In this document: positions 1 through 64,000 of the stretch, piece by piece
Layout of the letters: each line of letters begins with the position of its first letter
Position numbering within the stretch: the first letter of the stretch is position 1
Virus record (IMG/VR): IMGVR_UViG_3300021256_000008
Span: 1 to 64,000 of that record
Strand: one strand, 5' to 3'
DNA from: a virus
Lineage: Duplodnaviria > Caudoviricetes
Length of the DNA stretch: 64,000 bases
The notes under the pieces: model-generated
Database searches by the model: none
What the model was told of the DNA's origin: nothing
Seen by the model: the letters and a program-made list of their open reading frames with translations, nothing else
Made by a program: the position numbers and the translations under genes

Positions 1-126
1 ACCTTCCTGAAGCAATTCTTCCACTTTATCTGGAAACTTTTTATAACCGTCTATATAAACATCCTGAACGAGTCTTCGTATTGTCTTATCTTTGTCCTTT
101 TTAACGAGCTCAAATTCTACGATCAT
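1..126 (-). CDS. Hypothetical protein, runs off the window (MIVEFELVKKDKDKTIRR...)
   Basis: GAAAGGA RBS before ATG at 126; frame open to position 1. Confidence 0.65.
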   Translation of the reverse strand, partial: MIVEFELVKKDKDKTIRRLVQDVYIDGYKKFPDKVEELLQEG

Positions 127-398
127 GTTGCATTTCCTTTCTCGCTGAAGATTAGTCGATAAAATAGTAGAACAGTCCGCCTGATTATATAGTATGGCCA
201 TGGAATAGATAGAATCAGCACGAGAATAAACGTAATAGCACGAATAAATCCTTCTGGAATGATCGCAAGTTGTGGATCTTTATAAATATCTTTTTTATAC
301 TCTTCTAATCCTTTCGGTGATGTGATAAACCAGCAAACATAAACAAGCCAACCGATGATGTATTCAATGAGCGCAAAATATGTATTATTCAATAACAT
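123..398 (-). CDS. Small membrane protein (two predicted TM segments)
   Basis: GGAGG RBS before ATG at 398 (shorter than the ORF track call); hydrophobic stretches YIIGWLVYVCWFIT and ITFILVLILSIPW. Confidence 0.7.
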   Translation of the reverse strand: MLLNNTYFALIEYIIGWLVYVCWFITSPKGLEEYKKDIYKDPQLAIIPEGFIRAITFILVLILSIPWPYYIIRRTVLLFYRLIFSEKGNAT

Positions 399-744
399 TT
401 TCCTCCGTATTTTCATCAATTTTCTTAGCCTGCTCACTATCTGTAATGAGCACTTTACGAACTTTTTCTGCCGTTTCGCTTGTATCTTTACGCAAAACAG
501 CACTAATCCGCATCCTGAGCCTACCGTATCGAAGCTTCCAATATCCGTCGCTCGCGCTCATTTTTCGTATCATAGGCATACACAGATCATACGCCATATT
601 ATACTGTTCGCTCGAAAGATTGTATTCTCGTCGAATGTTTTTGACGCTATTATTTGTTTTACTTCCTTCGCGCTGTAAAATAACATCCATGATTGCCGAA
701 AGTTCATCGATGTCCGCTTGCGATAATGTTTTAAAACTGGCCAT
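385..744 (-). CDS. Hypothetical helical protein
   Basis: GAGGAG RBS; 119-aa ORF. Confidence 0.75.
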   Translation of the reverse strand: MASFKTLSQADIDELSAIMDVILQREGSKTNNSVKNIRREYNLSSEQYNMAYDLCMPMIRKMSASDGYWKLRYGRLRMRISAVLRKDTSETAEKVRKVLITDSEQAKKIDENTEENVIE

Positions 745-847
745 GTCTTTCTCCTCTCGAATAAATATTTTCTTAACGAAATATTCATTTAAACTCTGAA
801 AAATATGTGTTAGAATTGAAACAATATTATTAAAGGGGGACTAAAAA

Positions 848-1006
848 ATGTCATATAAGGCAACTGTTTGGACAGAAGACGGAGAATACGATATTGGGAC
901 ATACAAAACACGTGATAAGGCCAATGAAGAACTCGATGATTATCTTCGTGATCGTACCGAAATAGATGACAGTCCGATCACCGGCGGAGTTGTCTCTAAA
1001 GAATAA
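848..1006 (+). CDS. 52-aa acidic protein (MSYKATVWTEDGEYDIGTYKTRDKANEELDDYLRDRTEIDDSPITGGVVSKE), divergent from 385..744; below ORF-track cutoff
   Basis: AAAGGGGGA RBS, ATG 848, TAA 1004-1006; TG-n-TAGAAT extended -10 at 808-816. Confidence 0.7.
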   Translation: MSYKATVWTEDGEYDIGTYKTRDKANEELDDYLRDRTEIDDSPITGGVVSKE

Positions 1007-1343
1007 GATTCTCCCAATATTCTTTTCGAAGAGGTTTCATGCGTAAAGCCCACATGATCTTTCGTACAGGAAATGTCGGATAAACCCCGGTGACTGTTGG
1101 CTCTGCCGCATTGTCTTCGAAAAACTCCGCAAACTCCGGATGTAAGTAAATATCACCCGCAAGCCAAGGATCAACTGGACCCCACCAGCGAGCCTTTGTT
1201 TTTTCATTGAATCGTTCCTGTATGATCGCAAGTCCTTTATCTTCGTCCGTAAATAGCGTACAAGTATTGTAAAACGGGTGGTCACACGAGTATGTTTTTC
1301 CGGCGCCGACCCAAACTGATGGTTTTTCGTAGTAATATTTCAT
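996..1343 (-). CDS. Hypothetical phage protein
   Basis: GAGGTG RBS before ATG 1343. Confidence 0.75.
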   Translation of the reverse strand: MKYYYEKPSVWVGAGKTYSCDHPFYNTCTLFTDEDKGLAIIQERFNEKTKARWWGPVDPWLAGDIYLHPEFAEFFEDNAAEPTVTGVYPTFPVRKIMWALRMKPLRKEYWENLIL

Positions 1344-1411
1344 ATTCACCTCGTTTTATGATGAATAAAAGAACGGGAGACTGTAGAAATTAGTCTCCCT
1401 TTAAAACTTTA

Positions 1412-1888
1412 TTAGATATACGCATCGTTATTCGGATCATCTATACCATAAACCTCATGATAAACGCCCATATCAACCGGCAATCCTTCAGCTATATACT
1501 GATTATTGTCGATAATATAAAAGCTTTCACCAGGATTTAATGGTAATGTGCTAGCGAATTGTTTAACTAATTCAAAGTTATTATTGTATTTTTCGTTATC
1601 CCAATTTTCTTTATAAATCTCCTGTTCTTTACGGAGCCACTCGTTATGCTGTTCCTTTGCTATCTTTTTAGCTTCTTCTGCCAATTTCCTTTGATGTTCT
1701 TCTTCGGATTCTTCAATTACAACAGACGCTCTTCCGAGCATGAACGGAATTACCAAAGAACCCCATAAGCATAGAAATATGCCGACCTGTCTTGCAGCAT
1801 CGACTTCTTCCGGATGTTTTTCTTCGAAATCCTTTGCTTTTTCCTTAACTTTAGTTATGCCGTTTTTGAATTTTTCTTTAATTGACAT
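1412..1888 (-). CDS. Single-TM protein, paralog family A (NW..NF..VK.F...L.L.PGESF)
   Basis: GGAGG RBS; own promoter motif at 1920-1946; similarity to 1985..2440. Confidence 0.8.
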   Translation of the reverse strand: MSIKEKFKNGITKVKEKAKDFEEKHPEEVDAARQVGIFLCLWGSLVIPFMLGRASVVIEESEEEHQRKLAEEAKKIAKEQHNEWLRKEQEIYKENWDNEKYNNNFELVKQFASTLPLNPGESFYIIDNNQYIAEGLPVDMGVYHEVYGIDDPNNDAYI

Positions 1889-1984
1889 ACAGATACCTCC
1901 CAAATATAATTTGTGTACTCCATTAAACCCTCTGTAATATTTACGATAAAAAAGGGAGGAGCTGTAAAGCGTCCTCCAAAAATC

Positions 1985-2440
1985 TCAAATGATTTCGTCG
2001 TGGAAGAATCCATTGCCGAGAGACTGAAATACCTCAATTTTCCCATTGTGTTTGCCCATGCCGACTTTCTGCAGCGTGAACGATTCACCAGGGGTAAGCT
2101 TCAGTTCTCCGATAAATTCTTTCACCTTATCGAAGTTTGATTTCCCAACTTCCTCCCAATTCTTTCTCAATCCCCAAAGTTTGTGGGGATCTCCAGCAAA
2201 GTAATTTCCTTCGGTTACATTAGAACCGTAGAGTTTCCGAACAGACTCTTGGAAAACGCGATTCTCTTTCAGGCATCTGCCGATGTGAATGCCTGGGATC
2301 ACGATTGAGGTCAGTCCAAGAACTCCAAGCATAATTTCGCCCGGATGTTCCTTGACTGTATCAACAATCATGCCCTTTGCATTCTTCGCAACAGACGCTG
2401 TTTTATTCTTTGCTTTCACAAAAGTTTCATTCAGATTCAT
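1985..2440 (-). CDS. Single-TM protein, paralog family A
   Basis: GGAGGA RBS before ATG 2440; promoter motif at 2474-2500. Confidence 0.8.
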   Translation of the reverse strand: MNLNETFVKAKNKTASVAKNAKGMIVDTVKEHPGEIMLGVLGLTSIVIPGIHIGRCLKENRVFQESVRKLYGSNVTEGNYFAGDPHKLWGLRKNWEEVGKSNFDKVKEFIGELKLTPGESFTLQKVGMGKHNGKIEVFQSLGNGFFHDEII

Positions 2441-2534
2441 ATCAAGTTCCTCCTGTAATATAATTATTCTTTGCATTATAGTCCCTGTAGATTTTTCGAA
2501 TATAAAAAAAAGGGAGAGAACCGTAATAGTTCTC

Positions 2535-2726
2535 TCATTTGGCTTTTGTAGTTTCGTCCAGGCATGCCCATATAATCGTCGACAGCCGGTCAACTGCTTC
2601 GTCGTGAGTCAGTTTTCCTTCGGCGACCATTTCATCGAGCAATCTGCCCGCACATAAAATGCCCTTTTCAAGTTTCTTCAGTTTTCTCCTCTTTCTGAGT
2701 TTCTTGAAATATCGAATAATGCTCAT
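2535..2726 (-). CDS. Small basic hypothetical protein
   Basis: AGGAGG RBS; promoter motif at 2752-2778. Confidence 0.75.
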   Translation of the reverse strand: MSIIRYFKKLRKRRKLKKLEKGILCAGRLLDEMVAEGKLTHDEAVDRLSTIIWACLDETTKAK

Positions 2727-2816
2727 CGTATATCCTCCTTTTCTTATTTCTCACTATAGCAATTGTATTTTTTGCGAAAGAGAAGAGACTCTGTAAAAAG
2801 AATCTCTTCTCAATTT

Positions 2817-3197
2817 TTATCGACGCAATAAACCCATATCGGCCAGAATTTCGACCGTAGATTCGCCGCTGCGTTTCCGCTGGGCAAATTCGATGGTTTC
2901 TTCGTACTTCATCGGACGCTTAAGTTCCTGCCATTTTCCGATTGAATGGTCATAAATCTCAAGGTCATGATGCTTCTCTTCTCTGTCCGCTTCAATTTTG
3001 CGACCGATCGCCCATGCGGTTTTACCGATAGTTCGAACAGCCACACCGAATGCGGCCAGAAAAGCAAGCGTCAATTCCTTGTTGTTGCTGCACCATTCAA
3101 GCGTGGCCTTGGCATTCCGCTTCAGATTCCATTTGAAGCCGTACCAGCGAATTGACCAGTCTGCTTTCAGGTTTTCATACTTTTCTTTTAAATCCAT
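2817..3197 (-). CDS. Single-TM protein, paralog family B (..R...GES..E.L..MG.L)
   Basis: GGAGG RBS; promoter motif at 3224-3250; similarity to 4321..4689. Confidence 0.8.
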   Translation of the reverse strand: MDLKEKYENLKADWSIRWYGFKWNLKRNAKATLEWCSNNKELTLAFLAAFGVAVRTIGKTAWAIGRKIEADREEKHHDLEIYDHSIGKWQELKRPMKYEETIEFAQRKRSGESTVEILADMGLLRR

Positions 3198-3249
3198 AAA
3201 AATACCTCCTTAAGTTTATTGTTCACTTAAGAGGTTGTAGTTTTTTCGA

Positions 3250-3422
3250 AAAAAAAAAATATAAAGTGTGAGAGTTACCGCGCTTCCAACACGGGTCTCC
3301 ATTTAATCCTTACGAAACCGTTTCCGGCTGGCGTGCTACGATTACACCATTATGTAGTTGGGGCATTTCATCCCCGGCCTTGCATAACCGATTTATAAGG
3401 CTTTCCGCCTGACCTTTCTACT
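3250..3422 (-). ncRNA. Candidate ~170-nt small RNA with a tRNA D-arm-like element, CCG-GAAA-CGG hairpin and AAGGATTAAA loop
   Basis: Own promoter motif (3428-3453), U-tract at 3249-3259, no RBS-led ORF; motifs shared with the units at 8.5 and 14.8 kb. Confidence 0.55.
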
Positions 3423-3478
3423 CCTCTCATCATACCCGTTGTCATTTTTACGACAAAAAAAAGAAAGAAACTGCGTTG

Positions 3479-3667
3479 TTAGCAGCTCTTTCTGAATTCT
3501 GAATACCACAATAAATACATAAATGTTCCTACAAATATAATTCCGATTATAGTATATCCGGGTCTTCCAATTTCTGTAATAATGCTGGTTTTGTATTCAT
3601 TCATCCATTTTCCAGCGATTATCTGTACAAATATTAAAATTCTCCTGATAAAGTCATTATTTAACAT
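3479..3667 (-). CDS. Small membrane protein
   Basis: GGAGG RBS; promoter motif 3708-3734; TM segment TIIGIIFVGTFMYLLW. Confidence 0.7.
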   Translation of the reverse strand: MLNNDFIRRILIFVQIIAGKWMNEYKTSIITEIGRPGYTIIGIIFVGTFMYLLWYSEFRKSC

Positions 3668-3782
3668 ATTTCTTTCCTCCTATATGAATATTTGTAGTAT
3701 TCTCCTTCATATAAGTCGGTGTAAAATATGCGAAAATTGCAAAAGAAATAGCCTCTGTCGAGACTATCTCCTTTTTGAAGAA

Positions 3783-3977
3783 TTAATCTTTTTTAAATGG
3801 TCCTACAAAGCCAAGCAGTACAAAGCATACAATAAATGTCAGTACTGCCTTATGGTTGACGACCCAGGTGACAAAATTGACTTCGCCGGTCATGAGGCCC
3901 GTGCCAAAATTGACAATCCAGTACGCCACACTAAGGACAATTGGTACTAACAAAATCGCACAAAGTACTTTCTTCAT
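3783..3977 (-). CDS. Small two-TM membrane protein
   Basis: GGAGG RBS; promoter motif 4010-4036. Confidence 0.75.
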   Translation of the reverse strand: MKKVLCAILLVPIVLSVAYWIVNFGTGLMTGEVNFVTWVVNHKAVLTFIVCFVLLGFVGPFKKD

Positions 3978-4074
3978 TATGTATTTCCTCCTTAAATGGT
4001 TTATTTCTTCATAAAAGGAAATGTAAAAATTGCGAAAAAAAGAGGAACTGTGAAACTTCAGTTCCCCTCATACT

Positions 4075-4203
4075 TCAATCTGCTAACATAAATACCACTC
4101 CGAGCAGTATAAGTCCCAAAGGTCCCAAATATGAGTATGCAACTACTGCTCCGAGTCCGACAATTAGCAATTTTGTCATACTAGAGTTCTTCAATTCACA
4201 CAT
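4075..4203 (-). CDS. 42-aa hydrophobic peptide (MCELKNSSMTKLLIVGLGAVVAYSYLGPLGLILLGVVFMLAD); below ORF-track cutoff
   Basis: AGGAGG RBS; promoter motif 4253-4279; terminator downstream; start could be a downstream TTG or ATG. Confidence 0.65.
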   Translation of the reverse strand: MCELKNSSMTKLLIVGLGAVVAYSYLGPLGLILLGVVFMLAD

Positions 4204-4280
4204 TCCTCCTTTAAAATATATGCGGGATTCGATCTCATCTGATCCCTCCCTTCAATATTAGAGCTGTCATTTTTACGAAC

Positions 4281-4313
4281 AAAAAAAGGAAAGCCGCTGT
4301 AGACTTTCCTTTT
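4281..4313 (-). terminator. Representative intrinsic terminator of the cassette array (GGAAAGTC-TACAGCG-GCTTTCC then U-tract)
   Basis: Similar hairpins at about 1374, 1955, 2511, 2779, 3748, 4041, 4752, 5987, 6329, 7771, 8121, 8738, 9110, 9419, 14508. Confidence 0.85.
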
Positions 4314-4320
4314 AGAAGAA

Positions 4321-4689
4321 TTATTTCTTCTTTTTTGATTCTTTGAGAACACCCATATTCGAAAGAGCTTCTCCTTTTGACTCACCAGCTGTCAGTCGAT
4401 CGCTGAGTTCCATGATTTCCATATTTGTCAGCGGGTGCGATGTCCTGAAATTCAGTCCTGTAATTTCATCCGGGACCTCGCAATTGTGTCCCCCGTTCCC
4501 GAATTTGCTGATTAGTCCGATGATAGTCATCGCACCACCAACAAGCCCGGAACCAAATTGAAACAATCGCATTGGATTCTCCATTAGAAATTCACCAAAA
4601 TCTTTGACTTCTCGCCATGCTTGTTTAAACAAGTTCTTTTCCGGAACTTCTTCGACTTTCTTCTGCAATTCTTCTTTATTGCCTTCCAT
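4321..4689 (-). CDS. Single-TM protein, paralog family B
   Basis: AGGAG RBS; promoter motif 4718-4744. Confidence 0.8.
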   Translation of the reverse strand: MEGNKEELQKKVEEVPEKNLFKQAWREVKDFGEFLMENPMRLFQFGSGLVGGAMTIIGLISKFGNGGHNCEVPDEITGLNFRTSHPLTNMEIMELSDRLTAGESKGEALSNMGVLKESKKKK

Positions 4690-4794
4690 TTTGATTCTCC
4701 TTTCGTACTATAGTTCTCATTAAAATAGTTGTAATTATTTCGAAAAAAAAAAGGAAAGCCGCTGTGGACTTTCCTTTTCCGATTTTTCTCCGAA

Positions 4795-5202
4795 TTACCG
4801 AGGTTTCACCACGTTCTGACAATCCTGCTGGAACTTCTGAAGTCGCTTGTCCTGCTGGAACCATGTATCCATTGCATAACCGGCGAATCCTCCGAAAATC
4901 CCCATCACAAAGAACATGGCGGCCTTGAGCAAATCAGCCCGCGTACGAGCACGATCGTTCTTTACTTTCTTCATCTCGACATCAACTTTGCGATCTTCTG
5001 TTTCGTTTTTCGCATAGTTGTTGAGACGATTCTGTTCCGTCTGATCGTATCCGTTACGGATCTTGAAATAGGTCTCAGCCTCACCAAGTAACTTTCCGCG
5101 GTTTGGATCATTGAATGCCATCCTGGTTAATTCTGCGTAAGAATCACGTTCCAACTTTTCCAACAGTTCCGGGGCCGTCATTTCGTTGATTTCTTTTTCC
5201 AT
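4795..5202 (-). CDS. Coiled-coil protein with C-terminal TM
   Basis: GGAGG RBS; promoter motif 5237-5263. Confidence 0.8.
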   Translation of the reverse strand: MEKEINEMTAPELLEKLERDSYAELTRMAFNDPNRGKLLGEAETYFKIRNGYDQTEQNRLNNYAKNETEDRKVDVEMKKVKNDRARTRADLLKAAMFFVMGIFGGFAGYAMDTWFQQDKRLQKFQQDCQNVVKPR

Positions 5203-5250
5203 AATTTCCTCCTTAAGTTATTCGAAGATCTCTCTCCATTTTACGAACTG

Positions 5251-5493
5251 TCAATTTTGCGAAAGTTTATTCTGCAGCTCAAATGTAAGATCTTTGCGAT
5301 TTACAAGTTGATCAAACCCGATATTAAGTGACATGAACATTCCGTCTCCAACTTCCTCGTCATCGACGTGCTCCAAGCTGATAACTCCGTCGTACGGCTT
5401 CTTTTTCTTCGTATTTTCAAATATAACGCATGCGAAAAATCCGATTACGATTCCAAGAGCCCATACAATTATCATTGTTACCCATTCCGACAT
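5251..5493 (-). CDS. Small protein with N-terminal TM
   Basis: GGAGG RBS. Confidence 0.75.
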   Translation of the reverse strand: MSEWVTMIIVWALGIVIGFFACVIFENTKKKKPYDGVISLEHVDDEEVGDGMFMSLNIGFDQLVNRKDLTFELQNKLSQN

Positions 5494-5519
5494 TGTTTTT
5501 CACCTCCTTTCGACAAATA

Positions 5520-5960
5520 TTATTCTGTTTCCGAGTCTGGTTCATCCTGCGCGTCCAGACCATACCACGATCTGATAAACGTTCCTGTATCTTTAGTCTT
5601 TTGAATAAGTGATTTAAGTTTTTCGTCGGCCTCGCTAAGTGTTTTTGCACTATTTAAAATATCAGTTGCTTCTTTTTTCATCATGAGCTGAAGACAATAT
5701 GTAATAAGGCCGCACTTTTCTTCACAAATATGATGCTCATCGAGTAGTAGACAGCTGCTATCTTCGTAGTCTTCCGGATTAAAATATCGATTTACGGCGT
5801 CAAGTTCCATAAAATATCCTTTTATTGAGGGGTCTAACCATTTATCGAGTTCTTTGATCCCGACGCCTTTTGACATTTTTTCAAGCAGTCTGTTCTCGAA
5901 TAATTCTTTCATGCACACCGCAATAAGATTACATCTGTTTTGTTTCTCTACGTCTTCCAT
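5520..5960 (-). CDS. Hypothetical protein
   Basis: AAAGGA RBS; 146 aa. Confidence 0.75.
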   Translation of the reverse strand: MEDVEKQNRCNLIAVCMKELFENRLLEKMSKGVGIKELDKWLDPSIKGYFMELDAVNRYFNPEDYEDSSCLLLDEHHICEEKCGLITYCLQLMMKKEATDILNSAKTLSEADEKLKSLIQKTKDTGTFIRSWYGLDAQDEPDSETE

Positions 5961-6007
5961 TTTGATTATTCCTTTCTAATAAAAAAAAGAGACTCGCTGT
6001 GAGTCTC

Positions 6008-6256
6008 TTATTGGTCTTGTTGATAGACCGATTCGTATGCAGCATCACAACCTTCAAGAAACGAATAAATGTCCACATCCGAGTTGTCTGATACTACAGA
6101 TTTCGCTGCTCCGATTCCGGCGGAAAAGTAAAACGCAAACTTTTCCCTGTCTTCATCAGACATATCCTTTGTTTCTTCATTCAGTATAGACTGATAGAGA
6201 AACAGGGTTTTCGTTATAGCTTTTTCCGCTTTTGTCTTCAGTTCTTCATCTGTCAT
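6008..6256 (-). CDS. Small acidic hypothetical protein
   Basis: AAAGGA RBS; promoter motif 6294-6320. Confidence 0.75.
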   Translation of the reverse strand: MTDEELKTKAEKAITKTLFLYQSILNEETKDMSDEDREKFAFYFSAGIGAAKSVVSDNSDVDIYSFLEGCDAAYESVYQQDQ

Positions 6257-6342
6257 GTAGATGCTTCCTTTCCGTATATAATGTTATTCTGTGCATTATA
6301 GAAGCTGTCATTATTACGAGAAAAAAAAAGAAGCCGCTCTGA

Positions 6343-6591
6343 TTAAGCGACTTCATAAGATTTAACTGTAATAGTATCTTCTTGGTTAAGATCTTTATTG
6401 ACACCCCAATAAATATCTTTACCGATAATCGATTCATTGTAGCTGCTCAACCAGTCCAGAACAAAGCTTTTTGCTTTCTCCATACTGTCGAACACGCCAC
6501 GAACCTCATAATCGATGATTTCATCTGGTAAAGTTTCTGGTTCTGTGTCTTCTCGAATTTTCCCGACCTTTTCAACAATATAAACTTTCAT
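6343..6591 (-). CDS. Small protein, paralog family C (MKVY.V....GVF.S.EKA)
   Basis: Promoter motif 6611-6637; similarity to 9429..9665 and 9817..10068. Confidence 0.75.
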   Translation of the reverse strand: MKVYIVEKVGKIREDTEPETLPDEIIDYEVRGVFDSMEKAKSFVLDWLSSYNESIIGKDIYWGVNKDLNQEDTITVKSYEVA

Positions 6592-6638
6592 ACAATTAAT
6601 CACTCCTTTCTATTATAAAAGCTGTCATTATTACGAGC

Positions 6639-6941
6639 TTATCTTCTTCGACTAAGTTCCCAGAAGAATCTACTGTACGAATATCTAAGTTCTACAGGTA
6701 AAACGAGTTTTTCAGTCGTGACATACGGGAGAATATCAGGCCCTACAAGCTTAGCACAGTATTCGATGAGTTCCACATTTCTGCGAATATCACCGCGCTT
6801 AATACCATCTCTCGAAGTCGTGTCGCCTTTACCTGACCATCCATCTGCGTTTAAATATAAACGTTTCCATTCCGAATACTGCAGACAGAAGTGCTTTAAC
6901 TCGTAAAAGCGATGCTTACTCAGTGTAAATTCAGTTTTCAT
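6639..6941 (-). CDS. Conserved-looking hypothetical phage protein (RFYELKHFCLQYSEWK)
   Basis: ATG 6941 overlaps the end of the upstream HTH gene. Confidence 0.7.
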   Translation of the reverse strand: MKTEFTLSKHRFYELKHFCLQYSEWKRLYLNADGWSGKGDTTSRDGIKRGDIRRNVELIEYCAKLVGPDILPYVTTEKLVLPVELRYSYSRFFWELSRRR

Positions 6942-7203
6942 AAACTTTTCCGGTCGGAAGGCCCAAAATATAACGAATTGTCTCGTTACTAGCGTTCGTA
7001 AGCCGAAAACATGTAGCCAGAGTGTCATTTGGCATCTGACGAAAAGCCTCTTCGTTTGTACGATACCGCCATAAAGTAGACCGACTGAGACCCAGTTTTT
7101 CGCACAGTTTCTCTGCTTTTACATGATTCGCCCTCTGATACTCGCATAGAAGTGCGTCAAACCGATCCATTCGTCTATCATAGTGCAAATATAAATCTTT
7201 CAT
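6931..7203 (-). CDS. HTH DNA-binding protein, candidate lysogeny repressor
   Basis: LCEKLGLSRSTLWRYR HTH; preceded by a host-type sigma-A promoter rather than the phage motif. Confidence 0.7.
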   Translation of the reverse strand: MKDLYLHYDRRMDRFDALLCEYQRANHVKAEKLCEKLGLSRSTLWRYRTNEEAFRQMPNDTLATCFRLTNASNETIRYILGLPTGKVYEN

Positions 7204-7252
7204 TACAGCAATCCCCGTTTCACATATTAAAGATTGCCGGCCGACACTAGAA

Positions 7253-7280
7253 AATATAGCAGAATAATGACAGAAGTCAA
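7253..7280 (-). promoter_or_regulatory. Sigma-A-type promoter TTGACT-N16-TATATT with extended -10 (TG)
   Basis: Read directly upstream of 6931..7203. Confidence 0.65.
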
Positions 7281-7430
7281 GGAGCTTTGTAATGGCTTTG
7301 TTTAAGATTTGAAACTATTATCTTAGGACTGAAAAATATGTTTTAGAAATGAATTGTCTACTTTTCACGAAAATATTTTATAAAAACAGTAAAAAGATAG
7401 CAACTGTAATAGTTACTATCTTCTTGAAGA

Positions 7431-7682
7431 TCAACTCAGTTCAACATAATTGAACGGCTCAAGTCCGCCTAATTTTCGGACCGTTATGCCGAAAGCTTTT
7501 GCCAGGGATGTCATTGCGCTGGTTGATGGAAATACATTGCCTTTCTCAATCTGGCTGACGTAGCCCTGTGTCAGATCACAGCGCTTTGCAAGCTCAGTCT
7601 GAGTCCGCTTCGTGTATTTCCTGCATCTCAACAGGTTTTTCCCAAAGTTTTCTCTCACAACATTTTCTTCATAATTAGACAT
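7431..7682 (-). CDS. XRE/Cro-family HTH transcriptional regulator
   Basis: RTQTELAKRCDLTQGYVSQIEKG...LAKAFGITV; under the phage promoter motif (7724-7750). Confidence 0.9.
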   Translation of the reverse strand: MSNYEENVVRENFGKNLLRCRKYTKRTQTELAKRCDLTQGYVSQIEKGNVFPSTSAMTSLAKAFGITVRKLGGLEPFNYVELS

Positions 7683-7801
7683 TTCAAATTCCTCCTATTA
7701 TAAATAAATTTGAGTTTTTTCTTCATAATAGGCGGTGTCAGTTTTACGAAACTAACTATAGGAGAAAAAAAGGAAGACTCCGTAGAATCTTCCTTATTAC
7801 G

Positions 7802-8038
7802 TTATTTTTCCTTCACGTATATAACGTAATCATAGTCTTCTTCATCTTCCTCTTTTGTTGAAGATTCAACCAATTGAAATCCGATCCATGTCATAAGCAT
7901 TGATCCCATGATGAGCCAGGCCATAGCAATGAAATCGGTATCGAACTTGAATACGAGTTTAAAGGCTACACAATAGCCAATAAATCCCGCAATCGCCATA
8001 ATTGCGCCGATGATCATTCTTGTCCATTCGTTCTTCAT
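7802..8038 (-). CDS. Small two-TM membrane protein
   Basis: GGAGG RBS; promoter motif 8083-8109. Confidence 0.8.
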   Translation of the reverse strand: MKNEWTRMIIGAIMAIAGFIGYCVAFKLVFKFDTDFIAMAWLIMGSMLMTWIGFQLVESSTKEEDEEDYDYVIYVKEK

Positions 8039-8137
8039 AATAATTTCCTCCTATAATATCGAATTGTTTAATGATTCCTCTTCATAATAGGCGGTGTATT
8101 TATTACGAACTACAAAAAAAAAGAGAAGAGGATCTAA

Positions 8138-8419
8138 TTAGATCCGCTCTTCTCCTTCGATGTATTTGTATACTGTTTCGGCCAGTACGGGCCACCAGAT
8201 CTTTTTTGCTTTCATGGGATCTGGAAAACATGATTTGATTGCACTGCAAACATCGTTCGGAGTTAAGTCTTCGTGCTGCATTGCTCGTGCTCCTCGCTCA
8301 ATGTGCAATGTCGTAATAAAATTCATAGTTCCGGGATATGCTTTTTCAATAGCTCCCATAGCTTTGAATCCGCGACTGATTACTTCTTTTGCTTTCACAC
8401 CAATCTGAAACTTAGCCAT
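8138..8419 (-). CDS. Hypothetical protein
   Basis: GGAGG RBS; promoter motif 8451-8477. Confidence 0.75.
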   Translation of the reverse strand: MAKFQIGVKAKEVISRGFKAMGAIEKAYPGTMNFITTLHIERGARAMQHEDLTPNDVCSAIKSCFPDPMKAKKIWWPVLAETVYKYIEGEERI

Positions 8420-8475
8420 ATAAATATCCTCCTAATATGTTTTGTGTCTTCATACTAGTCGGTGTGATTATTACG

Positions 8476-8694
8476 AAAAAAAAGAGAAACTGTCAAAGCT
8501 GCTCCTCGCAACTTGTCCACTCAACTCCGCACTTTAATCCTTCCAGAACGGCGCCACCGGATAGAATGACGTACCACTATATTACTTAAGTCTATAGCGC
8601 CCATATCTCTATCTCGCGTTCGTCCCCGCACTTTAATCTTTCAGAAACGGTGCCGTGCAAGTATCTTGACTTACATCACTTTTCTAGTTTCTCT
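8476..8694 (-). ncRNA. Candidate ~215-nt structured small RNA with two copies of a hairpin motif
   Basis: Own promoter (8698-8724); 5' AGAGAAACT (8686-8694) pairs perfectly with 3' AGTTTCTCT (8483-8491), followed by a U-tract; internal repeats 8527-8555 and 8626-8654; no RBS-led ORF. Confidence 0.65.
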
Positions 8695-8761
8695 CTCTAT
8701 AATAGTCGATGTATTTTTTACGAATTACGAAAAAAAAGACCGGTTGCAAGAACCGATCTCT

Positions 8762-9052
8762 TTAATATTGATCATTCTTTTTCAAATGAGGTTCAAGTTC
8801 TTTTTCGAAATCCAGCATCTCATTAACGATTTTGCTGTAACCGAGTTGGACCATTGCGCGATAAAATCAATACATTTCATCATCGCGTAAGCTATGTCCC
8901 TCTGTTTTGACCATTGCTTTGACATATTTGCAAATGATCATTACGGGAAACACTTTCGCGGTCATGACGTTCTGCATTAATTTATGCACCTTACTTTTCT
9001 TTCCGTACCAGTTACACATATACTTGCTGTAAAATATTTCTTGAATAGTCAT
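8762..9052 (-). pseudogene. 96-codon gene interrupted by one in-frame TGA at 8867-8869
   Basis: Frame continues ...EMY*FYRAMVQLGYSKIVNEMLDFEKELEPHLKKNDQY to TAA 8762, abutting the terminator. Confidence 0.6.
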
Positions 9053-9149
9053 AATTTGTACCTCCTTATAATGTTAATCTCATTATAGGAGCAGTAAAAA
9101 ATACGAAAAAAAGTAGCCTCTGTAAAGACTACTTTTCTGGATGTTCCAG

Positions 9150-9350
9150 TTACTTCGAACACATACTGTCAATCACGTTCTCAAATGATTCGCAGCACTC
9201 AATCTTTTCAGTGCCGCCGCAATGATTATCCACGGTGATAGTAACATGCCAGTACGGGCATTCTGTTTCCTCCACCATGAAAATATCCTCGACACGCACT
9301 GCAAATTTCGGTGTTCCGCGCTCAATTTTCTTAAGCTGAATAATTTTCAT
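9150..9350 (-). CDS. Small hypothetical protein
   Basis: AGGAG RBS; promoter motif 9385-9411. Confidence 0.75.
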   Translation of the reverse strand: MKIIQLKKIERGTPKFAVRVEDIFMVEETECPYWHVTITVDNHCGGTEKIECCESFENVIDSMCSK

Positions 9351-9428
9351 TTTGATGTTCTCCTTTCGTATTTCTGGATTTCTCCATTATTGCAGTTGTG
9401 AATATTACGAAAAAAAAAAGAGCCGCTG

Positions 9429-9665
9429 TTAAGCAAGCTCTTCCTCGCGGATAAACATCAAAAACTGCTGTTTCTTCCCAAGCAACTTATCCTTGTCGTC
9501 GTAGGGGCCGATGCACAGGAAGCTGGTGCGCGTGAGACTGTCATCTTTTCTGGCGTTCGGAAAGTCTTTTCTGATAGACTTTTCGGCAGCTTTCATTGAC
9601 TGATGAACTGACACATAAGCCTCTTCCTGCAGCGGGAGCGCCTTCGTTACAACATAAACTTTCAT
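9429..9665 (-). CDS. Small protein, paralog family C
   Basis: AGGAGG RBS before ATG 9665; promoter motif 9699-9725. Confidence 0.75.
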   Translation of the reverse strand: MKVYVVTKALPLQEEAYVSVHQSMKAAEKSIRKDFPNARKDDSLTRTSFLCIGPYDDKDKLLGKKQQFLMFIREEELA

Positions 9666-9816
9666 TGTTGGTCCTCCTTTAGTTTTATTATTTATCTGCA
9701 TTATAGTATCTGTAAAATTTACGAAAAAGTTGCCGACTGGAGCGATTCTGTGAGATTCCAGCAACCTTTCGGTCATTTAGGATTCTCCCATTGGCTCCAG
9801 CCGGCATTATTTTACG

Positions 9817-10068
9817 CTATTTTACTTCCATTTCCTTGACAAAGTAATAAGAACTCAAAAATTTATAACCCATATCACCGTCACGATATTCGATAGTCGG
9901 AGTTACATCATATTCTTTCGCATCTTCATCGGCGAGTTCTTTTACCCATCCATCGGCTTTTTCTTTCGAATCGAAGACCGCTTGAATAATATAACTCATA
10001 TCGCAGCAGGATGTGTATTCTTCTATAACGATCCAAACTGTTTTAGTTTTTTCCATTTTGATTTTCAT
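9817..10068 (-). CDS. Small acidic protein, paralog family C
   Basis: VWIVIEE...QAVFDSKEKA; start may be 10056. Confidence 0.75.
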   Translation of the reverse strand: MKIKMEKTKTVWIVIEEYTSCCDMSYIIQAVFDSKEKADGWVKELADEDAKEYDVTPTIEYRDGDMGYKFLSSYYFVKEMEVK

Positions 10069-10080
10069 TCCCTTCTATTT

Positions 10081-10540
10081 TTAACTAAACAGATCACCTC
10101 TTTCCTCTCTCAGACTGAGGTAATCTGTCGGGGTAATAATAAAGTGATCTAGGACTTTTATTCCTAACATTTTGCCGGCACTGACTAATTGTTCTGTAGC
10201 ATTTAAATCTTCAAATGAGGGCCTTGGAGTTCCTCCAGGATGATTATGACATAGAATGATCGAACTTGCATTCTGCAAAAGTGCTACTTTAAATACGCCA
10301 TCTATAGCAAAATGTACAGAACAAACTGAACCGATTCCGGCGATATGGTAGCTGATTGGGCGTCCTTGCGCATCCATGTTAACCGAAACGAAATACTCCC
10401 GATCGGCGTCAGCGAATTGTTGTTGCAATAGTCTTGCTGCATCCCAGGTATTTCGTATTGGTGTGGCTGACACGATGGACTGTATTTCTTGAAGGTACAT
10501 TCGAACGTGCACCTGGGGAATTGTATAAGCGTCTAGGCAT
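10081..10540 (-). CDS. RadC-like JAB/MPN domain protein; RBS-led ATG (10540) is one base out of frame with the body (10081..10512)
   Basis: REYF...IILCHNHPGG..PS.ED...VLDHFII JAB motif; GAAAGGAG RBS at 10542-10549. Confidence 0.85.
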
Positions 10541-10640
10541 TTCTCCTTTCATTTTGAATTTAAACCATATAAATCATCTCCGCTCACCTTCCATATATAA
10601 ATAAAGCCCTCCCGCGGTCGACTTCACGAGAGAGCTTTAA

Positions 10641-10694
10641 CTACATTATAGGACTTAGTTTATCAGCACTTGTGTTTTGAACATATCCATACAT
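10641..10694 (-). CDS. 17-aa mini-ORF MYGYVQNTSADKLSPIM
   Basis: GAGGTG RBS within a 25-bp repeat; terminator follows. Confidence 0.35.
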   Translation of the reverse strand: MYGYVQNTSADKLSPIM

Positions 10695-10699
10695 TTACA

Positions 10700-10824
10700 C
10701 ATCACCTCGCTTTCCAAGAGATTTTACTACATATAATCCGGATTAGTTCTCCAGCCACCGCATCCATCAGGAACTATGCTGTAGTGTTCTTTCATTTGGC
10801 ATCACCTCGCTTTCCAAGAGATTT
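10700..10824. repeat. Exact 25-bp direct repeat CATCACCTCGCTTTCCAAGAGATTT at 10700-10724 and 10800-10824
   Basis: Read directly. Confidence 0.9.
10727..10795 (-). CDS. 22-aa mini-ORF MKEHYSIVPDGCGGWRTNPDYM
   Basis: GAGGTG RBS; ATGA overlap with the stop of 10792..11232. Confidence 0.45.
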   Translation of the reverse strand: MKEHYSIVPDGCGGWRTNPDYM

Positions 10825-11232
10825 AATCTCGGAAAATGCTCCTTCGAGAATTTTATCAAATTCCTCTGGCGACACTTCCGTGTATTCGCTCCTAATGAAA
10901 TCAATTGGATTTTCGGCGTGGGCTGCTTCTGAATATATTTCTTGTATACCAAGTCTTCCAACATCTCCATGATCGGTCGGATCGCTATAGTAAATTAAAG
11001 CCGGCAGCCGATATTCATTAAATGATGTGTACGTTTTGTTATACTCTACAATTGGATTATCGATGATTCTAAAATAATATGCTCCGTTTTTACTTTTAAA
11101 TGACAATCCAACTAACTTGCCAAGCTTGTCTTGCAATTCTCTGATATAATCGCCACGCAGTCTCTCATATTCAAGCTTAAGATCTGTAATCTGATTGCTA
11201 ATTTCTTTCATTTTGATTTCCGTATCGCTCAT
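10792..11232 (-). CDS. Hypothetical protein with N-terminal coiled coil
   Basis: AAGGAG RBS; 146 aa. Confidence 0.75.
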   Translation of the reverse strand: MSDTEIKMKEISNQITDLKLEYERLRGDYIRELQDKLGKLVGLSFKSKNGAYYFRIIDNPIVEYNKTYTSFNEYRLPALIYYSDPTDHGDVGRLGIQEIYSEAAHAENPIDFIRSEYTEVSPEEFDKILEGAFSEIKSLGKRGDAK

Positions 11233-11249
11233 TATTTATTCTCCTTTTC

Positions 11250-11493
11250 GTGTGCATTTTCGTGTGCACTTTTTTGTCTTTTGTGTGCATTTTTAGTTTT
11301 TCAGGTAGAACGCATATTACACCTATGAAACATGAAAATGCCAGTAAACAAAAGAAAAGTCCCACAATCGTAATGACTGTGAGACTTTATAACTGGTGGA
11401 GATGAGGGGAGTTGAACCCGTAAGATTATCCCCTAACTGCATCAGTAATTACTGGCCTCCAGAAACTCTGTGTGCATTTTCGTGTGCACTTTT
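11250..11493. mobile_element. attP region: core 11394-11419 matching a tmRNA 3' end (GGGTTCAACTCCCCTCATCTCCACCA on minus), terminator 11357-11388, identical 24-bp arm-type repeats at 11250-11273 and 11470-11493
   Basis: T-arm plus CCA end without the rest of the RNA, directly downstream of the integrase; repeats GTGTGCATTTTCGTGTGCACTTTT flank the core. Confidence 0.8.
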
Positions 11494-12525
11494 AAACATT
11501 TCTTCCATTTTTTCATTAATTACATCGGAAAAGCGGTCTTCTTTATCTTTCATAATATGCTGGTAAACGTTTTTCAGCATATAATCTGTTTTATGTCCCA
11601 TGCGAGCCATTGCGTACTTATCTGGGACACCCATGCTATGTAGCTCGCTCGCTGCGAAATGCCGAAGATCATGAAATCTACAAGGTTTAACACCAACTTT
11701 TTCACAAATTCTCTGAAAGCCTTTATAGATCGCTGCTCCTGTTAATGGGCAAATATAAGCTTCTGAGTTCTCATGCGGAAGAGCGTTAATCTTTAAGAGT
11801 AAAGTCTCTGGCACTTTAATCCACCGATCTCCTGACACAGTTTTTGTTTTCTTAAGAGTTTCTCCTTCTTCACCAGTAACAATAGCTCTCTGAATATGAA
11901 TTCTATCTCCGGAAATATCACTGAATCTGAGACCTTTAATCTCGGAAAGTCTCAAGCCAAGCATGGAAGCGAGTAATATTGGTATTTCATATTTTGTACC
12001 TTTTGCCCCGTCCCAAACTTTTTTCATTTCATCTTCTGTAAATATAGAAATTACTTTCGGATCCTTCTGTGGAAGAGCTGTGATCAGATTCATTCTCGGG
12101 CGGTAGACTTTCAGTACAGCACTAAGTAGACCGTGCGCGTTTCGAATGGTTTTTGACTTAACGCCTCTTGAAAAATCATACTTCACAGCATATTGAATAT
12201 CTTCTTGTGTGAGCTCATCAAGATGAACATCCATCAAACTCTGAAATAAATTCTTTCGAATACGTTTGTAACCGAGAATTGTCGACGGCGAAAGTGTCTT
12301 TTGTTTACTGTCGATATACTGATCGATCGCCTTACCAATTGTGAACGGAGCTTTCTTTTCTTCCTCGATTCCACCTAGGATTTCACGATAACGCTTATCA
12401 GCTTTTTCTTTACATATCGTTTTACTTTCATCAGTTACAGAATATCTTTTTCCATCGATTTGAAACTGAATTCGCCAGCTTCCGGACGGGAGCTTTTTCG
12501 GGGCTGGAAGAACAAATTTAGACAA
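11449..12525 (-). CDS. int: Tyrosine recombinase/integrase
   Basis: GLRLSEIKGL (R), KTKT (K), FHDLRHFAAS (HxxR), MGH, VYQH (Y); N-terminal GSWRIQFQIDGKRYS arm-binding domain. Confidence 0.95.
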   Translation of the reverse strand: MSKFVLPAPKKLPSGSWRIQFQIDGKRYSVTDESKTICKEKADKRYREILGGIEEEKKAPFTIGKAIDQYIDSKQKTLSPSTILGYKRIRKNLFQSLMDVHLDELTQEDIQYAVKYDFSRGVKSKTIRNAHGLLSAVLKVYRPRMNLITALPQKDPKVISIFTEDEMKKVWDGAKGTKYEIPILLASMLGLRLSEIKGLRFSDISGDRIHIQRAIVTGEEGETLKKTKTVSGDRWIKVPETLLLKINALPHENSEAYICPLTGAAIYKGFQRICEKVGVKPCRFHDLRHFAASELHSMGVPDKYAMARMGHKTDYMLKNVYQHIMKDKEDRFSDVINEKMEEMFKSAHENAHRVSGGQ

Positions 12526-12544
12526 TGCACGTCACCTCTGATGA

Positions 12545-12573
12545 ATTTTACCACATCTAGAAGTAACGTGCAA
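12545..12573 (-). promoter_or_regulatory. Sigma-A-type integrase promoter TTGCAC-N17-TAAAAT with extended -10
   Basis: Read directly upstream of GAGGTG RBS and TTG start. Confidence 0.7.
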
Positions 12574-12593
12574 CGTCTAAGTTGTATGGTCGC

Positions 12594-12791
12594 TTAATTT
12601 AAGTACGAATTATCCATGCCCAAAAGCATATTCATATCAAACGGCGTCAATAGTCCTTTATCGTGCATCGCTTTTTGAAAGGCTATATAAGCCATGGCTT
12701 CACGTTCTTTTTTCGACGGCGGTTTTGGCTTTGGTGGAATTTCTCCATTTTTAGCAGCAATCGCTTTTGGATTATACTTATGCTGACCCAT
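12594..12791 (-). CDS. Small hypothetical protein
   Basis: GGAGG RBS; 65 aa. Confidence 0.7.
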   Translation of the reverse strand: MGQHKYNPKAIAAKNGEIPPKPKPPSKKEREAMAYIAFQKAMHDKGLLTPFDMNMLLGMDNSYLN

Positions 12792-12812
12792 CCTCGAACC
12801 TCCTGTTCCAAA

Positions 12813-13031
12813 TTATAATATGAATGTATAACCAACGATTTCGGCTAAACCGAATGATCCATCTGAGCACTGATGAATTACTTTAGCCGGAGTATCTGGA
12901 GGAAAACGTGACGCACCATATATAAACGGCTCAAGCTGAGTATAAACAGCAAGCGGCGTCGATTCTTTATGTTCGTCTAAGTGAAAAGTTGAATTACATA
13001 GCTGACAACGGTATGTTGAAACGTAGTTCAT
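12813..13031 (-). CDS. Small putative Zn-binding protein (CxxC...HxC)
   Basis: GGAGG RBS before ATG 13031; YRCQLC and IHQCSDG. Confidence 0.65.
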   Translation of the reverse strand: MNYVSTYRCQLCNSTFHLDEHKESTPLAVYTQLEPFIYGASRFPPDTPAKVIHQCSDGSFGLAEIVGYTFIL

Positions 13032-13044
13032 ATATATGTCCTCC

Positions 13045-13857
13045 TTATTCCGAATATCTCCACCAGGTATACGCCGGTGCTTTCGGGTCATTTGCGAGAA
13101 AGATTCCGTGTGGTGTATAAATCGTATAAACGTAATCGGTTCCAACCGGATCTGATACCTGATTCTGCTTGAGTCTCTCAGATTTCATCGCAAGATTGAA
13201 GTAATAATCCTGCACGGGATTCGTATCATATGATGCGATAAACTGTCCTTCCTGAAATGCAATTTCGTCAATTGTCATACCAGTGTACATAGAATTCTTA
13301 AGCCGGTTGTCAACGCACCGGTACAGCGTCATAAAATCGAAATCCGAATAGTTATACTTCTCGATAAAATTGCGACTACCGTATCCAAGTTTTGCTTTCA
13401 CTTGAGCATTAGCTTTCATGAGATTCTCAATAGACTTCTCTGCCGCAAGTTTATCTGCTTCCTGCTGCGCAATAAATGCCTGATATTCTGCATCTTTCTG
13501 AGCCGCAACCGAATCAGCATAGGCCTGCGCAGTGCGTCTTGTGTGAATATTGATTCCCCAAATGACGAAAGACACGCAAAGCAGAAAGATTAGGAGTGCA
13601 ATTGTCCACCGATAAAGAATCTCGAACCATGGATACTTCTGCTCCAGATCATGCTCTCTCTTGCCATTTTCTTCGAACACCTTTTTCCAGGTATTACCAT
13701 CGAACAAATAATCACAGAATCTCTTCCATTTTGATTTTTTCGTGACGCTTGGGACCGGATTAGTTTGATTATACTTACAAATGTTTTGCGTTGACTCTTC
13801 ATACGATATAATCGGAAGCTGTTTCTTCGGCATGTAAACTTTCATTGTTTCATCCAT
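13045..13857 (-). CDS. Membrane-anchored SleB/Hydrolase_2-like protein, catalytic Glu apparently replaced
   Basis: TM, coiled coil, then AKLGYGS...CVDNRL...TIDEIAFQEGQF...NPV, matching the LAxxxYxEA...VLNRV...TIxEVxxQxxQF pattern. Confidence 0.55.
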   Translation of the reverse strand: MDETMKVYMPKKQLPIISYEESTQNICKYNQTNPVPSVTKKSKWKRFCDYLFDGNTWKKVFEENGKREHDLEQKYPWFEILYRWTIALLIFLLCVSFVIWGINIHTRRTAQAYADSVAAQKDAEYQAFIAQQEADKLAAEKSIENLMKANAQVKAKLGYGSRNFIEKYNYSDFDFMTLYRCVDNRLKNSMYTGMTIDEIAFQEGQFIASYDTNPVQDYYFNLAMKSERLKQNQVSDPVGTDYVYTIYTPHGIFLANDPKAPAYTWWRYSE

Positions 13858-13860
13858 GGT

Positions 13861-14463
13861 TTATTTCTCCTTTTTATTTAGTTCATCTAATATTTTATAT
13901 ACTTTCTGAATGGATTCTTTTCTTTTACGTTTCTTATGATACTTGTAATGTTTTCTCTGTTTCGGTGTATTCCGAGGCATCTTTTTTACATCTTCTTCTG
14001 CCAATCGATAGCTCTTGTCGTGCTCCTCAATATACTGAAACACTTTTTGTAAATGCGTTGATGGAAGAAAGTCTCTCTGCTTATGAAAGGCACCACGCAT
14101 TAACTTTTTATCTGGATATGTATTGTCAAAATGTCCACTCCCTCCGTGATTCATATGAAATAAATGCCAATCCTGAGTATTTTCTCGCCAAAATATTTTC
14201 CAAAATCCCACATCAGTTCGAACACATAATGCATTATCGATACGGTCGTAAGATATATCTTTTCTGCCAGTTTTATGGAACTTGTAAACCAGCCCCTTTA
14301 TACTTCGACAAAATTTGCATCCGCAGTATCCGGTATCTTTAGCCTTCCATTCCGGCAATCGTATTTGATTTTCTTTCTTGATCTTACGAGTGTACGGGCA
14401 ATACTGGTCATGAAAAATTCTATTACCTTTAGCGCTAATGATGACCTCTGACAAATTTTTCAC
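13861..14463 (-). CDS. Hypothetical protein with N-terminal metal-binding motif (FHDQYC...GYCGCKFC, Ada-Zn-like) and basic C-terminus
   Basis: Cys/His pattern; GTG start. Confidence 0.6.
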   Translation of the reverse strand: MKNLSEVIISAKGNRIFHDQYCPYTRKIKKENQIRLPEWKAKDTGYCGCKFCRSIKGLVYKFHKTGRKDISYDRIDNALCVRTDVGFWKIFWRENTQDWHLFHMNHGGSGHFDNTYPDKKLMRGAFHKQRDFLPSTHLQKVFQYIEEHDKSYRLAEEDVKKMPRNTPKQRKHYKYHKKRKRKESIQKVYKILDELNKKEK

Positions 14464-14556
14464 CTTGCTTTCATTTTGAATAAACTTCGCGAAAATAAAA
14501 AAAAGAAAGAGGATCTGTTTAAAAGATCCTCTAAATTCCTTTCGTCTTAGCTCATA

Positions 14557-14667
14557 CTAATACAGAGCTTTACCTATATACACCCCTCCTCCTAAAGCAT
14601 TCACATTGTTTCCGTAGATCACTCCTCTCGAAAATAAAGTAATAAACTTCGCGAAGTTCTTAAACAT
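14557..14667 (-). CDS. 36-aa peptide MFKNFAKFITLFSRGVIYGNNVNALGGGVYIGKALY
   Basis: AGGAG RBS; own promoter motif 14712-14738 and terminator 14497-14522. Confidence 0.55.
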   Translation of the reverse strand: MFKNFAKFITLFSRGVIYGNNVNALGGGVYIGKALY

Positions 14668-14751
14668 AGTATTACAACTCCTTCTTAATAATCATTTTTT
14701 GCTAGTTCTCTCACTAAAGGAATTGTAATTTTTACGAATGCGGAAAATTAT

Positions 14752-14832
14752 AAAAAAAGAAAGTCATTGTAGGATTTGAACCTATATCTCCGTTTCCGGC
14801 GTGTTACCAATTAACACCAATCATTACCTCTC
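14752..14832 (-). ncRNA. tRNA-like ~80-nt RNA: D-arm and T-arm present, anticodon arm replaced by CCG-GAAA-CGG
   Basis: GTGTT-AATTGGT-AACAC, CCGGAAACGG, TAGG-TTCAAAT-CCTA; imperfect closing stem; own promoter 14836-14862 and U-tract. Confidence 0.65.
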
Positions 14833-14929
14833 TTCTATTATAGAAACTGTGATTTTTACGAATTGAAAAAAAAAGATAGGCGTTGTAAATCATGCGAAAT
14901 ACAATACCTATCTTTATTTCATTTTGATT

Positions 14930-15163
14930 TTATACGTTCTTAACAAACGTAAATGCTAACGCGCTGTCGAGCTTGCTTTTATCCGTAGAGCTCATAAGAC
15001 CATTCGCTGATGTGGTAGCTACACTATATGTCGTATCCGTGAATTTTGCATTTGCAGGAACGTCGGAATTCACGATATGTCCGTTTAAGAGGCCTCTAGC
15101 CGTAGCATCTTTAATCGTGTGCGTCGTGCCATCAAGCGTTTTAATCTTAGAGATATCAGCCAT
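14930..15163 (-). CDS. Small tail-fibre-associated protein
   Basis: MADISKIKTLDGTTHTIKDATAR N-terminus shared with 15181..16188; ATTSANGLMSSTDKSKLD fibre repeat. Confidence 0.65.
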   Translation of the reverse strand: MADISKIKTLDGTTHTIKDATARGLLNGHIVNSDVPANAKFTDTTYSVATTSANGLMSSTDKSKLDSALAFTFVKNV

Positions 15164-15180
15164 AAGCCAACACCTCCAGA

Positions 15181-16188
15181 TCAAGTAACCGTGACTGTAC
15201 CCTGCGTACCGGTAAAGTTAGGCTTGGAAACAGTCCCGCTCGGAGTGCCATTCACAGAAACGCTCCCCTGCGAACCACTGAACGATCCGGTGAGATATTT
15301 TGTTGTGGCGTTCACTGTAACGGTTCCTGATGGCGTATAGCTTGCGGATCCTTCAACTTCGGTACCGGTAAAGGTCGCCTTAAGTTCGGCCCCGGTTCCT
15401 GTAAATGCCGGCGCAGTGGCTTGATACGCAGCGTCACCGGTCTTTACGGTCGTATCGGTGCCTTTTGTCGGAAGCGTCCCCTGATCAAAGCCAATCGTAA
15501 GCGTTTCGTTCGCAACTGTAGTAGTAAGACTCGGAAGTGTTCCGACTGCTGTAATTGAATTCACCGTTGTCGTGGCTCCTGCAGTCTTTACACTAATTGT
15601 CGGTGCGGCGACAGAACCCTCGGGGGTGTAATTCGCAGTCCCAGTACCCTTGGTAATCGCAACTGTTCCGGCCGCAGTGACTTTAGGTTTAATCGTGGCC
15701 GCGGTCCCACTAAAAGACTTTGTTCCGATTTCCGAAATATAGCCAACAGCTCCGGTACTGGTAGACGCCGCCGAAGTAAGGCCAACGCTGCCGGTTGGCG
15801 TAAAGTTTCCGGTCGACGTCATCTCATTACCGCTGAAAGTGGGCTGTGAAACAGAACCGGTCGGCGTAAAAGTACCGGATGCGCTGTCTTTCCAACCGAG
15901 ATCGCCGATCAGACTTAGGTCGCCCATTTCGATCCACTTCTCACCGTCGAATACGAATTCCTTGCTGTTATAAACAACAAGATAACCTTTTACAGCGGTA
16001 ACCGTTGTGCTGTTAATAACAATCGATTTTGCAGTGGACCCATCTGTCAGTGCAGTAGATGTCTCGCCCATAAAGGTGACTCCACCGGCAATTGCAGCTT
16101 CGATCGCCGCGATATCATCTCGGGCCTTTTTATCTTTCAAATCATATGTGGTTCCGTTCAGCAGGGTAATTTTTGAAATTTCAGCCAT
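15181..16188 (-). CDS. Thr/Gly/Ser-rich tail fibre or spike-like protein
   Basis: Repeated FTPTGSV/FTGT beta motifs; end of tail module. Confidence 0.7.
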   Translation of the reverse strand: MAEISKITLLNGTTYDLKDKKARDDIAAIEAAIAGGVTFMGETSTALTDGSTAKSIVINSTTVTAVKGYLVVYNSKEFVFDGEKWIEMGDLSLIGDLGWKDSASGTFTPTGSVSQPTFSGNEMTSTGNFTPTGSVGLTSAASTSTGAVGYISEIGTKSFSGTAATIKPKVTAAGTVAITKGTGTANYTPEGSVAAPTISVKTAGATTTVNSITAVGTLPSLTTTVANETLTIGFDQGTLPTKGTDTTVKTGDAAYQATAPAFTGTGAELKATFTGTEVEGSASYTPSGTVTVNATTKYLTGSFSGSQGSVSVNGTPSGTVSKPNFTGTQGTVTVT

Positions 16189-16227
16189 GAAATATCAACT
16201 CCTGTTCATAAAAATATTCTGGAATTA

Positions 16228-16788
16228 TCAGCGTTCTACAATTTCACCGTTTTGCTCGTAATAGAGTTTGGACAGTTCCAGACACTCTGCGTCGCTTCGG
16301 TTCATATAAGCAGAAACTTTGTTGTTCCAGAAATCACGGTCCGCCTGAGATACATGGGCTGCCGTGTTGCTGATGTGACTCGTAATGAGATAGGTCGCGG
16401 CATCCGATACGAACGGCATATCGATCAGATAGGAAGTTCCGTCACCGATTCGGATCCCGGCAACCGGAATGTCATTTCCCTCTTGATCCTTTATATAGGT
16501 ATAGTCGCTGTAAATATAAACAACGCCTTTTTCCGCAACGAGCTCTCTCTGTGTATCCCAGTTTTCTTTTGTGTCATAATAAACCCGACCGAGTCCAAGA
16601 TCTTCCGCCGTAAGAGAGCCTTCAAGTACAATGGAATTAATACTGGGTTTATTACGAAGCTGGTTATAATCGCTCGTACCGGCAATGGACTGAACTTCTC
16701 CGAAACCGACATTCATCCATTCAGTGAGAGATTTCGAAGTTAATTTAATTGTTTCGCTTTCTTCCCGAAACATTACGTTCAGTCTCAT
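16228..16788 (-). CDS. Minor tail or fibre-associated protein
   Basis: DYNQLRNKPSINSIVLEG and RIGDGTSY motifs typical of fibre proteins. Confidence 0.6.
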   Translation of the reverse strand: MRLNVMFREESETIKLTSKSLTEWMNVGFGEVQSIAGTSDYNQLRNKPSINSIVLEGSLTAEDLGLGRVYYDTKENWDTQRELVAEKGVVYIYSDYTYIKDQEGNDIPVAGIRIGDGTSYLIDMPFVSDAATYLITSHISNTAAHVSQADRDFWNNKVSAYMNRSDAECLELSKLYYEQNGEIVER

Positions 16789-17120
16789 ACCAGTACCTCA
16801 TCGTTCAGAACATCCTGGACAGCGATTGATTTCTTATCGCTCGCAAGAGCTTCTCCGGAATAAGTCAACGCGCGAACCTGAATATCGATCATGTTCCTCG
16901 GTTTTGCGGAGAATTTCTTTGTCTCTTCCTGAGTCAAACGAAAAGACGCTGTATAATACTCGGTTCCGGAGTTATCATAGGTACCGTATTCGAGATCACC
17001 TTTAGTTTTCTCGAGTACGATTTCATTGTTCTGAGCATACGTGATAAGAATCTTATCGAATGTTTCTTCCGGATTCTGTTCAAATATAAAAATGTGTTTT
17101 GGAGTTGTAGCACGTATCAC
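16785..17120 (-). CDS. Baseplate or fibre-attachment-like protein
   Basis: MIRATTP...ILITYAQ...LTQEET...IQVR pattern; GTG start with GGAGG-like RBS. Confidence 0.55.
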   Translation of the reverse strand: MIRATTPKHIFIFEQNPEETFDKILITYAQNNEIVLEKTKGDLEYGTYDNSGTEYYTASFRLTQEETKKFSAKPRNMIDIQVRALTYSGEALASDKKSIAVQDVLNDEVLV

Positions 17121-17162
17121 TGCGCATTCCTCCCTTTATGATTTGCGTTGGAAATTTATTTG

Positions 17163-17402
17163 TTACTCTTCCGGTTCCGTATCGGCGATCCAAACTTCTG
17201 GCGCTCTGACAATTGCGCCGTTGCTGTCGTGGATATAGGCGCATACATAGTCACAGGTTTCTTTCTTCCCATAACCCCATGCTGTAAATTCGTTATGAAA
17301 AGCCTGCTGTGCGGCATTCAGTGTATCGTGAATGGCGATACCTTTTGTAAACGTACCGCTGTCTCGATGAATGGTACTGACAAAATACTTAATCTCATTC
17401 AT
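17163..17402 (-). CDS. Small hypothetical protein in tail module
   Basis: GGAGG RBS; 79 aa. Confidence 0.65.
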   Translation of the reverse strand: MNEIKYFVSTIHRDSGTFTKGIAIHDTLNAAQQAFHNEFTAWGYGKKETCDYVCAYIHDSNGAIVRAPEVWIADTEPEE

Positions 17403-17414
17403 GAGTTATTCCTC

Positions 17415-17957
17415 CTAATTTTGTTTCAGTATAAACGTCGGGCGTAAATAAAACGTCGATGAAAAATTCGCAATTGTTACGCTCCAGGCATTTGCGGCGG
17501 TAGTAATTGTAATATCACAGGTCGGGCAATTTTCCGGAATAGGTGTTGTGCAGGCGGAATCTGTGAACATTCCCCAATTACCGACAACGTGATTTGCCGT
17601 AAGTCCAGTAAGCGCAATACTGGACGTTGTACCGTTGGCGCTGATTGTCTGTACGCTTGCCTGAAGGATCGCCTTGTTCAAATTCGTAGTGATTGTACCG
17701 ATGTTTGTTTCGGCGGTTGCCATCCGACTCGTAAGCCCGCCGGTACCGTTAAGATCTGATTCGTGCTCGTTAATTGCCCCGGAGAGATCCTGCGCCGTTG
17801 TATTAAGCGTCGCACTGCCGACCTTCGAATTGATTGACGCTACGTCGGCATTAATCTCGCTTTGCAATCTCGACTGCGTATCATCATAAATGACCGAAGA
17901 GTCGATGGCAGAGTCACTTGATGTATATAATTTTTTGTTATAAGGCATTTTATTCAC
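17415..17957 (-). CDS. Tail fibre-associated protein
   Basis: VGSATLNTTAQDLSGAINEH fibre repeat, coiled coil. Confidence 0.6.
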   Translation of the reverse strand: MNKMPYNKKLYTSSDSAIDSSVIYDDTQSRLQSEINADVASINSKVGSATLNTTAQDLSGAINEHESDLNGTGGLTSRMATAETNIGTITTNLNKAILQASVQTISANGTTSSIALTGLTANHVVGNWGMFTDSACTTPIPENCPTCDITITTAANAWSVTIANFSSTFYLRPTFILKQN

Positions 17958-17969
17958 TCACCTCGATCT

Positions 17970-19802
17970 TTAAACGGTTTTAACAAAATATAAACCGAGA
18001 CGCTCGTTCATGATGCTTGTCTGCGACCAATGTGATGCTGTCCAGGCTTCTTCATACTGAATTGTCGTCGTACAGCGGTATAAGCGACCGTTATACATGC
18101 GATAGTCTCCAATAACATAAGTCTGAGTTGGATCATATTCGGCAGCAACATTGTCGTTGGAAACGCTGAAGCGATTATTCAGTTCCTGTGTAATGATCGC
18201 GTTCTGAACCGGGTTCGTTGAAGAAGTGCTCATGGCCGAATCCACGAGAACTCTTGTCGCATTCGCGGCTATTCCTGCAAGCTTATTTTTCTCAACTGTT
18301 GTATAATCATTCGTGCTGAGACCTTTGCCGGATACAACATCAACTTTACCAGTTTCGAGGGCCGTAATTCTGCTGGTATTTCCGCCGATTGCGGTCATAT
18401 ACTCATTGGTAAAATCGTTCGTGCTAAGGCCTTTACCGGATACAACATCAACTTTACCGGAGAGGGCCGCGAGAATTTTACTCTGAATCAGATAATATAA
18501 ACCGAGATCGTTCAGCCACTTTCTATCATTTCCGGACAGCTGATTGCCGCCCCATAGCGTATCGATATCCAGATTTTCAATCGCGCTAAAGCTAACGCCG
18601 ATTGCGCCCTGATTTTCCCAGACGCTTCCGGTCCATCGATAAACATCGTACGGCACGGTAGAACCGACGTTGTACATATCGCCGACGGCCGGATTCGTAA
18701 TATCCGCCATAAGATCTTCAAGCGTCTCGTACGCACTGCCTTTAATAACGAACGGCGCACCCTGATCCCCCTTGGTAAGACCGAAAGCGATATGCTTAAC
18801 ACCATTTCGTTCAGTAACCGTGGCATACGCAGGACTGGAAGGCGGAAGTGTTTCGGCCGAAACCGTCATGCCTTCAAGAGACTGTGCTGCCGTAGTTGCT
18901 CTAGCTGCTGCCGTATTTGCACTATTCGCTGCGACATTCGCAGAATAAGCACTGGAATTGCAGCTTGCCGCCGCCGTATTGGCATCCGAAGCCGCTGTCG
19001 TAGCACTTGCGGTAGCGATATTGGCATTTCCTGCTGCCGTGGTTGCGCTTTCAGCTGCTGTCGTCGCCGAAGTTGCCGCCGAAGTAGCGTTTGTTGTGGC
19101 GGTTATCGCGTTATTTGTAGCCGTTGTAGCTGCCGAAACTGCAGCATCTGCATTAGACGTTGCCGTTGCGGCATTTGATGCAGCTGTTGTTGCTGCGGTT
19201 GCCGCCGTTGTTGCGCTTTCAGCCGCGGAAGTTGCGTTGGCTGCCGCGGTCGTTGCATTTGTTGCTGCCGTTTCAGCCTGAGACGCTCTCGTATTGGCGC
19301 TGCTGGCAGCCGAGTTTGCCGAAGTCGCCGCAGAAGTCGCCGATTCTGCCGCTGTATTTGCAGCTGTTGCCGCCGCGTTAGCACTGCCGGCTGCCAAAGT
19401 AGCATCGGAAGCTGCCGAATTCGCACTCGCGGCCGCAGCCGTAGCATTCGTTGCGGCTGTCTGCGCCGCTGTTTTTACAGTCTCAACACCTTCAGCAGCG
19501 TTATTGGCATTTGCGGCTGCCGTATTAGCCAGAGTCGCCTTTTCATTTGCGTTTGTCGCTGCAGCGTTCGCAGCAGTAGTTGCCGTATTTGCCGCCGTAG
19601 CCGCTGTATTGGCCGCTGTCGCCTTATTTGCGGCATTTGTCGCAGCTGAATTTGCCGCCGCAGTTGCATTCTCTGCCGATGTTTTTGCAGTAGTTACGTC
19701 GGAATAACACTCTTCGATTGCGTCATGAATGGCATCTCGAACTTCTTCGCCATAAACTGCATGTAGAATCTCATCCAGCAGATTCTGAATTCTGCTCGCC
19801 AA
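17970..19802 (-). CDS. Long fibre protein: Ala/Thr/Asn coiled-coil shaft, two KVDVVSGKGLSTND repeats, C-terminal CBM5/12-like domain
   Basis: ~250-aa A/T/N heptad region; AAEYDPTQTYVIGDYRMYNGRLYRC...W...HW. Confidence 0.75.
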   Translation of the reverse strand: MASRIQNLLDEILHAVYGEEVRDAIHDAIEECYSDVTTAKTSAENATAAANSAATNAANKATAANTAATAANTATTAANAAATNANEKATLANTAAANANNAAEGVETVKTAAQTAATNATAAAASANSAASDATLAAGSANAAATAANTAAESATSAATSANSAASSANTRASQAETAATNATTAAANATSAAESATTAATAATTAASNAATATSNADAAVSAATTATNNAITATTNATSAATSATTAAESATTAAGNANIATASATTAASDANTAAASCNSSAYSANVAANSANTAAARATTAAQSLEGMTVSAETLPPSSPAYATVTERNGVKHIAFGLTKGDQGAPFVIKGSAYETLEDLMADITNPAVGDMYNVGSTVPYDVYRWTGSVWENQGAIGVSFSAIENLDIDTLWGGNQLSGNDRKWLNDLGLYYLIQSKILAALSGKVDVVSGKGLSTNDFTNEYMTAIGGNTSRITALETGKVDVVSGKGLSTNDYTTVEKNKLAGIAANATRVLVDSAMSTSSTNPVQNAIITQELNNRFSVSNDNVAAEYDPTQTYVIGDYRMYNGRLYRCTTTIQYEEAWTASHWSQTSIMNERLGLYFVKTV

Positions 19803-20022
19803 TTACCTCACCATCCTCTGTTAAGGTATTTGTGTCCTTACTTCCATTTTGATTTTCATTGAGAATCTGGCGCTCGGTTTCCTGAATCGCCTGAATCAAG
19901 CCGTCACACTTACCGTATGCATAACTCAGAAGCGTACGATTCTGATTGCCCTTAACCTCCACCTGATCGATAGCTTCCCGAATCTTCAGAATCTCATTAA
20001 CGATGTCCTGCAATGTACTCAT
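19771..20022 (-). CDS. Small hypothetical protein in tail module
   Basis: AAGGAG RBS; 83 aa. Confidence 0.7.
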   Translation of the reverse strand: MSTLQDIVNEILKIREAIDQVEVKGNQNRTLLSYAYGKCDGLIQAIQETERQILNENQNGSKDTNTLTEDGEVIGEQNSESAG

Positions 20023-20061
20023 GTTTTGTTCTCCTTTTTTAATATGTAATTTTATAATTAT

Positions 20062-23000
20062 TTACGTTTGATCAAAAGAATAACCGGCCTTAAACCATTT
20101 GCTGTTACTCCAATTGCTACAGCTAATTAATACATAACCGGTGCTCGTCACATCTTCAACTGTAAACGTCGCATAACTTGTACTGCCTCGACCAGCATTA
20201 TATCCGGCCTGCCATGCATTCGTCATCTGATTATACTTCCAATCACTATAATAAGTGTTGCCGTTATACGTAAACACAGCCCGATAACAATCCATATATG
20301 CTTCTTCAGACTGAATCCAGCGAGATTCATTCTCCACCCACGGAGAGTATACCGTAGACTGCTTTCCTTGTAACCAATCACTATAATAAGTCTGCCCGTT
20401 ATAGGTAAATGCAGCCCGATAACAATCGTAATTCATTTCTTGACTGCTATTCCACCGAGACTGATATTCCACCCACGGAGAGTACACAGTAGACTGCTTT
20501 CCTTGCAACCAATCACTATAATAAGTATTACCGCCATAAGATACTTTAGCTCTGTAACAATCATAATTCATTTCTTGACTACTATTCCACCGAGACTGAA
20601 ATTCCACTGAAGGACCAGAAGTTACCTGATAATCCTTCTTTCCCTGATTATAACCAGCATTATAATGCGCTTGCGTTGATATGCGTTTCGTTCCAGTTCC
20701 GGTTTTTCCATTAGTAGCTGTCGCCACCGATGTAATATCGATATATTTATTACCGACACTATGCGAATCTGTTATGGAAACACTTTTAATTCCAACACTT
20801 CCGCTGCCAGCACTATATCCGGAATTATAATGACTTGTAGTGGAAACGGAATACGATTTCGTATACGTTCTGCTACTGGTTGACGAGTGGTTCGACAATA
20901 CAGCTCTTGCCTGAACAGTAATCTTTTTATTTGCAATATCGTGTGTAACCGATGGAAATGTAAAATTACTGTCTGGCAACGTTACAGCATTGAAGCCGGC
21001 ATTATAGTGCGCTTCCGTTGAAATACGTTTCGTATTCGACAGCGTTTTACCATTCGAAGCCGTCGCAACACCCGTGACGTCAACATACTTATTCACAACG
21101 CTATGTGAATCTGTAAGATTAACGCTATTAATCGAAACAGAGTTCTTTCCCGTCGTGAGACCGAGTGAATAGCCAACACTGTGCCCATCGTCGTACGCTT
21201 CGGTTCCAGTCGTAACAGTTCCGGCGAGCGTATTGTTGTTCGACGCGGTTGCAAGAAGATTAATTGTCGTCCTATGAGTGGATTTATTATAACTGTCACT
21301 CTTGTTCGGATCTCTTACGAGCGTTCGAATCGTAACATTGCTTCGTCCGGCATTATAAGACGTGTTATAAAACGATGTAATATCCGCGGTAAGAGCCCCT
21401 GTATAATCATTTCCATTCTCCAAATACGCGGTGTATGGCACTCGAATATTATACCGTTCTCTTGCCGAATCATACGGGTAAGTAATACCGCTGACATCTA
21501 CGACCAAACGGTCAAAGTCCACATCGTCAAAGCCACGCTGATAGGCTTCTTCCGCTGCTTCACTGGCTCCCGTATTATACCCATCCTGATAGGCTTTTGT
21601 TCCGGAAACTACAACATCGGCTAATTTTGTCTGACCGTATTCCGTAATCGCCTGAAGATGAACAGTTGTCGCATGAGTCTGCTGATTATAGGTATCCGTG
21701 CTGGTTTCGACGCGACCTAATTCATTAATTTTAACGGCTCGCTGAGCCGCCGCCACCCCATTCTGATACGCCTTGGTAGCGGTAACATTAAAAGACTGCG
21801 GTTGACTTGTAGCGTATCCAAAGGTAACGGTGCCATCATCGCCGACGGTAATTACATGCGAATGCTGGTTTCCCTGGCCGATTTTATTAATGGACGCATC
21901 GACATAAGCTCTGGAGGCAACCGGAAATGTTCCTCCGCCGTCAGAATTGGCAATATTAATAGTCGGAGCCGTAATACTGGCAGCAGTGAGATTTCGAATC
22001 GCGACACGATCCATAATAGCAAGAGCTGCATTGATTTCTTCAGCGGTAACCTTCTTTGATTTCAAAACATCGATCTCACCGTTTAAAGCTGAAAGTTGAC
22101 CGTTAATCACACTCAAGTCTCCGTCAACAACTGTCTTATCGGCTTTCAGTTCAAGGAGGGATCCAAGCTGTGTAGTGCGGGCTGTTACGCTCGCAATATT
22201 TGTCTTATTCTCGGCCGCGGTCGATGCGATCATCTGAACGCTTGACTTCAGTTCAGTCGTGGACGTTTTAATATTTGCCTCATTAACACGAATCTGCTGA
22301 CCGTTTTCATCAACTTTTCTTGAAAGCGATTGAATGTTAATGTTTCCAGTTTCAGCATCCACGTCGATGCCAACGCTCTTCAAAACGTTGAACCGCTTAT
22401 TGGTCTTTTCAAATTCACCGCGAATATTTGTCTTTACTGCTTCGACTTCGAAACGATCCGCCTTGCCACGAAGACCGGATTCCATTTCATTGGCCCAAAC
22501 ATCCCAAGTTGCAATTTTTTCGCCGGTGTCGGTTTGAACTCTGGCAACCGTTTGAGATACAGCAGTAATCCGGTCGTCAATTGTCTCGATTCTTTCCTCA
22601 GTCTTAGCCTCGTAGGTGTCGAGCTTGCCGGTTGTTTCATTCAGGCGTTCTGAAATTGCATGAAGATTAATATTTCCTTCTTCAGCATTGAAATCAATAC
22701 CAACCTGATTTTCAAGAACCTTTTGCTGACCCTTCAGCAAACGATAGAGTCCGCCGATACTGCCAACACCATCGGGATTATCTGGATCTATATCAATCCA
22801 CTCTTCGCGAACCTCATTTTTAACTTCTGTTTTCGCTTTTTGAATGTCGGCTGCTTGTGCGCTTCCAACCGCGCCGATTCCGGAGGCATAACCTCCATAA
22901 CTGCCACTGCTCTCTGCGCCATTTCCATACGTATCGCTCTGAGCGCGTTTGTCCTCGCGGTAACGCTGCGTTAAAGTCTGCTTCGGATTTCCGAAGGTAT

Positions 23001-24054
23001 AGGATGTATTTTCCGGATTTGCAAGATCATATTCAATTTTAGTGCACGTCAGATATTCTACGAGTTTATGCGGCGAAGAATTAATATGAACTCTCTGTCC
23101 GACCTGAATCGCCGTGACGGAAGAATCGAGGAAATGCAGATCCACCGCGTTTACCGTAATGGAAACCGGAACGTTAGAGTGCTCAGCGAGATATCTCTGA
23201 CCGTTTTCAAGAAGCGTCGAAGCGCTTGTAACATTGGAAAATACATGCGTGCGAATAATTCTCCCGTATTCTGAAACCGCAGCGCTGTCAACAATCTCAT
23301 CACTTCCGCCATTTACCGATGCTACCGTAAGATTATCATCGCCAAGCGGCACCAGAACTGTAAACAGATCTTCTTCAGAAATCTCCTGGGTTAGATCAAG
23401 TAAATTGATACCAAACGTGACTTCCTGCGCCGCCGTATCAGTATAAGACCCGAGAAGATCGATATATGTCGTGTTTCCGACACGTCTTGTTTTCAGATAT
23501 CCGCCGCAATAATCGATCAGACAGGTCTGAATGAAATCGAAGCTGTTGTTCCATTCGTCCGTAATGGAATTTAGCGCAATCTGCTTATAGTCGATCGTGC
23601 CCTCATCCGGATTTTCATCGCGCCCTGTAAGCTTGACTGACCGGTCTTCAATCGTAATGTTTCCGACCGTAAATTGTTTATAAGCTTCAACGCGAGCGTT
23701 ATGTGCCGCGATGATTTTTCGAAACAGTGCGTGGGCCGTACCGCTGTATTTTTCACCTTTCTGAACACTGTCTACAAGGTATGCGAGATCGCCTTCGCAG
23801 TATACTCGTCTAAAATTGTTAAAATCGCTTGTATAACTTAAAACTCTGCCCCGGAACAGTTCCGTCCCATCAATCGTGACACTGATAACGGTTCGCATCT
23901 GGTGCAGAGAATTGTAATATAGATTACTGTTCGGAATGGAAAACTCAAATGATCCGGCTTTTCCGAATTCTACAGTCAGTTTCGGTTCAACAATAACGTA
24001 AGATGGATTTGACGGATCGTAAATCGAAACGCCGTCTGCGTAAATATAAAACAT
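20062..24054 (-). CDS. Tail-associated protein (Tal-like hub N-terminus, coiled coil, repeat-bearing C-terminus)
   Basis: PKLTVEFGKAGSFEFSIP...LFRGRVL...VYCEGDLAYLVDSVQ N-terminus after Dit genes; three ~45-aa C-terminal repeats. Confidence 0.85.
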   Translation of the reverse strand: MFYIYADGVSIYDPSNPSYVIVEPKLTVEFGKAGSFEFSIPNSNLYYNSLHQMRTVISVTIDGTELFRGRVLSYTSDFNNFRRVYCEGDLAYLVDSVQKGEKYSGTAHALFRKIIAAHNARVEAYKQFTVGNITIEDRSVKLTGRDENPDEGTIDYKQIALNSITDEWNNSFDFIQTCLIDYCGGYLKTRRVGNTTYIDLLGSYTDTAAQEVTFGINLLDLTQEISEEDLFTVLVPLGDDNLTVASVNGGSDEIVDSAAVSEYGRIIRTHVFSNVTSASTLLENGQRYLAEHSNVPVSITVNAVDLHFLDSSVTAIQVGQRVHINSSPHKLVEYLTCTKIEYDLANPENTSYTFGNPKQTLTQRYREDKRAQSDTYGNGAESSGSYGGYASGIGAVGSAQAADIQKAKTEVKNEVREEWIDIDPDNPDGVGSIGGLYRLLKGQQKVLENQVGIDFNAEEGNINLHAISERLNETTGKLDTYEAKTEERIETIDDRITAVSQTVARVQTDTGEKIATWDVWANEMESGLRGKADRFEVEAVKTNIRGEFEKTNKRFNVLKSVGIDVDAETGNINIQSLSRKVDENGQQIRVNEANIKTSTTELKSSVQMIASTAAENKTNIASVTARTTQLGSLLELKADKTVVDGDLSVINGQLSALNGEIDVLKSKKVTAEEINAALAIMDRVAIRNLTAASITAPTINIANSDGGGTFPVASRAYVDASINKIGQGNQHSHVITVGDDGTVTFGYATSQPQSFNVTATKAYQNGVAAAQRAVKINELGRVETSTDTYNQQTHATTVHLQAITEYGQTKLADVVVSGTKAYQDGYNTGASEAAEEAYQRGFDDVDFDRLVVDVSGITYPYDSARERYNIRVPYTAYLENGNDYTGALTADITSFYNTSYNAGRSNVTIRTLVRDPNKSDSYNKSTHRTTINLLATASNNNTLAGTVTTGTEAYDDGHSVGYSLGLTTGKNSVSINSVNLTDSHSVVNKYVDVTGVATASNGKTLSNTKRISTEAHYNAGFNAVTLPDSNFTFPSVTHDIANKKITVQARAVLSNHSSTSSRTYTKSYSVSTTSHYNSGYSAGSGSVGIKSVSITDSHSVGNKYIDITSVATATNGKTGTGTKRISTQAHYNAGYNQGKKDYQVTSGPSVEFQSRWNSSQEMNYDCYRAKVSYGGNTYYSDWLQGKQSTVYSPWVEYQSRWNSSQEMNYDCYRAAFTYNGQTYYSDWLQGKQSTVYSPWVENESRWIQSEEAYMDCYRAVFTYNGNTYYSDWKYNQMTNAWQAGYNAGRGSTSYATFTVEDVTSTGYVLISCSNWSNSKWFKAGYSFDQT

Positions 24055-24806
24055 CAGAGCATTCCTCCGGTCGCTTCAATTGTAACTCGCCCGTTTCCGC
24101 TGAAAGTCAGAACATTTTCGCCCTGTTCAAACGAAATGGCGTAAAGCTCATTCGTTCCGCGATTCAGCGGATAACTTGTTCCCTGGTATGTAACGCTCAT
24201 TCCCGGAGCGCTGCACTGAATAACGGTCGGCCCCGAAACATCTCCGGTCGAAATATAGACGACTCTCGCCGTTCCATTGACAGGGAGATTCTTATAGCTC
24301 TTGATAACGCCAGTTTCGAAATTAAACGGATCCCAGAGCCAGTCGTCTCCACCGGTATATAGCTGTCTTTTATATGGATCAACCGTATATTTGATTGTGA
24401 TTGTCGAATTTCCGGGACTGGAATTCCATTCGTCGATCGTAAAGCGGCCTTTATAATAATAACCTGGGTCATCGTCAAGAATTGCCCGATAGTTATATCC
24501 CTGAAGGTATTCCATGATCTCTGTATATCGCTCATACCACTCATCATATGCGGCGTTATACTCAACCTGTCCGGAATTGATGACAATAAACTCCCATGAT
24601 CCAGTTCGAGCCCCGTAAGTTACACGGCCGGAAACAGAGTCAGTTAAATCGATAATTCCATCGCCGCCCGGAATATCCACAAAATGCGTTTTCGCCGAGG
24701 GCGGATTAAAAATCGGTCTGGAGCTTGGGACCAGATGCCAGTCGTCCCAGGTATTCTTATTTCCGATCGTGACGGAATGAAACTGCTTCGCCTGCGTCGA
24801 ACTCAC
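24054..24806 (-). CDS. Distal tail protein (Dit), copy 1
   Basis: NTWDDWHLVP...VDIPGGDG.IDLT...YG.RTGSWEF; located after the tape measure gene. Confidence 0.8.
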   Translation of the reverse strand: MSSTQAKQFHSVTIGNKNTWDDWHLVPSSRPIFNPPSAKTHFVDIPGGDGIIDLTDSVSGRVTYGARTGSWEFIVINSGQVEYNAAYDEWYERYTEIMEYLQGYNYRAILDDDPGYYYKGRFTIDEWNSSPGNSTITIKYTVDPYKRQLYTGGDDWLWDPFNFETGVIKSYKNLPVNGTARVVYISTGDVSGPTVIQCSAPGMSVTYQGTSYPLNRGTNELYAISFEQGENVLTFSGNGRVTIEATGGML

Positions 24807-24828
24807 GCCTAATCCCTCCTTCCATAAC

Positions 24829-25329
24829 TTAGAATTTTGTCGTATTGCTGTTTGCTACATTTCTCTTATATGGATCAACGTTGTAGTTAATTGTAATTGT
24901 CGAATTATGCTGCCCCGGATTCCAGGCATTTACGACAAGTCGTCCGGTATAGTACCAGCCCGATTCATCATTCAGAATAATATTGTGCTTTTTCCCATGA
25001 AGAAAGCGCATAATATCACTGTACAGAACAGACCACTGTTTGAAAACTTTATCGGACGGCACCTGTCCGGGATTGATGACGATAAACTCCCAGCTGCCGG
25101 ATCGGTTCCCGTAGACCGTTTTCCCGGCAAGAGATTCTGTCATATCGATAAAACCATCCCCTCCGACAAGCTCCAGATAGGAACTTTTAATCGGAGGGGG
25201 TGCGATCAGAGGTCTTGAAGAAGGGACAAGATGCCAGTCGTCCCAGGTATTTTTGTAGCCATCCGTATCGTTTCCGATCGTGATCGAATGAAATCCGACG
25301 GCCTGCGTGCTTGGTGTCGGTACTGTCAT
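24829..25329 (-). CDS. Distal tail protein (Dit), shorter paralog
   Basis: Same N-terminal motifs as copy 1; lacks the C-terminal ~85 aa. Confidence 0.75.
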   Translation of the reverse strand: MTVPTPSTQAVGFHSITIGNDTDGYKNTWDDWHLVPSSRPLIAPPPIKSSYLELVGGDGFIDMTESLAGKTVYGNRSGSWEFIVINPGQVPSDKVFKQWSVLYSDIMRFLHGKKHNIILNDESGWYYTGRLVVNAWNPGQHNSTITINYNVDPYKRNVANSNTTKF

Positions 25330-25365
25330 AAGTGTCCCTCCTTCCGACTTCCATTTTGAATTAAT

Positions 25366-28300
25366 TTAGTTTCCTCGTGCTTTTCTTCCGGCCATAACGC
25401 CGAGTTGACGGTCCATGCCAGTAGAAATACCACCAACAAGTCGCCCAGAATCAAGTACGACCCTCATATTCGCAATCTGTTGGCCAAGATTATCGACCTT
25501 ATTTGAAATTGCACCGACAAGATCATTCATTCTGCTGTTATCAATGCTATATTCAACTGTACCGCTGATATCTTCAGCACGAATCGCATAGTTATCCCAA
25601 AGCGAACGCATTTCGCCAGACTGCTTTATGATCTCTGCCCTCTGATCCTGGGACATTGTATATAATTTCTCTTGTGTCCTCTGGATATCCTGCCAATATG
25701 CATATTCCTCTTTGGTATTAGCTGCGGCAAGCTCGGCAGAATTGATTACTGGAGAAACTCGCGGAGAGATCTCAAAGCCTTCGCTCGCGACAACGGCTAC
25801 CTGTGACATCGCATCGGAAACCGTTGTAATCAGATTGTCGGCAAGCTGATCGCCGGCTGCAGTAAGATCAGAAGACTGATTCAAAATACCGAGAACGAGG
25901 CCGTCAACCGTATATTCACCGACAGTCATCATTTCCCTCGACGGAGACTGAATACGACCACGAGAACGAACACCCTGATCAACTTGGCTATACATCCATT
26001 CACCGGCATTAGATAAGATGCCGTCACCTTTGAATATCCCGCTGACATAACCGTACACGGTATCAAGACCAAGATACGGACCAAACTCGCCGGCTTCGTT
26101 TCCGATTCCGTTAAGAACTTGGTCCGCGGAAAACTCGCCTCCGCTAAGTAAAGAAGCCGTCCCTTCAGTGCCAGTAATTGAGCCGAGAAGCTGATTAAGA
26201 AATTCCGCTCCGCCCTCTTCGCCGGATGCACCGAGAGAATTTTTAAATTCCTGTTTAACGGATTCCAGATTTGTTCGAACTTCTTCCAGCGCCTGTTCTT
26301 TTTGAGATGCATTGCTGTAAGATTCATCAGAACCAATCGAAGAGACAGCCTGACTGGTTTCTTCTGCTGTAACCTTAATTTCTTCCAGTTTCTTCTTGAC
26401 GGATTCCATCTGAGAATAGTCTCCGCCGGCCGCTTTGAGTTCTGCATTAAATTCTTTAGTAGTAAGACCAAGATACTCACGAAGCTGCGCTTTATACTTT
26501 TCAAGGGCAGCGGCCTGAGTATTTGCATAGGTCATCATACCGTTAACTTCTTCAAGCGTTTTCTCAGAAGTTCCATTCAGAAAAGCTTCGTCTTCAGCTT
26601 TCCAATCATTAAATGCTTTTTCATACTCGGCCTTTGCATTTTCGATCGCATGCAAATATCCTTCGACATCTTTGCTGTGACCTTCAAAATACTGATCATC
26701 GAAAGCCTTTTCATTACGATCCATTTCCTGGATACCGGAATATACAGCGTAAATAAGAGCTGCAACACCGAGAATCCACCAGAAAAGACTGCTCATTGTC
26801 GCCGTAGTTGTAGCAGCCATTGTTCCGGCGGCAGCCGTCGCGCCTCCGGTTAACTTTGTGAATGCTCCGAGAATACCACCTGCGCCATTTGTTCCAATCA
26901 TTGCTGTCGAAACACGACTTGCAAGAATTAACATAACAGCGGTTGCTGTAAATAATTTTTCAGCAAAACTGGCTTCGTCCCAAACGTCGCTGATAACTTG
27001 TCGAACAACATCGAATATTGTATGGACAATACTCGTAATACTGTCGACAAACTGCCCTTTTCGTGCCTCCATGCTTGCAGCGAGCGAATTAAAGAATTGA
27101 GTAAACGCTTCTACAGCAATTTCGGTCATCTGCGGAATAATATCAAGCAAATAAAGCGCCGCGAGAACCACAATGCTTCCAAGCAGCTGAAACATACTTG
27201 GTAAATGATCAATAACTGCTTTACCGACATCTTTAAGCATTCCGCCAATACCTGCCGTCAAAGAACCTGTAAATTTCGATAATTTTGAACCGGCATTACC
27301 GAGGCTAAATAAACCTTTCAGACTTTTAACAATGGCGGCAATAGAAAGGGCAAATAAACCGAAAGCGACTGCGCCCCAGATAAAGTTCGGTGCACCGTCT
27401 TTATCCCTGATTGATTTACCAACCGAGATCAGTCCGTCTACAAATTTTGGAAATGCTTCCGAAATTGATCCAAGTGCAAACGACAAGCCAAGAAGCGCTA
27501 CCGAGAACAACGCAAAGCTTCCTGCGATTTTCAGCATTCCGCTTCCGAGTTTGCTGAGCGCTCCGCCCATGAGTAATGCCGCAAAGGCGAAGCCTGTTAA
27601 AATAATCGCCAATTCCCCAAGCGGAAGAAGATTGTCTTTAATCTTTTCCCAACTATATTTCTTTTCGAGAACGATGATGGCTCCAGCAAAAGCACCAAGG
27701 ACCGGAATCATCAGATTCAAAGCCAGGGCAAAGAGAGCCATTCCGGCCGCTATTTTGATAATGTTTCCAGAACCCTTCATGCCACCGACAGCTCCAAAAG
27801 CGGCTGCCATAAGTGCAAGAATAGCACTTATTCCGAGAAGGGCCGCCAAAGCCTTACCAAAAGTGTCGCCGGGCAAAGCTGCAAGTGCCGCCAACGGAAC
27901 AATAAGTAAACCGATTGAGAGTGCTACAAGCGCCATACTGCCGGCCATTTTCATTACGTTGGAAGACCCTTCGCCTTTGCCAAAGTGATTAAAGGCCAGA
28001 ACGACCCCGCCAAGTGCCGCGATCAGTCCGATAACACCGAGGACCGCAGCAAGAATCATATTGAGACTCTTATCTCTTGCAAACAGCGCCAGTTCCGCCA
28101 TCGGAAGCATCAGCATCTGAATGGAAAGAGCCAGTGCCAGAAACGTTAATGCTACTCCGCCGCCGTTAAACTTTGGAAGGGCGGCCATCTTTGTGACAAA
28201 CAATCCAAGCAGACCAACAAGAGCAATAAGCCCAACCATGGTTCCAATCAGAACCGCCGGATTTTCAGCAGTTACTTTTCGTACAACCGCCAGAGCAGCC

Positions 28301-31300
28301 GCAATAGAAGCAATAACCATCGCAAGCCCGAACAGCTTTGCCGCTAAACCGTTAAATACATTAACCTTCAGAGCATTTCCGATGTTGTAACTATTGTCAC
28401 CAAACTTTCCGAGAGATGACATGTGCTTCATAATCACCGACATGACAAGCATCAGAAGCCCAATAACAGTCGCCGCATGAGTAAGCTTATCCTGCGGAAT
28501 AAAGCTGAGCGCCAATAGAGCACCGGCTAAAATGCCGATAGCAGTCGCGATTTTAATGTAAGCTTCCGCTGTTACATTCTTTTTAAATGCCGTAAGAACG
28601 TCTCCGGCTTTCTCGATTGTCCCGGCAAACGCTTCCGGAATTGAAGCTATATTTTTTGTTAGGTTTTTAGTCTGTTCGACGAGCTCCGCTACTTTCGCAA
28701 GGAACACCGTCATAGCCGCAACCTTCAGAGTATTAAGAACTTTCTCAAAACTAATTTTCTGAAGCTGTTCGTGAATGCTGTTCTTAACCGTTTCAAAGAA
28801 TGTTTTAATTCTATTTTGAATTTCCGTAGTATCGCCCATGAAACCTCTGGTAATGGGTTCCACTGCATCAGACATTTCTTCAAGAGCAAGTACAACACCG
28901 GACGATTCGGGCTCAACGTCAAAGAAAATACCACGAATCCAATGATAAAGATCCTCAAGAGTGCCTATAAGATCGAATTCCTGAAAACCAGCCTTAACTG
29001 CTCTGAGAAGAGATAAGAGATAATCGAATCCGGAACCGATCGCATTTGCCATTTCGGCGCTTTCCATAAATCCCTTAAAATTCTGGGAGAAAGCAAGCGC
29101 ATGAACACTGGCTCGTTCAAGAAAATCACCGATTTTTTCAATAAGCACCGGAAGAGTGCTGTCGCGAAACTTGTCAAACAGCTCACCAATTCGACCTGAG
29201 GCCTGAGTAAGTGGGCCGCCGAACGACTCAAAAATTGTCCGAAATGCAGCGCCGAAATTTTCAAGAATAGGACGGTCTCCGATAGCCCCGATCGCAGATC
29301 CAAGAGCTTCGGCCACGGACATAATTCCGCGGAATGCCCCTCCGCCGATTTTTCCAGCAAAACTGATGGCAGTTCCAAAGGCTTTTACAACACTGAGCAG
29401 AACACTGAATACCGTTGTAAGGCCGGAAATCGTTCCTTCGCCAGGCTGTAGAGCAAGGGTAAAATCATGAAAACCCTTGACTAGACGGAAAAGACCGTTT
29501 GCAATATGTTCTTCATCGCCGAAGACTTTCGTGAATCCGCCTCTGAAAGCCTTCTGTACAGCCATAAATGCATCGATGATGTTAAGTAGACCCTGACGGA
29601 AATATTCTCCGCCGTTCATCGCCTTCTGGCTTGCTTCATCTACTTCCGTAATACCGTGAACGACCGCATCATATAGATCTTCGTACGTCTCAATAGATTC
29701 GGCGGCATCGTCTGCGGCCTGAGAAGTCTGCTCAAGATACTCAGCGAACGTATTAGCACCAAGCCGACTTCCGAGATTATTATACTGATAATACAGCTCC
29801 ATCCATTCGATGAGCTGCTCATCACTCATATTGAGGCCGCCCCATTTAAGATCGCCCGCCATAGCCTGCATGAGCTCATAGTCATAGCCCATTTCTTCAA
29901 GCATCTTGCGGCGCTCTTCACCATTGCCATAATCGCCTCGTAGAACGCCAATCGCAACCTCACGCATCTCCTGAAGAGAGTGCGTAGCATGCTGGACAGC
30001 AGCATCAGTTTCGGTCAGCGCATCATCGCTGGATCCAAAAAGTGCGTCCATGGCCTGTCTAAAGAGATCTGCGGAAATGCCGCCTTTTTTAAGAGCGTCG
30101 TCTACGCCGTTAAAGTTTTCAATGGCATCGATTGCGGCTCTATCGGCAACGCTGTAAAGAGCTTTCTCGAAGTCTTCCATGGTTTTACCGGAAGATTCCA
30201 GTCTCTTTTCAAAGCGTTCCCATCCGCCGGCTAGATTTTTAACAGCGTTCTGTCCTTTGGTTGTGGCATCACTTTTTCCGAATGCCATAGAAAGAATACT
30301 GTTTCTGGTCTCGCCACCGACAGCAAAAATATCGTAAAATCGGTTTGCAATATCGGTCCAAAACTTTGTGGCCGTTTCTGCATCTCCGAAGAGATGCTCA
30401 AACGTATTCATCCAGCCGGTGGAAACTGCATCCTTGACTGAGTCAACCACATCACCCCAGGTTCTGGCGTTCTGACCCGCCTTGAGCGCTTTCAGAGAGA
30501 ACTCATCTAGATCATAACCGAGGCGCTGAAAAGCTTCATCCAGAGTGATACCGAGTTCTGTAGCCAAAGACTTCGCATTGTTTTCAAGCTCTATCATGGC
30601 TTCCGAAGCCGTGTCGATGCTCATGTCCCCCATGTATCTACGAATTTCTTTAACAGCTTTAGAATATTTGTTAAAGACATTCATCATAACATCGGAACTA
30701 AACCATGATGTTCTGCTCAAGGCATCGGAAGAAAACAGACCGGCCAGATCAAAGGATTGACCGGCTTTTGCGGTTTTGTCCGTGGTTTCCCAAAGACCGT
30801 CTGCAACCTGTTTTAAATATCCAAGCTCTACTGCGGCTGCGGCGGCTTGTTTACGAAATTCCTGAGTATCCATGGAGGCGTTCTGAATTGACTTATAGTC
30901 GTCATATTTCAGGGCGCCTTTACCCATGGCCTGTGACAGCTGATACATTGCCATGGAAGCTTTTGTGGCGTTCTGACCTGATACTGCGGCCCAAAGCGCG
31001 ATACCCTCCATAGCAGTCACAGACTGATCAAGATCCTGGCCGGTCGCCGTGAATTTCGCGATGTTACCGACCATATCAGTGAAGTTATAGCTAGTTTCAT
31101 CGGTAAACCAGTTCAGGTCTTCCATAAGCTTATTGACTTTTTCAAGCTCATATCCCTGCGCGGTTAACGTCGAAACGGCAGTAGTCTTTTCACCGAACTT
31201 CCCCATGCCCTGCATAATTGGGTCAATGGTAAAGCTCTTGATGGTTCTGGTCGCGAAATTATAAACACTGTCAGTTAAGTTGGAAATAACGCGCATTCCG

Positions 31301-31539
31301 ACGATTTCAAGAGCCGAGAAGCCTTCTTTGATCTTCTCAAGTCCTGAAACCATCGGATTAGCGTCAAACTTGGAAACCGATTCGGTCATGTCATCGAAAG
31401 CTTTGGAATCACTCTTCAGATGAAGTGCCCGCTCCAATTTCTCAAGTGTCGATATTGTTTTATGAGCGCCTTCTTCAAATCCTTTGTTGTCAAGTCGCAT
31501 TTCTACGACGCGCTCATCAACAGTTCTTGCGTTCGGCAT
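25366..31539 (-). CDS. Tape measure protein
   Basis: 2057 aa, VDERVVEMRLDNKGF start, helical repeats, hydrophobic TM-rich middle. Confidence 0.93.
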   Translation of the reverse strand: MPNARTVDERVVEMRLDNKGFEEGAHKTISTLEKLERALHLKSDSKAFDDMTESVSKFDANPMVSGLEKIKEGFSALEIVGMRVISNLTDSVYNFATRTIKSFTIDPIMQGMGKFGEKTTAVSTLTAQGYELEKVNKLMEDLNWFTDETSYNFTDMVGNIAKFTATGQDLDQSVTAMEGIALWAAVSGQNATKASMAMYQLSQAMGKGALKYDDYKSIQNASMDTQEFRKQAAAAAVELGYLKQVADGLWETTDKTAKAGQSFDLAGLFSSDALSRTSWFSSDVMMNVFNKYSKAVKEIRRYMGDMSIDTASEAMIELENNAKSLATELGITLDEAFQRLGYDLDEFSLKALKAGQNARTWGDVVDSVKDAVSTGWMNTFEHLFGDAETATKFWTDIANRFYDIFAVGGETRNSILSMAFGKSDATTKGQNAVKNLAGGWERFEKRLESSGKTMEDFEKALYSVADRAAIDAIENFNGVDDALKKGGISADLFRQAMDALFGSSDDALTETDAAVQHATHSLQEMREVAIGVLRGDYGNGEERRKMLEEMGYDYELMQAMAGDLKWGGLNMSDEQLIEWMELYYQYNNLGSRLGANTFAEYLEQTSQAADDAAESIETYEDLYDAVVHGITEVDEASQKAMNGGEYFRQGLLNIIDAFMAVQKAFRGGFTKVFGDEEHIANGLFRLVKGFHDFTLALQPGEGTISGLTTVFSVLLSVVKAFGTAISFAGKIGGGAFRGIMSVAEALGSAIGAIGDRPILENFGAAFRTIFESFGGPLTQASGRIGELFDKFRDSTLPVLIEKIGDFLERASVHALAFSQNFKGFMESAEMANAIGSGFDYLLSLLRAVKAGFQEFDLIGTLEDLYHWIRGIFFDVEPESSGVVLALEEMSDAVEPITRGFMGDTTEIQNRIKTFFETVKNSIHEQLQKISFEKVLNTLKVAAMTVFLAKVAELVEQTKNLTKNIASIPEAFAGTIEKAGDVLTAFKKNVTAEAYIKIATAIGILAGALLALSFIPQDKLTHAATVIGLLMLVMSVIMKHMSSLGKFGDNSYNIGNALKVNVFNGLAAKLFGLAMVIASIAAALAVVRKVTAENPAVLIGTMVGLIALVGLLGLFVTKMAALPKFNGGGVALTFLALALSIQMLMLPMAELALFARDKSLNMILAAVLGVIGLIAALGGVVLAFNHFGKGEGSSNVMKMAGSMALVALSIGLLIVPLAALAALPGDTFGKALAALLGISAILALMAAAFGAVGGMKGSGNIIKIAAGMALFALALNLMIPVLGAFAGAIIVLEKKYSWEKIKDNLLPLGELAIILTGFAFAALLMGGALSKLGSGMLKIAGSFALFSVALLGLSFALGSISEAFPKFVDGLISVGKSIRDKDGAPNFIWGAVAFGLFALSIAAIVKSLKGLFSLGNAGSKLSKFTGSLTAGIGGMLKDVGKAVIDHLPSMFQLLGSIVVLAALYLLDIIPQMTEIAVEAFTQFFNSLAASMEARKGQFVDSITSIVHTIFDVVRQVISDVWDEASFAEKLFTATAVMLILASRVSTAMIGTNGAGGILGAFTKLTGGATAAAGTMAATTTATMSSLFWWILGVAALIYAVYSGIQEMDRNEKAFDDQYFEGHSKDVEGYLHAIENAKAEYEKAFNDWKAEDEAFLNGTSEKTLEEVNGMMTYANTQAAALEKYKAQLREYLGLTTKEFNAELKAAGGDYSQMESVKKKLEEIKVTAEETSQAVSSIGSDESYSNASQKEQALEEVRTNLESVKQEFKNSLGASGEEGGAEFLNQLLGSITGTEGTASLLSGGEFSADQVLNGIGNEAGEFGPYLGLDTVYGYVSGIFKGDGILSNAGEWMYSQVDQGVRSRGRIQSPSREMMTVGEYTVDGLVLGILNQSSDLTAAGDQLADNLITTVSDAMSQVAVVASEGFEISPRVSPVINSAELAAANTKEEYAYWQDIQRTQEKLYTMSQDQRAEIIKQSGEMRSLWDNYAIRAEDISGTVEYSIDNSRMNDLVGAISNKVDNLGQQIANMRVVLDSGRLVGGISTGMDRQLGVMAGRKARGN

Positions 31540-31541
31540 TG

Positions 31542-31916
31542 TTACTTTGCAACCTCCTTCCAGGCAGCATCTGCAATACGATCAAATACAGGCTGAATGG
31601 CAGGAGAAATATAATGCCTGCCCTGAACAAATCCTCCGTTGGCGGTACCATGGCCATAATCAAGAATAACCGCGATCGGTACACCGTCATTGAAGTTGTC
31701 GTTTGTCCAGAAAATACTGACGGTTCCTGGTTTCCGAACAATCTCGTAATCCCAGGATGCCGCCGTCTTACCCGTAACTTTCGGGGTTGCGTCGGAAAGA
31801 GCCTTGACTCCTTCTTCTGCATATTTAATAAGAGAGCTTTCAAAATCCAGTTTCCGGATGCGATTCAGAAAGCTGGTTGTCTTTTTGAAATCTCCTTTAA
31901 CCGTACACCGGATCAT
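31542..31916 (-). CDS. HK97 gp10-like tail completion protein
   Basis: ATPKVTGKTAASW...ILDYGHGT..GG.VQGRHYISPAIQPVFD. Confidence 0.75.
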   Translation of the reverse strand: MIRCTVKGDFKKTTSFLNRIRKLDFESSLIKYAEEGVKALSDATPKVTGKTAASWDYEIVRKPGTVSIFWTNDNFNDGVPIAVILDYGHGTANGGFVQGRHYISPAIQPVFDRIADAAWKEVAK

Positions 31917-31929
31917 TTTTAAGCTCCTT

Positions 31930-32475
31930 TTATCCTCTTGTGTTATATTTGGCTCGCCGCTGTGCATTTAAAGCTGACCATTCGGCGGCGAGTTCCTGTC
32001 TGCCTCGTTTCTTAGGTGCCTGGCTCTTAACCGCGCATGTTTCAATCAAGGTTAACAGGTGGTTTAAATGCCATTTAGCGCACGGATCAAACGGGATATT
32101 GTAATAAGTCATCCAGAAATAAATCAGCTCATTGGTCATGCTTTCTCGAGGCGGACGCTGCGGTCGTTTCGGGAACACCGTGGCAGTTTGCGAATCGGCA
32201 ATATAGTCTGCAATCCGCTTCTTCATTCTTTGATCGATCGCATAGAACACGTTGGGATCCACGTTTCTGGTGGTGCACATGCATCGAATGTAATCCGTGA
32301 ATTCTTCATCAGTTTTCGGTTTTCTGGAAAGATAAGCCTTATGCCATTTAGCTTCCCATTTTGAAATGCTGATGAGGCTGTGTTCCAGTTCAAGCTTTGT
32401 ATATTTTGTCACTACAAAGCGATTGATCCGTTCGTCATAAAATTCTTTTTCCGGAATGACAAGCGGAAGCGGCAT
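31930..32475 (-). CDS. Tail assembly chaperone (downstream, gpT-like)
   Basis: Position between the first chaperone and tape measure gene; TNELIYFWM...IPF...KWHLNHLLTLI. Confidence 0.6.
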   Translation of the reverse strand: MPLPLVIPEKEFYDERINRFVVTKYTKLELEHSLISISKWEAKWHKAYLSRKPKTDEEFTDYIRCMCTTRNVDPNVFYAIDQRMKKRIADYIADSQTATVFPKRPQRPPRESMTNELIYFWMTYYNIPFDPCAKWHLNHLLTLIETCAVKSQAPKKRGRQELAAEWSALNAQRRAKYNTRG

Positions 32476-32481
32476 TGCCGT

Positions 32482-32976
32482 TTAAGCCTGCTGAGCAGTC
32501 GAGAGTTCCTTCAGTTCCTGAAGATTCACGCCCTGCTCAAGCAGAAGCTTCTCCGCTTCTTCCTTTTGTCCTTCATCCATGTTCGGAAGGATGCTGTCTG
32601 CAAAATCATTCAGACTTTCTTTTCCGGTAAGCAGATCAAATACGAAATTATCGTATGCCGGCGTTCCGCGGAATTTCTGTGCATAAGATCTTCCATAGTC
32701 ATCTTCTTTCAGAAACAGGCTCGGGTCTTCCTTCGGACGGACACCGTATGCCTTGGAAACAAGAACCCGGACAAAGCGAACAAAAGTGTCTTTCGGCGGC
32801 TCGTTCGGATGTTCCTTGGAATCCTTGATGAGGGACGTAAGATATGAGATCAGACCGCCCTGATCTTCAAAAGCTCTGTCGAGATCGATGCAGTCGTTCT
32901 TACTAAGGTTAAAATACGCGTCAATTGTCTTTTCATTTCCGTCATAATCGACATAATTAAATACTTTATGAAGCAT
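32482..32976 (-). CDS. Tail assembly chaperone (gpG-like)
   Basis: Position after major tail gene; YVDYDGNE...YFNLSK. Confidence 0.65.
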   Translation of the reverse strand: MLHKVFNYVDYDGNEKTIDAYFNLSKNDCIDLDRAFEDQGGLISYLTSLIKDSKEHPNEPPKDTFVRFVRVLVSKAYGVRPKEDPSLFLKEDDYGRSYAQKFRGTPAYDNFVFDLLTGKESLNDFADSILPNMDEGQKEEAEKLLLEQGVNLQELKELSTAQQA

Positions 32977-33000
32977 TGCTCATTTTCTCCTTTCGTATAA

Positions 33001-33030
33001 AAAGAGAGGCTCCCATTTCTGAGAGCCTCT
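33001..33030 (-). terminator. Intrinsic terminator after major tail gene
   Basis: AGAGGCTC-N-GAGCCTCT hairpin with U-tract on minus. Confidence 0.75.
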
Positions 33031-33047
33031 GAAATATAAATCTGGGA

Positions 33048-33743
33048 TCAGGAAGCGTTCTGAATAATGGTAAGAACTTCGTCAGGCAGAGGCAGACGGG
33101 GCGCGGTTCCGGTTCCGCTGCCCTCACCGTCTGTGCCGTAAAGCACGTCTTCGATCGCCTTCAGCTTAACATTCTTTTTGCCATCCTGCTGGGGCGGGAA
33201 CTTTGTGGAATCAATAACCATCATAGCGGTGGGCTTATGACCAGTCACAGCAACGGGGATGGTATCGACTTCCCAACTGAACTGAACAGCTTCGGGACTA
33301 TCATTGATGGTCTGATAGCTCTTTTCGGACGGGGAAGCGGTGGCGCCCCAGACCAGATGAATCTTGTAGCCGTAATCTTCGTACTTGGTATCGTTACCGA
33401 TCGTGGTGACCCAGCTAAAGCCGAAGGGCTTACGAGGCTGCTGACCGATGGTAACGCCATCCATAAGGGTGGCGGAGCCGTCGCATTCTGCAAATTCGTC
33501 CGGATATGTATAGGCCTCGATGGTGGCCTTGTAGTTCTCCGCGCTGCGAATAGAAAGATACTTGATATCGTCGGCGTAGATATCATTCGCTTCGGCACCG
33601 TCCGGAGAATCCGTAACCGCGCTCAGGCCGTTCCAAGCGACACCGGTGGAATAAACGCCGTTTTCCTGAAGATAAAGAACACCCTGCTTGGTACCGGTTT
33701 CATAAAACCGTTCACCGACGGCATCCCATGTAAGTTTACTCAT
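33048..33743 (-). CDS. Major tail protein
   Basis: YETGTKQGVLY...GVAWNGLSAVT...YADDIKY...TIEAYTYPDEF. Confidence 0.9.
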   Translation of the reverse strand: MSKLTWDAVGERFYETGTKQGVLYLQENGVYSTGVAWNGLSAVTDSPDGAEANDIYADDIKYLSIRSAENYKATIEAYTYPDEFAECDGSATLMDGVTIGQQPRKPFGFSWVTTIGNDTKYEDYGYKIHLVWGATASPSEKSYQTINDSPEAVQFSWEVDTIPVAVTGHKPTAMMVIDSTKFPPQQDGKKNVKLKAIEDVLYGTDGEGSGTGTAPRLPLPDEVLTIIQNAS

Positions 33744-33757
33744 GTGAGTTGTCCTCC

Positions 33758-34078
33758 TTAATAATAGATGGTAAATGGAAAGTGATAGAGATTATCAGTT
33801 ACCGTGGGCCTACCAGGAGAGCAGTAGCTGAAATGCTTCAGTATGGCTCTCGGTAGCGCCGTTTCAGCATCTCTGCTGATCACCATGACCTGGTACTGAT
33901 CACGAACGATATAGTTTTTGTCATTGGCTTTTACAGTGTCATAACCAGTCCGCTGGTAAACCACTGCGTCATATTTCATGCGAACCGATTCTGGTGGCTC
34001 AAAGTAAGTATGCTGATAACCGAGAATTTCTTGCTGCAGATCCCGCAGTTCTTGATCAAGTTTCAGGCGTCGGTCCAT
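33758..34078 (-). CDS. Tail terminator-like protein
   Basis: YFEPPESVRMKYDAVVY...Y.VMVISRD. Confidence 0.7.
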   Translation of the reverse strand: MDRRLKLDQELRDLQQEILGYQHTYFEPPESVRMKYDAVVYQRTGYDTVKANDKNYIVRDQYQVMVISRDAETALPRAILKHFSYCSPGRPTVTDNLYHFPFTIYY

Positions 34079-34394
34079 TGTAGAGCCCTCCAAATGAAAT
34101 TCTGAGCCGCGGGTATTCAACCATTACGCTCTGCACTTCCCATAACGTGTTCATAAACTCAACGTACTTCATGGACGAGAAGTGATTCAGCGCGTATGGA
34201 TCTGCAACGATGGAAATATCATTGTTAATGGTAAAATCATCAACAGTCTTGTCGGCATTCTGCGTTTTCGCGTAATTTTTCAGAAGCTCGCCGGCGTAAT
34301 ATCGCTCTTCAAGTTTCGGTTCGTAACGACTCGGGCGTTCCGCCATCTCAGCATCTGTTTTTAGAAAGCCGATTTTTCCATAAAAACGTGCCAT
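34056..34394 (-). CDS. Head closure/stopper-like protein
   Basis: MARFYGKIGF...ISIVADPYA...KYVEFM...WEV..V..EYPRL; follows capsid gene. Confidence 0.7.
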   Translation of the reverse strand: MARFYGKIGFLKTDAEMAERPSRYEPKLEERYYAGELLKNYAKTQNADKTVDDFTINNDISIVADPYALNHFSSMKYVEFMNTLWEVQSVMVEYPRLRISFGGLYNGPTPET

Positions 34395-34448
34395 AAAATC
34401 ACTTCTCTTCCATTTTGATTAGTTTCGTCTAACCGCTGATTAAAACGA

Positions 34449-36464
34449 TTATGCAACTTCCTCTTCGAGAACGATGAAGGAGTACAGACGAGTGGTCGCA
34501 CCGGAAACGCGGGTCTCGATCAGAGACTTCAGCTGGTTGAAGTCAATGTCAAAGTCGGTGAAATGAGTAATTTCGCCGCCCTTGGTGGAACCGATGTTAT
34601 AATCATTCAGGTTACCGATGATAGCAAGCAGACGATAGGTCTTTGCACTTGCGCCTTCGCCAACGGTACGGGTCAGATTCTCGAATTCGGGAACGTTGTA
34701 AACGCCGTTGACGCCGAGCGTAGAGGTGAGTTCAGCCTTATCCTTGTACAGACGACGACCGTTCAGATCCTTCGCGAGCTGAATCTTATTGAAGAAACGC
34801 TGAGCGCAGAACATATCCATGTTGCCAGAACCACGATAATCGATCATAGCATCAAGGATGGTCTCCTCGACGGCCTGAGCATACACATAGTTCGCACCAA
34901 AGCCCGGATCATTCTCTGCGGCGGTAGCAGAAACAACCTTACGAATGGTGTAAACGCCGTTGTCGGTCCAGATAGGACGAATGCGATCTTCAAAGATCTT
35001 ATCGTCGTCGTTGAGAGCACGACCATCGCCGATCAGGATAGCACGAGCAAGTTCCTTCTCGAGCTGCATACGGTCAATGCCGTACTGATAAGTGACATAA
35101 TCGAAGTCGGTAATATCAACAACGTCATCACGGTTCAGGGCACTCTTGGCATAGATAGTCTGAGGCTCGGTGGTACGCTTCACAACTGCATAGTTCTCAA
35201 GCAGCGTCTTAGCCTTACCCTTCTGATAGCCCTTTGCACGGAGACCGTCGACCTCACGAATATCAACATAAGAAGTGCGAACACGGCTAAACGGGCTACG
35301 ATGGACCTTGTTAAGAACAGTCTTAACCCAAGCCTGATCGTTGGTAACGAGCTCCGGAGCGCCCGGGCGAACATCATGCCACTCGGGGAACAGGGCATCC
35401 ACACCGGCCGGAGTCTGGCCGGAGGGATAAGAGGTGAAGCCACTGACCGGAGCCAGATCGTCATGGCTCAGAGAATTCTGTTCGGCATAGGCATTGAGGG
35501 CCTCTTTGAAGCTGCCATACTTTTTCGCAACGTCAATAATATGCCCCTGATCCTCATGAGAAATATAGTTGGTCGGACGGGCGGCATCAGTGTCTGCAAA
35601 AGCGTTAAAATTCATGTTATCTCCTCCAATATCATCATGTTCGACATTATCGTCGTCACTGTCTTTGCCTTCAGCTGCCTTAGCAACAAGGAACTGAAGG
35701 ACCTTCATCTGCTTAGAATTCATAGTGTTCAGAACATCCTGAACAGTTTCATCTCCATTATCTTCGTCGTCGGCATGCTCGAGAACTTCACCTTCGTCGG
35801 GGTCGTTGAGATCATCGTGCTCAACTTTGTTCTCTGCCGCCGCCTGAGCGACAATAAAAGAGACGACTTTACGCTGCTTATCGGTCAGGGTGTCAAGAAC
35901 ATCCTGAACGGTTTCGTTATCGTCCATGTCTTTTTCTCCTTTTTCATTCTTGTCGTTATCATCATCGTCGTCGTCAGAATCTGCATGAGCAAGTTCCGGC
36001 GGATAATCATCGCCGACATAAATATAAGCTTCATCCATGAGCGTCTCGCAGTCGTCACCGTGAACGACAACGGGGTAGACAATCTGAGCACCCATATTGG
36101 CTCCGGCAAGCACAAGGCTTACTTCCTTAATTGAACCGTGGAGAACATCTCCGCCCTGCTGCTGCAGCTGATTGGCCCAAATAGAAAGTGAAGTAATATC
36201 ACCGTGAGCAATATCGATCTTTGCAGATTTCGCCAGATCGCTGTCATTGAGATACCCATAAAAGAAAACGCCCTCAGGTCTGTTCTCAAGATATCCATGT
36301 CCGAGAACTGCCTCAGGGCTGTCGTGATTGTGTCCCCATACAATTGGGACCCGCTGTCCGTCCTGGTGGGCGAACGCATCGCGTCTGATCGTGCGGCCGT
36401 CAGAACACCGAATATCGTTTCTGGTGGCCCAGCCGCAGAAATCATAGCCTTTGTACTTAGCCAT
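34449..36464 (-). CDS. Prohead protease-scaffold-major capsid fusion (HK97 fold)
   Basis: N-terminal HK97-type protease (VPIVWGHNH...SLSIWAN...EVSLVLAGAN), acidic scaffold with duplicated ETVQDVL.T...KQ helix, capsid domain. Confidence 0.9.
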   Translation of the reverse strand: MAKYKGYDFCGWATRNDIRCSDGRTIRRDAFAHQDGQRVPIVWGHNHDSPEAVLGHGYLENRPEGVFFYGYLNDSDLAKSAKIDIAHGDITSLSIWANQLQQQGGDVLHGSIKEVSLVLAGANMGAQIVYPVVVHGDDCETLMDEAYIYVGDDYPPELAHADSDDDDDDNDKNEKGEKDMDDNETVQDVLDTLTDKQRKVVSFIVAQAAAENKVEHDDLNDPDEGEVLEHADDEDNGDETVQDVLNTMNSKQMKVLQFLVAKAAEGKDSDDDNVEHDDIGGDNMNFNAFADTDAARPTNYISHEDQGHIIDVAKKYGSFKEALNAYAEQNSLSHDDLAPVSGFTSYPSGQTPAGVDALFPEWHDVRPGAPELVTNDQAWVKTVLNKVHRSPFSRVRTSYVDIREVDGLRAKGYQKGKAKTLLENYAVVKRTTEPQTIYAKSALNRDDVVDITDFDYVTYQYGIDRMQLEKELARAILIGDGRALNDDDKIFEDRIRPIWTDNGVYTIRKVVSATAAENDPGFGANYVYAQAVEETILDAMIDYRGSGNMDMFCAQRFFNKIQLAKDLNGRRLYKDKAELTSTLGVNGVYNVPEFENLTRTVGEGASAKTYRLLAIIGNLNDYNIGSTKGGEITHFTDFDIDFNQLKSLIETRVSGATTRLYSFIVLEEEVA

Positions 36465-36573
36465 TCATCATGACCTCCTATAGTATCGATAAACTTCCAT
36501 TTTGATTTTGTTCCGCGTCATCGTTTTCATGTTCCGCATACTAGAAGTCGAAAATTGGAAGCTTCTCTATAAT

Positions 36574-37980
36574 TTAAAATTCTCCCTGACTAAAACGTCT
36601 GAGTCGTGCCAGGGCATCGTCCGGCGGAAGTCCTTCTGTTCCGGCACTGTTACCGCTTTGAATATTCTGAAGCCGGGTTATGGCGTCGCCTTCCGGTATT
36701 TCAGTTTCTTCATCCATCGAATTTTCTACTGTTTCGTCGGCAGGAACGTCTGCGCCTGTCGCGCTCGGATTCACCTGCATGTCAATCGGCATATTCGGGT
36801 TCATCAGCATATCGGCGCCTTCCTGATCGGAGGGTTTAAAGCCGAGGATACCGCGCATCTCATTCGACGCCAGAATCTGATTTCGTATGAGCGTATCTCC
36901 GAGCTTCGCAACTTCGGTCGGAGGAACGACTCGGAACGCATTATAAAACGCCATCATACGGTGCCCTTGAGTATAAGCCCACTGACTCAACCACTTTCGG
37001 TTAATTCCGTCCGTAAGTGTAGTAACCAGAGGCTCAATCATTTTCATGACATAATTGATAAGCATCTGTTCATTTGCTGTATTATTCAGAATTTCTGGAG
37101 CCATACCAAGCTGATCATGAAGTTGTTTAGTCAGCGTATCGATTTGAGACTGAAGATTGTTTTCAAGCGGCCGCCCAAGCTGGATCACCTTTTCAGAAGC
37201 GTCTATATAACCAATCCCATAACGCGAACCGGTTAATTGCTCTTCCAAATCACGCGTTCGTTCTCTGGCGCGTTCTTTCTGTGTATCATGACGGGTAGAA
37301 TATGGAAGCTGAATGATCATGTCCAGCTTTCCGGATGCCGTCTTTTCATCCAACTGGTCAAGAATAGCGAGTTTTCGGCGCAGTCTCTGCATCAAAGAGT
37401 TTGGAGCATTCATAATATCCCAGAAAGGATTTTGAATGATGACACACAACTGCTTTGGAAAACTTATCTGTTCTTTCTGACCGGTCACGTCGTTATATAG
37501 CTCAACATCAATTGCGAATGGATGCCAGCCAATAATTTTTCCGACGCGCGCTGTTTTAACCGTTGTGACACTGAGCGTAGCCCAATTGATGTCTGCAATA
37601 ATTGGACAGATTGCAATATAACCTTCATCAAGAAGCGACGCATAAATATCTTGCTTGAACTCTCGACCAGACTGATCAAGGTTTGCTTCTCGAATAAAAA
37701 GACTATTAAGCTCATCCTTAACGTCGCTTTTATAGCGATCAGATTCATCAAGTTTAACATGACGAATATCAATTGCTGCTGCATCAACGGCCATACGATT
37801 TAAAATAGGCGCAATAATAGACCGTTCGCCACCGGCTCTTGGCCTTCGACGATCCGGCCTATAGGAAGATGCGTAACTGTAATATGTTACTTCGCGCGGA
37901 CCCGTTGTAGTCGGATCCCGATTTCGAAAGGCGTTCCAAGCCTTTTGAATTCGTTCACCCAATGAGGGCAATGGAATCAC
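36574..37980 (-). CDS. Portal protein
   Basis: EANLDQSGREF...LDMIIQLPY...QLGRPLENNL; 468 aa upstream of protease/capsid. Confidence 0.88.
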   Translation of the reverse strand: MIPLPSLGERIQKAWNAFRNRDPTTTGPREVTYYSYASSYRPDRRRPRAGGERSIIAPILNRMAVDAAAIDIRHVKLDESDRYKSDVKDELNSLFIREANLDQSGREFKQDIYASLLDEGYIAICPIIADINWATLSVTTVKTARVGKIIGWHPFAIDVELYNDVTGQKEQISFPKQLCVIIQNPFWDIMNAPNSLMQRLRRKLAILDQLDEKTASGKLDMIIQLPYSTRHDTQKERARERTRDLEEQLTGSRYGIGYIDASEKVIQLGRPLENNLQSQIDTLTKQLHDQLGMAPEILNNTANEQMLINYVMKMIEPLVTTLTDGINRKWLSQWAYTQGHRMMAFYNAFRVVPPTEVAKLGDTLIRNQILASNEMRGILGFKPSDQEGADMLMNPNMPIDMQVNPSATGADVPADETVENSMDEETEIPEGDAITRLQNIQSGNSAGTEGLPPDDALARLRRFSQGEF

Positions 37981-37989
37981 CTCCGAAGT

Positions 37990-39024
37990 TTATGATTTCT
38001 TAGATTTCAGAAGAGGACCAAACAGATTGGAAAGCTCTTCACCGGACATATTCGACAGAAACTCCCATTCTTCCATTTCGTCGTGCATTCCATCGACGAT
38101 GTTCTGTGCTGTCCACATCTGATACTGTGTATATTCCCCGTTTTTGTATCCCTGCTCAATTTCTTTAAGCGCGTCTTCGGCTTCCTTGATCACCTGCTGG
38201 GCCTGCTGTTTTCCGTTATCCGCCCACTCCTTCAGTTTATCCGGGGAAGACGGAATTTCAGTTGCATAGCTTCCGAGCATGGATCTGGTTTCGCTATTGG
38301 AATTAGAAGGAGAGCCGTTATGGTCTTTCAGTTTCTGCTGAATTTCTTCCTTGGCCTTTCTTGCTGTTTCTTTAGCATTGGATGCTACTTCAGATGCTTT
38401 TTCCTTAACATCATCTGCCGCATTTTCAACAGCTTCTCCTGCCTCGGCGACCTTTCGTCTTGCCATCTCGGCTTTCATGCCGGCTGGGTGCTTCTGAAGC
38501 TCGGACCAGGCCTTTTTCATGCGATCTTTAGAAGCCTCGCTGAAGTTTTCATCGGAAGCCTGTTTTCCGGCGTCCTGATACTCCTTATATGCTCTGGCGG
38601 AAGCCTTGGCTTCATTAACCGCACCCGAAGCCTTATTCTTAAACTCGTTCCCGATCTGTTCGGCACGGGTCCTGGCTTTGGAAGCTTTTTCCTGCGCTTC
38701 GCCCATTCCGGCTCTGGCCTTTTCCTTAGCTTTATTCACCGTTTGCTGAGCGGCAGCTTTCTTTTCAGCCAGATACGCCTTAAGCTCTTCCTGCGTATAG
38801 AAATATCTGGTACGCCCATTCTCTTCAATCTTCTGAATGTACTTATGGGTGGTTCTTACGCCCCTGCCGACACCCTGCTTTACAGCGCCAGCTGCTGAAC
38901 CGACTGCAGATCGTGCAGTTCTTAAGGCTCCGCTTGTGCGCTGTCTTATATCGGAAAGCGATGCATGCGCAATGTAAGGACTTCCATTTTGATCGAACAG
39001 TAGAATGTAATCGTCTTCATTCAT
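37990..39024 (-). CDS. Lys/Ala/Glu-rich helical protein with IAH leader; candidate internal virion protein
   Basis: MNEDDYILLFDQNGSPYIAH; HKYIQKIEENGRTRYFY shared with 39098..39910. Confidence 0.75.
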   Translation of the reverse strand: MNEDDYILLFDQNGSPYIAHASLSDIRQRTSGALRTARSAVGSAAGAVKQGVGRGVRTTHKYIQKIEENGRTRYFYTQEELKAYLAEKKAAAQQTVNKAKEKARAGMGEAQEKASKARTRAEQIGNEFKNKASGAVNEAKASARAYKEYQDAGKQASDENFSEASKDRMKKAWSELQKHPAGMKAEMARRKVAEAGEAVENAADDVKEKASEVASNAKETARKAKEEIQQKLKDHNGSPSNSNSETRSMLGSYATEIPSSPDKLKEWADNGKQQAQQVIKEAEDALKEIEQGYKNGEYTQYQMWTAQNIVDGMHDEMEEWEFLSNMSGEELSNLFGPLLKSKKS

Positions 39025-39097
39025 TCCTTACTTTCACTCTCCTTTCTGTTATGTAATGCTAACATCGGAGTCATCCTCCATTTGTTATAAATAGAAA

Positions 39098-39910
39098 CTA
39101 GTTCTTCTTGAAATGCTCATTAAGTTCCGAAATAAGAGCATCCTTATACTTGTTCACAAAGCTAGTGACATGCTCTTTTTTCTCATCGGTAACTTCTTTC
39201 AGTGCAATCTGCGCAAAATCGCCGGTCTCTTTAAAAAACGTCTTTGCGGCTTCTCTTTTCTCACGCTTGGCCTTCTTGACTGCCTCACTAGATGCATTCA
39301 AATCCCGCTTGGCATTAGCCTTTTCGAACTTAATCGGCGGAACCGCTTCAAAAGCACCAACGTGCATCGCCAGAGCCTGTAAGCCAACGTTTTTCATGTA
39401 TTCCTTGAAATTATCTTTTTTGGCTTTCCGAGCACGTTTTGCTTCGGCCTGCTTTTTCTTATAATCTGCAAGTGCCTCAACTGCCTCAGCATACTCCCGT
39501 TCCTTCTGATTCTTTGGAGCAAAGCCAGTTCCGCCGGTCACAGGAGTAGAGCTATTAAGCCCGTCTCCGCGTTTATAGACGCTTCCTTCTTTCGATTTAC
39601 CGGTCACTTTCTTAGAATGTCCGACAGGACGCCTGCCTGGAGTGGTAACGGTGCCTCTTCTGAATTTATCAGATCCTTTACCTTCATAAATGCCGCCGTT
39701 TTCCGAAACTGATCTGGTACCTGCACTTCGATTACGCTGATAGGCATCCCATTCCTGCTTACTGTAGAAATAGCGTGTTTTCAGACCGTTCTTTATTTTC
39801 TCATAGTACTTATGATCTTTCTTACTTTCATTTTGATTCTGTCTACGAAAGAAGGCATGAGAAATGTAAGGATGACCGGATTCATCAAAACTCACAATAT
39901 AGTCTGACAT
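39098..39910 (-). CDS. Basic protein with ISH leader; candidate internal virion protein
   Basis: MSDYIVSFDESGHPYISH; HKYYEKIKNGLKTRYFY. Confidence 0.75.
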   Translation of the reverse strand: MSDYIVSFDESGHPYISHAFFRRQNQNESKKDHKYYEKIKNGLKTRYFYSKQEWDAYQRNRSAGTRSVSENGGIYEGKGSDKFRRGTVTTPGRRPVGHSKKVTGKSKEGSVYKRGDGLNSSTPVTGGTGFAPKNQKEREYAEAVEALADYKKKQAEAKRARKAKKDNFKEYMKNVGLQALAMHVGAFEAVPPIKFEKANAKRDLNASSEAVKKAKREKREAAKTFFKETGDFAQIALKEVTDEKKEHVTSFVNKYKDALISELNEHFKKN

Positions 39911-39926
39911 ATCTCTTCACCAGTTC

Positions 39927-40373
39927 TCAAAGATGTCTTAGATACATCTGATTAGTGGTACGTGAAACGCGATTCATAAATTCCTGACCGGCTGTAATGA
40001 TACTCGGATCCAGAGTTACAACACTCTGTTTGCCGAATTCCTTCTCCATTTGCTGTACCCATCTGGCGCCTTTTTGTGCTGTTTTAACGGCACGTGCTGA
40101 CTGCACTCTAGACTTCGCGTACTGCTTTTGAGCGTAATTCGGAGACCGGAATAAAACTCTGGAATCCGCTGCTGCGCCTTTTGCCATACGCTTACGGGCC
40201 TTCTCGTCGTGCTTTTCGATCTTTCTCTGGAACTTTCCGACTTTCTTGGCGGCTTTCTCATAAGCCCGCTGAGGATTATGCCGAACGCCCCATTTCATAC
40301 CGAGAACACCGTAATGAGCGAGACTTGGAGAGCCGTTTTCATCATAGGATACAATGTAATCGGACATAATCAA
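39927..40373 (-). CDS. LAH-YG.LGMKWGVR family protein; candidate internal virion protein
   Basis: MSDYIVSYDENGSPSLAHYGVLGMKWGVRHNP. Confidence 0.8.
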   Translation of the reverse strand: MIMSDYIVSYDENGSPSLAHYGVLGMKWGVRHNPQRAYEKAAKKVGKFQRKIEKHDEKARKRMAKGAAADSRVLFRSPNYAQKQYAKSRVQSARAVKTAQKGARWVQQMEKEFGKQSVVTLDPSIITAGQEFMNRVSRTTNQMYLRHL

Positions 40374-40921
40374 TGCTCCCTTCGAACTGTATACTTCTTT
40401 CCTGTAACAAATCCGGAAGCATCCGGTTGGTTGTATTTAGTGGCCTGATACGCATTAATGCTGTTATACGCCAGATTACCCGGAATACCCGCAAGGGCAT
40501 GGGCCAATGCCGTTTCACCAGCAGTTACAAAACGGTTGTATTCCTTGCTGTTAATTGTCATCCCTTTATTGCTTGCATCAGAAAGAATCTTACTTACAAG
40601 CTTTTCGCCGGAACGAATAGCGTCGTCATATTCCTTGGCTTTTGCGGTATGCTCTTCATACTTATCGTCTTTACTCTTCTGATAAGCTTTTTCAGCTTTG
40701 ATCTTTTCTTTTGCGCTTTTGTAACGAAGGCGAGCATTTTCGGATTCGATCTTATTCAGGCTTCTCTGTGTACTACTCGCGCTGTCTGAATTATACCGTT
40801 TCTTTCCGGCATCGGTTAACGTACCGTCCTCATTTTGATACCGCCGGACGCCCCATTTCTGTCCTTTGATACCATGGTGAGCGAGGTAATCGTTTTCATA
40901 ATAATCCATAAAGTCGCTCAT
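40370..40921 (-). CDS. LAH-HGIKGQKWGVRRYQN family protein; candidate internal virion protein
   Basis: ENDYLAHHGIKGQKWGVRRYQNEDGTLTDAGKKRY. Confidence 0.8.
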   Translation of the reverse strand: MSDFMDYYENDYLAHHGIKGQKWGVRRYQNEDGTLTDAGKKRYNSDSASSTQRSLNKIESENARLRYKSAKEKIKAEKAYQKSKDDKYEEHTAKAKEYDDAIRSGEKLVSKILSDASNKGMTINSKEYNRFVTAGETALAHALAGIPGNLAYNSINAYQATKYNQPDASGFVTGKKYTVRREH

Positions 40922-40935
40922 GGTTATCACCTCAT

Positions 40936-42681
40936 TTATTCAAACATGTCCCTGTTGATCCTATAGGCAACATAGGCATCGAGCATCGCAGAGACATTAT
41001 CGATCTTCTCTTCGCGATGCTTCTTTCTTAATTTTCTGTTTCCATTAGTATCTTCCTGGGCAACACAATGGCCCATACAGAACTGCATAATATCTTCGTC
41101 AAAAATAAGTTCACGGCGTTCCGCAAGAACCTTCAGTTCACCAAGCGGAACTGACTCGGTCTTTACACCCTGAGGAACTTTTTCAATTCCGTATGGTCCG
41201 TTATCGATCTCCCAACGATTGATAAACACCGGCGCATTATATGGGTCGTATCCAACGCACATGACGTTATAGCGCTTATCGTTAATAAACTGATAGAGAT
41301 CTTCATAAACCATACCGATATCAAGAACGGTGGAGTCCATAATAACAAGACTACCTTCACGAAGGAACTTTTCATATTCCTGTCGAAGTGCTCTCGGAAG
41401 CTTTTGGAACGTATAGGACGTAATATAGCTTCGCGCCTTAACTCCAAAGCCTCTTCCCGGAATCGGGAACAGAAATGTAAAAGCACAAAAGTCGTCACCG
41501 AGCGAAAGGTCAGCACCCATCGAGCAGCTCATACCATCGAAGTACTGGCGGTGATGCGGCTTGGTTTCTTCATAAGTAAAGAAATACGTGTAACCTTCAC
41601 ATGGGATTCCAAAACGTTTGGCCAGAATATCATTACGGTTAGAAGGGCTCTTTTCAGAACGTTCTTTCTCGAGCTTATAAGTCTCGTACGTTACTGTGTG
41701 ACCAAGATTCGGGTTGGCCTTCAGCCACATATTCGGATTCTCGAGTTCCGTAAGATCGTCAAGCTTATACCACCAGATGGACACATGAGGATTGTAGTAA
41801 TCGCCCTTTAAGATGTCCATCAGTTCCATTTTGATTGTATCGCCAGGCCCATTTCGAACGGTTCCTTCCGATGATGTCGCAACAATTAGCCAATCGTCAA
41901 CTTTGGCCGCTCCCTGTTCAAGAGCGCCAACGACATCTTCGTTTACAACTCCGGAAAGCCATTCGTCAACGGTTGAGTATTTGCATCTTGCGCCCTGAAG
42001 CTTATCAATGCGCATAGGACGCGACTCGATAATGGACTGAGTTTCGAAGTTTTCAATACCCTTCTTGGTGGCTGCAATCTTGACACGATCCGCTTTCTTC
42101 CCGGTCGTATTCTGGAGCGATCCTTCTGTCATGAACTGAAGAACCGGGCCTCTTGCTCTGGCTATCGCGATCTTAAGAGGCAACAGCGTTTCTTCGGATT
42201 GGCGTATCGTAGGTGCCGTGATTATTTGGTCAGTAGATTCTTCGTCCATGATCAGACCATACGCTTGAATACATGTGCAGTATAGACTTTTTGCTGCGCC
42301 ACGACCGACAATCAGATACTGCTTATTACGCAACCGCTTCTTAATGTACCGCGTCTCCAGATGAACTCCGGGACCGTAGCTGTTCGGCACCCAGACATCT
42401 CGCCGGATGAAATAGAACCAAGAATAAATATCCTCGGCCCATAATTTAAATGAGTCGAGGAGTCTAAGGTCTCCGCCGTCCGTAAGGGTTAGTTCCGATT
42501 CACAAAAGTTGATCCAACCGTCCATGACCGTATCGTCATAGTAGCAGCGCGGATCGGCGATAAGACCGTCTATAATGTTCATTTGAAGAGCGACTTCCCG
42601 ATTCACCGGAATCTCTCTTCTTAGTACGGCGTCTCGAAAAGCGCCGTAATATTTTGGTACAGCGGTGTTCGATAACGCCAT
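40936..42681 (-). CDS. terL: Terminase large subunit
   Basis: YLIVGRGAAKS Walker A, TVDEW Walker B, GADLS..DDF and KIDNVSAMLDA nuclease motifs. Confidence 0.93.
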   Translation of the reverse strand: MALSNTAVPKYYGAFRDAVLRREIPVNREVALQMNIIDGLIADPRCYYDDTVMDGWINFCESELTLTDGGDLRLLDSFKLWAEDIYSWFYFIRRDVWVPNSYGPGVHLETRYIKKRLRNKQYLIVGRGAAKSLYCTCIQAYGLIMDEESTDQIITAPTIRQSEETLLPLKIAIARARGPVLQFMTEGSLQNTTGKKADRVKIAATKKGIENFETQSIIESRPMRIDKLQGARCKYSTVDEWLSGVVNEDVVGALEQGAAKVDDWLIVATSSEGTVRNGPGDTIKMELMDILKGDYYNPHVSIWWYKLDDLTELENPNMWLKANPNLGHTVTYETYKLEKERSEKSPSNRNDILAKRFGIPCEGYTYFFTYEETKPHHRQYFDGMSCSMGADLSLGDDFCAFTFLFPIPGRGFGVKARSYITSYTFQKLPRALRQEYEKFLREGSLVIMDSTVLDIGMVYEDLYQFINDKRYNVMCVGYDPYNAPVFINRWEIDNGPYGIEKVPQGVKTESVPLGELKVLAERRELIFDEDIMQFCMGHCVAQEDTNGNRKLRKKHREEKIDNVSAMLDAYVAYRINRDMFE

Positions 42682-42700
42682 TTTGAATTTTGCTCCTTAA

Positions 42701-44200
42701 TTAATCAATTTGCCAAACATAACGAATGTTTTTACGATTCTCAGGAGTGTCCTCAAAACCAAGATCTTTAAGAACAACACTATCTAGATTTTCTTCTGCT
42801 TTGTCATAAGCTTCTCTTGCTTTTTTCATTGCAGGATCGTTATTGAGTTGACGAACTCCTTCTAAAAAGTTGTTATCAAGATCGTATTTTTTGTATAGAC
42901 TTTCATTGACGTTTTCTAGTTCGTCCCATTTGTCCTTAAGATCGGCAAGCGCCCTTTCATGATCTTTGGACACCGAACGACTGTCGTACCAATTGCCGCT
43001 TTTTTCATTATAAGCTTTAGAAATCGCAATATACTTTCCGATATCAGCATCAGAAGGGTTTTCGCCAGTTGCCGATTTCAAATAGTCTTCCTGAGCCCTC
43101 GCACGCTCGTCACGGTCTTTAATATTAGACATGCGATCAAGTTCGAGTTCGCCGTCTTTTTCTAATTTATCCCAATATTTTTTATAGATTTCTTTATCCT
43201 GTTTGGAAGCTTTCCACTTTCCGTTGCTTCTTTTTCGGTATACATTTCGAAAGGTTCCGTTACTGGCATACCTGGTTTTTCCTTCTTCGGTCAGTGTCCC
43301 GTCTGCATTCTGGTAGCGTCTTACGCCCCATTTCATACCAAGAATGCCATGATGAGCGAGAAAATCTTCGTCGTCTGAAATATCTTCCACATTAGTTCCG
43401 AGTGCGTCATGTGATACATACCAGTCGGGATCCCGCCCGGTGTACCAGTTTGCGTTTTTCGGAAGATTATCAACAATATCTTGGACAAGGTCTTCGGTTG
43501 ACTTCACTTCCGGAATAGACGAAGCTACTTTCTTATTAAGTACATCAACGGAATTAGACCACTTGACGTATTCGGCGAGTTCATTTGCCGTGAACGCCTT
43601 CTGATTCTTCAGAATATCATCAACTGACATGTTTCGAAGAAGTGCCGCCTTGTCAACTTTCTTCTCTTCCGGTTTTTCACCGATCTTGAGCATTCTCTTA
43701 CCGTTGACTTTTCCGGAGTCAACCAGTACGTTGTTAACTTCGGCCATAAGGTTATACATACCCTTTGCGTTTTCAGCGAGGCCTTTAATCTTGCCGAGAT
43801 TCTGAGAAAACTGCTGCATTTTGTTCCATCCGCGCTGAATTTCAGCATCACGAATATCTTTCAGCGCAGTATCGGTTCTGATCTTATTCGTAAGATCACG
43901 GATCTCATCGTCGGAAAACTCGGTGCGGTACTTATACAGTCTGCTCGGATGTTTACGAACATGCTCTTTCAGAGCTTCATGCTTTTCGGCTTCTGACTCT
44001 TTTGCCTTGGCGGCTTTTTCTTCCTTCAGCTTACTTACTTTATCCTTAATCTTTTCTCGGACTGATTTGTCAGAAATTCCGCGTCTCTGTCGCCCGAGCT
44101 GTGTGAGAGATCCGTCTTCGTTCTGATAACGACGAATTCCCCATTTCTGGCCTTTAATGCCGTGATGGGCCAGATAATCATTGTTGAGTTCAAATTCCAT
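42701..44200 (-). CDS. Protein with two LAH-HGI.G.KWG.RRYQN units; candidate polyprotein
   Basis: Motif at the N-terminus and again after the acidic linker YVSHDALGTNVEDISDDEDFLAH. Confidence 0.8.
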   Translation of the reverse strand: MEFELNNDYLAHHGIKGQKWGIRRYQNEDGSLTQLGRQRRGISDKSVREKIKDKVSKLKEEKAAKAKESEAEKHEALKEHVRKHPSRLYKYRTEFSDDEIRDLTNKIRTDTALKDIRDAEIQRGWNKMQQFSQNLGKIKGLAENAKGMYNLMAEVNNVLVDSGKVNGKRMLKIGEKPEEKKVDKAALLRNMSVDDILKNQKAFTANELAEYVKWSNSVDVLNKKVASSIPEVKSTEDLVQDIVDNLPKNANWYTGRDPDWYVSHDALGTNVEDISDDEDFLAHHGILGMKWGVRRYQNADGTLTEEGKTRYASNGTFRNVYRKRSNGKWKASKQDKEIYKKYWDKLEKDGELELDRMSNIKDRDERARAQEDYLKSATGENPSDADIGKYIAISKAYNEKSGNWYDSRSVSKDHERALADLKDKWDELENVNESLYKKYDLDNNFLEGVRQLNNDPAMKKAREAYDKAEENLDSVVLKDLGFEDTPENRKNIRYVWQID

Positions 44201-44272
44201 TATTTAGCCCTCACTTCCTGCAATATTAAAAAGAGAGCCCTGAGGATTACCGCAAGGCTCTCTCGTTTTTAC

Positions 44273-44872
44273 TTAGTCGTTCATACCGGCGGCACGAATC
44301 ATCGAAATGTACTTCTTGAGTTCCTGCTTCTCGTAATCGGAAGCAGATGTATCAAAGAGCTTTTCGAGACAGGAGACCGCGCGGTCGCTTATGCTGTGAC
44401 GACTGTAGCCGTGACCACGATCGGAGTATTCAGGACCATAGTACGGATCGCCGCAATAGCTGCGGTTCATGAACTCAGAAGGATATCCGGGATAACCTGA
44501 GTAGCCATCGGAATTGCTCTGATACCAGCCATGAACACCATAGTTGGGATTCCCATAGCTTCCGCGATTCATGCTACCATAACTGCGATCCGAGTAGACA
44601 GCCCGCTCAGGCATGCCGTAAGAAGTGATATGATACTGACGGTAAGGTTCGCCGTGCATAGAATATCCACGCTCAGCGTACTCACCTGGTTCTTTCTTCT
44701 CTTCCTCGGCCTTGCACTCCTCTACACGGCAGCAAAGCTCGTCGTACAGATGAAGACCGTCAATGGCGGCTTTGGTTTCGGCAGGAGTGAGGTCATTCTT
44801 CTGCATGAGTTCGTCGAGGCATTTCGCTACGACTTTCTTCATGTTTTCCATGGATTCAGTTTTCAGTTCCAT
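44273..44872 (-). CDS. Tyr/Gly/Ser-rich hypothetical protein (Cys/Gly-rich module)
   Basis: GGAGG RBS; low-complexity YG/YS centre. Confidence 0.75.
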   Translation of the reverse strand: MELKTESMENMKKVVAKCLDELMQKNDLTPAETKAAIDGLHLYDELCCRVEECKAEEEKKEPGEYAERGYSMHGEPYRQYHITSYGMPERAVYSDRSYGSMNRGSYGNPNYGVHGWYQSNSDGYSGYPGYPSEFMNRSYCGDPYYGPEYSDRGHGYSRHSISDRAVSCLEKLFDTSASDYEKQELKKYISMIRAAGMND

Positions 44873-44886
44873 TTTGAATTTCCTCC

Positions 44887-45339
44887 TCACTTCTTCTTGA
44901 ACACAATATTCGCAGCCTGGACCAGAATAGGTGTAGTTCCAGTGTTACGAATACTGAGCGTCTGGCAGCAGCCCTTCCAAATGGACACGTTGGCAGCTCT
45001 GGAGACATTAAAGTACTGTTCAATAGCGGCCGGCGTAACTTCCATTTCGGTTCCTGCCAGAGTATTTCCGTCAAGAGCGAATGCAACCGAAATAGGTCCG
45101 ACTGTCTCTCCTTCAAGAATGGCGATATTAGCGCCGAAATCCACCATATAGTCTACGGTAGCCGGCTTGCAGCAACATCTCCGAACACAGGAACCGGTAT
45201 CGATTCCCTTCATCAGAAAGGCGCCGCTGTCCTCACGGTGCAGAATATAACCCCTCGGGCATGACTGTGCCGTATCGGTGAAGACGATGGCCTCACCGGG
45301 GTTGACCGTCTGAACGGCAACACTAGTCCATTCAGCCAT
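44887..45339 (-). CDS. Beta-rich protein, possible BclA C-terminal/C1q-like jelly roll, with CCC motif
   Basis: QTVNPGEAIVFT...YMVDFGANIA...ISVAFALDG...YFNVS pattern; fold assignment is inference. Confidence 0.5.
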   Translation of the reverse strand: MAEWTSVAVQTVNPGEAIVFTDTAQSCPRGYILHREDSGAFLMKGIDTGSCVRRCCCKPATVDYMVDFGANIAILEGETVGPISVAFALDGNTLAGTEMEVTPAAIEQYFNVSRAANVSIWKGCCQTLSIRNTGTTPILVQAANIVFKKK

Positions 45340-45351
45340 CTCGGCACCTCC

Positions 45352-46194
45352 TTAACCCATGCAGCCGCAGCCTGTATTCTGAGGGCAGCAGTTCTGATTC
45401 TGAGGGCAGCAGTTCGGATTCTGAACGATATACGCAGGACGCGCCGTCGGCAGAACATACTGCTCAATCTCATTAGCCAGAGCACGCTGACCGGCCTGAA
45501 TCGTTGCAGTCTGCTGGGCCTGAGAGGCCAGACGATTCGCTTCGTTCAGCTGAGCCGTAAGAGCAGCAATCTGCTGATCCTTACCGGCAAGCTCGAGCTG
45601 GCAGATCTTATCCATAACGGTCTGAATACCGGCATTCGTAGCATTGACAATCGCCTGGGTATTGGCATTATTTGCCATTAGCATATTGGTCAGACCTTCG
45701 TTCAGGGCAGTGCGATCCGCACAGTTCTCAGTCGCGACCGTATACTTTAAGTCGGCGAGGCCGGCACGGTTCTCACAACAGCAGCTCTGAAGATTCATGG
45801 CCAGGCCATTCATGCCGGAAATCGTCGCTGCCTGATTGGTGTTCAGAGCCTGAAGAATGTTCATGTTGGCATTGCAGCGGGAGATCTCAGCGTTTGCAAA
45901 GCCGTTGTTGATAGCGCCGGTAATGCCGTTCAGAGAACCCATGATGGCAGACTGGTCAAATCCGCGCTGAACATCAGCGTTCTGCTGGTTGCCAATCATA
46001 AACGGCATCATACCGCCCATGCCGCCACCAAAGCCGAAGCCATTGCCCCAACCGTTGTTAGCAAACAGAAGCAGGATAATCAGCCACCAGGCAGCGTCGC
46101 CGCCGAAGAAGCCGTTACCGAAACCACCGTTACCGCCATACATAGGACTTACGGGCATCGTGAAATTGGCATTACCGTTTTCAGAGTAAGACAT
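45352..46194 (-). CDS. Gly-rich protein with TM-like segment, coiled coil and Cys-rich motifs (SCCCEN, NCCPQNQNCCPQNTGCGCMG)
   Basis: Sequence composition; ATG 46194. Confidence 0.8.
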   Translation of the reverse strand: MSYSENGNANFTMPVSPMYGGNGGFGNGFFGGDAAWWLIILLLFANNGWGNGFGFGGGMGGMMPFMIGNQQNADVQRGFDQSAIMGSLNGITGAINNGFANAEISRCNANMNILQALNTNQAATISGMNGLAMNLQSCCCENRAGLADLKYTVATENCADRTALNEGLTNMLMANNANTQAIVNATNAGIQTVMDKICQLELAGKDQQIAALTAQLNEANRLASQAQQTATIQAGQRALANEIEQYVLPTARPAYIVQNPNCCPQNQNCCPQNTGCGCMG

Positions 46195-46559
46195 GATAAT
46201 CTTCTCCTTTGAGAATATGAATTTACGTTCTTTCAATTCGCGCTCTATTTACACAGAAAAATTGCGTCCGGACGAAAGAGGATGAGCACGGATCATTCCG
46301 ACGTATAAGGAATATTTAAACCGACCTCTGGTTAGCTGCTCCTTGGTTGGTCTAAACCAATATAAAAAGAGCCTTACGCAAAATTTGCGCAAAGCTCTGA
46401 TTTGACAAAGTTATTTTGAATTATACTTGATCGTTTTAACCCGCGAAGGGCAACAGTTGTAAAACAAGAAACTGACCTGTTGACAGTTTAAGTTGTTAAG
46501 TTTTTGCTCTTCAAAAGAAAAGTCTACAATACAAATACCACGAAAGTGTAGCTCAAAGA

Positions 46560-46916
46560 TTATACGATAAACGAAATGTGCCCTCGAAGTCTGTCTTCTG
46601 TATTCGATATAGCGTTAAAGCGTGCAGAAACCAAAACATCACCGTTTCTCGATACAGAAAATGTACTGCCGGAAGATGTAGAACGGTCTGTCCCCATTAA
46701 AACATTTACATCCATCTTTGGCCTATACCCTTCTGGAAGCGTCACTATAGTTTTATTTTTCCAAGCACTTATAGTTCCTAACTCTGAAACAAAATAAAGA
46801 GCATCTAAAGTTACTACATTTCCGGCACGGCAGTATTCCACATAGGATACCGTTCCAAGAGTTATTTTTACAGGGGCTTCTGCTGTGCCTCTTATAATTT
46901 TGCTTGTTGCCATCAC
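46560..46916 (-). CDS. Stand-alone tail-fibre-tip-like beta domain
   Basis: RAGNVVTL...IVTLPEGYRP motif. Confidence 0.5.
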   Translation of the reverse strand: MMATSKIIRGTAEAPVKITLGTVSYVEYCRAGNVVTLDALYFVSELGTISAWKNKTIVTLPEGYRPKMDVNVLMGTDRSTSSGSTFSVSRNGDVLVSARFNAISNTEDRLRGHISFIV

Positions 46917-46948
46917 TCAGCCCTCCGATTATTTATGTTCATTTTGAT

Positions 46949-47275
46949 TTACTTATCGGAATTCTCGACTTTAACCTTCGCAACCTTCATGTTCAGAAGA
47001 TCGGAAACAGTGATGTTGCCGAAGTTAAACGCAGCCGTCTCTTCATCCGGATTTAGGGTGATAGTACCGGCAACATCCTTACCGTTCTTGTAATAGCTAT
47101 TAGAACTGATCTGCAGCAGAGCTCCGAGAAATGCGTCGACGGCAACGATCGTTCCGACAATCGCATCGGCATAGGGAAGATTCCACAGCGGAGCGAGCGC
47201 CGCATACAGAGTGCCAAGTGCAGGCAGGACAATCTGGGCAATGTACTTCAGTACGTCATAGGTTTTATTATTCAT
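46949..47275 (-). CDS. Holin, Dp-1 family
   Basis: YDVLKYIAQIVLPALGTLYAAL...W.LPY..AIVGTI.AVDAFLGALLQISS. Confidence 0.85.
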   Translation of the reverse strand: MNNKTYDVLKYIAQIVLPALGTLYAALAPLWNLPYADAIVGTIVAVDAFLGALLQISSNSYYKNGKDVAGTITLNPDEETAAFNFGNITVSDLLNMKVAKVKVENSDK

Positions 47276-47796
47276 GATTCTTCTCCTTCCTCTTTTAAGA
47301 AACTATGTTCTTGAATGCATTTTTCATAGAGCCGCCTTATTTCTTTAATTGCGGCTTCTATAACACCATTCTTGATTTCATTCTTCTGAATGTGTGATTC
47401 ATAAGCATCACACTTTTTGATCATAAAATCGAATTGCTCTTTTGTATGCTTTCGCCCATTCATGCAGGCGTTTGCAAACTCAAGGATATCGCGTCTGGTA
47501 TCTTCCAGAGACTTTTTTTCCGATTCGGTGATGTGCTCAGAAAGCTGAGTCTGAACATAATCGACCTTTTTGTCGAGAGCTTTAATTTCGCCACGAACCG
47601 TATCCATTTTCTTATCGATCTTATCGTTGAATCTGGATCCGATCCACTTAATAATAGCGCTCCACGGGCTCCACTTGATTTTCGGGATGATCTCGATCCC
47701 GATTGACATCAGAAAGATCAGCACGCCCCAGAAAGTCGTCGCTTTCCAACCGATGTAATTTAAAAAATCCTGAAATGTCATAGGATTTTCCTCCAA
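47272..47796 (-). CDS. Membrane-anchored lysis-cassette protein
   Basis: IEIIPKIKWSPWS...RRDILEFAN...HTKEQF; between endolysin and holin. Confidence 0.6.
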   Translation of the reverse strand: MEENPMTFQDFLNYIGWKATTFWGVLIFLMSIGIEIIPKIKWSPWSAIIKWIGSRFNDKIDKKMDTVRGEIKALDKKVDYVQTQLSEHITESEKKSLEDTRRDILEFANACMNGRKHTKEQFDFMIKKCDAYESHIQKNEIKNGVIEAAIKEIRRLYEKCIQEHSFLKEEGEES

Positions 47797-47911
47797 AGAA
47801 AAAATAGAGCGAACCGTTTTATTGGAACGCCCTGTTAAAATTAAACCGGCCCGTTGCTATGAAACCATACAATAATGGCTGTCATAGCCCCAAACCACAA
47901 AAGAAACCACT

Positions 47912-49492
47912 TCATACTTTAAGCAGCTCCTTCCATGTTTTTGGGCCGATTTCACCGTCCAGTTCGAGACCTTTTGCTTTCTGGAAATGTCGGATCTTCT
48001 CATCCATTTCCTTACCGAAGATACCGGTTACGACGATGGTGTAGCCCCAGCACTGCAAAGCTGCCTGCGCAAGCTTCACATCGGAGCCCTCATCTTCCAT
48101 TTTGATTTCGCGAACTCGAATGTTTGGAAACGGAATCTGAGTTACGGGCTCAATAACGGTCTCTTCCTGCTTCGGCTTCGGTGTGTTAAGCGCTGCCTCC
48201 AACGCCTTTCTAGTATCAGGACCGACTTCACCGTCAACAGGATCAAGACCGTGCTCAGTCTGGAACTTCTTCACAGCATTGTAGGTATCCGTGCCGAAAT
48301 CTCCGTCCGCGCCCCATTTACCGAGATCGTATCCAAGCTTCATGAGCTTCTGCTGAAGATCTTTCACGTCTTCGCCGCTTACACCCATTCGAAGAATGCG
48401 ATCAGAAGTATTAGAGAATACAGCCGAAACATCACCATTTGATGCAAGCTCCCATCTCGGTCTTCCGTAACCATAAATCGACGCACTCGACAGGGAATAT
48501 GTACGTCTGCTTACCTGATCGGATGAGTTACCTTCAATTGTTGTCACCATTCCGCTGGAAACTGCTTCGACAATTCCTGTATGGCTCACTTCGCCGGCTG
48601 AATAGGTAAAGAAGATCTGATCACCTGGTTTCGGATCATTCGTCCAACGTCCTGCCTGCTTGTAGTACTGTGCTGAATAAAGGCATCCGGCGCCGGCACT
48701 GTTATATGGCTGACATACCATCTGCCGTCCGATTTCCGCGCCGAAACATTTCACGAACAGCCAGTCTACAAATACATCGCACCAGGCATAACCGTTCTTG
48801 TTTCCATTATAGAAATTCCCGATGGCAGCCAGGTCTCTTGCGTATTTTGTCCAGTTACCTGCTCCTGAGTTTGCGGTCTTATCGTCAAGACTTGCGTTTG
48901 AAGCTTTTTCATGGTAACCGAGTTCGGCTCGTGCCTGGTTGAGAGCCTTTTCGATTGCCTCATCTGCACTAATAGCAGAAGAACCGTCGTCAAGAGTAAG
49001 TGCCGAGAACATTTTAAAGAAGTTCTGAGCTGCCTGATAGCGGTTCACCATGTTGTTTGTTTTTTCTTTCGGATTCTCCCATTTGTCGAGGAGCTCCCAG
49101 GTACAGGCTTTCAGATCCGAACTGCTTGTTACCAGTTTCCACTGATTTGGGAAATAATTTTTCATTTCCCAGAGCAGATACTGAATCTGAGTTTCAGAGT
49201 CTCCGATCGATTTACCCCTTGCTCGATGGAAATCGTACATGCGGCCTTTTCTTGTGGGTTCGGTCCACTGTGCATATCCATAGCCAACGCCGTCATAGGA
49301 AAACTGATGTCTGGTACGCTCTCCTGAATCTATCTGAGCTGTGTAAACATCATCGGCAATTCCCTTTGAGTCTTCGGCGTTGTTTGGCCGGAACGCACTT
49401 TCGAACTGAATCTGTCCAAGAGTCGCGCAGGCTCCTGCTTGAGTCATACCGGCTTCTCGAAAGCGCCGATAAAGGTGTTCTTGTGTTGTCAT
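47912..49492 (-). CDS. Endolysin: phage-tail-lysozyme-like domain, CHAP domain, two PG-binding domains
   Basis: LGQIQFES...GYGYAQWT; WCDVFV...HTGIV...TIEGNSS; DVKDLQ..L..LGY..DGDFG..T..AVKKFQ..GL..DG.VGP.T twice. Confidence 0.92.
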   Translation of the reverse strand: MTTQEHLYRRFREAGMTQAGACATLGQIQFESAFRPNNAEDSKGIADDVYTAQIDSGERTRHQFSYDGVGYGYAQWTEPTRKGRMYDFHRARGKSIGDSETQIQYLLWEMKNYFPNQWKLVTSSSDLKACTWELLDKWENPKEKTNNMVNRYQAAQNFFKMFSALTLDDGSSAISADEAIEKALNQARAELGYHEKASNASLDDKTANSGAGNWTKYARDLAAIGNFYNGNKNGYAWCDVFVDWLFVKCFGAEIGRQMVCQPYNSAGAGCLYSAQYYKQAGRWTNDPKPGDQIFFTYSAGEVSHTGIVEAVSSGMVTTIEGNSSDQVSRRTYSLSSASIYGYGRPRWELASNGDVSAVFSNTSDRILRMGVSGEDVKDLQQKLMKLGYDLGKWGADGDFGTDTYNAVKKFQTEHGLDPVDGEVGPDTRKALEAALNTPKPKQEETVIEPVTQIPFPNIRVREIKMEDEGSDVKLAQAALQCWGYTIVVTGIFGKEMDEKIRHFQKAKGLELDGEIGPKTWKELLKV

Positions 49493-49505
49493 TTTGAATC
49501 ACAAC

Positions 49506-49727
49506 CTATCTGTTTCGTCCGGTAAGCTTATTCGCAATGGCTGCATACTGGTTAAACTGATCCGGAGTCATTTTTTCATTTTGAATTAATTGTCGAACAA
49601 TCTGCTCAGGTGACATACCAGTTGGAGCAATCTGTCGTGCCAAGTTCTGAAGAGCAGAATTCAGATCAAAGCCGGGTCCGAATCCCTGCTGCTGGTTTTG
49701 CTGATGAGAGTTAAAGAATGGATTCAT
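49506..49727 (-). CDS. Small Gln-rich protein
   Basis: GGAGG RBS; PEQIVRQLIQNEKMTPDQFNQ. Confidence 0.7.
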   Translation of the reverse strand: MNPFFNSHQQNQQQGFGPGFDLNSALQNLARQIAPTGMSPEQIVRQLIQNEKMTPDQFNQYAAIANKLTGRNR

Positions 49728-49740
49728 TACGTTATCCTCC

Positions 49741-50235
49741 TCAACCGTTCAGAAGCTTTTCAAGCTTATTATTCATTCCGTCGACCGTTCCGGCGAGTTT
49801 CTCGACAAGATCGTAAAGCTGCTTGTGCTCATCTTTCGTTACGAACTGAGCTTCGGGGCCGAACGGAAGTTCTTCAACTGTGTAGTGAAGGGCATGGATC
49901 GGATTTTTAATATTCCCGTTGGCGTCCGTTTCACGACGATAAATCACAGGATTGTTATTATCCTGAAAATACATCTCTTCGCTCGGAGAAGTCGGATATG
50001 ACAAAACTTCATCCATGCTTTCGACCCAAACAATATTACATTTAGGCCCGGTAGTCGCATTCATGATCGGATTCATCGGCTGAGTATTTGGCACCGGATT
50101 TACTGTCGGAAGGCTTGTGAATCCTTTCGCAGTTCCTGCAGAAGGTACTGGTGTCGGAAGTACCGGATTAGTAAATGGTTTGGTTACGGATGTCCCGACC
50201 GAAGCCGGGTTTGATCCAAATGTATTTATGCTCAT
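49741..50235 (-). CDS. Pro/Asn-rich hypothetical protein
   Basis: AAGGAG RBS; low-complexity N-terminus, IVWVES...YRRETDANG C-terminal domain. Confidence 0.7.
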   Translation of the reverse strand: MSINTFGSNPASVGTSVTKPFTNPVLPTPVPSAGTAKGFTSLPTVNPVPNTQPMNPIMNATTGPKCNIVWVESMDEVLSYPTSPSEEMYFQDNNNPVIYRRETDANGNIKNPIHALHYTVEELPFGPEAQFVTKDEHKQLYDLVEKLAGTVDGMNNKLEKLLNG

Positions 50236-50241
50236 TTCTTA

Positions 50242-50622
50242 TTATTCTCCTTTCGTCCAGTAATACGTGGGCGTCTCACTCCCTGAATCCCATGTATCGT
50301 AATAGTCTCCATCTACTACAGTTACAACATGCTGATCTAAGACCAATAAAAAGCTGCCGAGAGGATGATCTCGACAGAAGTCTTTTACAGTATATTTACC
50401 TAGAAATTGGTCAGGAATAAACCTTCTTGTAAATCCAAGCTTATAAAGATATGCTCCCCAGGTGGCGTTCCCGGAGGGCATATCTTTATACAGGAATCCT
50501 TGGAAGGTAGTGGCGGTATAGACTGTATCCCAGTCCTGGTTAAGCAACTTACAGATTGCTCTTATAGTACAGTCGCCAACAAACCTTCCATTTGGATTCG
50601 GGTTGAAAAATTTAAAGGCCAT
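50242..50622 (-). CDS. Putative papain-like (C39-type) cysteine peptidase
   Basis: NPNP..VGDCTIRAI (Cys), HVVTV (His), YYDTWDS (Asp). Confidence 0.5.
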   Translation of the reverse strand: MAFKFFNPNPNGRFVGDCTIRAICKLLNQDWDTVYTATTFQGFLYKDMPSGNATWGAYLYKLGFTRRFIPDQFLGKYTVKDFCRDHPLGSFLLVLDQHVVTVVDGDYYDTWDSGSETPTYYWTKGE

Positions 50623-50628
50623 TTTGTT

Positions 50629-50982
50629 TTAATAGCCGTAACGCGATACTTCTTTAAGAGTCCACTCTAGCTCAGCAATCTGTTCTTTGAACACGTTTAC
50701 AACTGTCGCTGAGACTGGCGTATCAAAGATCTGACGCGTTTTTAGATAAATATACTGCTTTACTTCTTCTGGTCTGGTATCGGCCGACATAAAATCATCC
50801 CAAGTTTCTGATGAACCTGTGATCTTAAAAGGAAGTGTAGGACCGACACCAAGTTGGCATAGTCGGGAAAATGCAGTATTAATATGGATGATAAGATCTG
50901 TATCGAAGATTTCATATGATGCAGATGGACCTATCATCTTACGAATTGTTTCTAAAATACTATTCGTTTCTTCAGTTGGCAC
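50629..50982 (-). CDS. Head-tail adaptor-like protein
   Basis: SIL.TIRKM.G...FDTDLIIHIN.AFS.L.QLGVGP...ELEW.L. Confidence 0.6.
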   Translation of the reverse strand: MPTEETNSILETIRKMIGPSASYEIFDTDLIIHINTAFSRLCQLGVGPTLPFKITGSSETWDDFMSADTRPEEVKQYIYLKTRQIFDTPVSATVVNVFKEQIAELEWTLKEVSRYGY

Positions 50983-51004
50983 GGGTCGTCACCTCTGTTT
51001 CCTA

Positions 51005-51033
51005 TTGAGAAATGTCTTATGTTTTGCTATAAT
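51005..51033 (+). promoter_or_regulatory. Near-consensus sigma-A promoter TTGAGA-N17-TATAAT with extended -10
   Basis: Read directly upstream of the plus-strand moron. Confidence 0.8.
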
Positions 51034-51069
51034 GAAGTCACATAACAAATATAAGAAAGGATTGCGGGC

Positions 51070-51666
51070 ATGAAAAAATTCATTTCAATGATGCTGGTTC
51101 TGACGCTGCTTGGAAGTTTATTCTCTGTAACATCTTTTGCTGATGCCAAATCTGACATTGAAGTAATGTCAAAAATAGCAGACAAACTTTTTGATACTTC
51201 AGATGACATGGATGTCCAGGTATTCTTTTCAGCAGCTACTTATGAACTGTTACGTAGAAAAATTATTTCGGTTGAGCAATGCAATGAAATACTTTCAATC
51301 ATTCAGTCACCGGATAAAAATACTTATACATTCGGTAAGGGAACCTTTATTGTCGGTACAGATCTGAAAGCCGGCACCTATAATATCTTTTGTGAATCTA
51401 CGGACCAGGATAATTACTCGGACAGCATAAGTTCTTTCGGAGATCTCTATACCCAGTATGGGATGCAGGAATATGCAGACGCTTTTAGTTCTCTTGGTGG
51501 TCTTGCTGATTCGATGAAGTCTATTACTGTTACGACTTACTCTTCCAGAGGTCTGATGGATAAGTACTACACACTGAAAAATAATGAATCAGCTCGTATC
51601 ATTCTGACAGATGGAATGCAGCTTGAAATTAGCGGCGGAACTGCAAGACTTGAGTTCGTAAGATAA
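51070..51666 (+). CDS. Secreted or surface moron protein, opposite strand to the morphogenesis operon
   Basis: Signal peptide MKKFISMMLVLTLLGSLFSVTSFA; G.FIVGTDLKAGTY motif; own promoter and AAAGGA RBS. Confidence 0.8.
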   Translation: MKKFISMMLVLTLLGSLFSVTSFADAKSDIEVMSKIADKLFDTSDDMDVQVFFSAATYELLRRKIISVEQCNEILSIIQSPDKNTYTFGKGTFIVGTDLKAGTYNIFCESTDQDNYSDSISSFGDLYTQYGMQEYADAFSSLGGLADSMKSITVTTYSSRGLMDKYYTLKNNESARIILTDGMQLEISGGTARLEFVR

Positions 51667-51667
51667 C

Positions 51668-52099
51668 TTAAATCTTCCAGGGACATGTGTCATTTGGTGT
51701 TCTTACTACGAGCTCATAAGGTGTAATAAGAGACTCGTCACCATAATGAATCGCGTCATGAGTTCGTTTACGACAAGAAATAACATACTCGGGATTCATT
51801 AAGAACTGTGTCTGATCAATGATGTCTTTCGTATCTATTGGATTCATATGGTGAATAAATATCTTTTCATGCTCCCCAAACGGATGATCAAGATCCGCCA
51901 AGTCACAACCGAAGTCTCTTAAAATTATCTCTCTTCTAAACTTTCGCCATTCGTACGATGTGTAGAATTTTTGATTTAAATATCGCTCCCAGCCAAAAGT
52001 TTCTTCACCAACTTTTCCGCCGAGCTTTAGATAGCGAAAACGCTCAAGAAATGTAGGAAGAGCCATAAGCTCAGAATACGTACGGATTTTCTGGTACAT
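51668..52099 (-). CDS. HNH endonuclease, probably packaging-associated
   Basis: WRKFRREIILRD.GCD...IHHMNP...VISC...HDAIH; adjacent to small terminase. Confidence 0.8.
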   Translation of the reverse strand: MYQKIRTYSELMALPTFLERFRYLKLGGKVGEETFGWERYLNQKFYTSYEWRKFRREIILRDFGCDLADLDHPFGEHEKIFIHHMNPIDTKDIIDQTQFLMNPEYVISCRKRTHDAIHYGDESLITPYELVVRTPNDTCPWKI

Positions 52100-52436
52100 C
52101 GGTAGACTCCGTTCTATAATTCTTAAGAGCTGCAACAACTTCTTTGTAAAATATAGCACGATCTTTCTCGGACTCGATAGCCGATGTCTTAGCTCTGAGT
52201 AACGCGTTCTCCTCTTGCAGTTTCGCCATCTCTTCTCTATACTTTGCAGAACCGGCCTTTAGAAAAGGAACTATCTCGGCAGCCGTTGCAGTGCCATTAT
52301 CAATTCGCTCTTCAACAAGGCGATAGCTTTTCATGATCAATCGGTTCTCATACTCTTCTGGAGTGGTCGGAATTGGCTCAGGAAAAACTTCACTACTAGT
52401 TTGTTTGGGTTTTCGTGCAGCCAAGGTATAGTTCAT
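52071..52436 (-). CDS. Putative terminase small subunit
   Basis: Helical 121 aa, first gene of the morphogenesis operon, next to HNH and candidate packaging site. Confidence 0.5.
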   Translation of the reverse strand: MNYTLAARKPKQTSSEVFPEPIPTTPEEYENRLIMKSYRLVEERIDNGTATAAEIVPFLKAGSAKYREEMAKLQEENALLRAKTSAIESEKDRAIFYKEVVAALKNYRTESTDVPENPYVF

Positions 52437-52460
52437 CTCCTTTCTTGCCTAGTTTTACCA

Positions 52461-52864
52461 TAGTCTCGATACTTTTTAGGTGAGTATGATGCTAGTTTTC
52501 ACTAGAGTATGGACGGAGCAAATGACACGAAAGGAGAACCCTTGGAAGAAGAGGAATACGGCAATGAGCAAAACCGTTAACGAATACATCATACTCACTT
52601 AAAAAGCATCGGACTAAAATATAAACTATCCCCCCGGAGGAAAATTTAGGACCCGCGCGATTATGGGCCCCCTATATTATATTTTGACCCTCCCCCGGGT
52701 GTTTATATCCGATTTATATTTAGTTTATGTTCATAAAAGACGAATGAACAAGCGCAAAGCGCATAGAAGTTGTAAGAAATGCAACTAGATAGCGATTCGT
52801 TATGAGATAGTTGACATCTATACCTATAATCAATCTATAATCATACAAAAAGCTATCTAGTTGC
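52461..52864. repeat. Non-coding region with a 24-bp inverted repeat (52468-52491/52587-52610), a GC-rich block (52629-52700) and a perfect 13-bp inverted repeat (52781-52793/52852-52864); candidate cos/packaging region
   Basis: Repeats read directly; cos role inferred from position. Confidence 0.5.
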
Positions 52865-52912
52865 GGTCTAGTTTCAGTTTATTTCGTTTCTATTATTACA
52901 ATTTTATTCTTT

Positions 52913-53179
52913 CTAACTCTCTACGACTTTTACATAACATACTTCTTTTCCAGTAACAGGACTAATCATTCGAAGATCCATCGCTACAATCTCATCACAA
53001 GCATCTTCGATAGCCTGATCCATTTCTTTTTCCGTAAGATCGGGAGAAATAGCAGCAATGCGCGCGAGGTAGGACATGGAATAATAGCCACATTCTTTTT
53101 CGTCATACGCTGCCCAACGATCATATTGTTTGAATGGATCAAACTTATTGTCACTTGTTGTTATTAGTGTTCGCGCCAT
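52913..53179 (-). CDS. Small acidic protein overlapping the end of the RNAP gene
   Basis: GGGAGG RBS; TT.DN.FDPF.QYD.W...GY.S.SYLARIA. Confidence 0.75.
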   Translation of the reverse strand: MARTLITTSDNKFDPFKQYDRWAAYDEKECGYYSMSYLARIAAISPDLTEKEMDQAIEDACDEIVAMDLRMISPVTGKEVCYVKVVES

Positions 53180-55973
53180 TGTTCAAATCGCCTCCCATTC
53201 CATTAAAGTTCTTGAATTCTTTTGCTAAAGCATCTACTGAAACTCCTAATTCTTTTGCTACAGTTGAAGGTGCATAGCCAGAATTCAATAATACTCTTGC
53301 ACGACTTTTTGTCGTTGCTTTCATTCCGGTAGAGGCTCTTGGTAAAGCTCTTTCTTTTATTTTAGTTTTATCTGAGTATCTTAAAACTTTTTGGAACTGA
53401 GTATCTGAAATAGCTCCAGCCTGAATTGCTTCCCATTCACGATCAGTAAGATCTATTCTGTAACGTTTTTCATGTCTTCCGCCATTTACAGCGTCTCTTG
53501 CATTATCTAAAGCTTTAGCGGCAAGTTTTCTTCTCTTATCAGCATGATCTTTATCTCTAAGAGAAGGATCAGCCGCTTCTTTTGCTCTCATAACATTTGA
53601 GGCAATGATCTGAGCTTGACGCTCTTTCGGAGCCTCGAGTTCTGCTCGAGCAATCTTCTTTGCAAGAGTTCCGTCTTTTCCTACAACATCGTCGTAGACT
53701 TCACGTGCGGTCTTGTTCTGTTCAAGCCGACCAGTAGAACGAGCTTCTTTACGAGCTTCATTTGCCAGCGCTTTCATTCTATTAGAATGCTCAGCATACA
53801 CTTCTTCAATGTAATAACCGGCGGACAGTTCATGAGCATCGTCTACAACCGATAATTTTTCAACTTTGTCAATATTGTCTACCCATTTACCATTCTTATC
53901 TTTATGCTTATGACCCGTAGGACGATAGATCTTTTCACCTCTATCATAACGTTCCTTCTCTTCCGGTGTCATGGTAGAGTAGGCATAGATTTCCTTTCTC
54001 TCAGGAATTCTGGTCTCACCCTTAGCTCTCGAAATCAGTGTGGAAGCGCCGCCACCATCCTGATAAAGTTCTTTAAGTTGAGCGATGCCATTATCTTCGT
54101 AAGACTTTTTCCAGTCAAGGTTGTGTTTTTCGGCATCTATTACGCACATTGAATGCCTAACGGCTCGTTCGATTTCGCTTGGATCAGCGCCCTTGATCGT
54201 CATGTCCGTAATCAAGTTGGATGCCATACCCATCTGAACGCCTTTATTAAAGCCGTCGCCCTTCTTTCCATCCTTGCTTTTACCGGTTCGAATCGGATCG
54301 TTCGGATCTCTCGTGTAGTAATCGGACGGATTGTAATCGATGAGACCTTCCATAGGAGGAGCTGTCTTTAGCTTTTGGCCTTTTGTCGGAATAACAAGAA
54401 CTGTATCGCCGTCATAATCTGCGCCAGATAGCTGGTTTGCAGAACGTGAATTAATCCCAATTGCGTGCGCTGCAGATGTACCAAGAAGCGCTTTTCCTTC
54501 AGGATTGTTATTATTTACAATCAGCCTTGGAATCTGGAAAACGCCTTCATGCGGATGACGAACAAGAATGACTTCTTCTCCCTGTTCATACATAGGAGCA
54601 TAAACTTCGTTATCTTTAAGACTCGTAACAGGTAAAATTGCAAAAGCACCTTGGCGCGGCAATGCAGCGGCTTTCAAATGCACGGCGGCAGAATCACATG
54701 TATCTGCAAACTCTTCGCAAAGTTGCCTCTTAAGAGTCGGATTTGTGATAGATTTAAGTTCCTCAAATTCATCGCTCATTTCGCCATAGCGGAGATCGAG
54801 TTGCTTTTTTGCAAGCTGTGGCCACTGCTTCGAAAGAAATTGGGATGACAGGTTTTTCTTCCACGTATCCCAGTCTTCATCATCGTTTACGATGTTAATC
54901 GGCGACGTATGTTTTTCACCATTAGGGCCATCGTATTCCCACTGCCTAAAAGATGCTCCAAACGGATTTTCGGCATCGATTTTTCCTTTATCGTCCGTTT
55001 TCATTTCTTTAAGAACGGTGTTATCACCTTTCCCAATCATCGGAACATCTGAATGCTTATTTGTATTAAACACAATATCGACGCCGGGAGGCATCTTTGA
55101 AGGATCACCATAAACGGCCATTCCCTTCAGATAATGTGTCCCATCAACACCAATTCGAACCTGGGCATAGTTTCTGCCGCCCAAATATAAATCATCGGTT
55201 CCTGGACGAATCTCGATAACTCCGTCTTTCTCCTGTCCGCCGCCAGGTTCACCAGTATTGTAGTTCACCATGACGCGGCTTGAATCGATACTCGGGATCG
55301 GCTTTCTGTGAACTGCAGTTTCGCCGTAGTCCTCAAAATATAAACCTTCAGGCGATGTTACTTTCCCAAGATTCTCTTTAAGCTCTGCTTTGGTTACTTC
55401 GCCATCACAAAGAATTTTTAGATTCGTAAACTGCTTCGGATTACTGACCTGAGGAAGGCGATAATCATAGACGTTGTATCCTTCGTCTTCAAGAAGCAGT
55501 CTTGCAGCATGAAGCTGCTCTTCACTGATATTCAGCTGACGGTTAACACCTTCACCGATGTCCAGATACGGTTTGTCTTTCAGATACTCTTTCAGCTCGT
55601 TAGCGATATTCTGTACAGTATCTTCGCGACGTTTCTTTGATGGATCCAAAAGATTACGAACAGTACCTTCTGAAACTCCAAGCTTTTCAGCAATTGCCGT
55701 GTTACTCCAGCCTTTATCTTTCAGCTTCAGGGCTGTCATCTGATTTTCGGCACCGATTTGATTCTTATAGATCTTTCGCATGGCGACATAATCGCCGGTA
55801 CTCAAACCCATAGCTTCAGCAATTTGCTTCTTTGATAGTCCTTGTGCGGCAAGGTCGTCAGCGCGCTGAAGAAAGTTTTTATTACGCTGAGGATTCTTTC
55901 CGGATCCCCAAGGGTAACGTCCAGAATGTCTAGGTGTTCCGTAATGTTTTAAAATATTCATATCAGCCTTCAA
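53151..55973 (-). CDS. Single-chain two-barrel (YonO/QDE-1-like) RNA polymerase with two N-terminal and one C-terminal HTH; start probably ATG 55961
   Basis: QLSGADYDGD (DYDGD at 54405-54419), VILVRHP, YAQVRIG...LKGMAV, HSMCVIDAEKH match conserved DPBB motifs. Confidence 0.8.
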   Translation of the reverse strand: MKADMNILKHYGTPRHSGRYPWGSGKNPQRNKNFLQRADDLAAQGLSKKQIAEAMGLSTGDYVAMRKIYKNQIGAENQMTALKLKDKGWSNTAIAEKLGVSEGTVRNLLDPSKKRREDTVQNIANELKEYLKDKPYLDIGEGVNRQLNISEEQLHAARLLLEDEGYNVYDYRLPQVSNPKQFTNLKILCDGEVTKAELKENLGKVTSPEGLYFEDYGETAVHRKPIPSIDSSRVMVNYNTGEPGGGQEKDGVIEIRPGTDDLYLGGRNYAQVRIGVDGTHYLKGMAVYGDPSKMPPGVDIVFNTNKHSDVPMIGKGDNTVLKEMKTDDKGKIDAENPFGASFRQWEYDGPNGEKHTSPINIVNDDEDWDTWKKNLSSQFLSKQWPQLAKKQLDLRYGEMSDEFEELKSITNPTLKRQLCEEFADTCDSAAVHLKAAALPRQGAFAILPVTSLKDNEVYAPMYEQGEEVILVRHPHEGVFQIPRLIVNNNNPEGKALLGTSAAHAIGINSRSANQLSGADYDGDTVLVIPTKGQKLKTAPPMEGLIDYNPSDYYTRDPNDPIRTGKSKDGKKGDGFNKGVQMGMASNLITDMTIKGADPSEIERAVRHSMCVIDAEKHNLDWKKSYEDNGIAQLKELYQDGGGASTLISRAKGETRIPERKEIYAYSTMTPEEKERYDRGEKIYRPTGHKHKDKNGKWVDNIDKVEKLSVVDDAHELSAGYYIEEVYAEHSNRMKALANEARKEARSTGRLEQNKTAREVYDDVVGKDGTLAKKIARAELEAPKERQAQIIASNVMRAKEAADPSLRDKDHADKRRKLAAKALDNARDAVNGGRHEKRYRIDLTDREWEAIQAGAISDTQFQKVLRYSDKTKIKERALPRASTGMKATTKSRARVLLNSGYAPSTVAKELGVSVDALAKEFKNFNGMGGDLNNGANTNNNK

Positions 55974-56535
55974 CCTCTCTCAACGAATCCTGGACCCAGC
56001 CATCTTTTTCTTTGATGTTATAGATGACTTCTTCAACGCGGTCCTTATCAGGACTAAACTCCTGAATATCATCATTCTGATAAATACGCAGATTCACTTT
56101 TGTGTTAAGCGGATTTACGCCATAGGCCCGCTCATATTCCAAAAGAAAAAGAGCAGCATAAATTTCAAGCTGCTCCATATGAACCGGTCCGCTGCCGGTT
56201 TTGAGATCATGAACACGAAGAATACCGTGATCAAAATTAATTGCATCGCTATGGCCAAAGCATGAGTCAGAATACTTTAAAGCAACTTCAGGCGTCATTC
56301 CGAAACCAATTGCATCGTTTACATATGCAACCAGTGTTTGAGTTGAACCGCGAAGTTTCAAACCTTTATTTATCAAGCGAGCTGCAATGTCATGAAGTTC
56401 TGTACCTTCTGCAGCCGCTTTCTGTGCTCTGATATAATTTCTTATCTGATCCTGTGTATAATTTAACCAATACGGTTTACTTGGACTCAGAAGAGCATGC
56501 TTGCCCTCCAGTTCTAAATGCTTGTTGAAGTTCAT
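55963..56535 (-). CDS. Cas4-like PD-(D/E)XK nuclease (DUF2800-like)
   Basis: HALLSPS...EGTELH...FGHSDAI...HDLKTG...QLEIYA; GGAGG RBS before ATG 56535. Confidence 0.8.
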   Translation of the reverse strand: MNFNKHLELEGKHALLSPSKPYWLNYTQDQIRNYIRAQKAAAEGTELHDIAARLINKGLKLRGSTQTLVAYVNDAIGFGMTPEVALKYSDSCFGHSDAINFDHGILRVHDLKTGSGPVHMEQLEIYAALFLLEYERAYGVNPLNTKVNLRIYQNDDIQEFSPDKDRVEEVIYNIKEKDGWVQDSLREVEG

Positions 56536-56806
56536 CCAATACCTCCTGCTTATTCTCGGGGTAAATGAATCTCGCAAACGACATCTGATCAGCACGCTCA
56601 ACGTAATAATCCTGATTAGGCTGATGCGTTGATTTCTCTTCCCTTTTACATTCAAGCAATGCCCAATGATCTTTGTATAAAACTGTGAGATCAGGGAATC
56701 CCTGTCGTGTCTCATTCTTATAGATCAACGCTTCAGGAAATATCTTTTCAAGCTCATCGATCAGATCTCGTTGGAACTTACTTTCAAGCGCTTTCTTATT
56801 AGCCAT
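56477..56806 (-). CDS. VRR-NUC domain nuclease
   Basis: LESKFQ..LI..L...GFPDL...LLECK...QPNQ. Confidence 0.8.
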   Translation of the reverse strand: MANKKALESKFQRDLIDELEKIFPEALIYKNETRQGFPDLTVLYKDHWALLECKREEKSTHQPNQDYYVERADQMSFARFIYPENKQEVLDELQQAFRTGGQACSSESK

Positions 56807-56824
56807 TTCGAAATCCCGAAGCAG

Positions 56825-56974
56825 ATGCTAAAAATGCATATCTGCTTCCCTCTCTACTATAGTCGCTGTAAATTTTACGAATCGCGTAAAATGCGCCAAA
56901 TAAGAAAAAGGAAACAGAATGCTAAAAATGCATATCTGCTTCCCTCTCTACTATAGTCGCTGTAAATTTTACGA
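56825..56974 (-). repeat. Exact 56-bp tandem duplication (56825-56880, 56919-56974), each containing the phage promoter motif and a leader hairpin
   Basis: Read directly; upstream of the VRR-NUC, Cas4-like and RNAP operon. Confidence 0.9.
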
Positions 56975-58216
56975 TTTTCGTGATTTAAAGAAAACGCTTT
57001 CGTTGAAGTTCCGTTTTCGTTTAAGAGCTCTACTAATTGCAATATCAATAGGCGCCATTGATCTGAAGCTGTAGTAATATAAATCGTGGAAAGGAGTATT
57101 TCGCCGATCTATACGACCCATCGCTTGTTCGGTTGCTTTGTACGAATAACTCGGAGAATAGAATAGCATGGAGTCCGTTGTCGTGCAGTTCCATCCTTCT
57201 GCTCCCGCAGCATACTGAACAAGATAGACCCAGCGAATATCAGTCGGAACTTCTTCATGCCGGTGCCCGTTCCATTCCCTGACAACTGTGCCTTCCGGCC
57301 AGTTCGCATTCTTGAGAATATCAAGTTCATAATCGAAGTTATAAAAGATAATGAGTCTTGGATGTTCTTGCGCAATTTCCAAAACATTTTCAATTCTCGA
57401 CGGATCTGAATTTACAATTTTCCGGAGAAGATAACAAAGTTCGCTGACATTCTCAACAGGCCTGTTTTCGAATATATTCCATCTTTCGCGCATGAGCACC
57501 CTGTAAGACTCACGGTCATACTCTACCGGTATAACTTCACTATGCCGCTCTGTCGGCTTCTGATATTCAATGTTCACAAGAATTGAATCCCGCATACGTT
57601 GCAAAATATAATCGTCGATGTAGCGGTCAACCTGCGGATACTTGGAATAGCGATTATAGACGACATGACGCATCTCGAACTCTCTCTTAGTCCGAAAGAA
57701 TCCGTTCGCAATAAAGATTGCCAGATAGTCCATCCAACAGTCTCCTGGTGTTGCCGTGAGAAATATCCAGTGATTTGACTTTGAAATCTTTACGAACGCT
57801 CTTGCCCATGTCTTGTAACTCACCACTCTCTGTTCGTCAAATAGAAAGACTGCGTCTTTTACATCGATATACTTCTGAACATTATTCCATGAATCGACAG
57901 TTACCTTTACCTTGTCTTTGTAGGATGACTTTTCAGGATTCGTCGAAAGTCCAAAAGGCTCCATCTCTTCATCCCATTCACCATCGTCACGTTTTTTGGC
58001 AGTGGTGATAATGTAAAGATCCTTCGGCCAGAGCATTGGAACAATATCATTCTTAAGACCTCGTTCCTTTCCGTTCATCTGGCCGCCGCAAACCTTCGTG
58101 AAGTACCAGGCAAGGCCGGTCCGACTTTTGCCGGAACCGACTCCACCAATCAGAATATTACCGTTCTGCAATTGTTCAAGTGCCTTCAGCTGACCTGCAT
58201 CAAGCTCCGGAGTCAT
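56969..58216 (-). CDS. Superfamily 2 helicase
   Basis: GGVGSGKS, FDEQ, LTATP, QYAAGAEGWN, EQAMGRIDR. Confidence 0.9.
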   Translation of the reverse strand: MTPELDAGQLKALEQLQNGNILIGGVGSGKSRTGLAWYFTKVCGGQMNGKERGLKNDIVPMLWPKDLYIITTAKKRDDGEWDEEMEPFGLSTNPEKSSYKDKVKVTVDSWNNVQKYIDVKDAVFLFDEQRVVSYKTWARAFVKISKSNHWIFLTATPGDCWMDYLAIFIANGFFRTKREFEMRHVVYNRYSKYPQVDRYIDDYILQRMRDSILVNIEYQKPTERHSEVIPVEYDRESYRVLMRERWNIFENRPVENVSELCYLLRKIVNSDPSRIENVLEIAQEHPRLIIFYNFDYELDILKNANWPEGTVVREWNGHRHEEVPTDIRWVYLVQYAAGAEGWNCTTTDSMLFYSPSYSYKATEQAMGRIDRRNTPFHDLYYYSFRSMAPIDIAISRALKRKRNFNESVFFKSRKS

Positions 58217-58222
58217 TGTCGA

Positions 58223-58774
58223 TTAAAACGGACTCTCTTCGGTCTCTTCCGTACCAGGAGCTGTCACGACCGGTCCGCGCAGGTTCGCATATTTCTCGGC
58301 AATATAATTGGGAGTTACCTCAACAACAATCTGCTGGGCGTAGATCGGAACATACTTCACGCCGTTGTTGTGTGTCTTCTCTTTACCAAACTCGACATTC
58401 AGGCACATGTTCCTAATGTCGACATTATTGATCATGAAAATATGATCGGCATCAAGAGGCGTGGTAACATCCCTACTGATAAGGAACGCATCCACGTTCT
58501 TAATGTAATAGGAAATAATTACAGACACGTAAGGAACCGGAACGTCGTTCGGGTCCTGAACCTTTGTATACTTAACTTCGCATCCGCGATCCTTCAGTTC
58601 CTCCGCGATCTCTTCAGAGACATAGAGCAGGAAATTTCTGTATCCGGGACTGTTTACGGTTCTGCCGGTAACACGGTCTTTCTTCTCTTCTCCACCAAAG
58701 TTCCTGGAACGTACCTCACGATCCACGATTCCGTCAATGGTAATTCCTCTTGCTGTTCTTTCTACGATCTGCAT
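58223..58774 (-). CDS. Single-stranded DNA-binding protein (putative)
   Basis: RNFGGE...RNF; acidic C-terminus ending EESPF; between polymerase and helicase. Confidence 0.6.
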   Translation of the reverse strand: MQIVERTARGITIDGIVDREVRSRNFGGEEKKDRVTGRTVNSPGYRNFLLYVSEEIAEELKDRGCEVKYTKVQDPNDVPVPYVSVIISYYIKNVDAFLISRDVTTPLDADHIFMINNVDIRNMCLNVEFGKEKTHNNGVKYVPIYAQQIVVEVTPNYIAEKYANLRGPVVTAPGTEETEESPF

Positions 58775-58807
58775 TTTTGTTTCTCCTTTTTGTTTAAATA
58801 TAAATAA

Positions 58808-61800
58808 TTAATTATTTGCAAACGCAGCGAAATCACCGTATTCTTCAATCGTGCGTATTGCATCGTTCTTAAGGGCCTCGAAATAATCATAATCTATCTG
58901 ATCTTCAAGACCGAAATCTTTCACTTGCTCTGCTTCGAGCCAGCGATATCCTTTTGCTCCTGACGCATAGGAGTACTTTCCGTTGTTCTCTCGAACAAGA
59001 CGACCTGCCTTGCAGCCTTCTTTCATCGGGCAGAACAAGCCTGACTTTCCAATAAAGTGGTAATCATGGCACTTTGCGATCTCTTCTCTCAATTCGAGAA
59101 TTCGCAGATAATCACGATGATACTGCTCGATGGTATATTGCTCCTGCTTCTTGTCGGGAATATCAACCAAAGTAGGTGCAGTTCCATCGTTGAGTTTCTG
59201 TTCATTCTCTTCAGAAAGATCGTAGCCGGCCTTATGCCACTTTCGAAGAAGCTTCTCTTCTTCTTTCTCAAACGGCTCGGAAGATGGGAGATCTTCATCC
59301 ATGTCAAGATATAAACCGTTTCCGACCTTCACGGTCTGTGTCACCGTAAGATCCCAAAAGCTGAGAGGTTCGTGTGTAAAAAGTGTTTTAAAAACATAAG
59401 GTTCCTTAAACTGGTCGCCGGTTGCGTCCCATTTACCAGCCATCTTTCCGTTTGCAGGATCATCGGTATATTTGCAAATATAAACGGCGTTGTTCACAAG
59501 GCAAAGCTTTTCAAACTTGTGTTCAACCTCAAACGTGTATCCGAACTTCTTTCCGTAATCATAAACAAACTGAAATATCATAGGATCGGGATTATCAATC
59601 TTGATACTATCGGTCTTTACATGAATGACTTTATAATTGCGCTTCTTAACTTCCAGAAGAAGATCGATCATGAAAAGAGCCCCTCGTTTGGCGACCCAGT
59701 TGTCATCATTTCGGGGATCTCTCAATTTGTTCGGAAAATGTGCCGCTGTGAGGCCGTAAACGCTGTTTATTGCAATTTTCAGTGCCTGGCTGAGTTGTTT
59801 TGCGTCTTCATCAGACGTTAAATATGGGGCAAGTATGCCGCCGTAGAGACCTCTGACCCAGTCATAGTCCTTATGCTTTATGTGTAAACGAATATCAAGA
59901 AGCATCTTGAAATTCTCCGTATATGGACCGAATCCATTTTCGGCAATCAAGGATGACGGATGATGCGAGGCAGAGTCATAGCACTCTGCACCGTAATATT
60001 GTCCCCATTCGGCATAAACAAAGCCGCCCTCGCCGGGATCAAACCCTTTGTAGAACGACTTTCCGCTAATAATGTTGTTTCGGTAATAATTCTTACCAAA
60101 TATCATTTGCTCATCTTTGGTTAAAACGTATTTACCTTCTTCAAATTCGTACAAACCGTACTTCTTCGGGTTCTCTGGAATATCTTTCAGATCGAGTTTC
60201 ATCATGTACCGATCTCGATCAATTCCATACTGACTGAATTCGTAACCTGGAAACAGCTTTGTAAGATCGGGTTTTACAAACAACGCCTGAGGTGCCTTCT
60301 CATTTCCAACAATCAGCTTCATGGTGAGATTGTTTGTTGAATCGTTGACCGTACTTCCTGGACCTCTCAGTGCGTTGGCAAGCTCAACCAGGATCTCGCG
60401 CGCTTTAAAGTCTGACTGATTCTTGAAGAATACCTTTTCCGTTGCAATTACGTCATTGCAGCAGTACTCTGCTACTCTCTTCCAAAGATTCTTCGGAACT
60501 GGCTTATCCCACGGAAGCCCGGCTTCATCGTGACGAATATCAACGCCTTCCTTCTGAAGCGCAATCTCCCACTTCTTAAGCCCTTTCTTTTCTGAACAAA
60601 AATCAAATACATCTGAATAACTGAGATTCTTCGATTGATTAATCGCCCAGTCGTTCTTACCCTTCGGAGCATTGATGAGATTCTGTGACCGAACAAACAG
60701 CTCATATAAGCTGTCTCCACAGATTCTTGCATAACAAATATGGTTATCGTACCCGAGGTTATTAAATCCGATAGCATTGTATTTCTGGAAGAAATCAAGA
60801 ACTTCATTCGGCTCCGGATTAATAAGTGTCACGCAGTCTTCTCCAATCGGCTTATAAACTAATATAAACAGATTCGGAAAAACTTCAGTATCAAAGAATG
60901 CAATCTTCTTTTCACCTTTTGGCGGCTCAACCCATTTCGTTTCCTCTTCGCTCTTGTAAGGAAATCCGGAAGCCATATCCAGGCATTCCAGAGAATGGTT
61001 ATGAGATCCTGCTGCAAACTCAAGAACCTGAGATTTAAATTCGCTCATATCGTATTTCATGCCGCTGTTATAGGCATCGTTCAATACTTTACCAATGTAC
61101 TGAACACAGCAGACGGTCGAATACGGAGAAATCTCTTTTCTCAGAGCCTTACGAACTGCAGCAGCTAAATGCTTTTGATCTTTAATAACATATTCTTCTA
61201 CCGTTTTTGGTCTCTCCTTTCTTATTGGCAAACCGGAACTGATCGTTGCAATCGGTAAATCATTACAACGTGTCAGTTTTCTTCTGAGAGACTGTTTTCC
61301 AGTGTAAAATTTAATTTCTACTTCATCTTCATAAATCGATGCGACTTTACTGATGTCTCCGGTGTAAATATAAGTCAAATGAATACCTTGACCGCTCCTA
61401 CTGAGTTCTGCATAAGTTGGAGGCCATTTTGATGCTGCTTCGATATTCAATTCCAAAGACTTCTTACCAGTTTTCGGATCCTTCTTATCAAAATCAATAA
61501 AAGCATAATTTTCAGGAGGCTTTGTATAATGAAGCTCTGACGTATTAATATCTTTTAGGACGGTCTCGCACTTATCCCAACTGGTAGACGGCCTGTCACT
61601 GCCATCGTCACAAATATAAGCGTACTGTGCCGGCCATAAGCTCCCTACTTCATCGAGAAAACTCTTTGTTGTATTGAATTTTAGCCATGTGCCATTACTA
61701 TCCGCCGTCTCCGCTTCAGAAATATCATCGGATTCTTCAGCTTCTTCCAGAAATTCACTGAACTTTTCTATTTTAAGATTCATATAAACGTTTCTCAGAT

Positions 61801-63061
61801 ACTCGTCTTTTTCACGATCATGATACCGTTCTTTATAAATCCGAAAATAGTTTTTAAGTTCCTCTTTAAATGTGCGCTTAATAAAACGCCATTCTTTCGG
61901 AAGCCTTGCATCATCGGCATAAATGTTATATTCCATCCATGCGTCATTCAGCGTAATATATTCCTTATCTTGGATTCTTTCATACAGCCAGTCGTGCATG
62001 AAATTATAAAAGTCATTTGTTGCGCTGATCATTTCTGTCGGAATATATTGATCGTAGTAATAAGGATCGGCTTCATAAACATCAAGGCAGTGTTTTGCAA
62101 TCGCGCCTAACTCAAAATCAATTTCACCAAGTAGCCTCTGATACTTCTTAAACGGAATTTTATTTCCGGTTGGCGAAATATCAATCAGCCTTCGAATAAT
62201 TCCTGACTTTGAGTCTGTAATTCGAACCGGTTTATTTGTGCCCATGAAAAGCATTGAACACATGCTCATCGGATACTGTGTCTTGTGCTTCTCATTTACA
62301 AGAATAGTCTCATGCGAGACAAGGCTGTTAAGTCTTGTATTATCTTCGATTTTACTTAGATCACCATCATGCTGAATTGCAACAAGTGGATTATCCTTAA
62401 ACGCTTCCAAAGAAAAATCCTTGCTCGCCATACCGATACTCTTTGCATCAAAAGTAGTCGTGTATCCCTGAAAGAGTTTATCTATAATATTCAGAACCGT
62501 TGACTTACCGGTTCCGGAATCTCCGTAAAATACAAAGAACTTTTGAATATGTTTTGAATCGCCGGATACAACCGAACCGATTGCCCATTCAATCTTGTGT
62601 TTTTCTTCTTCAGAATATAAAGTTCCTACAAGTTCATCCCATGCGTGATAGTCTCCGTCCTCGAGCGAATATGGAAGTGTAATGGATGAATAGTCTTCTC
62701 TGCAGATTGGAGAATTCTGAAAAACAAGTTTCGTGTTGAGAGGATGAAAATTATCATCCATCTGTCTCTTCAGATATTTCTTCCACTGATCGATGGACCC
62801 AAGGCTTGAATATTTCATATACATAATCTTCGCACCTTCGAGATCAACGTCACTTGCTTTGTATTCTTCCATCATGCGATCAATTTTATTCTTTACAACG
62901 TCTTCATCTTTTGACCATTTACCATTGTCTTCATCCCACACGGCATAAAAGTCGTTGCCTCGAATCATGAGATCTTTTGTCTTTGTAGTGATGAACTCAG
63001 GAAAGATTTCAATGGGTGTATTTTTACTGCGTTGCCTTCGCCGAATAATAACAAAATCCGT
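58808..63061 (-). CDS. SF3 helicase-primase-family B DNA polymerase fusion; apparent ACG start at 63061 (first ATG 62968)
   Basis: GDSGTGKST Walker A; IDFD...SRSGQGIH primase; FFDTEVF exonuclease; YDSASHHPS, KIAINSVYG, KTDS PolB motifs; AAAGGAGG 7 nt before ACG. Confidence 0.88.
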   Translation of the reverse strand, partial: TDFVIIRRRQRSKNTPIEIFPEFITTKTKDLMIRGNDFYAVWDEDNGKWSKDEDVVKNKIDRMMEEYKASDVDLEGAKIMYMKYSSLGSIDQWKKYLKRQMDDNFHPLNTKLVFQNSPICREDYSSITLPYSLEDGDYHAWDELVGTLYSEEEKHKIEWAIGSVVSGDSKHIQKFFVFYGDSGTGKSTVLNIIDKLFQGYTTTFDAKSIGMASKDFSLEAFKDNPLVAIQHDGDLSKIEDNTRLNSLVSHETILVNEKHKTQYPMSMCSMLFMGTNKPVRITDSKSGIIRRLIDISPTGNKIPFKKYQRLLGEIDFELGAIAKHCLDVYEADPYYYDQYIPTEMISATNDFYNFMHDWLYERIQDKEYITLNDAWMEYNIYADDARLPKEWRFIKRTFKEELKNYFRIYKERYHDREKDEYLRNVYMNLKIEKFSEFLEEAEESDDISEAETADSNGTWLKFNTTKSFLDEVGSLWPAQYAYICDDGSDRPSTSWDKCETVLKDINTSELHYTKPPENYAFIDFDKKDPKTGKKSLELNIEAASKWPPTYAELSRSGQGIHLTYIYTGDISKVASIYEDEVEIKFYTGKQSLRRKLTRCNDLPIATISSGLPIRKERPKTVEEYVIKDQKHLAAAVRKALRKEISPYSTVCCVQYIGKVLNDAYNSGMKYDMSEFKSQVLEFAAGSHNHSLECLDMASGFPYKSEEETKWVEPPKGEKKIAFFDTEVFPNLFILVYKPIGEDCVTLINPEPNEVLDFFQKYNAIGFNNLGYDNHICYARICGDSLYELFVRSQNLINAPKGKNDWAINQSKNLSYSDVFDFCSEKKGLKKWEIALQKEGVDIRHDEAGLPWDKPVPKNLWKRVAEYCCNDVIATEKVFFKNQSDFKAREILVELANALRGPGSTVNDSTNNLTMKLIVGNEKAPQALFVKPDLTKLFPGYEFSQYGIDRDRYMMKLDLKDIPENPKKYGLYEFEEGKYVLTKDEQMIFGKNYYRNNIISGKSFYKGFDPGEGGFVYAEWGQYYGAECYDSASHHPSSLIAENGFGPYTENFKMLLDIRLHIKHKDYDWVRGLYGGILAPYLTSDEDAKQLSQALKIAINSVYGLTAAHFPNKLRDPRNDDNWVAKRGALFMIDLLLEVKKRNYKVIHVKTDSIKIDNPDPMIFQFVYDYGKKFGYTFEVEHKFEKLCLVNNAVYICKYTDDPANGKMAGKWDATGDQFKEPYVFKTLFTHEPLSFWDLTVTQTVKVGNGLYLDMDEDLPSSEPFEKEEEKLLRKWHKAGYDLSEENEQKLNDGTAPTLVDIPDKKQEQYTIEQYHRDYLRILELREEIAKCHDYHFIGKSGLFCPMKEGCKAGRLVRENNGKYSYASGAKGYRWLEAEQVKDFGLEDQIDYDYFEALKNDAIRTIEEYGDFAAFANN

Positions 63062-63099
63062 ACGATTCCCTCCTTTCTCGCCATAACGTAATTTTTTCG

Positions 63100-63320
63100 C
63101 TTGGTGTCAAATTGCCACTTTTTTTTGTGGTTTTTTTATATATAAATTAATTTTTCTTCACACAATAACCAAAAAAAAAGTGACAATGGGCACCATAAAA
63201 AGGGGTTTTTTGAAAAAAATGGCCAAAAATCACGAAAAATCGCTAAAAAATGCCGTTTTTTAAAATTTTATACGTACGGCGAAATTTTACATTTTTCATC
63301 ACTTTTTCACGAAATTTACA
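63100..63320. other. AT-rich non-coding region with inverted repeat and phased A-tracts; candidate replication origin
   Basis: Imperfect IR 63111-63132/63167-63187; A-tracts about 10-11 bp apart at ~63210-63250. Confidence 0.4.
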
Positions 63321-63327
63321 AAAAAAT

Positions 63328-63864
63328 TCATATCGGAAAACGTTCTTCCAGGTATGCGTTCATCTGCCACCAGAGGTCTTTTTGATTCATATTTTGCTTC
63401 GCGTTTCTGACCGGAAAAGCTCCTCCGGCACCATTTTTTGCGTACCTTCTGTGAATGAAATTATCGATAATTTTGTCCACTTCTGCCTCATAAAAATTAT
63501 AGTCGTCGTATATGTCGAGCCCTAAATTCTGCATCATTTCCCAGAACCATATACCCGATCTGTCTCCATAATCCGGATCATGCATGATGTTAAATTCAGC
63601 GCTGCGAGCGAGAGCGATGAGCATTTCAAGCACCGAACACGGTGACTTTGAGACGCTCATCATCTCGCAATTTATGCGTAAATTCCCCATTTCCTGGTCA
63701 AATAATTTACGCAAATATATCCCATCGGCGGCCCTATTTTTGTCGTAAACAAGCTCCCATGTATACTCTTTGGAATATAATTTCCGAAGAAGTTTCTGGT
63801 AATTTGCAGCAATATAATCGTCGCCGATGAGCCTGATTAACCAACAAAAATATGCCTCATTCAT
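63328..63864 (-). CDS. Hypothetical phage protein
   Basis: GAGGG RBS; YFCWL...DKNRAADG..LR...CSVLEMLIALA. Confidence 0.75.
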   Translation of the reverse strand: MNEAYFCWLIRLIGDDYIAANYQKLLRKLYSKEYTWELVYDKNRAADGIYLRKLFDQEMGNLRINCEMMSVSKSPCSVLEMLIALARSAEFNIMHDPDYGDRSGIWFWEMMQNLGLDIYDDYNFYEAEVDKIIDNFIHRRYAKNGAGGAFPVRNAKQNMNQKDLWWQMNAYLEERFPI

Positions 63865-63872
63865 AGTCTTAA

Positions 63873-64000
63873 TCAGCCCTCTCGGTATCCGTCAGGAGGT
63901 CCATATTCATCAGAATATAATCCGTCCTCCACATAGATTTCATAGTCCACTACAAGCCGCGGATTGCGAATAAATGCCGTCCTGTCAGCATAATTACCAA
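63873..64000 (-). CDS. C-terminal end of a gene entering from the right (...FIRNPRLVVDYEIYVEDGLYSDEYGPPDGYREG)
   Basis: Open frame ending TGA at 63873. Confidence 0.6.
   Translation of the reverse strand, partial: GNYADRTAFIRNPRLVVDYEIYVEDGLYSDEYGPPDGYREG

Follow-up and report, generated by a model that had tools for sequence, protein, structure and literature searches.

Layout of the window and the motif A word

The virus record is complete at 85,078 bp, and the window analysed here spans its bases 1-64000. The minus strand carries all genes, and the features described below lie on it unless stated otherwise. The gene for a single-chain two-barrel RNA polymerase of 936-940 aa (53151..55973) is directly followed by an 88-aa gene (52913..53179, phrog_4303). 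The ~45 kb of virion, lysis and adjacent genes that lie beyond this polymerase gene and past a probable genome end are hereafter called the late block. A tyrosine-type integrase (11449-12525) and an XRE-type HTH protein (7431-7682) are also encoded.

A short one-directional DNA word, motif A, recurs with the 8-base core TCAAAATG, mostly in the form AAWTCAAAATGGAAG. The core has 25 matches on the minus strand and one on the plus strand of the 64,000-bp window, while shuffled sequences gave 5.3 +/- 2.5 with both strands pooled (maximum 12). Over the whole 85,078 bp the count is 28 on the gene strand versus 1 on the other, making TCAAAATG the most over-represented 8-mer of the genome (28 observed, 3.4 expected, z 13, third-order Markov model). 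The exact 14-mer AATCAAAATGGAAG is found seven times in the window, always on the minus strand, and yielded 0 matches in 100 shuffles. A preliminary description of this DNA had reported the seven exact copies, 22 or more cores and a lone opposed one near 14126, all of which our counts reproduce. It had also called the orientation that of transcription, correctly so since all genes are on the minus strand. Its statement that no site lies at 50-64 kb has to be amended: one core (61425-61432, within 61421..61434) sits in the primase-polymerase gene, with weak flanks and a matrix score of 15.5, and is possibly there by chance. The single plus-strand match (14126..14133) has flanks without a match and is consistent with chance.

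The preliminary description had proposed a null preserving codons and start contexts as a check on the enrichment, which persists under it. Coding-internal sites number 14, whereas 100 such shuffles gave 4.2 +/- 1.8 (maximum 10), a 3.4-fold excess, so that about four of these 14 may be chance occurrences. The other 14 fall in non-coding DNA or start contexts, which make up 12.5% of the genome and would be expected to contain ~0.5 (~30-fold). The claim that selection acts on the nucleic acid holds. Scored by a 22-column weight matrix, the gene strand has 22 sites of at least 16, all between 49584 and 4694, i.e., within the late block, and the other strand has 0. Strong sites are absent from the early/replication half. 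No conservation of flanks or structure was found around motif A.

Placement of the sites relative to genes

Seven sites overlap start codons that already have an upstream Shine-Dalgarno sequence. Their ATG initiates the lysozyme/CHAP/PG-binding gene (site 49486..49499; gene 47912-49492, start at 49492), a 199-aa gene preceded by AGGAGG (44866..44879, class 1), the TerL gene (42675..42688, start at 42681, class 1), a 79-aa gene (10050..10063), a 66-aa cassette gene (9344..9357), a 146-aa gene (exact 14-mer, 5954..5967, 15 nt after a terminator) and a 122-aa gene (exact 14-mer, 4683..4696). The overlaps at TerL and at the lysozyme/CHAP gene, previously termed endolysin, had been noted before. 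The sites of the 66-aa and 122-aa genes lie 56 and 50 nt, respectively, downstream of early-type promoters (motif C, below).

Other sites occupy gaps or gene 5' approaches, and those described earlier after the portal, protease-capsid fusion, tape measure and last tail genes are all present. One lies in a 35-nt gap directly 3' of a stop codon, 29 nt before a 117-aa gene (46936..46949). The protease-capsid fusion gene 34449-36464 is flanked by exact 14-mers: one is in the gap behind the portal gene, 36 nt ahead of it (36494..36507), and the other follows it and precedes the connector-like gene 34056-34394 (MARFY...) by 19 nt (34407..34420, class 2). The 36-nt gap after the tape measure gene holds a site 25 nt before the Dit-like gene 24829-25329 (25348..25361), and the 610-aa tail gene 17970-19802, with TTG as its called start, has an exact 14-mer 45 nt ahead of that codon (19841..19854). 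An intrinsic terminator (T-run at 14874) comes ~53 nt after the site (14916..14929) that directly follows the last tail gene. The next site (14468..14481), with a terminator 17 nt before it and a 197-aa gene starting 20 nt after it, is the sole promoter-like element in its gap, and some other terminator-to-gene gaps likewise have no such element besides motif A. Upstream of the RadC-like gene 10081-10500, a 291-nt gap contains another site (10546..10559).

About half of the sites are inside genes, in all three frames (I-K-M-E, Q-N-G, S-K-W), as originally observed. A site in a 73-aa ORF, 87 nt upstream of the lysozyme/CHAP gene start (49573..49586, core 49577-49584, score 17.4), is the first strong one of the late block. 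In-frame sites are the exact 14-mer at codon 465 of the lysozyme/CHAP gene, just before its last PG-binding domain (48094..48107), one within TerL (41823..41836, D-T-I-K-M-E-L) and one 21 nt into the 146-aa gene 10792-11232 (11205..11218). Out-of-frame sites are located near the 5' end of the 270-aa ORF 39098-39910 (39825..39838) and 37 nt into the 344-aa ORF 37990-39024 (38981..38994). The 181-aa gene downstream of the major tail protein (32353..32366, LEHSL.S.SKWE) and the 270-aa gene 13045-13857 (exact 14-mer, 13723..13736, S-K-W) each carry one. A one-mismatch variant with good flanks, TCAAAATA, is in the tape measure gene (28808..28821, score 18.4); a weakly flanked core in a 183-aa gene (40827..40840, score 10.0) is possibly due to chance. 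The relative G004 shares the sites at 48094, 11205 and 13723, the last at an orthologous position.

Sites just after terminators show a modest excess only (6 of 157 versus ~2 expected), and no motif A was found in front of the late genes starting at 47781, 44200 and 32976 behind hairpin terminators. Comparison between genomes revealed two registers at gene 5' ends: in the TerL, connector or capsid gene, the motif coincides with the start codon in one genome but precedes it by 14-40 nt in another. In the relative G002 the motif lies 16 nt upstream of the TerL start, while in phages Circum and Count its ATG is the start codon of the connector-like gene. Such placement fits a signal that defines 5' ends.

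Relatives, the phage polymerase and the early-type motif C

The same core, orientation and late-half restriction were found in all 12 other examined relatives that encode a homologous two-barrel, HTH-bearing RNA polymerase. Their hosts belong to two bacterial phyla and range from 33% to 61% G+C, and some of these phages have no integrase. Counts on the gene and other strand are, for IMG/VR relatives, 15/0 (G002), 25/2 (G004), 23/1 (G005), 7/0 (G003) and 5/2 (G001, a 68%-complete record) and, for cultured phages, 11/0 (P162), 3/0 (HotFries), 22/2 (FP_oengus), 6/0 (Circum), 4/1 (OhMyWard), 9/1 (ReqiPepy6) and 7/0 (Count). Across 22 polymerase loci with ~10 kb flanks, a single site lies upstream in total versus ~40 downstream. 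Several slots recur. The protease-capsid gene has a site at its 5' end in 9-10 of 11 genomes, and further shared positions are the 5' end of the connector gene, the start of TerL, the TerL-internal site (8/11, including HotFries with its 61% G+C genome) and the tail-gene SKW site, where TCA-AAA-TGG is retained in 8/11 genomes despite rare codons. Calculated from the codon usage of the respective genome, the odds that Ser-Lys is written TCA-AAA are 0.005-0.065 per actinophage, and rare synonymous codons are kept at internal sites in genomes of 52-61% G+C.

Besides the polymerase, the conserved core of this phage group comprises structural and replication genes (bioRxiv 10.1101/842583). The polymerase, our proposed reader of motif A, matches phrog_4291 (E 2.5e-303). 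It carries ADYDGD as its catalytic motif and two HTHs, one sigma-region-4-like (residues ~72-121) and one C-terminal. Structural matches of its AlphaFold model are QDE-1, RDR2 and, among the non-virion polymerases of Thermus phages, gp64/gp62. Promoter motifs have been mapped for related two-barrel phage polymerases, a separate one for each enzyme (PMC10770324). The 88-aa protein, 40-49% identical between Firmicutes-type relatives and gp57 of Streptomyces phage HotFries, is a candidate polymerase partner.

The non-late half of the genome is filled by motif B and by motif C, a bipartite element composed of TTCGNA, 13 nt, CTATAATG (YTWWWATG) and GAG/RAG, which has ~20 copies in the genome and 0 in the late block; its form in G005 is CTATAATGGAA. 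Judged by its context, i.e., terminator, motif, Shine-Dalgarno and gene in that order, motif C is promoter-like. One copy follows a terminator T-run 61 nt before a start codon (9382..9411) and another lies upstream of the motif A site 4683-4696 (4715..4744). Unfiltered intergenic copies end in RTG plus purines in 17 of 18 cases. The 3' part of motif A (AATG-GAAG) is common to the start-proximal AATG-RAG of motif C, and the correlation of the two matrices peaks at the ATG-aligned offset (0.54 versus <=0.29 elsewhere), a value that is partly circular as its motif C sites were picked with a WWRTG filter. Sigma-70-type (sigma-A-like) promoters are not enriched in the late block (27 found versus 28.7 expected).

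Motif A as a putative late promoter

Because motif A accompanies the polymerase in every relative tested, across two host phyla, it is most likely a late promoter and not a stoperator. We consider it somewhat more probable than not that motif A is a late promoter or initiator read by the phage's own two-barrel RNA polymerase. The link between the two rests on co-occurrence; the reading by the polymerase and the position of the transcription start are both inferred. Several observations argue against a promoter. The start-codon sites have their own Shine-Dalgarno sequences, and two of them lie 50-56 nt past an early promoter, one of these two in a cassette of a single gene; only a leaderless mRNA would give a second promoter there a purpose. 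The site 14916-14929 runs into a terminator, the genes from 47781, 44200 and 32976 have no motif behind their hairpin terminators, about half of the sites are gene-internal with some expected by chance, and the post-terminator excess is small.

The preliminary description had likened the sites to the stoperators of mycobacteriophage L5, asymmetric immunity-repressor sites that block prophage transcription. The asymmetric, co-oriented, multi-copy arrangement and the two sites just downstream of early promoters agree with this, and since an integrase, also found in G002, G004 and G005, and an XRE-type HTH protein are present, a repressor could exist, which leaves a small residual probability. 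Repressor sites and stoperators are expected to co-vary with immunity specificity. Motif A is invariant across phyla, with identical core and layout in Lactococcus phage P162, Streptomyces phage HotFries and Microbacterium phage Count, none of which has an annotated integrase or repressor; Count is described as lytic (PMC7302621). The motif is missing from the early/replication half that a prophage would most need silenced, many sites are gene-internal at orthologous positions, none overlaps an early promoter as an operator would, and the word resembles the start-proximal part of the phage's own promoter-like motif. Nucleic-acid selection and orientation stand, but the L5 analogy is very improbable. 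A complete lack of function, with the excess explained by coding bias, the context of start codons and conserved peptides of common ancestry, is barely credible. Chance does account for some internal sites, AAAATG-GAA is a favourable start context and two conserved internal sites fall in conserved peptides (IKMEL, SKWE), yet both excesses over the nulls, the 22 to 0 strand ratio, the recurrence of strand bias and late-half restriction in 13 of 13 genomes examined and the retention of rare codons speak against it.

Of the alternatives already listed in the preliminary description, the late-transcription signal is the reading favoured here, while an RNA-binding site is its rival. An RNA element UCAAAAUGGAAG at ribosome-binding sites could be bound by a phage protein, cut by a nuclease or act as a translation enhancer, comparable to T4 RegA operators or RegB cleavage sites, and would tune translation or processing of the late polycistronic mRNA. 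Half of the sites are on a start codon or 11-25 nt before one, with the motif tail as Shine-Dalgarno sequence, so a bound factor would cover the ribosome site in both registers. The motif is always on the transcribed sense strand, and at 13 of 22 upstream sites the mini-ORF opened by its ATG ends no more than 8 nt from the real start, in four cases as an ATGA/GTGA overlap. Recognition by the universally conserved ribosome could also explain the cross-phyla invariance of the 8-mer, but would leave the late-half restriction and the confinement to this phage group unexplained. No conserved RNA-binding protein is known in this phage group, out-of-frame internal sites such as SKW are conserved across phyla without a ribosome-site role, flank and structure conservation is absent and the likeness is to a DNA promoter-like motif; we give the RNA element a low to modest probability. 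A further possibility, to which we would give a slim chance, is elongation control, in which a promoter-like (-10-like) word on the non-template strand pauses the phage polymerase, coupling transcription to ribosome loading or loading a processivity factor, as in sigma-dependent pauses, ops/RfaH sites and qut sites. NET-seq work has found pause sites enriched at translation starts, which the start-codon positions recall. Strict orientation fits non-template-strand recognition, and motif A resembles only the downstream half of the bipartite motif C. The long operons in which the motif lies also hold hairpin terminators that no motif follows, which makes read-through necessary in any case. Conversely, ~25 sites per genome far exceed the ~1 per operon of known loading sites, some sites directly follow terminators in gaps without an upstream promoter, and the late block would have no promoters except for read-through across the probable genome end.

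Under the late-promoter reading, the polymerase, alone or with a late factor, would recognise the compact one-part motif A on the gene strand and melt its A-rich CAAAAT stretch, and RNA would start at or next to the ATG-G. Where the motif precedes a gene by 11-25 nt, its purine tail (GGAAG/GGAGG) would serve as Shine-Dalgarno sequence at the extreme 5' end of the mRNA, whereas a motif whose ATG is the start codon would yield a leaderless mRNA. Gene-internal sites may act as internal promoters for downstream virion genes, and early and replication genes would instead use the two-part motif C. Motif A would then most likely represent a previously undescribed late promoter.

Abundance, orientation and placement of motif A

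The minus strand carries essentially all genes of the 85,078-bp record. In the direction of transcription, a small conserved gene and a 488-nt non-coding stretch separate the polymerase gene from the late block (lysozyme/CHAP gene, TerL, portal, protease-capsid fusion, major tail protein, tape measure and Dit), after which come the integrase, many small terminator-bounded cassettes and the replication genes. Motif A, a strictly oriented word with the core TCAAAATG, fills the ~45 kb after the polymerase gene. The seven exact copies of its 14-nt form AATCAAAATGGAAG listed in the preliminary description were all recovered in place on the minus strand, and shuffled sequences contained none. Likewise, its estimate of 22 or more cores with a single one in the opposite orientation agrees with the 25 minus-strand and 1 plus-strand copies of TCAAAATG in the window (5.3 +/- 2.5 in shuffles, both strands together), while its statement that no site occurs at 50-64 kb has to be corrected for one with weak flanks at 61425-61432. 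Over the whole genome (85,078 bp), the core is found 28 times on the gene strand and once on the other, and a de novo scan returned it as the most over-represented 8-mer (28 observed vs 3.4 expected). Alignment of the sites yielded the consensus aaa[A/T]TCAAAATG[G/A]AA[G/a], with no conservation farther out and no upstream box. At a weight-matrix score of 16 or more, 22 sites were found on the gene strand and 0 on the opposite one, all between 49584 and 4694; strong sites are thus confined to the late side.

The enrichment also withstood the codon-preserving shuffle proposed in the preliminary description, in which each gene had its synonymous codons permuted while start contexts stayed as they were. 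Fourteen sites are fully internal to coding sequences, against 4.2 +/- 1.8 in the shuffles; the remaining 14 lie in non-coding or start context, which makes up 12.5% of the genome and where ~0.5 would be expected. Since this null is exceeded, motif A is real, and the explanation that it is a chance word of no function has next to no probability, even if a few internal core-only sites may be due to chance.

About half of the sites are located at gene 5' ends and about half in coding sequence. Two registers were distinguished at the 5' ends, either of which can occur in one and the same gene: in class 1 the start codon is the ATG of the motif, with a Shine-Dalgarno sequence upstream, and in class 2 the motif lies 11-25 nt upstream of the gene and its tail, GGAAG or GGAGG, is the Shine-Dalgarno sequence. 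Seven sites overlap Shine-Dalgarno-led start codons, and others are found 11-50 nt upstream of starts. Six of 157 sites follow a terminator by at most 40 nt (about 2 expected). In some gaps between a terminator and a gene, motif A is all that resembles a promoter; a number of late genes preceded by hairpins lack the motif. Of 22 mini-ORFs opened by the motif ATG, 13 end no more than 8 nt from the true start, which we count neither for nor against translation from this ATG because TGA is common in Shine-Dalgarno spacers.

Several positions are occupied in orthologous genes. Of 11 genomes, 9-10 carry the motif where the protease-capsid gene begins, and in 7 of these its ATG is the start codon; 6-7 genomes have it at the 5' end of the connector gene (MARFYG), and 4 have it at the start of TerL. 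It also occurs within TerL (D-T-I-K-M-E-L) and within a tail gene (LEHSL.S.SKWE), each time in 8 genomes. The odds that Ser-Lys is written TCA-AAA, given the codon usage of the genome itself, are 0.005 in the Streptomyces phage HotFries and 0.013-0.065 in the other actinophages, and the synonymous positions are therefore under selection.

Two individual sites deserve mention. Right after the last tail gene, a high-scoring site is followed within ~53 nt by a strong terminator (both within 14874-14929 (-)); if motif A is a promoter, the only product of this unit would be a hairpin RNA of ~50 nt. In the lysozyme/CHAP/PG-binding gene (47912-49492 (-)), the site at 48094-48107 contributes an in-frame ATG at codon 465, just before the last PG-binding domain and without a Shine-Dalgarno sequence. 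If the motif starts a leaderless mRNA, this codon would give a free 62-aa binding domain, and free binding domains arising from internal starts are known in some endolysins. The sequence context of this site is identical in the IMG/VR relative G004, though the two polymerases are only 51% identical.

The polymerase and the distribution of motif A among relatives

The product of gene 53151-55973 (-) matches the phrog_4291 profile (E 2.5e-303) and, weakly, the Pfam RdRP family (E 0.008). It contains a sigma-region-4-like HTH near residue 90, a second HTH near the C-terminus and a catalytic loop of the DxDGD type (ADYDGD, residues 518-523). A sequence search against solved structures returned only weak sigma-region-4 matches to the HTH, so the catalytic part was placed by fold search. 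An AlphaFold model built with 18 homologues (pLDDT 73.7) matched QDE-1, the plant RDR2 and the non-virion polymerases gp64/gp62 of Thermus phages in Foldseek with a probability of 1.00, and bacterial beta-prime subunits weakly and with low probability. On this model, the protein is a predicted single-chain two-barrel (double-psi beta-barrel) RNA polymerase similar to YonO, QDE-1 and P23-45 gp64. Homologues were detected in 250 cultured-phage records and 53 IMG/VR loci, and the gene has been described in a preprint as a signature of a supergroup of Actinobacteria and Firmicutes siphophages, with no mention of a promoter (10.1101/842583). No bench test of this computationally predicted polymerase family was found in the literature.

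All 13 genomes examined, every one of them polymerase-bearing, carry both a homologous polymerase and oriented motif A, with the same core, the same orientation and the same restriction to the late half in every relative. In IMG/VR genomes whose polymerases are 50-73% identical, counts on the gene strand and the other strand are 15/0, 25/2, 23/1, 7/0 and 5/2, with the same extended consensus. The Lactococcus phage P162 (polymerase 35% identical, 33% G+C) has 11/0, all in its first 19 kb, and HotFries (61% G+C) has 3/0 in its first 10 kb, against an estimated ~0.2 expected from base composition. Counts are 22/2 in FP_oengus, 6/0 in Circum, 4/1 in OhMyWard, 9/1 in ReqiPepy6 and 7/0 in Count, five phages in which the reversed word used as a control occurs 0-3 times. 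Among 22 loci centred on the polymerase gene, the ~10-kb upstream flanks hold 1 gene-strand site in total and the downstream flanks about 40. Matches to the exact 14-mer in IMG/VR were mostly single ones due to chance, the only contigs with several matches being relatives, and a near-identity search with the late block against cultured phage records gave no match. Five IMG/VR loci with 2-3 copies of the 14-mer (L048, L038, L059, L062 and L074) are late-region fragments of further relatives, with TerL, portal and capsid 40-84% identical and 4-8 co-oriented core sites each in 5-12 kb.

Other features of the polymerase neighbourhood were noted. An 88-aa acidic protein (phrog_4303; 52913-53179 (-)) is encoded immediately after the polymerase gene, a position that is conserved, and is 40-49% identical between Firmicutes-type relatives and HotFries gp57; it is a candidate polymerase partner or specificity factor. 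GenBank annotates ReqiPepy6 gp106 (Rhodococcus phage; locus L202) and its ReqiPoco6 counterpart (hit H46) as 'similar to Lactococcus phage 1706 gp75, structural protein', which suggests that the polymerase is packaged in the virion and injected. If so, the early-type motif would be its first target. The 488-nt non-coding stretch (52425-52912) contains G/C-run palindromes (CCCGGGGGAGGG ... CCTCCGGGGGGA) and is probably a physical genome end or packaging site; the contigs of most relatives stop ~500 bp beyond the polymerase gene. A tyrosine integrase (11449-12525 (-); Pfam Phage_integrase, 52-54 bits), located where the late block ends, is followed by a stretch resembling a tRNA 3' end (11366-11448; GGTTCAACTCCCCTCATCTCCACCA), likely the attP core; ARAGORN detected no tRNA gene and no complete tRNA in the window. 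An integrase occupies the same place in three IMG/VR relatives (G002, G004 and G005), and this 85-95 kb subgroup, which includes the present genome, looks temperate, unlike P162, HotFries and Count.

Early-type and other motifs

A bipartite motif, motif C, consists of TTCG[TCA]A, a 13-nt spacer, YTWWWATG and RAG. Its copies immediately follow terminator T-runs and precede start codons by 45-70 nt. About 20 of them are distributed over the cassettes and the replication region, and the late block has none; they span 2471-9725 (e.g., 9382-9411, 4715-4744, 7721-7750 and 8080-8109) and 67-73 kb of the genome. Conserved copies of motif C occur in G001, G002, G004, G005, P162 and HotFries, with variation in the upstream half: it is TCCGCA in G005 and GTTTTACATACC in P162, while HotFries has TCGCA...TTTATAGTG-AGACCCC. 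Motifs A and C share their start-proximal part, AATG then purines (ATGGAA in G005). None of the strong motif A sites overlaps a copy of motif C, and two motif A start-codon sites are located 50-56 nt after one. The Shine-Dalgarno sequence often begins 3-6 nt after the ATG of motif C; transcription would consequently have to start at or right after this ATG, and not 7 nt downstream as at sigma-type promoters.

Motif A was also considered as part of sigma-A-type promoters, a possibility rejected for its lack of upstream -35 conservation and because the late block has no more sigma-70-type matches than chance would give (27 found vs 28.7 expected).

A second oriented 8-mer, motif B (T[TG]ATATT[TC]), has 90 gene-strand copies against 9 on the other strand, mostly in early and replication genes and densest at 53000-64000, 1-10000 and 64-85 kb of the genome. 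In coding sequence it occurs 76 times against 20 +/- 3.6 in codon-preserving shuffles (94 vs 13 in G005), with no conservation of its flanks. Motif B is present in five relatives of 60-95 kb, in all of which its distribution is complementary to that of motif A, and is not enriched in Lactococcus phage P162. Candidate roles are those of a primase site, a pause site or a signal for RNA decay or cleavage.

Interpretation of motif A and comparison with known systems

The most economical reading, to which we give slightly better than even credence, is that motif A is a class of promoters for the polymerase, the sole transcription protein common to these phages. This reading is favoured because motif C is promoter-like by its context, points to a start at or just after its ATG and shares its start-proximal part with motif A, because the two registers match what is expected of a signal defining an RNA 5' end, and because some sites are all that resembles a promoter ahead of their gene. 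Transcripts started in these registers would be leaderless or carry a minimal Shine-Dalgarno leader. The start-codon sites behind good Shine-Dalgarno sequences, the site before a terminator and the hairpin-preceded genes devoid of the motif fit a promoter poorly, and the Shine-Dalgarno-led start-codon sites would be useful as promoters only if the mRNA were leaderless. Some of these features would be accounted for by an element acting on the RNA at the ribosome site, which we hold to be unlikely, or by a promoter-like site where the elongating enzyme pauses or is loaded, which appears unlikelier still.

The preliminary description had proposed stoperators, the repressor sites of mycobacteriophage L5. 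Such sites belong to temperate phages, depend on the immunity repressor and vary along with immunity; they are scattered over early and late regions, in short intergenic gaps, and the operator of the early lytic promoter is a site of the same type. As an asymmetric site of ~13 bp in many copies and a single orientation (28 vs 1; 14-mer consensus), motif A does resemble the gp71 stoperators of L5 and the Cluster A mycobacteriophages, which are likewise asymmetric, 13-14 bp long and present in tens of copies in one orientation, some of them in short intergenic gaps. The presence of an integrase in G000 (the present genome), G002, G004 and G005 keeps this proposal barely alive. However, P162, HotFries and Count carry motif A with no annotated integrase or repressor, and the word is unchanged in lytic relatives and across phyla. 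Strong sites are restricted to the late-side ~45 kb, half of them in coding sequence at orthologous positions and none placed as an operator at an early promoter, whereas the motif is missing from the early half, the part that a prophage has to keep silent; no link to a repressor is known. A repressor-site function is accordingly very improbable. The cluster of Count has been described as lytic (PMC7302621).

Returning to the promoter reading, a bolder version joins several claims: TCAAAATG would be the universal late initiator of the supergroup, free of sigma factors, read by the polymerase and starting transcription at the A of its ATG. We regard this combination as tentative and, taken jointly, rather doubtful. 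Under it, the reader throughout the Actinobacteria and Firmicutes siphophage supergroup would be a minimal, probably virion-carried two-barrel RNA polymerase. RNA synthesis and translation would begin at one and the same signal, thereby giving a leaderless capsid mRNA, and the 8-mer would be invariant across enzymes only 35-45% identical because the catalytic core itself recognises it.

Among systems tested at the bench, Thermus phage P23-45 is the closest parallel. Its two motifs belong to two different polymerases and to early genes, the late genes being left to the host enzyme. This phage encodes two two-barrel polymerases, the virion gp96 and the non-virion gp64, each with its own mapped motif, a short and conserved one upstream of start sites, and relatives devoid of the enzyme are devoid of the motif (PMC10770324). 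Both systems involve phage-encoded relatives of the cellular polymerase core, the model of the present protein matching the gp64/gp62 fold, and in both two motif classes split the genome into temporal blocks. Unlike in P23-45, a single polymerase gene is here accompanied by an early and a late motif, and the motif sequences are unrelated; the P23-45 motifs were tied to their enzymes by ChIP-seq and 5'-end mapping, while the proposed link for motif A comes from sequence comparison.

YonO of the Bacillus prophage SPbeta, a single-chain two-barrel DNA-dependent RNA polymerase, transcribes the late genes of its phage, and the study describing it explicitly leaves its promoter undetermined (PMC5467207). 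YonO differs in having just one mapped start site, from which it reads a single late operon, and is only a distant relative of the present enzyme. The SPbeta yonN-yonK gap, which probably contains that start site, has no word resembling TCAAAATG or motif C, and a sampled 30-kb stretch of SPbeta has 3 and 2 copies of the core on the two strands.

Promoters of the T7 family and T4 late promoters (TATAAATA) are compact, strictly oriented, present in multiple copies and conserved alongside a transcription protein of the phage. The start site is part of them or directly adjoins them, the region around it is rich in purines, and many of them are located within the genes upstream. Motif A shares with T4 late promoters its one-part build of ~8 bp without an upstream box. 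T4 late promoters are read by the host polymerase with gp55/gp33, and the present polymerase is unrelated to T7 RNAP. Motif A further differs from both in the invariance of its core over two host phyla and its very frequent overlap with start codons.

Start-associated sequences (SAS) are cluster-specific and found solely upstream of start codons. SAS and ESAS of Cluster K mycobacteriophages and Cluster EF Microbacterium phages are mentioned in PMC7302621. They resemble motif A as short conserved motifs at or just upstream of the translation starts of some genes, with a Shine-Dalgarno-like part and a putative function only. Motif A was rejected as a SAS, being also found inside genes and 11-50 nt upstream of them and being common to many clusters and phyla; it also differs in travelling with the polymerase gene.

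Literature on the YonO promoter, ReqiPepy6, phage 1706 transcription and the motif string contained no description of motif A, the matches to the string being unrelated primer sequences, and no published 5'-end data were found for this phage group. A phage-polymerase promoter is known as a kind of element; what is new is the polymerase family, the one-part late form, the invariance across phyla and the overlap with start codons. To the question of how minimal single-chain enzymes related to cellular RNA polymerase locate their promoters, motif A brings a very short candidate promoter contrasting with the two-part early motif, both conserved in the 13 genomes examined. Many of the 250 polymerase-bearing records are student-isolated Arthrobacter, Gordonia and Streptomyces phages, and Lactococcus dairy phages and Faecalibacterium gut phages are also among them. 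If motif A is a promoter, late operons would be better annotated in all of these genomes and a compact orthogonal promoter/polymerase pair would be at hand; if transcription starts at the embedded ATG, transcription start and translation start would be set by a single signal.

Follow-up and report, generated by a model that had tools for sequence, protein, structure and literature searches.

The window, that is, the whole stretch of 64,000 nucleotides that was analysed, contains the head module of a siphophage whose lineage includes Lactococcus phage 1706, Faecalibacterium phage FP_oengus and a large actinophage supercluster (Table 1). Along with the terminase large subunit and the portal protein, it encodes a fusion protein and five cargo-like proteins whose N-terminal leader or tag contains a hydrophobic-x-His tripeptide (hereafter, the tagged genes). 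The gene for a single-chain RNA polymerase (RNAP), which carries a variant of the tag, belongs to the replication module, where its neighbours encode an exonuclease and a helicase. The terminase gene sits amid the tagged genes, as it does in all relatives examined. Phage 1706, FP_oengus and the actinophage supercluster display an identical gene set and order, namely connector, tagged gene, terminase, tagged genes, portal and fusion capsid, together with an RNAP bearing the DxDGD motif. A survey of 50,697 phage genomes counted 244 records with the fusion capsid, 250 with the RNAP and 194 with the tag, all in one lineage. The three features co-occur, and their counts (fusion/RNAP/tag) agree within genera: Gordonia 55/55/55, Streptomyces 54/54/54, Rhodococcus 4/4/4 and Microbacterium 4/4/4. 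A megablast search of phage genomes returned no match.

Table 1. Features of the head module and of the RNAP gene (positions in the window; an arrow marks the presumed cut after His).
Feature	Position	Strand	Evidence and remarks
Fusion protein, 671 residues	34449-36464	minus	protease, acidic scaffold and capsid domain in one frame
HK97-type major capsid domain	34449..35462	-	homology to a PF05065-bearing protein; predicted mature start D335, 337 aa
Acidic scaffold linker, residues 136-334, pI 4.05	35463..36059	-	H160, H216, H230, H276, H303, H334, all in [LIV]-x-H-[ADE]-[DE]
Protease domain, residues 1-135	36060..36464	-	AF2, Foldseek and phrog_3270; end at VVH135↓GD
Portal protein	36574..37980	-	PF04860 E 3.1e-12; phrog_12
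Charged helical cargo-like protein	37990..39024	-	20-residue acidic leader ending YIAH↓AS; remainder pI 9.0
Basic cargo-like protein, pI 9.9	39098..39910	-	18-residue leader ending YISH↓AF
Basic cargo-like protein, pI 10.8	39927..40367	-	long leader, then DUF7211 tag SLAH↓YGVLGMKWG; PF23847 E 7e-10
Basic cargo-like protein	40370..40921	-	N-terminal DUF7211 tag YLAH↓HGIKGQKWG; PF23847 E 8.3e-9
Terminase large subunit	40936..42681	-	PF20441 E 8.7e-25; phrog_9 E 1.5e-95
Two-module tagged protein	42701..44200	-	DUF7211 at residues ~9-30 and 277-297; PF23847 E 7.5e-20, 2 stretches
Single-chain YonO/RdRP-like RNA polymerase with HTH units	53151..55973	-	GADYDGD; phrog_4291 E 2.5e-303
RNAP N-terminal tag variant ILKH↓YGTPRHSGRYPWGSG	55899-55961	-	N-terminal conservation in homologues

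For the fusion protein, the Pfam scan returned no family at E up to 0.01, Peptidase_S78 included, and a sequence search of solved structures returned nothing. It is matched by phrog_3270, 'head maturation protease', at E 5.6e-191, and the annotation given to its relatives is 'major capsid and protease fusion protein'. An AF2 model was obtained for residues 1-175 and is confident over residues 1-125, with block-mean pLDDT values of about 78-91 across residues 1-120. It displays the assemblin fold: in Foldseek it matches the herpesvirus proteases of pseudorabies virus, KSHV, EBV and HCMV, with a probability of 1.0, E values of 6.5e-4 to 1e-3 and a TM score of about 0.5. S116, within E-V-S-L-V, as well as H45, H47, H56 and H109 are invariant in the homologue alignment (A2); S116 and H45, H47 or H56 are our candidate catalytic residues. 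The scaffold linker contains an internally duplicated helical segment. The capsid part has no direct match to PF05065 in the Pfam scan; the full-length fusion is 35% identical (E 4e-112) to a relative (L149:6412-8202) for which a match to PF05065 (Phage_capsid) is recorded.

Seven of the eight histidines of the linker region are embedded in the pattern [LIV]-x-H-[ADEG]-[DE], H308 being the sole exception. The sites are VVH135-GD, LAH160-AD, VEH216-DD, LEH230-AD, VEH276-DD, ISH303-ED and LSH334-DD. The earlier note had listed six of them, all of which were recovered, and had overlooked VVH135-GD, where the protease domain ends; the [LIV]-x-H tripeptides that it had assigned to the other genes were likewise all found there, on the minus strand. 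When residues 128-345 were shuffled, seven [LIV]-x-H were obtained in 2 of 100,000 shuffles (p about 2e-5). The note had also proposed conservation in homologues as a check, and the linker motif does hold across the family. In 124 homologues with 862 linker His, counts that represent related sequences and not independent events, P3 is L, V, I or F in 92%, P1' is S, D, G or A in 86% and P2' is D or E in 82%. Among 18 representatives, which share less than 80% identity with one another and 36-76% with the window, L, I, V, M or F occupies P3 at 101 of the 109 linker His, for a linker background of 5% L, 4% I and 6% V. Each of these linkers bears 5-8 sites, in which P3 and P1 are kept while P2 and P4 vary. 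H135 and H160 are invariant amid variable sequence in alignment A2, and a motif site lies directly upstream of the start of the capsid fold (I-D-x-L-F-P) in every relative compared.

Altogether, these data support the view that, throughout the family, the linker motif is under selection as a protease site. The claim that the prohead protease cuts after His is well supported for the scaffold, through the family-wide motif, the assemblin fold and the sites at the domain borders; the exact bond cut is presumably the one following the His. The cleavage sites are (V/L)-x-A↓S for assemblin and (L/I)-x-E↓ for T4 gp21, both enzymes reading P3 and P1; in the assemblin family, the P3 that is read is hydrophobic. 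The motif by itself does not define a cut, because H56, H87 and H109, which belong to the folded protease domain, also lie in hydrophobic-x-H-G. In the AF2 model, the linker sites are not placed in the protease cleft, in a region (residues 131-175) where pLDDT is mostly below 50 and the model is uninformative.

Three of the tagged proteins contain DUF7211 (PF23847), L-x-H-[HYFW]-G-x-x-G-x-K-W-G, a family with 51,535 representative proteins, often in 2-5 copies per polyprotein. Pfam gives it no function, and in the searchable literature we found no paper naming DUF7211 or its tag core. With a gathering cut-off of 27 bits, the Pfam scan gave 70.4 bits for the protein at 42701 (two copies), 38.6 for that at 39927 and 35.1 for that at 40370; the corresponding scores in a genome search were 48 and 30.9 for the two copies, 40.7 and 37.9. 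The proteins at 37990 and 39098 and the RNAP fall below this cut-off and have only the first part, the leader with L-x-H, in common with the others. A second conserved leader, D-Y-I-V-x-x-D-E-N-G-x-P-Y-I-x-H, is common to the proteins at 37990, 39098 and 39927; in homologues of the first two, it is conserved as far as the His and the sequence diverges beyond. A bare [LIVMF]-x-H within the first 30 residues is not rare, being present in 11 of the 75 minus-strand open reading frames, and we rejected it as evidence; the significance of the leaders therefore rests on their extended homology.

The protein at 42701 illustrates the modular use of the tag. It begins with YLAH-HG, and carries internally a second tag, FLAH283-HG, preceded by VSH264↓DA, a scaffold-type site located in an acidic spacer. 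Its first module is a separate gene in relatives. More generally, every module starts with a tag, whether encoded as separate genes or within polyproteins of up to 1569 residues with 4-5 tags. Charge also separates the parts, the scaffold having a pI of 4.05, the leaders a net charge of -3 to -4 and the cargo bodies a pI of 9-10.8. In many actinophage tagged proteins, a hydrophobic, membrane-like segment lies past the tag.

The positions up to the His are alike in tags and linker sites. In 350 DUF7211 copies, collected with a pattern that does not include the positions scored, P1 is His in 100%, P3 is Leu in 97% and Ile in 3%, P4 is Y or E and P5-P6 are acidic or polar, a P6-P1 profile similar to that of the linker sites. 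Beyond the His they differ: P1' is small or acidic in the scaffold sites ([SAGD]-[DE]) and aromatic or His in the tags ([HYFW]-G, then a long conserved basic stretch). Because of this difference, the two kinds of site may not be substrates of one enzyme, or docking may be the sole role of the tag. The strongest conservation of DUF7211 comes after the His. The leaders of tags and RNAPs are variable and can be as short as 5-7 residues, which makes it unlikely that the leader alone is the address. The idea that the leaders are capsid-targeting propeptides is therefore not supported as worded in the earlier note. The tag alone was predicted by AF2 as mostly coil with a low confidence (pLDDT 60-70), after which we dropped the view of the tag as a small autonomous, perhaps self-cleaving, domain. 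Such a prediction fits a linear docking or cleavage motif.

The RNAP belongs to the two-barrel RdRP/YonO-like enzymes according to its GADYDGD sequence (a DxDGD metal loop) and to the phrog_4291 match, which extends over 3-921. The Pfam RdRP model matched it at E 0.0084 only, under its cut-off, and a sequence search of solved structures gave nothing detectable. HHpred support for the polymerase assignment has been reported (10.1101/842583). The N-terminal pattern L-x-H-Y-G…S-G-R-Y-P-W-G-S-G is kept in the RNAPs of 1706, FP_oengus, ReqiPepy6, Bilo and about 40 IMG/VR loci, and the Pepy6 N-terminus gives a weak match to DUF7211 (E 0.004); three RNAP homologues lack the hydrophobic P3 or the His itself. 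A phage-type promoter-like motif precedes the small-gene cassettes and the RNAP operon, the RNAP's own being at 56881.

The claim that the RNAP is packaged in the virion receives indirect support from Lactococcus phage 1706 (EU081845.1), in which the RNAP homologue orf75, as well as orf7 (which bears two tags) and orf6, are annotated 'structural protein'. These labels stem from virion mass spectrometry as deposited, and since the small replication-module proteins orf62 and orf71 carry them too, carry-over is possible. No virion proteomics for the 1706/FP_oengus/actinophage lineage is given in the Arthrobacter and Scarif papers. A packaged RNAP might conceivably be what serves the motif promoters.

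A parallel can be drawn with several known systems. In T4, the internal proteins IPI-III and Alt carry leaders ending in the motif of the gp21 protease, which cleaves the scaffold core at this motif too, and this basic cargo is injected with the DNA. Here too, short N-terminal leaders end in hydrophobic-x-P1 and the scaffold core contains the same motif, with similar P6-P1 profiles. However, P1 is His instead of Glu, every capsid subunit has the protease fused to it, the conserved tag runs well past the presumed cut and the leaders can be shorter than the ten-residue T4 sequence. In phiKZ and 201phi2-1, the prohead protease gp175 trims the N-terminal propeptides of the virion RNAP at a three-residue motif. 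phiKZ is a jumbo myovirus with a multisubunit RNAP and [SAG]-x-E, whereas our siphophage has a single-chain two-barrel RNAP and L-x-H. We would regard the present system as a new variant of the T4/phiKZ type of protease-coupled head loading. Among the clan SH proteases herpesvirus assemblin and HK97 gp4, it is assemblin that the protease matches in its predicted fold, and assemblin sites obey the same logic at P3 and P1 and have Y or V at P4; the present protease differs by His at P1, by its fusion to scaffold and capsid and by the absence of a Peptidase_S78 match at E <0.01. Gifsy-2 reportedly has a single reading frame for protease, scaffold and major capsid protein, a similar tripartite gene, but its protease is said to be ClpP-like, and no His motif or set of tagged cargo is described for it. 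Finally, gp66 of the crAss-like phage phi14:2 and YonO of SPbeta are single-chain RdRP-like two-barrel polymerases, and both gp66 and the N4 virion RNAP are delivered with the DNA; compared with the N4 and crAss enzymes, the present RNAP is much smaller and its delivery is putative. Koert et al. (bioRxiv 10.1101/842583) have proposed the polymerase as a signature of the lineage; their paper connects it neither with the virion nor with the tag or protease motif.

We propose that the motif most likely marks both the cut sites of the head protease and the proteins loaded into the head. Each capsid subunit would be made as one protein with three parts: a serine protease of the assemblin/HK97 type, the acidic scaffold and a capsid domain of the HK97 type. 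In the procapsid, the protease would cut past the His of [acidic or Y]-[L/I/V/M]-x-H. The cut at H135 would free the protease domain, the scaffold would be chopped into pieces of 14-56 residues able to exit the shell, and the mature capsid protein would be left. The L-x-H core also lies in the linear tag of the five basic proteins encoded around terminase and portal, and in a variant on the RNAP. This tag, either DUF7211 or the second leader, would mark proteins as head cargo; it would most likely dock as a substrate on protease domains fixed at the inner wall of the shell, and be cut there. The basic cargo, polymerase included, would stay with the DNA in the head and be ejected into the cell. 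We infer the cutting of the tag, its docking on the protease, the ejection and the early transcription by the delivered polymerase. Whether the whole proposal is right, from processing at His motifs to tag-directed head loading of the RNAP, is in our opinion an even call.

It is somewhat unlikely, though well worth considering, that the protease site is a motif of the scaffold only and that the N-terminus of the DUF7211 proteins and of the RNAP is an uncut address peptide. The latter would bind the portal, the inner face of the capsid, scaffold helices or DNA, and the common L-x-H would be convergent or marginal. The main conservation of the tag past the His (H-[HY]-G-x-x-G-x-K-W-G-V-R-R-Y-Q-N-x-D-G), its bulky aromatic P1' so unlike the scaffold sites, and leaders so short that a cut would remove almost nothing all argue in this direction. 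Against it stand the near-constant Leu and the constant His of the tags and their scaffold-like P4-P6. Moreover, the proteins at 37990 and 39098 keep the leader and the hydrophobic-x-H without G-x-K-W-G, and the tag opens every polyprotein module, as cleavable junctions would.

One would also wonder whether the tag is related to the head at all. It could send the small proteins and the RNAP to a common cell site or partner (membrane, cell wall or a replication-transcription complex, for example), the RNAP being made after entry as in T7 or for YonO. The membrane-like segments of the actinophage proteins, the location of the RNAP gene in the replication module with its own phage-type promoter, and the fact that, to our knowledge, YonO of SPbeta has not been reported as a virion protein are consistent with such a role. 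We nevertheless consider it improbable, since tagged genes are always found among the connector, terminase, portal and capsid genes, the 1706 proteins orf7 and orf75 are annotated as structural and the motif is common to the scaffold of the head protein itself. As for the linker, its His could form metal- or pH-sensing contacts that hold and release the scaffold instead of being cleavage sites, given that an Asp or Glu is nearly always found no more than 2 residues past the His. This seems highly improbable: a hydrophobic P3 in 92-93% of the sites is what one expects of a protease subsite, not of a metal-binding contact, sites lie exactly at the protease-scaffold and scaffold-capsid borders, and the fused protease needs sites while no other recurrent motif is present.

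Returning to the processing and loading proposal, a bolder version, which we find doubtful, can be formulated. The protease domains fused to the capsid could act as a loading dock, capturing L-x-H proteins as substrates in the assembling shell and freeing them by the cut. Exchangeable effectors, some of them toxin-like, could be loaded in this way together with the RNAP, which would be ejected with the DNA and transcribe from TTCGYA-N13-CTATAA promoters without the host enzyme. A very large group of siphophages from gut and soil would then conceal an N4-like strategy.

If true, the proposal would assign a role to DUF7211, which occurs in more than 50,000 protein clusters, and define a prohead protease with His at P1; we found neither described in the literature searched. 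The mature ends of the capsid proteins could be predicted for hundreds of isolated actinophages and thousands of gut phages, and the unexplained 'structural' orf75 of phage 1706 becomes testable. It would also mean that proteins with toxin-like domains and an RNA polymerase are loaded in a modular manner into siphophage heads, which would be useful for the biology of early infection and for the engineering of cargo delivery.

All of the [LIV]-x-H tripeptides quoted in an earlier note, which had proposed that the prohead protease cuts after His, are present at the genes it named. Seven of the eight His residues in the acidic scaffold linker (residues 128-345) of the protease-scaffold-capsid fusion lie within [LIV]-x-H-[ADEG]-[DE], and seven [LIV]-x-H were reached in 2 of 100,000 shuffles of these residues. 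One of the seven, VVH135-GD, which closes the protease domain, is absent from the earlier list. Among 862 linker His from 124 homologues, L, V, I or F stands two residues before in 92%, S, D, G or A follows in 86% and D or E comes next in 82%. When the homologues were cut to 18 representatives with less than 80% mutual identity, including phages 1706, FP_oengus and ReqiPepy6 (36-41% identity to the window protein), a hydrophobic P3 (two residues before the His, P1) was kept at 101 of 109 linker His, for a whole-linker background of 5% Leu, 4% Ile and 6% Val. Each linker of the family carries 5-8 sites, with P3 and P1 constant and P2, P4 and spacing variable. H135 and H160 form invariant alignment columns amid a variable stretch, and in every relative compared a site precedes the capsid-fold start I-D-x-L-F-P by a few residues. 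At the sequence level, the His-motif feature is real, conserved and lineage-wide.

A Pfam scan of the 671-residue fusion gave no family match. The AF2 model of its N-terminal domain, confident over residues 1-125, matches the herpesvirus assemblin proteases structurally (probability 1.0), and homology of the C-terminal part to a relative's protein with a PF05065 match identifies it as an HK97-type capsid protein. Assemblins cleave at (V/L)-x-A|S and T4 gp21 at (L/I)-x-E|, so that a hydrophobic P3 with a fixed P1 is a motif type known for assemblin-like folds. We consider it likely that the linker motifs are cleavage sites; that the cut bond is the one following His is a somewhat less secure, still favored, reading. 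The predicted cuts would yield a protease domain of 135 residues, scaffold fragments 14-56 residues long and a capsid protein of 337 residues, a sensible set for a head needing scaffold clearance.

The folded protease domain (36060-36464) itself holds phi-x-H-G motifs, VLGH56|G, DIAH87|GD and DVLH109|GS, invariant or nearly so among relatives. These may be catalytic His, structural His or self-digestion sites as in HK97 gp4. In one phage recovered from two samples, the fusion gene is whole in one (L149:6412-8202, 596 aa) and split in the other (L150:6412-8123) into a 222-aa product with the protease and some of the scaffold and a 348-aa product with the remaining scaffold and the capsid.

The IMG/VR phage record is 85 kb long with direct terminal repeats, and all genes treated here lie on the minus strand of the window. 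Their set and order are the same in Lactococcus phage 1706, Faecalibacterium phage FP_oengus, Rhodococcus phage ReqiPepy6, Gordonia phage Avazak and Arthrobacter phage Circum, a lineage already described (bioRxiv 10.1101/842583).

Genes and promoter-like motifs of the window
Feature	Position	Strand	Location
Exonuclease	55963-56715	-	First in transcription order
RNA polymerase	53151-55973	-	Second, after exonuclease
Small genes, HNH gene and connector-like gene	50629-50982 (connector-like)	-	Between RNA polymerase and lysis genes
Lysis genes		-	After connector-like gene, before 42701-44200
Tagged protein with two modules	42701-44200	-	Before TerL
TerL	40936-42681	-	After 42701-44200
Four small proteins	40370, 39927, 39098, 37990	-	After TerL, before portal
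Portal	36574-37980	-	Before fusion
Protease-scaffold-capsid fusion	34449-36464	-	Last of block
TTCGYA-N13-CTATAA	2778, 3734, 4036, 4279, 7750, 8109, 8477, 8724, 9107, 9411, 9725, 14738, 14862	-	Ahead of small-gene cassettes
TTCGYA-N13-CTATAA	56881	-	Ahead of RNA polymerase operon

The interval from the lysis genes to the tagged gene (44273-46236) holds three small ORFs rich in Gly, Cys and Tyr, with C-C-C-K-P, repeated C-C-P-Q-N and G-N-G-F-G runs and, in one, a hydrophobic segment. A 610-aa tail-block ORF (17970-19802) reads E-I-L-H-A-V from residue 14, possibly by chance.

As mere tripeptides, the motifs ending the leaders have no significance, since 11 of the 75 minus-strand ORFs hold a bare [LIVMF]-x-H in their first 30 residues. 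The leaders gain it from three observations: Pfam DUF7211 (the tag) matches three window proteins above cut-off, one of them twice; 37990, 39098 and 39927 have in common the long leader D-Y-I-V-x-x-D-E-N-G-x-P-Y-I-x-H; and the RNA polymerase bears a conserved N-terminal variant. A profile search with the DUF7211 region matched 51,535 representative proteins at E up to 0.001, the best of them polyproteins of up to 1569 residues with 2-5 copies. Among 350 copies, located by a pattern spanning the G-x-x-G-x-K-W-G part only, all (100%) have the His, with Leu (97%) or Ile (3%) at P3. P4 (Y or E) and P5-P6 (acidic or polar) come near the linker-site profile, whereas P1' (H/Y/F/W) and P2' (Gly) differ from it. 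Each module begins with a tag, whether as a separate gene or within a joined polyprotein, and relatives encode the first module of 42701 as a gene of its own. The tagged set includes toxin-like enzymes, as the multi-tag polyproteins P0124 and P0127 end in a papain-fold glutamine deamidase domain (Gln_amidase, papain-fold toxin 1). Structure prediction gave no fold for the tag by itself, which would fit a linear motif.

Homologues of 37990 and 39098 keep the leader as far as the His and diverge in sequence beyond it, the opposite of the DUF7211 pattern; the sole element in all classes is an acidic stretch plus L-x-H. Leaders are acidic, cargo bodies basic (pI 9-10.8) and the scaffold has a pI of 4.05. 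In actinophages, the gene after the portal (L007:8184-8834, L094:12374-12988, L095:7441-8052) encodes a charged helical protein starting with phi-x-H, then E-Y-D-P (ReqiPepy6 gp23, Avazak gp18) or Y-S-S-Q-Y-Y-D-P (Circum gp11). Like 37990 in composition and location, it may be an additional scaffold or internal protein.

The YonO-like RNA polymerase (940 residues, GADYDGD present) matches phrog_4291 over its entire length. Its N-terminus, L-x-H-Y-G-[TI]-x-R-x-S-G-R-Y-P-W-G-S-G, is kept in 1706, FP_oengus, ReqiPepy6, Streptomyces phage Bilo and about 40 metagenomic loci, after leaders of 5 to about 45 residues; at three loci the homologue is missing the hydrophobic P3 or the His. In ReqiPepy6 this N-terminus matches DUF7211 weakly. 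The TTCGYA-N13-CTATAA motif, followed by tg, was not found in the head-tail block of the window, and its 13-nt spacing does not fit sigma-70. It is solely from this motif that we infer a possible link of the polymerase to early transcription.

Among 50,697 phage genomes, 244 records carry the fusion capsid, 250 the polymerase and 194 the tag, with equal genus counts for Gordonia, Streptomyces, Rhodococcus and Microbacterium; none of the three had a match there beyond the lineage. Two polyproteins placed on their contigs likewise lie between TerL and portal, adjoining a fusion capsid. The sole experimental hint is the GenBank record of 1706, where 'structural protein' is the label given to orf75 (the polymerase homologue), to the two-tag orf7 and to orf6, a hint weakened by the same label on small replication-module proteins. 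Literature searches turned up neither work on DUF7211 nor a description of a His-specific prohead protease; Koert et al. identified the polymerase without connecting it to the virion (bioRxiv 10.1101/842583).

We lean towards the tagged proteins and the polymerase being head cargo, and hold cutting of the tags at L-x-H to be nearly an even question, tilted slightly against. The earlier view of leaders as capsid-targeting propeptides fares poorly: a leader may be as short as 5-7 residues and conservation spans both sides of the His, so the leader alone is an improbable address. In one model, the tag would dock as a substrate on protease domains that are anchored within the shell, and the cut would then free the cargo. 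Such docking could account for the strict link between tag and fusion. Compared with the protease-coupled head loading of T4 and phiKZ, the His-motif system of this lineage, a candidate known from sequence, would be a variant form.

Follow-up and report, generated by a model that had tools for sequence, protein, structure and literature searches.

A predicted single-chain two-barrel RNA polymerase with fused HTH units and an accompanying promoter-like motif in an 85-kb gut phage

Within the window analysed here (64,000 nucleotides, positions 1 to 64,000 of the IMG/VR virus record IMGVR_UViG_3300021256_000008), a long reading frame on the minus strand encodes a single-chain homologue of two-barrel RNA polymerases (RNAPs) with built-in HTH units, as the original prediction had proposed and as a structural model, fold searches and invariant catalytic residues bear out. 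Taken as a whole, the observations are best explained by a virion-borne, promoter-specific, DNA-dependent two-barrel RNAP, a reading that we consider reasonably probable. Although correct, the two-barrel interpretation is no novelty; the family has already been predicted computationally, and the gene, taken by itself, is an ordinary member of a family that publications and PHROGs had pointed out before. What is added here is a motif that travels with the gene across phyla, and a virion label in combination with a common acidic leader ending in L-x-H. How minimal two-barrel RNAPs find their promoters is an open question, and promoter recognition by YonO of phage SPbeta was stated to be unknown by its authors (PMC5467207). 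The family described here suits a direct test: the polypeptide with the catalytic core also carries DNA-binding modules, the candidate promoter is sharply defined, and hundreds of relatives have been cultured on hosts that can be worked with experimentally (Lactococcus, Streptomyces, Arthrobacter, Gordonia).

The RNAP gene, its family and its neighbours

The gene and its direct neighbours are arranged as follows:

52913..53179, minus strand: conserved small gene (orf76 of phage 1706, gp107 of ReqiPoco6; phrog_4303, E=1.9e-22)
53151..55973, minus strand: RNAP-like ORF (PHROG 4291 match from end to end, E=2.5e-303)
55963..56715, minus strand: Cas4-type exonuclease (phrog_3953, E=8e-62)
56477..56806, minus strand: endonuclease, first gene of the operon (phrog_93, E=1.3e-13)

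The ORF of about 940 residues claimed originally is real. Read from the TTG at 55973, it comprises 940 aa, but the ATG at 55961, yielding 936 aa, is the likelier start because a GAAGG Shine-Dalgarno sequence lies 5 nt upstream and the cluster representative P0001 (99% identical) also has 936 aa. The true start of the Cas4-type exonuclease is probably internal to the frame listed, as residue 61 is the first to be covered by the family match. Residues 3-921 of the RNAP align with positions 7-906 of the 909 positions in the PHROG 4291 profile, both terminal HTHs included, and at least 80% of the query is covered in 249 of 250 matching phage records. The family is large, with 766 clusters at 50% identity (E<=1e-30). 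Judged by its sequence, the protein belongs over its full length to this family, which includes ORF75 of Lactococcus phage 1706 and the proteins of Faecalibacterium phage Oengus and of actinophages.

Similarity to the 1706 ORF75, FP_oengus and actinophage proteins extends over the entire length (33-45% identity to phage records) and takes in the N-terminal motif, both N-terminal HTHs, the core with its two barrels and the HTH at the C-terminus. The genes also occupy the same place, behind those for an endonuclease and a Cas4-type exonuclease, and share the promoter-like motif. In all relatives compared, the small phrog_4303 gene directly follows the RNAP gene. Nothing essential distinguishes the protein from those of the isolated relatives; the phage studied here, from an animal gut, has a genome of 85 kb as opposed to 43-79 kb, carries a duplicated promoter-like copy and, as Oengus does, an integrase. 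The label 'unusual', given originally to a compact protein with two N-terminal HTHs and one at the C-terminus, does not apply, since this is the standard architecture of PHROG 4291. Koert et al. (bioRxiv 10.1101/842583) had already noted HTHs at both ends and, with the family alignment as query, obtained an HHpred probability of 95.7% for Pfam RdRP (PF05183). Ruprich-Robert & Thuriaux 2010 (PMC2919709) placed the '1706' family among YonO-like proteins. When the single protein was compared with PF05183, a score of 15.3 bits was reached, below the cut-off of 23.8 and confined to residues 511-554. Databases label the family 'RNA-dependent RNA polymerase', and most GenBank records read HTH DNA-binding protein; the FP_oengus protein is annotated 'putative RNA polymerase' and those of actinophages 'HTH DNA-binding domain protein'.

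Catalytic core and HTH units

The AlphaFold (AF2) model of the protein (pLDDT 87, pTM 0.79), together with an alignment of 100 representatives that are 41-65% identical to the query, allowed the following assignments:

53739..55295, minus strand: two-barrel catalytic core, residues 227-745 (VIA-align and Foldseek to QDE-1)
55110..55226, minus strand: first barrel (beta-like) block with D250, Q271-x-R273 and K283-G284 (columns invariant or nearly so)
54387..54650, minus strand: second barrel (beta-prime-like) with R472-x-P474-H475 and the D519-x-D521-G-D523 metal loop (invariant columns, Rpb1/ASFV alignment, weak PF05183 match)
54123..54245, minus strand: bridge-helix-like helices, residues 577-617 (invariant M581, G582, N586, D590, D613, K616 and H617; model)
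55800..55874, minus strand: N-terminal HTH 1, residues 34-58 (model helices 34-43 and 48-54, family consensus, PHROG 664)
55623..55739, minus strand: N-terminal HTH 2, residues 79-117 (similar to sigma region 4 and HTH_23; PF13384 48 bits, PF08281 31 bits)
53217..53318, minus strand: C-terminal HTH, residues 886-919 (PF02796 at 891-913, profile matches to HTH chains)

A comparison with QDE-1 had been called for, and the alignment obtained with VIA-align (2j7n_A, Z 16.7, rmsd 4.7, 366 aa) relates residues 227-749 of the model to residues 683-1188 of the chain and spans both barrels, such that the double-psi beta-barrel pair on which the prediction hinged is present in the model. RDR2 (Z 16.3) and gp62 of P74-26 (Z 14.8) follow closely. 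In the Foldseek search against the PDB, ranks 1-27 (E<=1.7e-3) are taken by single-chain two-barrel polymerases, i.e., QDE-1 (E=3.6e-8), P74 gp62, P23-45 gp64/gp96 and RDR2, and thereafter come the large subunits of multisubunit RNAPs. Residues 432-642 of the model align to the Rpb1 and ASFV RNAP large subunits with Z~11 (VIA-align). When the protein and the family profile were each searched against PDB sequences, only HTH chains came up, along with a non-significant match to gp96 of P23-45 (8h2n, E=0.3).

All sequence motifs that had been put forward are present: YAQVRIG (269-275), LKGMAV (282-287), VILVRHP (468-474), GADYDGD (517-523) and HSMCVIDAEKH (607-617). Across the 100 representatives, Q271, R273, K283, G284, R472, P474, H475, D519, D521, G522, D523, D613, K616 and H617 are invariant, and D250 is conserved in at least 90%. 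By their order and spacing in the alignment, R273, K283 and D250 are candidate counterparts of R738, K743 and D709 of QDE-1. We state with confidence that the modelled protein almost certainly possesses an intact two-barrel polymerase fold. It is also quite probable that the enzyme is active and makes RNA from genes of the phage. No bench or biochemical test of the PHROG 4291 family was found in the literature searched.

The HTH strings named originally were located at residues 46-58, 89-109 and 900-913. HTH 1 (46-58) is supported by the family consensus, a PHROG 664 match in two stretches (35-109) and helices within residues 34-54 of the model. For HTH 2, Pfam reports HTH_23 at residues 79-109 (48 bits) and Sigma70_r4_2 at 77-109 (31.4 bits versus a cut-off of 25.7), and there are weak PDB matches to sigma region 4. 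Because HTH_23 outscores PF08281 on the same stretch, the sequence of HTH 2 is that of a generic three-helix HTH and no proof of sigma ancestry. The C-terminal HTH matches HTH_7 (891-913), and its residues G899, A906, G910 and S912 are conserved in the 100 representatives.

In structural terms, according to the model, QDE-1, RDR2 and the non-virion RNAPs of P23-45 and P74-26 are nearer to the protein than YonO and gp66, the two relatives named in the original prediction. QDE-1 and RDR2 are the best matches to the core (Z 16-17, about 360 residues) and have the same order of motifs, but identity amounts to 12-16%, and these eukaryotic RNA-silencing enzymes act on RNA or single-stranded DNA and have neither HTHs nor a promoter. 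The single-chain two-barrel RNAPs of Thermus phages P23-45 and P74-26 (gp64/gp62, non-virion; gp96, virion, Foldseek E=3.8e-4) provide a precedent, since every one of these enzymes recognises a conserved motif of its own and gp96 is carried in the virion. They differ in lacking fused HTHs and in using other promoters; furthermore, gp96 forms one chain with the tape measure protein, in contrast to the free-standing RNAP described here, which bears an N-terminal leader. YonO, from a temperate siphophage of Firmicutes, likewise is an RNAP with two barrels in a single chain and has an alignable RxPH...DxDGD block, but it is devoid of HTHs and transcribes late genes (PMC5467207). The crAss-like phi14:2 protein gp66 (2180 aa) belongs to the same superfamily and is packaged and ejected for early genes, which is the working model proposed here, but the HTH architecture is not shared. 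The kinship with YonO and gp66 therefore stands at the superfamily level and not as a close one: BLASTP against YonO gave E=0.18 over the RxPH..DxDGD block only, the family aligned by hhalign to YonO as a single sequence reached a probability of 0.8%, and the gp66 match is a weak fold match to the BFVD fragment S0A2C3_2 (Foldseek E=0.069, probability 0.28).

An oriented motif in front of early genes and of the RNAP operon

An oriented motif of about 30 nt, TCGCA-N5-TTACA-N4-CTATAAT-GAGA, occurs in 34 copies on the coding strand, and neither on the other strand nor in shuffled sequence was a single copy detected. It precedes 34 transcription units, which comprise arrays of small early genes and the endonuclease-exonuclease-RNAP operon. 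One copy is found at 9697-9726, and two copies lie upstream of the endonuclease-exonuclease-RNAP operon:

56853..56882, minus strand: promoter-like copy heading the operon (PWM 36.6 bits; 0.9 kb upstream of the RNAP start)
56947..56976, minus strand: second promoter-like copy (within a tandem duplication of about 94 bp)

The motif is also present in phages that encode the RNAP and infect hosts of seven other genera from two phyla. Over Clostridia, Lactococcus and five actinobacterial genera, about 20 positions and their fixed spacing are conserved. The three-block element was found in Streptomyces phage Rima, and Lactococcus phage 1706 has 11 forward copies and none in reverse. Forward and reverse counts for the core pattern are 11 and 0 in ReqiPoco6, 11 and 0 in Arcadia, 11 and 1 in OhMyWard, and 13 and 0 in Count, with the reversed-pattern control giving 0-4. 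Oengus has no copy by the core pattern and shows only weaker, diverged PWM matches. For 80 IMG/VR loci, the strict 15-nt core pattern gave a poor signal (42 forward and 15 reverse matches, controls 24 and 32). This can be explained by the small number of copies near the gene and by drift of the core, and was resolved by the full PWM, with 70 forward and 2 reverse matches. Of 54 environmental loci, 33 have a copy in the 2.5 kb that precede the RNAP gene, the mode being -0.90 to -0.95 kb, on contigs with a GC content of 31-53%. Promoters of the sigma-70 type are not enriched around the RNAP gene (13 versus 9.9 +/- 3.6 in shuffled sequence).

On these grounds we rather favour the view that the motif is the promoter of this very RNAP. 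From its travelling together with the gene, we infer that the HTHs could form a promoter-recognition module, in line with the original prediction. A pairing of polymerase and motif was not found as described in the literature searched. Small parts of the RNAP operon are represented, at a depth of 0.5-3, in contigs assembled from metatranscriptomes (three runs, two studies); transcription starts are not resolvable from contigs, and DNA carry-over is possible. For X5, cover is absent over 57.3-62.6 kb, where DNA depth is even.

N-terminal leader, virion association and competing explanations

The protein begins with a leader:

55881..55973, minus strand: leader, residues 1-31, ending I-L-K-H and followed by the invariant YG..R.SGRYPWGSG (predicted disordered, pLDDT <50)

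G12, S17, G18, R19 and G25 of the N-terminal motif are invariant in the 100 representatives. An acidic leader ending in L-x-H is common to the family, with H at P1 in 62 and L or I at P3 in 53 of 67 members. Four proteins encoded beside the terminase of this phage begin with the same leader, and the protease-capsid fusion has six occurrences of [LIV]-x-H in its acidic scaffold portion. The DUF7211 (PF23847) HMM yielded no match to residues 1-45 of the RNAP at E<=10, compared with 38-70 bits for the neighbouring proteins; the likeness of the leader to DUF7211 proteins (L-x-H, [YH]G, WG) was seen by visual comparison. In the GenBank record of 1706 (EU081845), orf75 was labelled 'structural protein' by its authors, a label cited for gp106 of ReqiPoco6, and the L-x-H / G..WG N-terminus of orf75 is shared by orf7 of the same phage, also labelled structural. 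We lean slightly towards a virion-borne RNAP, for which the database label of 1706 orf75 is the direct basis. The L-x-H leader code was not found as described in the literature searched.

In the mechanism that we propose, the RNAP itself, probably via its HTHs, would recognise the element of about 30 nt, and RNA synthesis would begin just downstream of it, independently of a host sigma factor. The protein would be packed into the prohead by its N-terminal acidic leader, the head protease would trim the leader after the L-x-H site, and the RNAP would be ejected with the DNA, so that early transcription could proceed without host RNAP. The complete version, i.e., a sigma-free, self-sufficient RNAP whose HTHs read a nearly unchanged promoter in phages of two phyla and which is loaded into the capsid by a leader cut by a His-specific head protease, is put forward tentatively and is somewhat doubtful in its entirety. 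If it were true, the phage would carry its own promoter-specific transcriptase into the cell, providing a compact, orthogonal transcription system and a further example of a virion-delivered RNAP.

It is unlikely, but deserves serious consideration, that the protein is an active RNAP working like YonO, made by the host RNAP after infection or induction and transcribing middle or late genes, while the 34-copy motif is a host sigma-A promoter with an operator. The late genes that YonO transcribes form a single operon (PMC5467207), and the TATAAT-like box in the motif is compatible with host sigma-A, which counts against an RNAP-specific reading; in the genome announcement of a Cluster DJ phage (PMC9671010) the motif was indeed taken for a sigma-70 promoter. 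Presence of the motif on the RNAP operon itself suits host-driven expression and prophage induction. For a virion-borne, promoter-specific RNAP, the same finding means that an induced prophage needs another route to its first RNAP molecules, an awkward fit to a temperate phage. On the other hand, conservation of so many positions with fixed spacing in phages of such distant hosts speaks against this alternative. There is no -35 element at 16-18 nt; the spacing between the upstream block and the TATAAT-like box is 14 nt instead of 17, and T replaces the A-11 needed by sigma-A in 11 of the 34 copies. In addition, the present analysis revealed no repeated motif peculiar to the structural module (15-52 kb).

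Two further explanations carry less weight. The RNAP gene closes the replication/recombination module, where its neighbours encode nucleases, a helicase and an annealing protein, and an RNA-dependent RNA polymerase or a polymerase forming primers or R-loops could act together with them in replication or recombination, in place of a role in gene expression. The database name agrees with this, as do the nearest solved folds, QDE-1 and RDR2, which are RNA-dependent, with QDE-1 also copying DNA (PMC9508822). We nevertheless regard such a role as improbable: the adjacent DNA polymerase already bears a primase domain, three HTHs of sequence-specific type and a co-travelling promoter-like motif fit transcription initiation better, and YonO and the enzymes of P23-45, which represent the superfamily in phages, are DNA-dependent transcriptases. 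A DNA-binding regulator or structural protein with a catalytically dead polymerase-like core, as the HTH annotation in most GenBank records and the structural label of 1706 might suggest, is very improbable indeed. Invariance of the metal-binding aspartates and of the basic NTP-contacting residues in all 100 representatives is unexpected for a dead enzyme.

The record is a complete virus genome of 85,078 bp with direct terminal repeats and not an integrated prophage. The description as a temperate siphophage holds in that an integrase is present and the tape measure protein fits a siphovirus, with the temperate part following from the integrase as the single indicator:

11449..12525, minus strand: tyrosine integrase (PF00589, 52-54 bits)

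No serine recombinase was detected in the genome. Coexistence of polymerase and integrase, pointed out originally, is correct but not unusual, as Oengus (FP_oengus) is an integrase-bearing prophage as well (PMC5883640). The tape measure protein has a length of 2057 aa.

The RNAP-like gene and its family

The record is a complete IMG/VR virus genome of 85,078 bp with direct terminal repeats, the window being its first 64 kb, and almost all of its genes lie on the minus strand. In the order of transcription, a DNA polymerase/primase fusion is followed by an annealing protein, a helicase, an endonuclease, a Cas4-type exonuclease and the RNAP-like gene, and then by a small conserved gene, an HNH endonuclease and the packaging, head and tail genes, among them that for a tape measure protein of 2057 aa.

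Features of the window
1919-9726, 14710-14863 and 56853-56976: copies of the promoter-like motif
11449-12525: tyrosine integrase
34449-36464, minus strand: protease-scaffold-major capsid fusion (phrog_3270)
37990-39024, 39098-39910, 39927-40373, 40370-40930 and 42701-44200 (two units), minus strand: leader-bearing genes
47912-49492, minus strand: multidomain endolysin (526 aa), upstream of the head genes
53151-55973, minus strand: RNAP-like ORF
55963-56715, minus strand: Cas4-type exonuclease ORF as listed, overlapping the endonuclease gene by 239 nt

The RNAP-like ORF exists as originally predicted and encodes 940 aa when started at TTG. The product probably has 936 aa and begins at an alternative ATG at 55961, because this codon comes right after the stop of the preceding gene, a GAAGG Shine-Dalgarno sequence stands 5 nt before it, and a cluster representative with 99% identity is likewise 936 aa long. 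The start of the preceding exonuclease is probably internal, since its family match begins only at residue 61.

All sequence strings quoted in the original prediction of a single-chain two-barrel RNA polymerase are present in the ORF. In an alignment of 100 representatives sharing only 41-65% identity with the query, Q271, R273, K283, G284, R472, P474, H475, D519, D521, G522, D523, D613, K616 and H617 are invariant, and D250 is at least 90% conserved. Pfam searches placed helix-turn-helix (HTH) units at residues 79-109 (HTH_23, 48 bits; Sigma70_r4_2, 31 bits) and 891-913 (HTH_7), together with an RdRP match below threshold on the DxDGD loop. An AlphaFold2 model built on this 100-sequence alignment reached a mean pLDDT of 87 and a pTM of 0.79. 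When it was compared with the PDB by Foldseek, ranks 1-27 were occupied by single-chain two-barrel polymerases, namely QDE-1 (E=3.6e-8), P74-26 gp62, P23-45 gp64, plant RDR2 and P23-45 gp96; large subunits of multisubunit RNAPs came after them. VIA-align gave Z scores of 16.7 for QDE-1 (2j7n_A; rmsd 4.7 over 366 residues, model 227-749 against chain 683-1188), 16.3 for RDR2, 14.8 for P74-26 gp62 and about 11 for Rpb1-type subunits across residues 432-642. The model thus matches polymerases that carry the predicted barrel pair, and the original reading stands up to this check. The proposed kinship with SPbeta YonO holds at the level of the superfamily but no closer: BLASTP gave E=0.18, limited to the RxPH..DxDGD block, and hhalign of the family against YonO returned nothing. 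A fragment of phi14:2 gp66 matched the model weakly.

The protein matches PHROG 4291, annotated 'RNA-dependent RNA polymerase', from end to end (E=2.5e-303). By tblastn, 250 phage records were retrieved, and the alignments of 249 span 80% or more of the query (33-45% identity); the records comprise phages of Arthrobacter, Gordonia, Streptomyces, Curtobacterium, Microbacterium and Rhodococcus, the Lactococcus 1706 group and Faecalibacterium FP_oengus, and most of them call the gene 'HTH DNA-binding domain protein'. Metagenomes contribute 766 clusters at 50% identity (E<=1e-30). Ruprich-Robert & Thuriaux placed the '1706' family among YonO-like two-barrel proteins (PMC2919709), Koert et al. described the same architecture (RdRP-like core, DxDGD loop, HTHs at either end) for what they termed the signature gene of a supercluster (bioRxiv 10.1101/842583), and FP_oengus is a prophage carrying a tyrosine integrase (PMC5883640). 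Size, HTHs and integrase, originally thought peculiar to this copy, are therefore family traits. The reading of the gene as such is correct, and the family has already been described computationally; a bench test of its activity was not found in the literature. The value of the gene lies in a model of cognate promoter and virion delivery that is directly testable in cultured relatives. Judged from the integrase and the relatives rather than from observed integration, 'temperate siphophage' is a reasonable label; a serine recombinase was not found in the genome.

A strand-specific promoter-like motif

A whole-genome PWM scan detected 34 copies of a 30-nt element on the coding strand and none on the other strand or in shuffled sequence. 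The copies, with a consensus close to TTTCGTAAAAATTACAGCTCCTATAATGnAGA, stand in front of small genes at 1.9-9.7, 14.7-14.9 and 67-84 kb, each 25-45 nt upstream of a Shine-Dalgarno sequence and start codon, and are absent from the structural module (15-52 kb) and the polymerase-helicase block (57-67 kb). Like the small genes, the operon of endonuclease, exonuclease and RNAP is itself headed by the motif, in two copies within a tandem duplication of about 94 bp at 56.85-56.98 kb. The duplicated stretch (56825-56976) comprises two identical motif copies and a short hairpin-like sequence, and contigs from the DNA run break exactly here. RNA-library contigs cover the operon at very low depth only.

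The motif had been noticed in one Cluster DJ phage and taken as a sigma-70 promoter in a genome announcement (PMC9671010); a paper linking it to the polymerase was not found. We reject a canonical sigma-A promoter on spacing, A-11 and downstream conservation: the conserved upstream block lies 14 and not 17 nt from the TATAAT-like box, the TTACA/TGACA block just 5 nt from it, 11 copies have T in place of the required A-11, and conservation extends downstream past the box.

In Streptomyces phage Rima, the same element, with its three blocks TCGCA-N5-TTACA-N4-CTATAAT-GAGA, precedes the small early genes. Forward and reverse copies number 11 and 0 in each of Lactococcus 1706, ReqiPoco6 and Arthrobacter phage Arcadia, 11 and 1 in Gordonia phage OhMyWard and 13 and 0 in Microbacterium phage Count (reversed-pattern control, 0-4), while Oengus has diverged copies only. 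A cross-phage PWM, run on 80 environmental loci that encode the RNAP (909 kb), gave 70 forward and 2 reverse matches. Among the 54 loci with enough upstream DNA, 33 carry the motif within 2.5 kb upstream of the RNAP gene, mostly at -0.90 to -0.95 kb (-909 in this genome), on contigs of 31-53% GC. The best explanation for a signal of about 30 nt that is kept unchanged whether the phage host is of Clostridia type, lactococcal or actinobacterial is a conserved reader encoded by the phages themselves. The obvious candidate, we infer, is the HTH-bearing polymerase, one of a small set of proteins that all these phages share. As its own operon bears the motif, the first enzyme made on prophage induction would then have to come by another route.

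Possible packaging of the polymerase

The homologue orf75 of phage 1706 is labelled 'structural protein' in the authors' GenBank record (EU081845). As orf62 and orf71, outside the morphogenesis module, bear it too, the label probably means that the proteins had been detected in virions. It was taken over for ReqiPoco6 gp106, and the RefSeq copy of 1706 renames orf75 'RNA-dependent RNA polymerase'.

Residues 1-31 of the RNAP-like protein are predicted to be disordered, yet contain invariant residues. In the family, the N-terminus opens with a short acidic leader, 12 aa long at the median, which runs into L/I-x-H, with the histidine present in 62 of 67 scorable members, and then into YG..R.SGRYPWGSG. 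In this phage, four proteins adjoining terminase carry the same leader-L-x-H-[HY]G..WG head, and three of the four are DUF7211 proteins. Because the DUF7211 HMM gives no hit on the RNAP N-terminus, we speak of a resemblance to DUF7211-type heads. In 1706, orf75 (L005:3083-6172) and orf7 (L004:2501-3889), the latter labelled structural in the RefSeq copy, have the N-terminus leader-L-Q-H-[YR]G..WG in common.

Five genes around terminase (37990-44200, minus strand) have an N-terminal acidic leader ending in [LI]-x-H, which in three continues into DUF7211 (HG.KG.KWG). The protein bodies are Lys/Arg-rich and mutually unrelated, candidates for capsid cargo or ejection proteins. The protease-scaffold-capsid fusion has 17 histidines, of which 11 stand in [LIV]-x-H context. 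Six such sites, followed by acidic residues, fall in the acidic scaffold part (residues 158-334), the final one immediately ahead of the capsid domain, which suggests a His-specific maturation cut. Capsid-targeting leaders of T4 are cut by the head protease at L/I-x-E. This analogy suggests that the polymerase would be loaded into the prohead and then trimmed.

Neighbouring features

The small gene that comes after the RNAP gene is followed by a gap of 477 bp without genes (52436-52913). The 3' cos end of ReqiPoco6 lies just after gp107, and by synteny the gap probably marks the physical end of the genome (cos). The region has a single sizeable plus-strand gene (51070-51666; 198 aa), possibly a moron or an exclusion gene. 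Its product has an N-terminus resembling a signal peptide or that of a lipoprotein, and PHROG gave no match. As with the endolysin here, the lysis genes of 1706 and the actinophages are located in the left arm.
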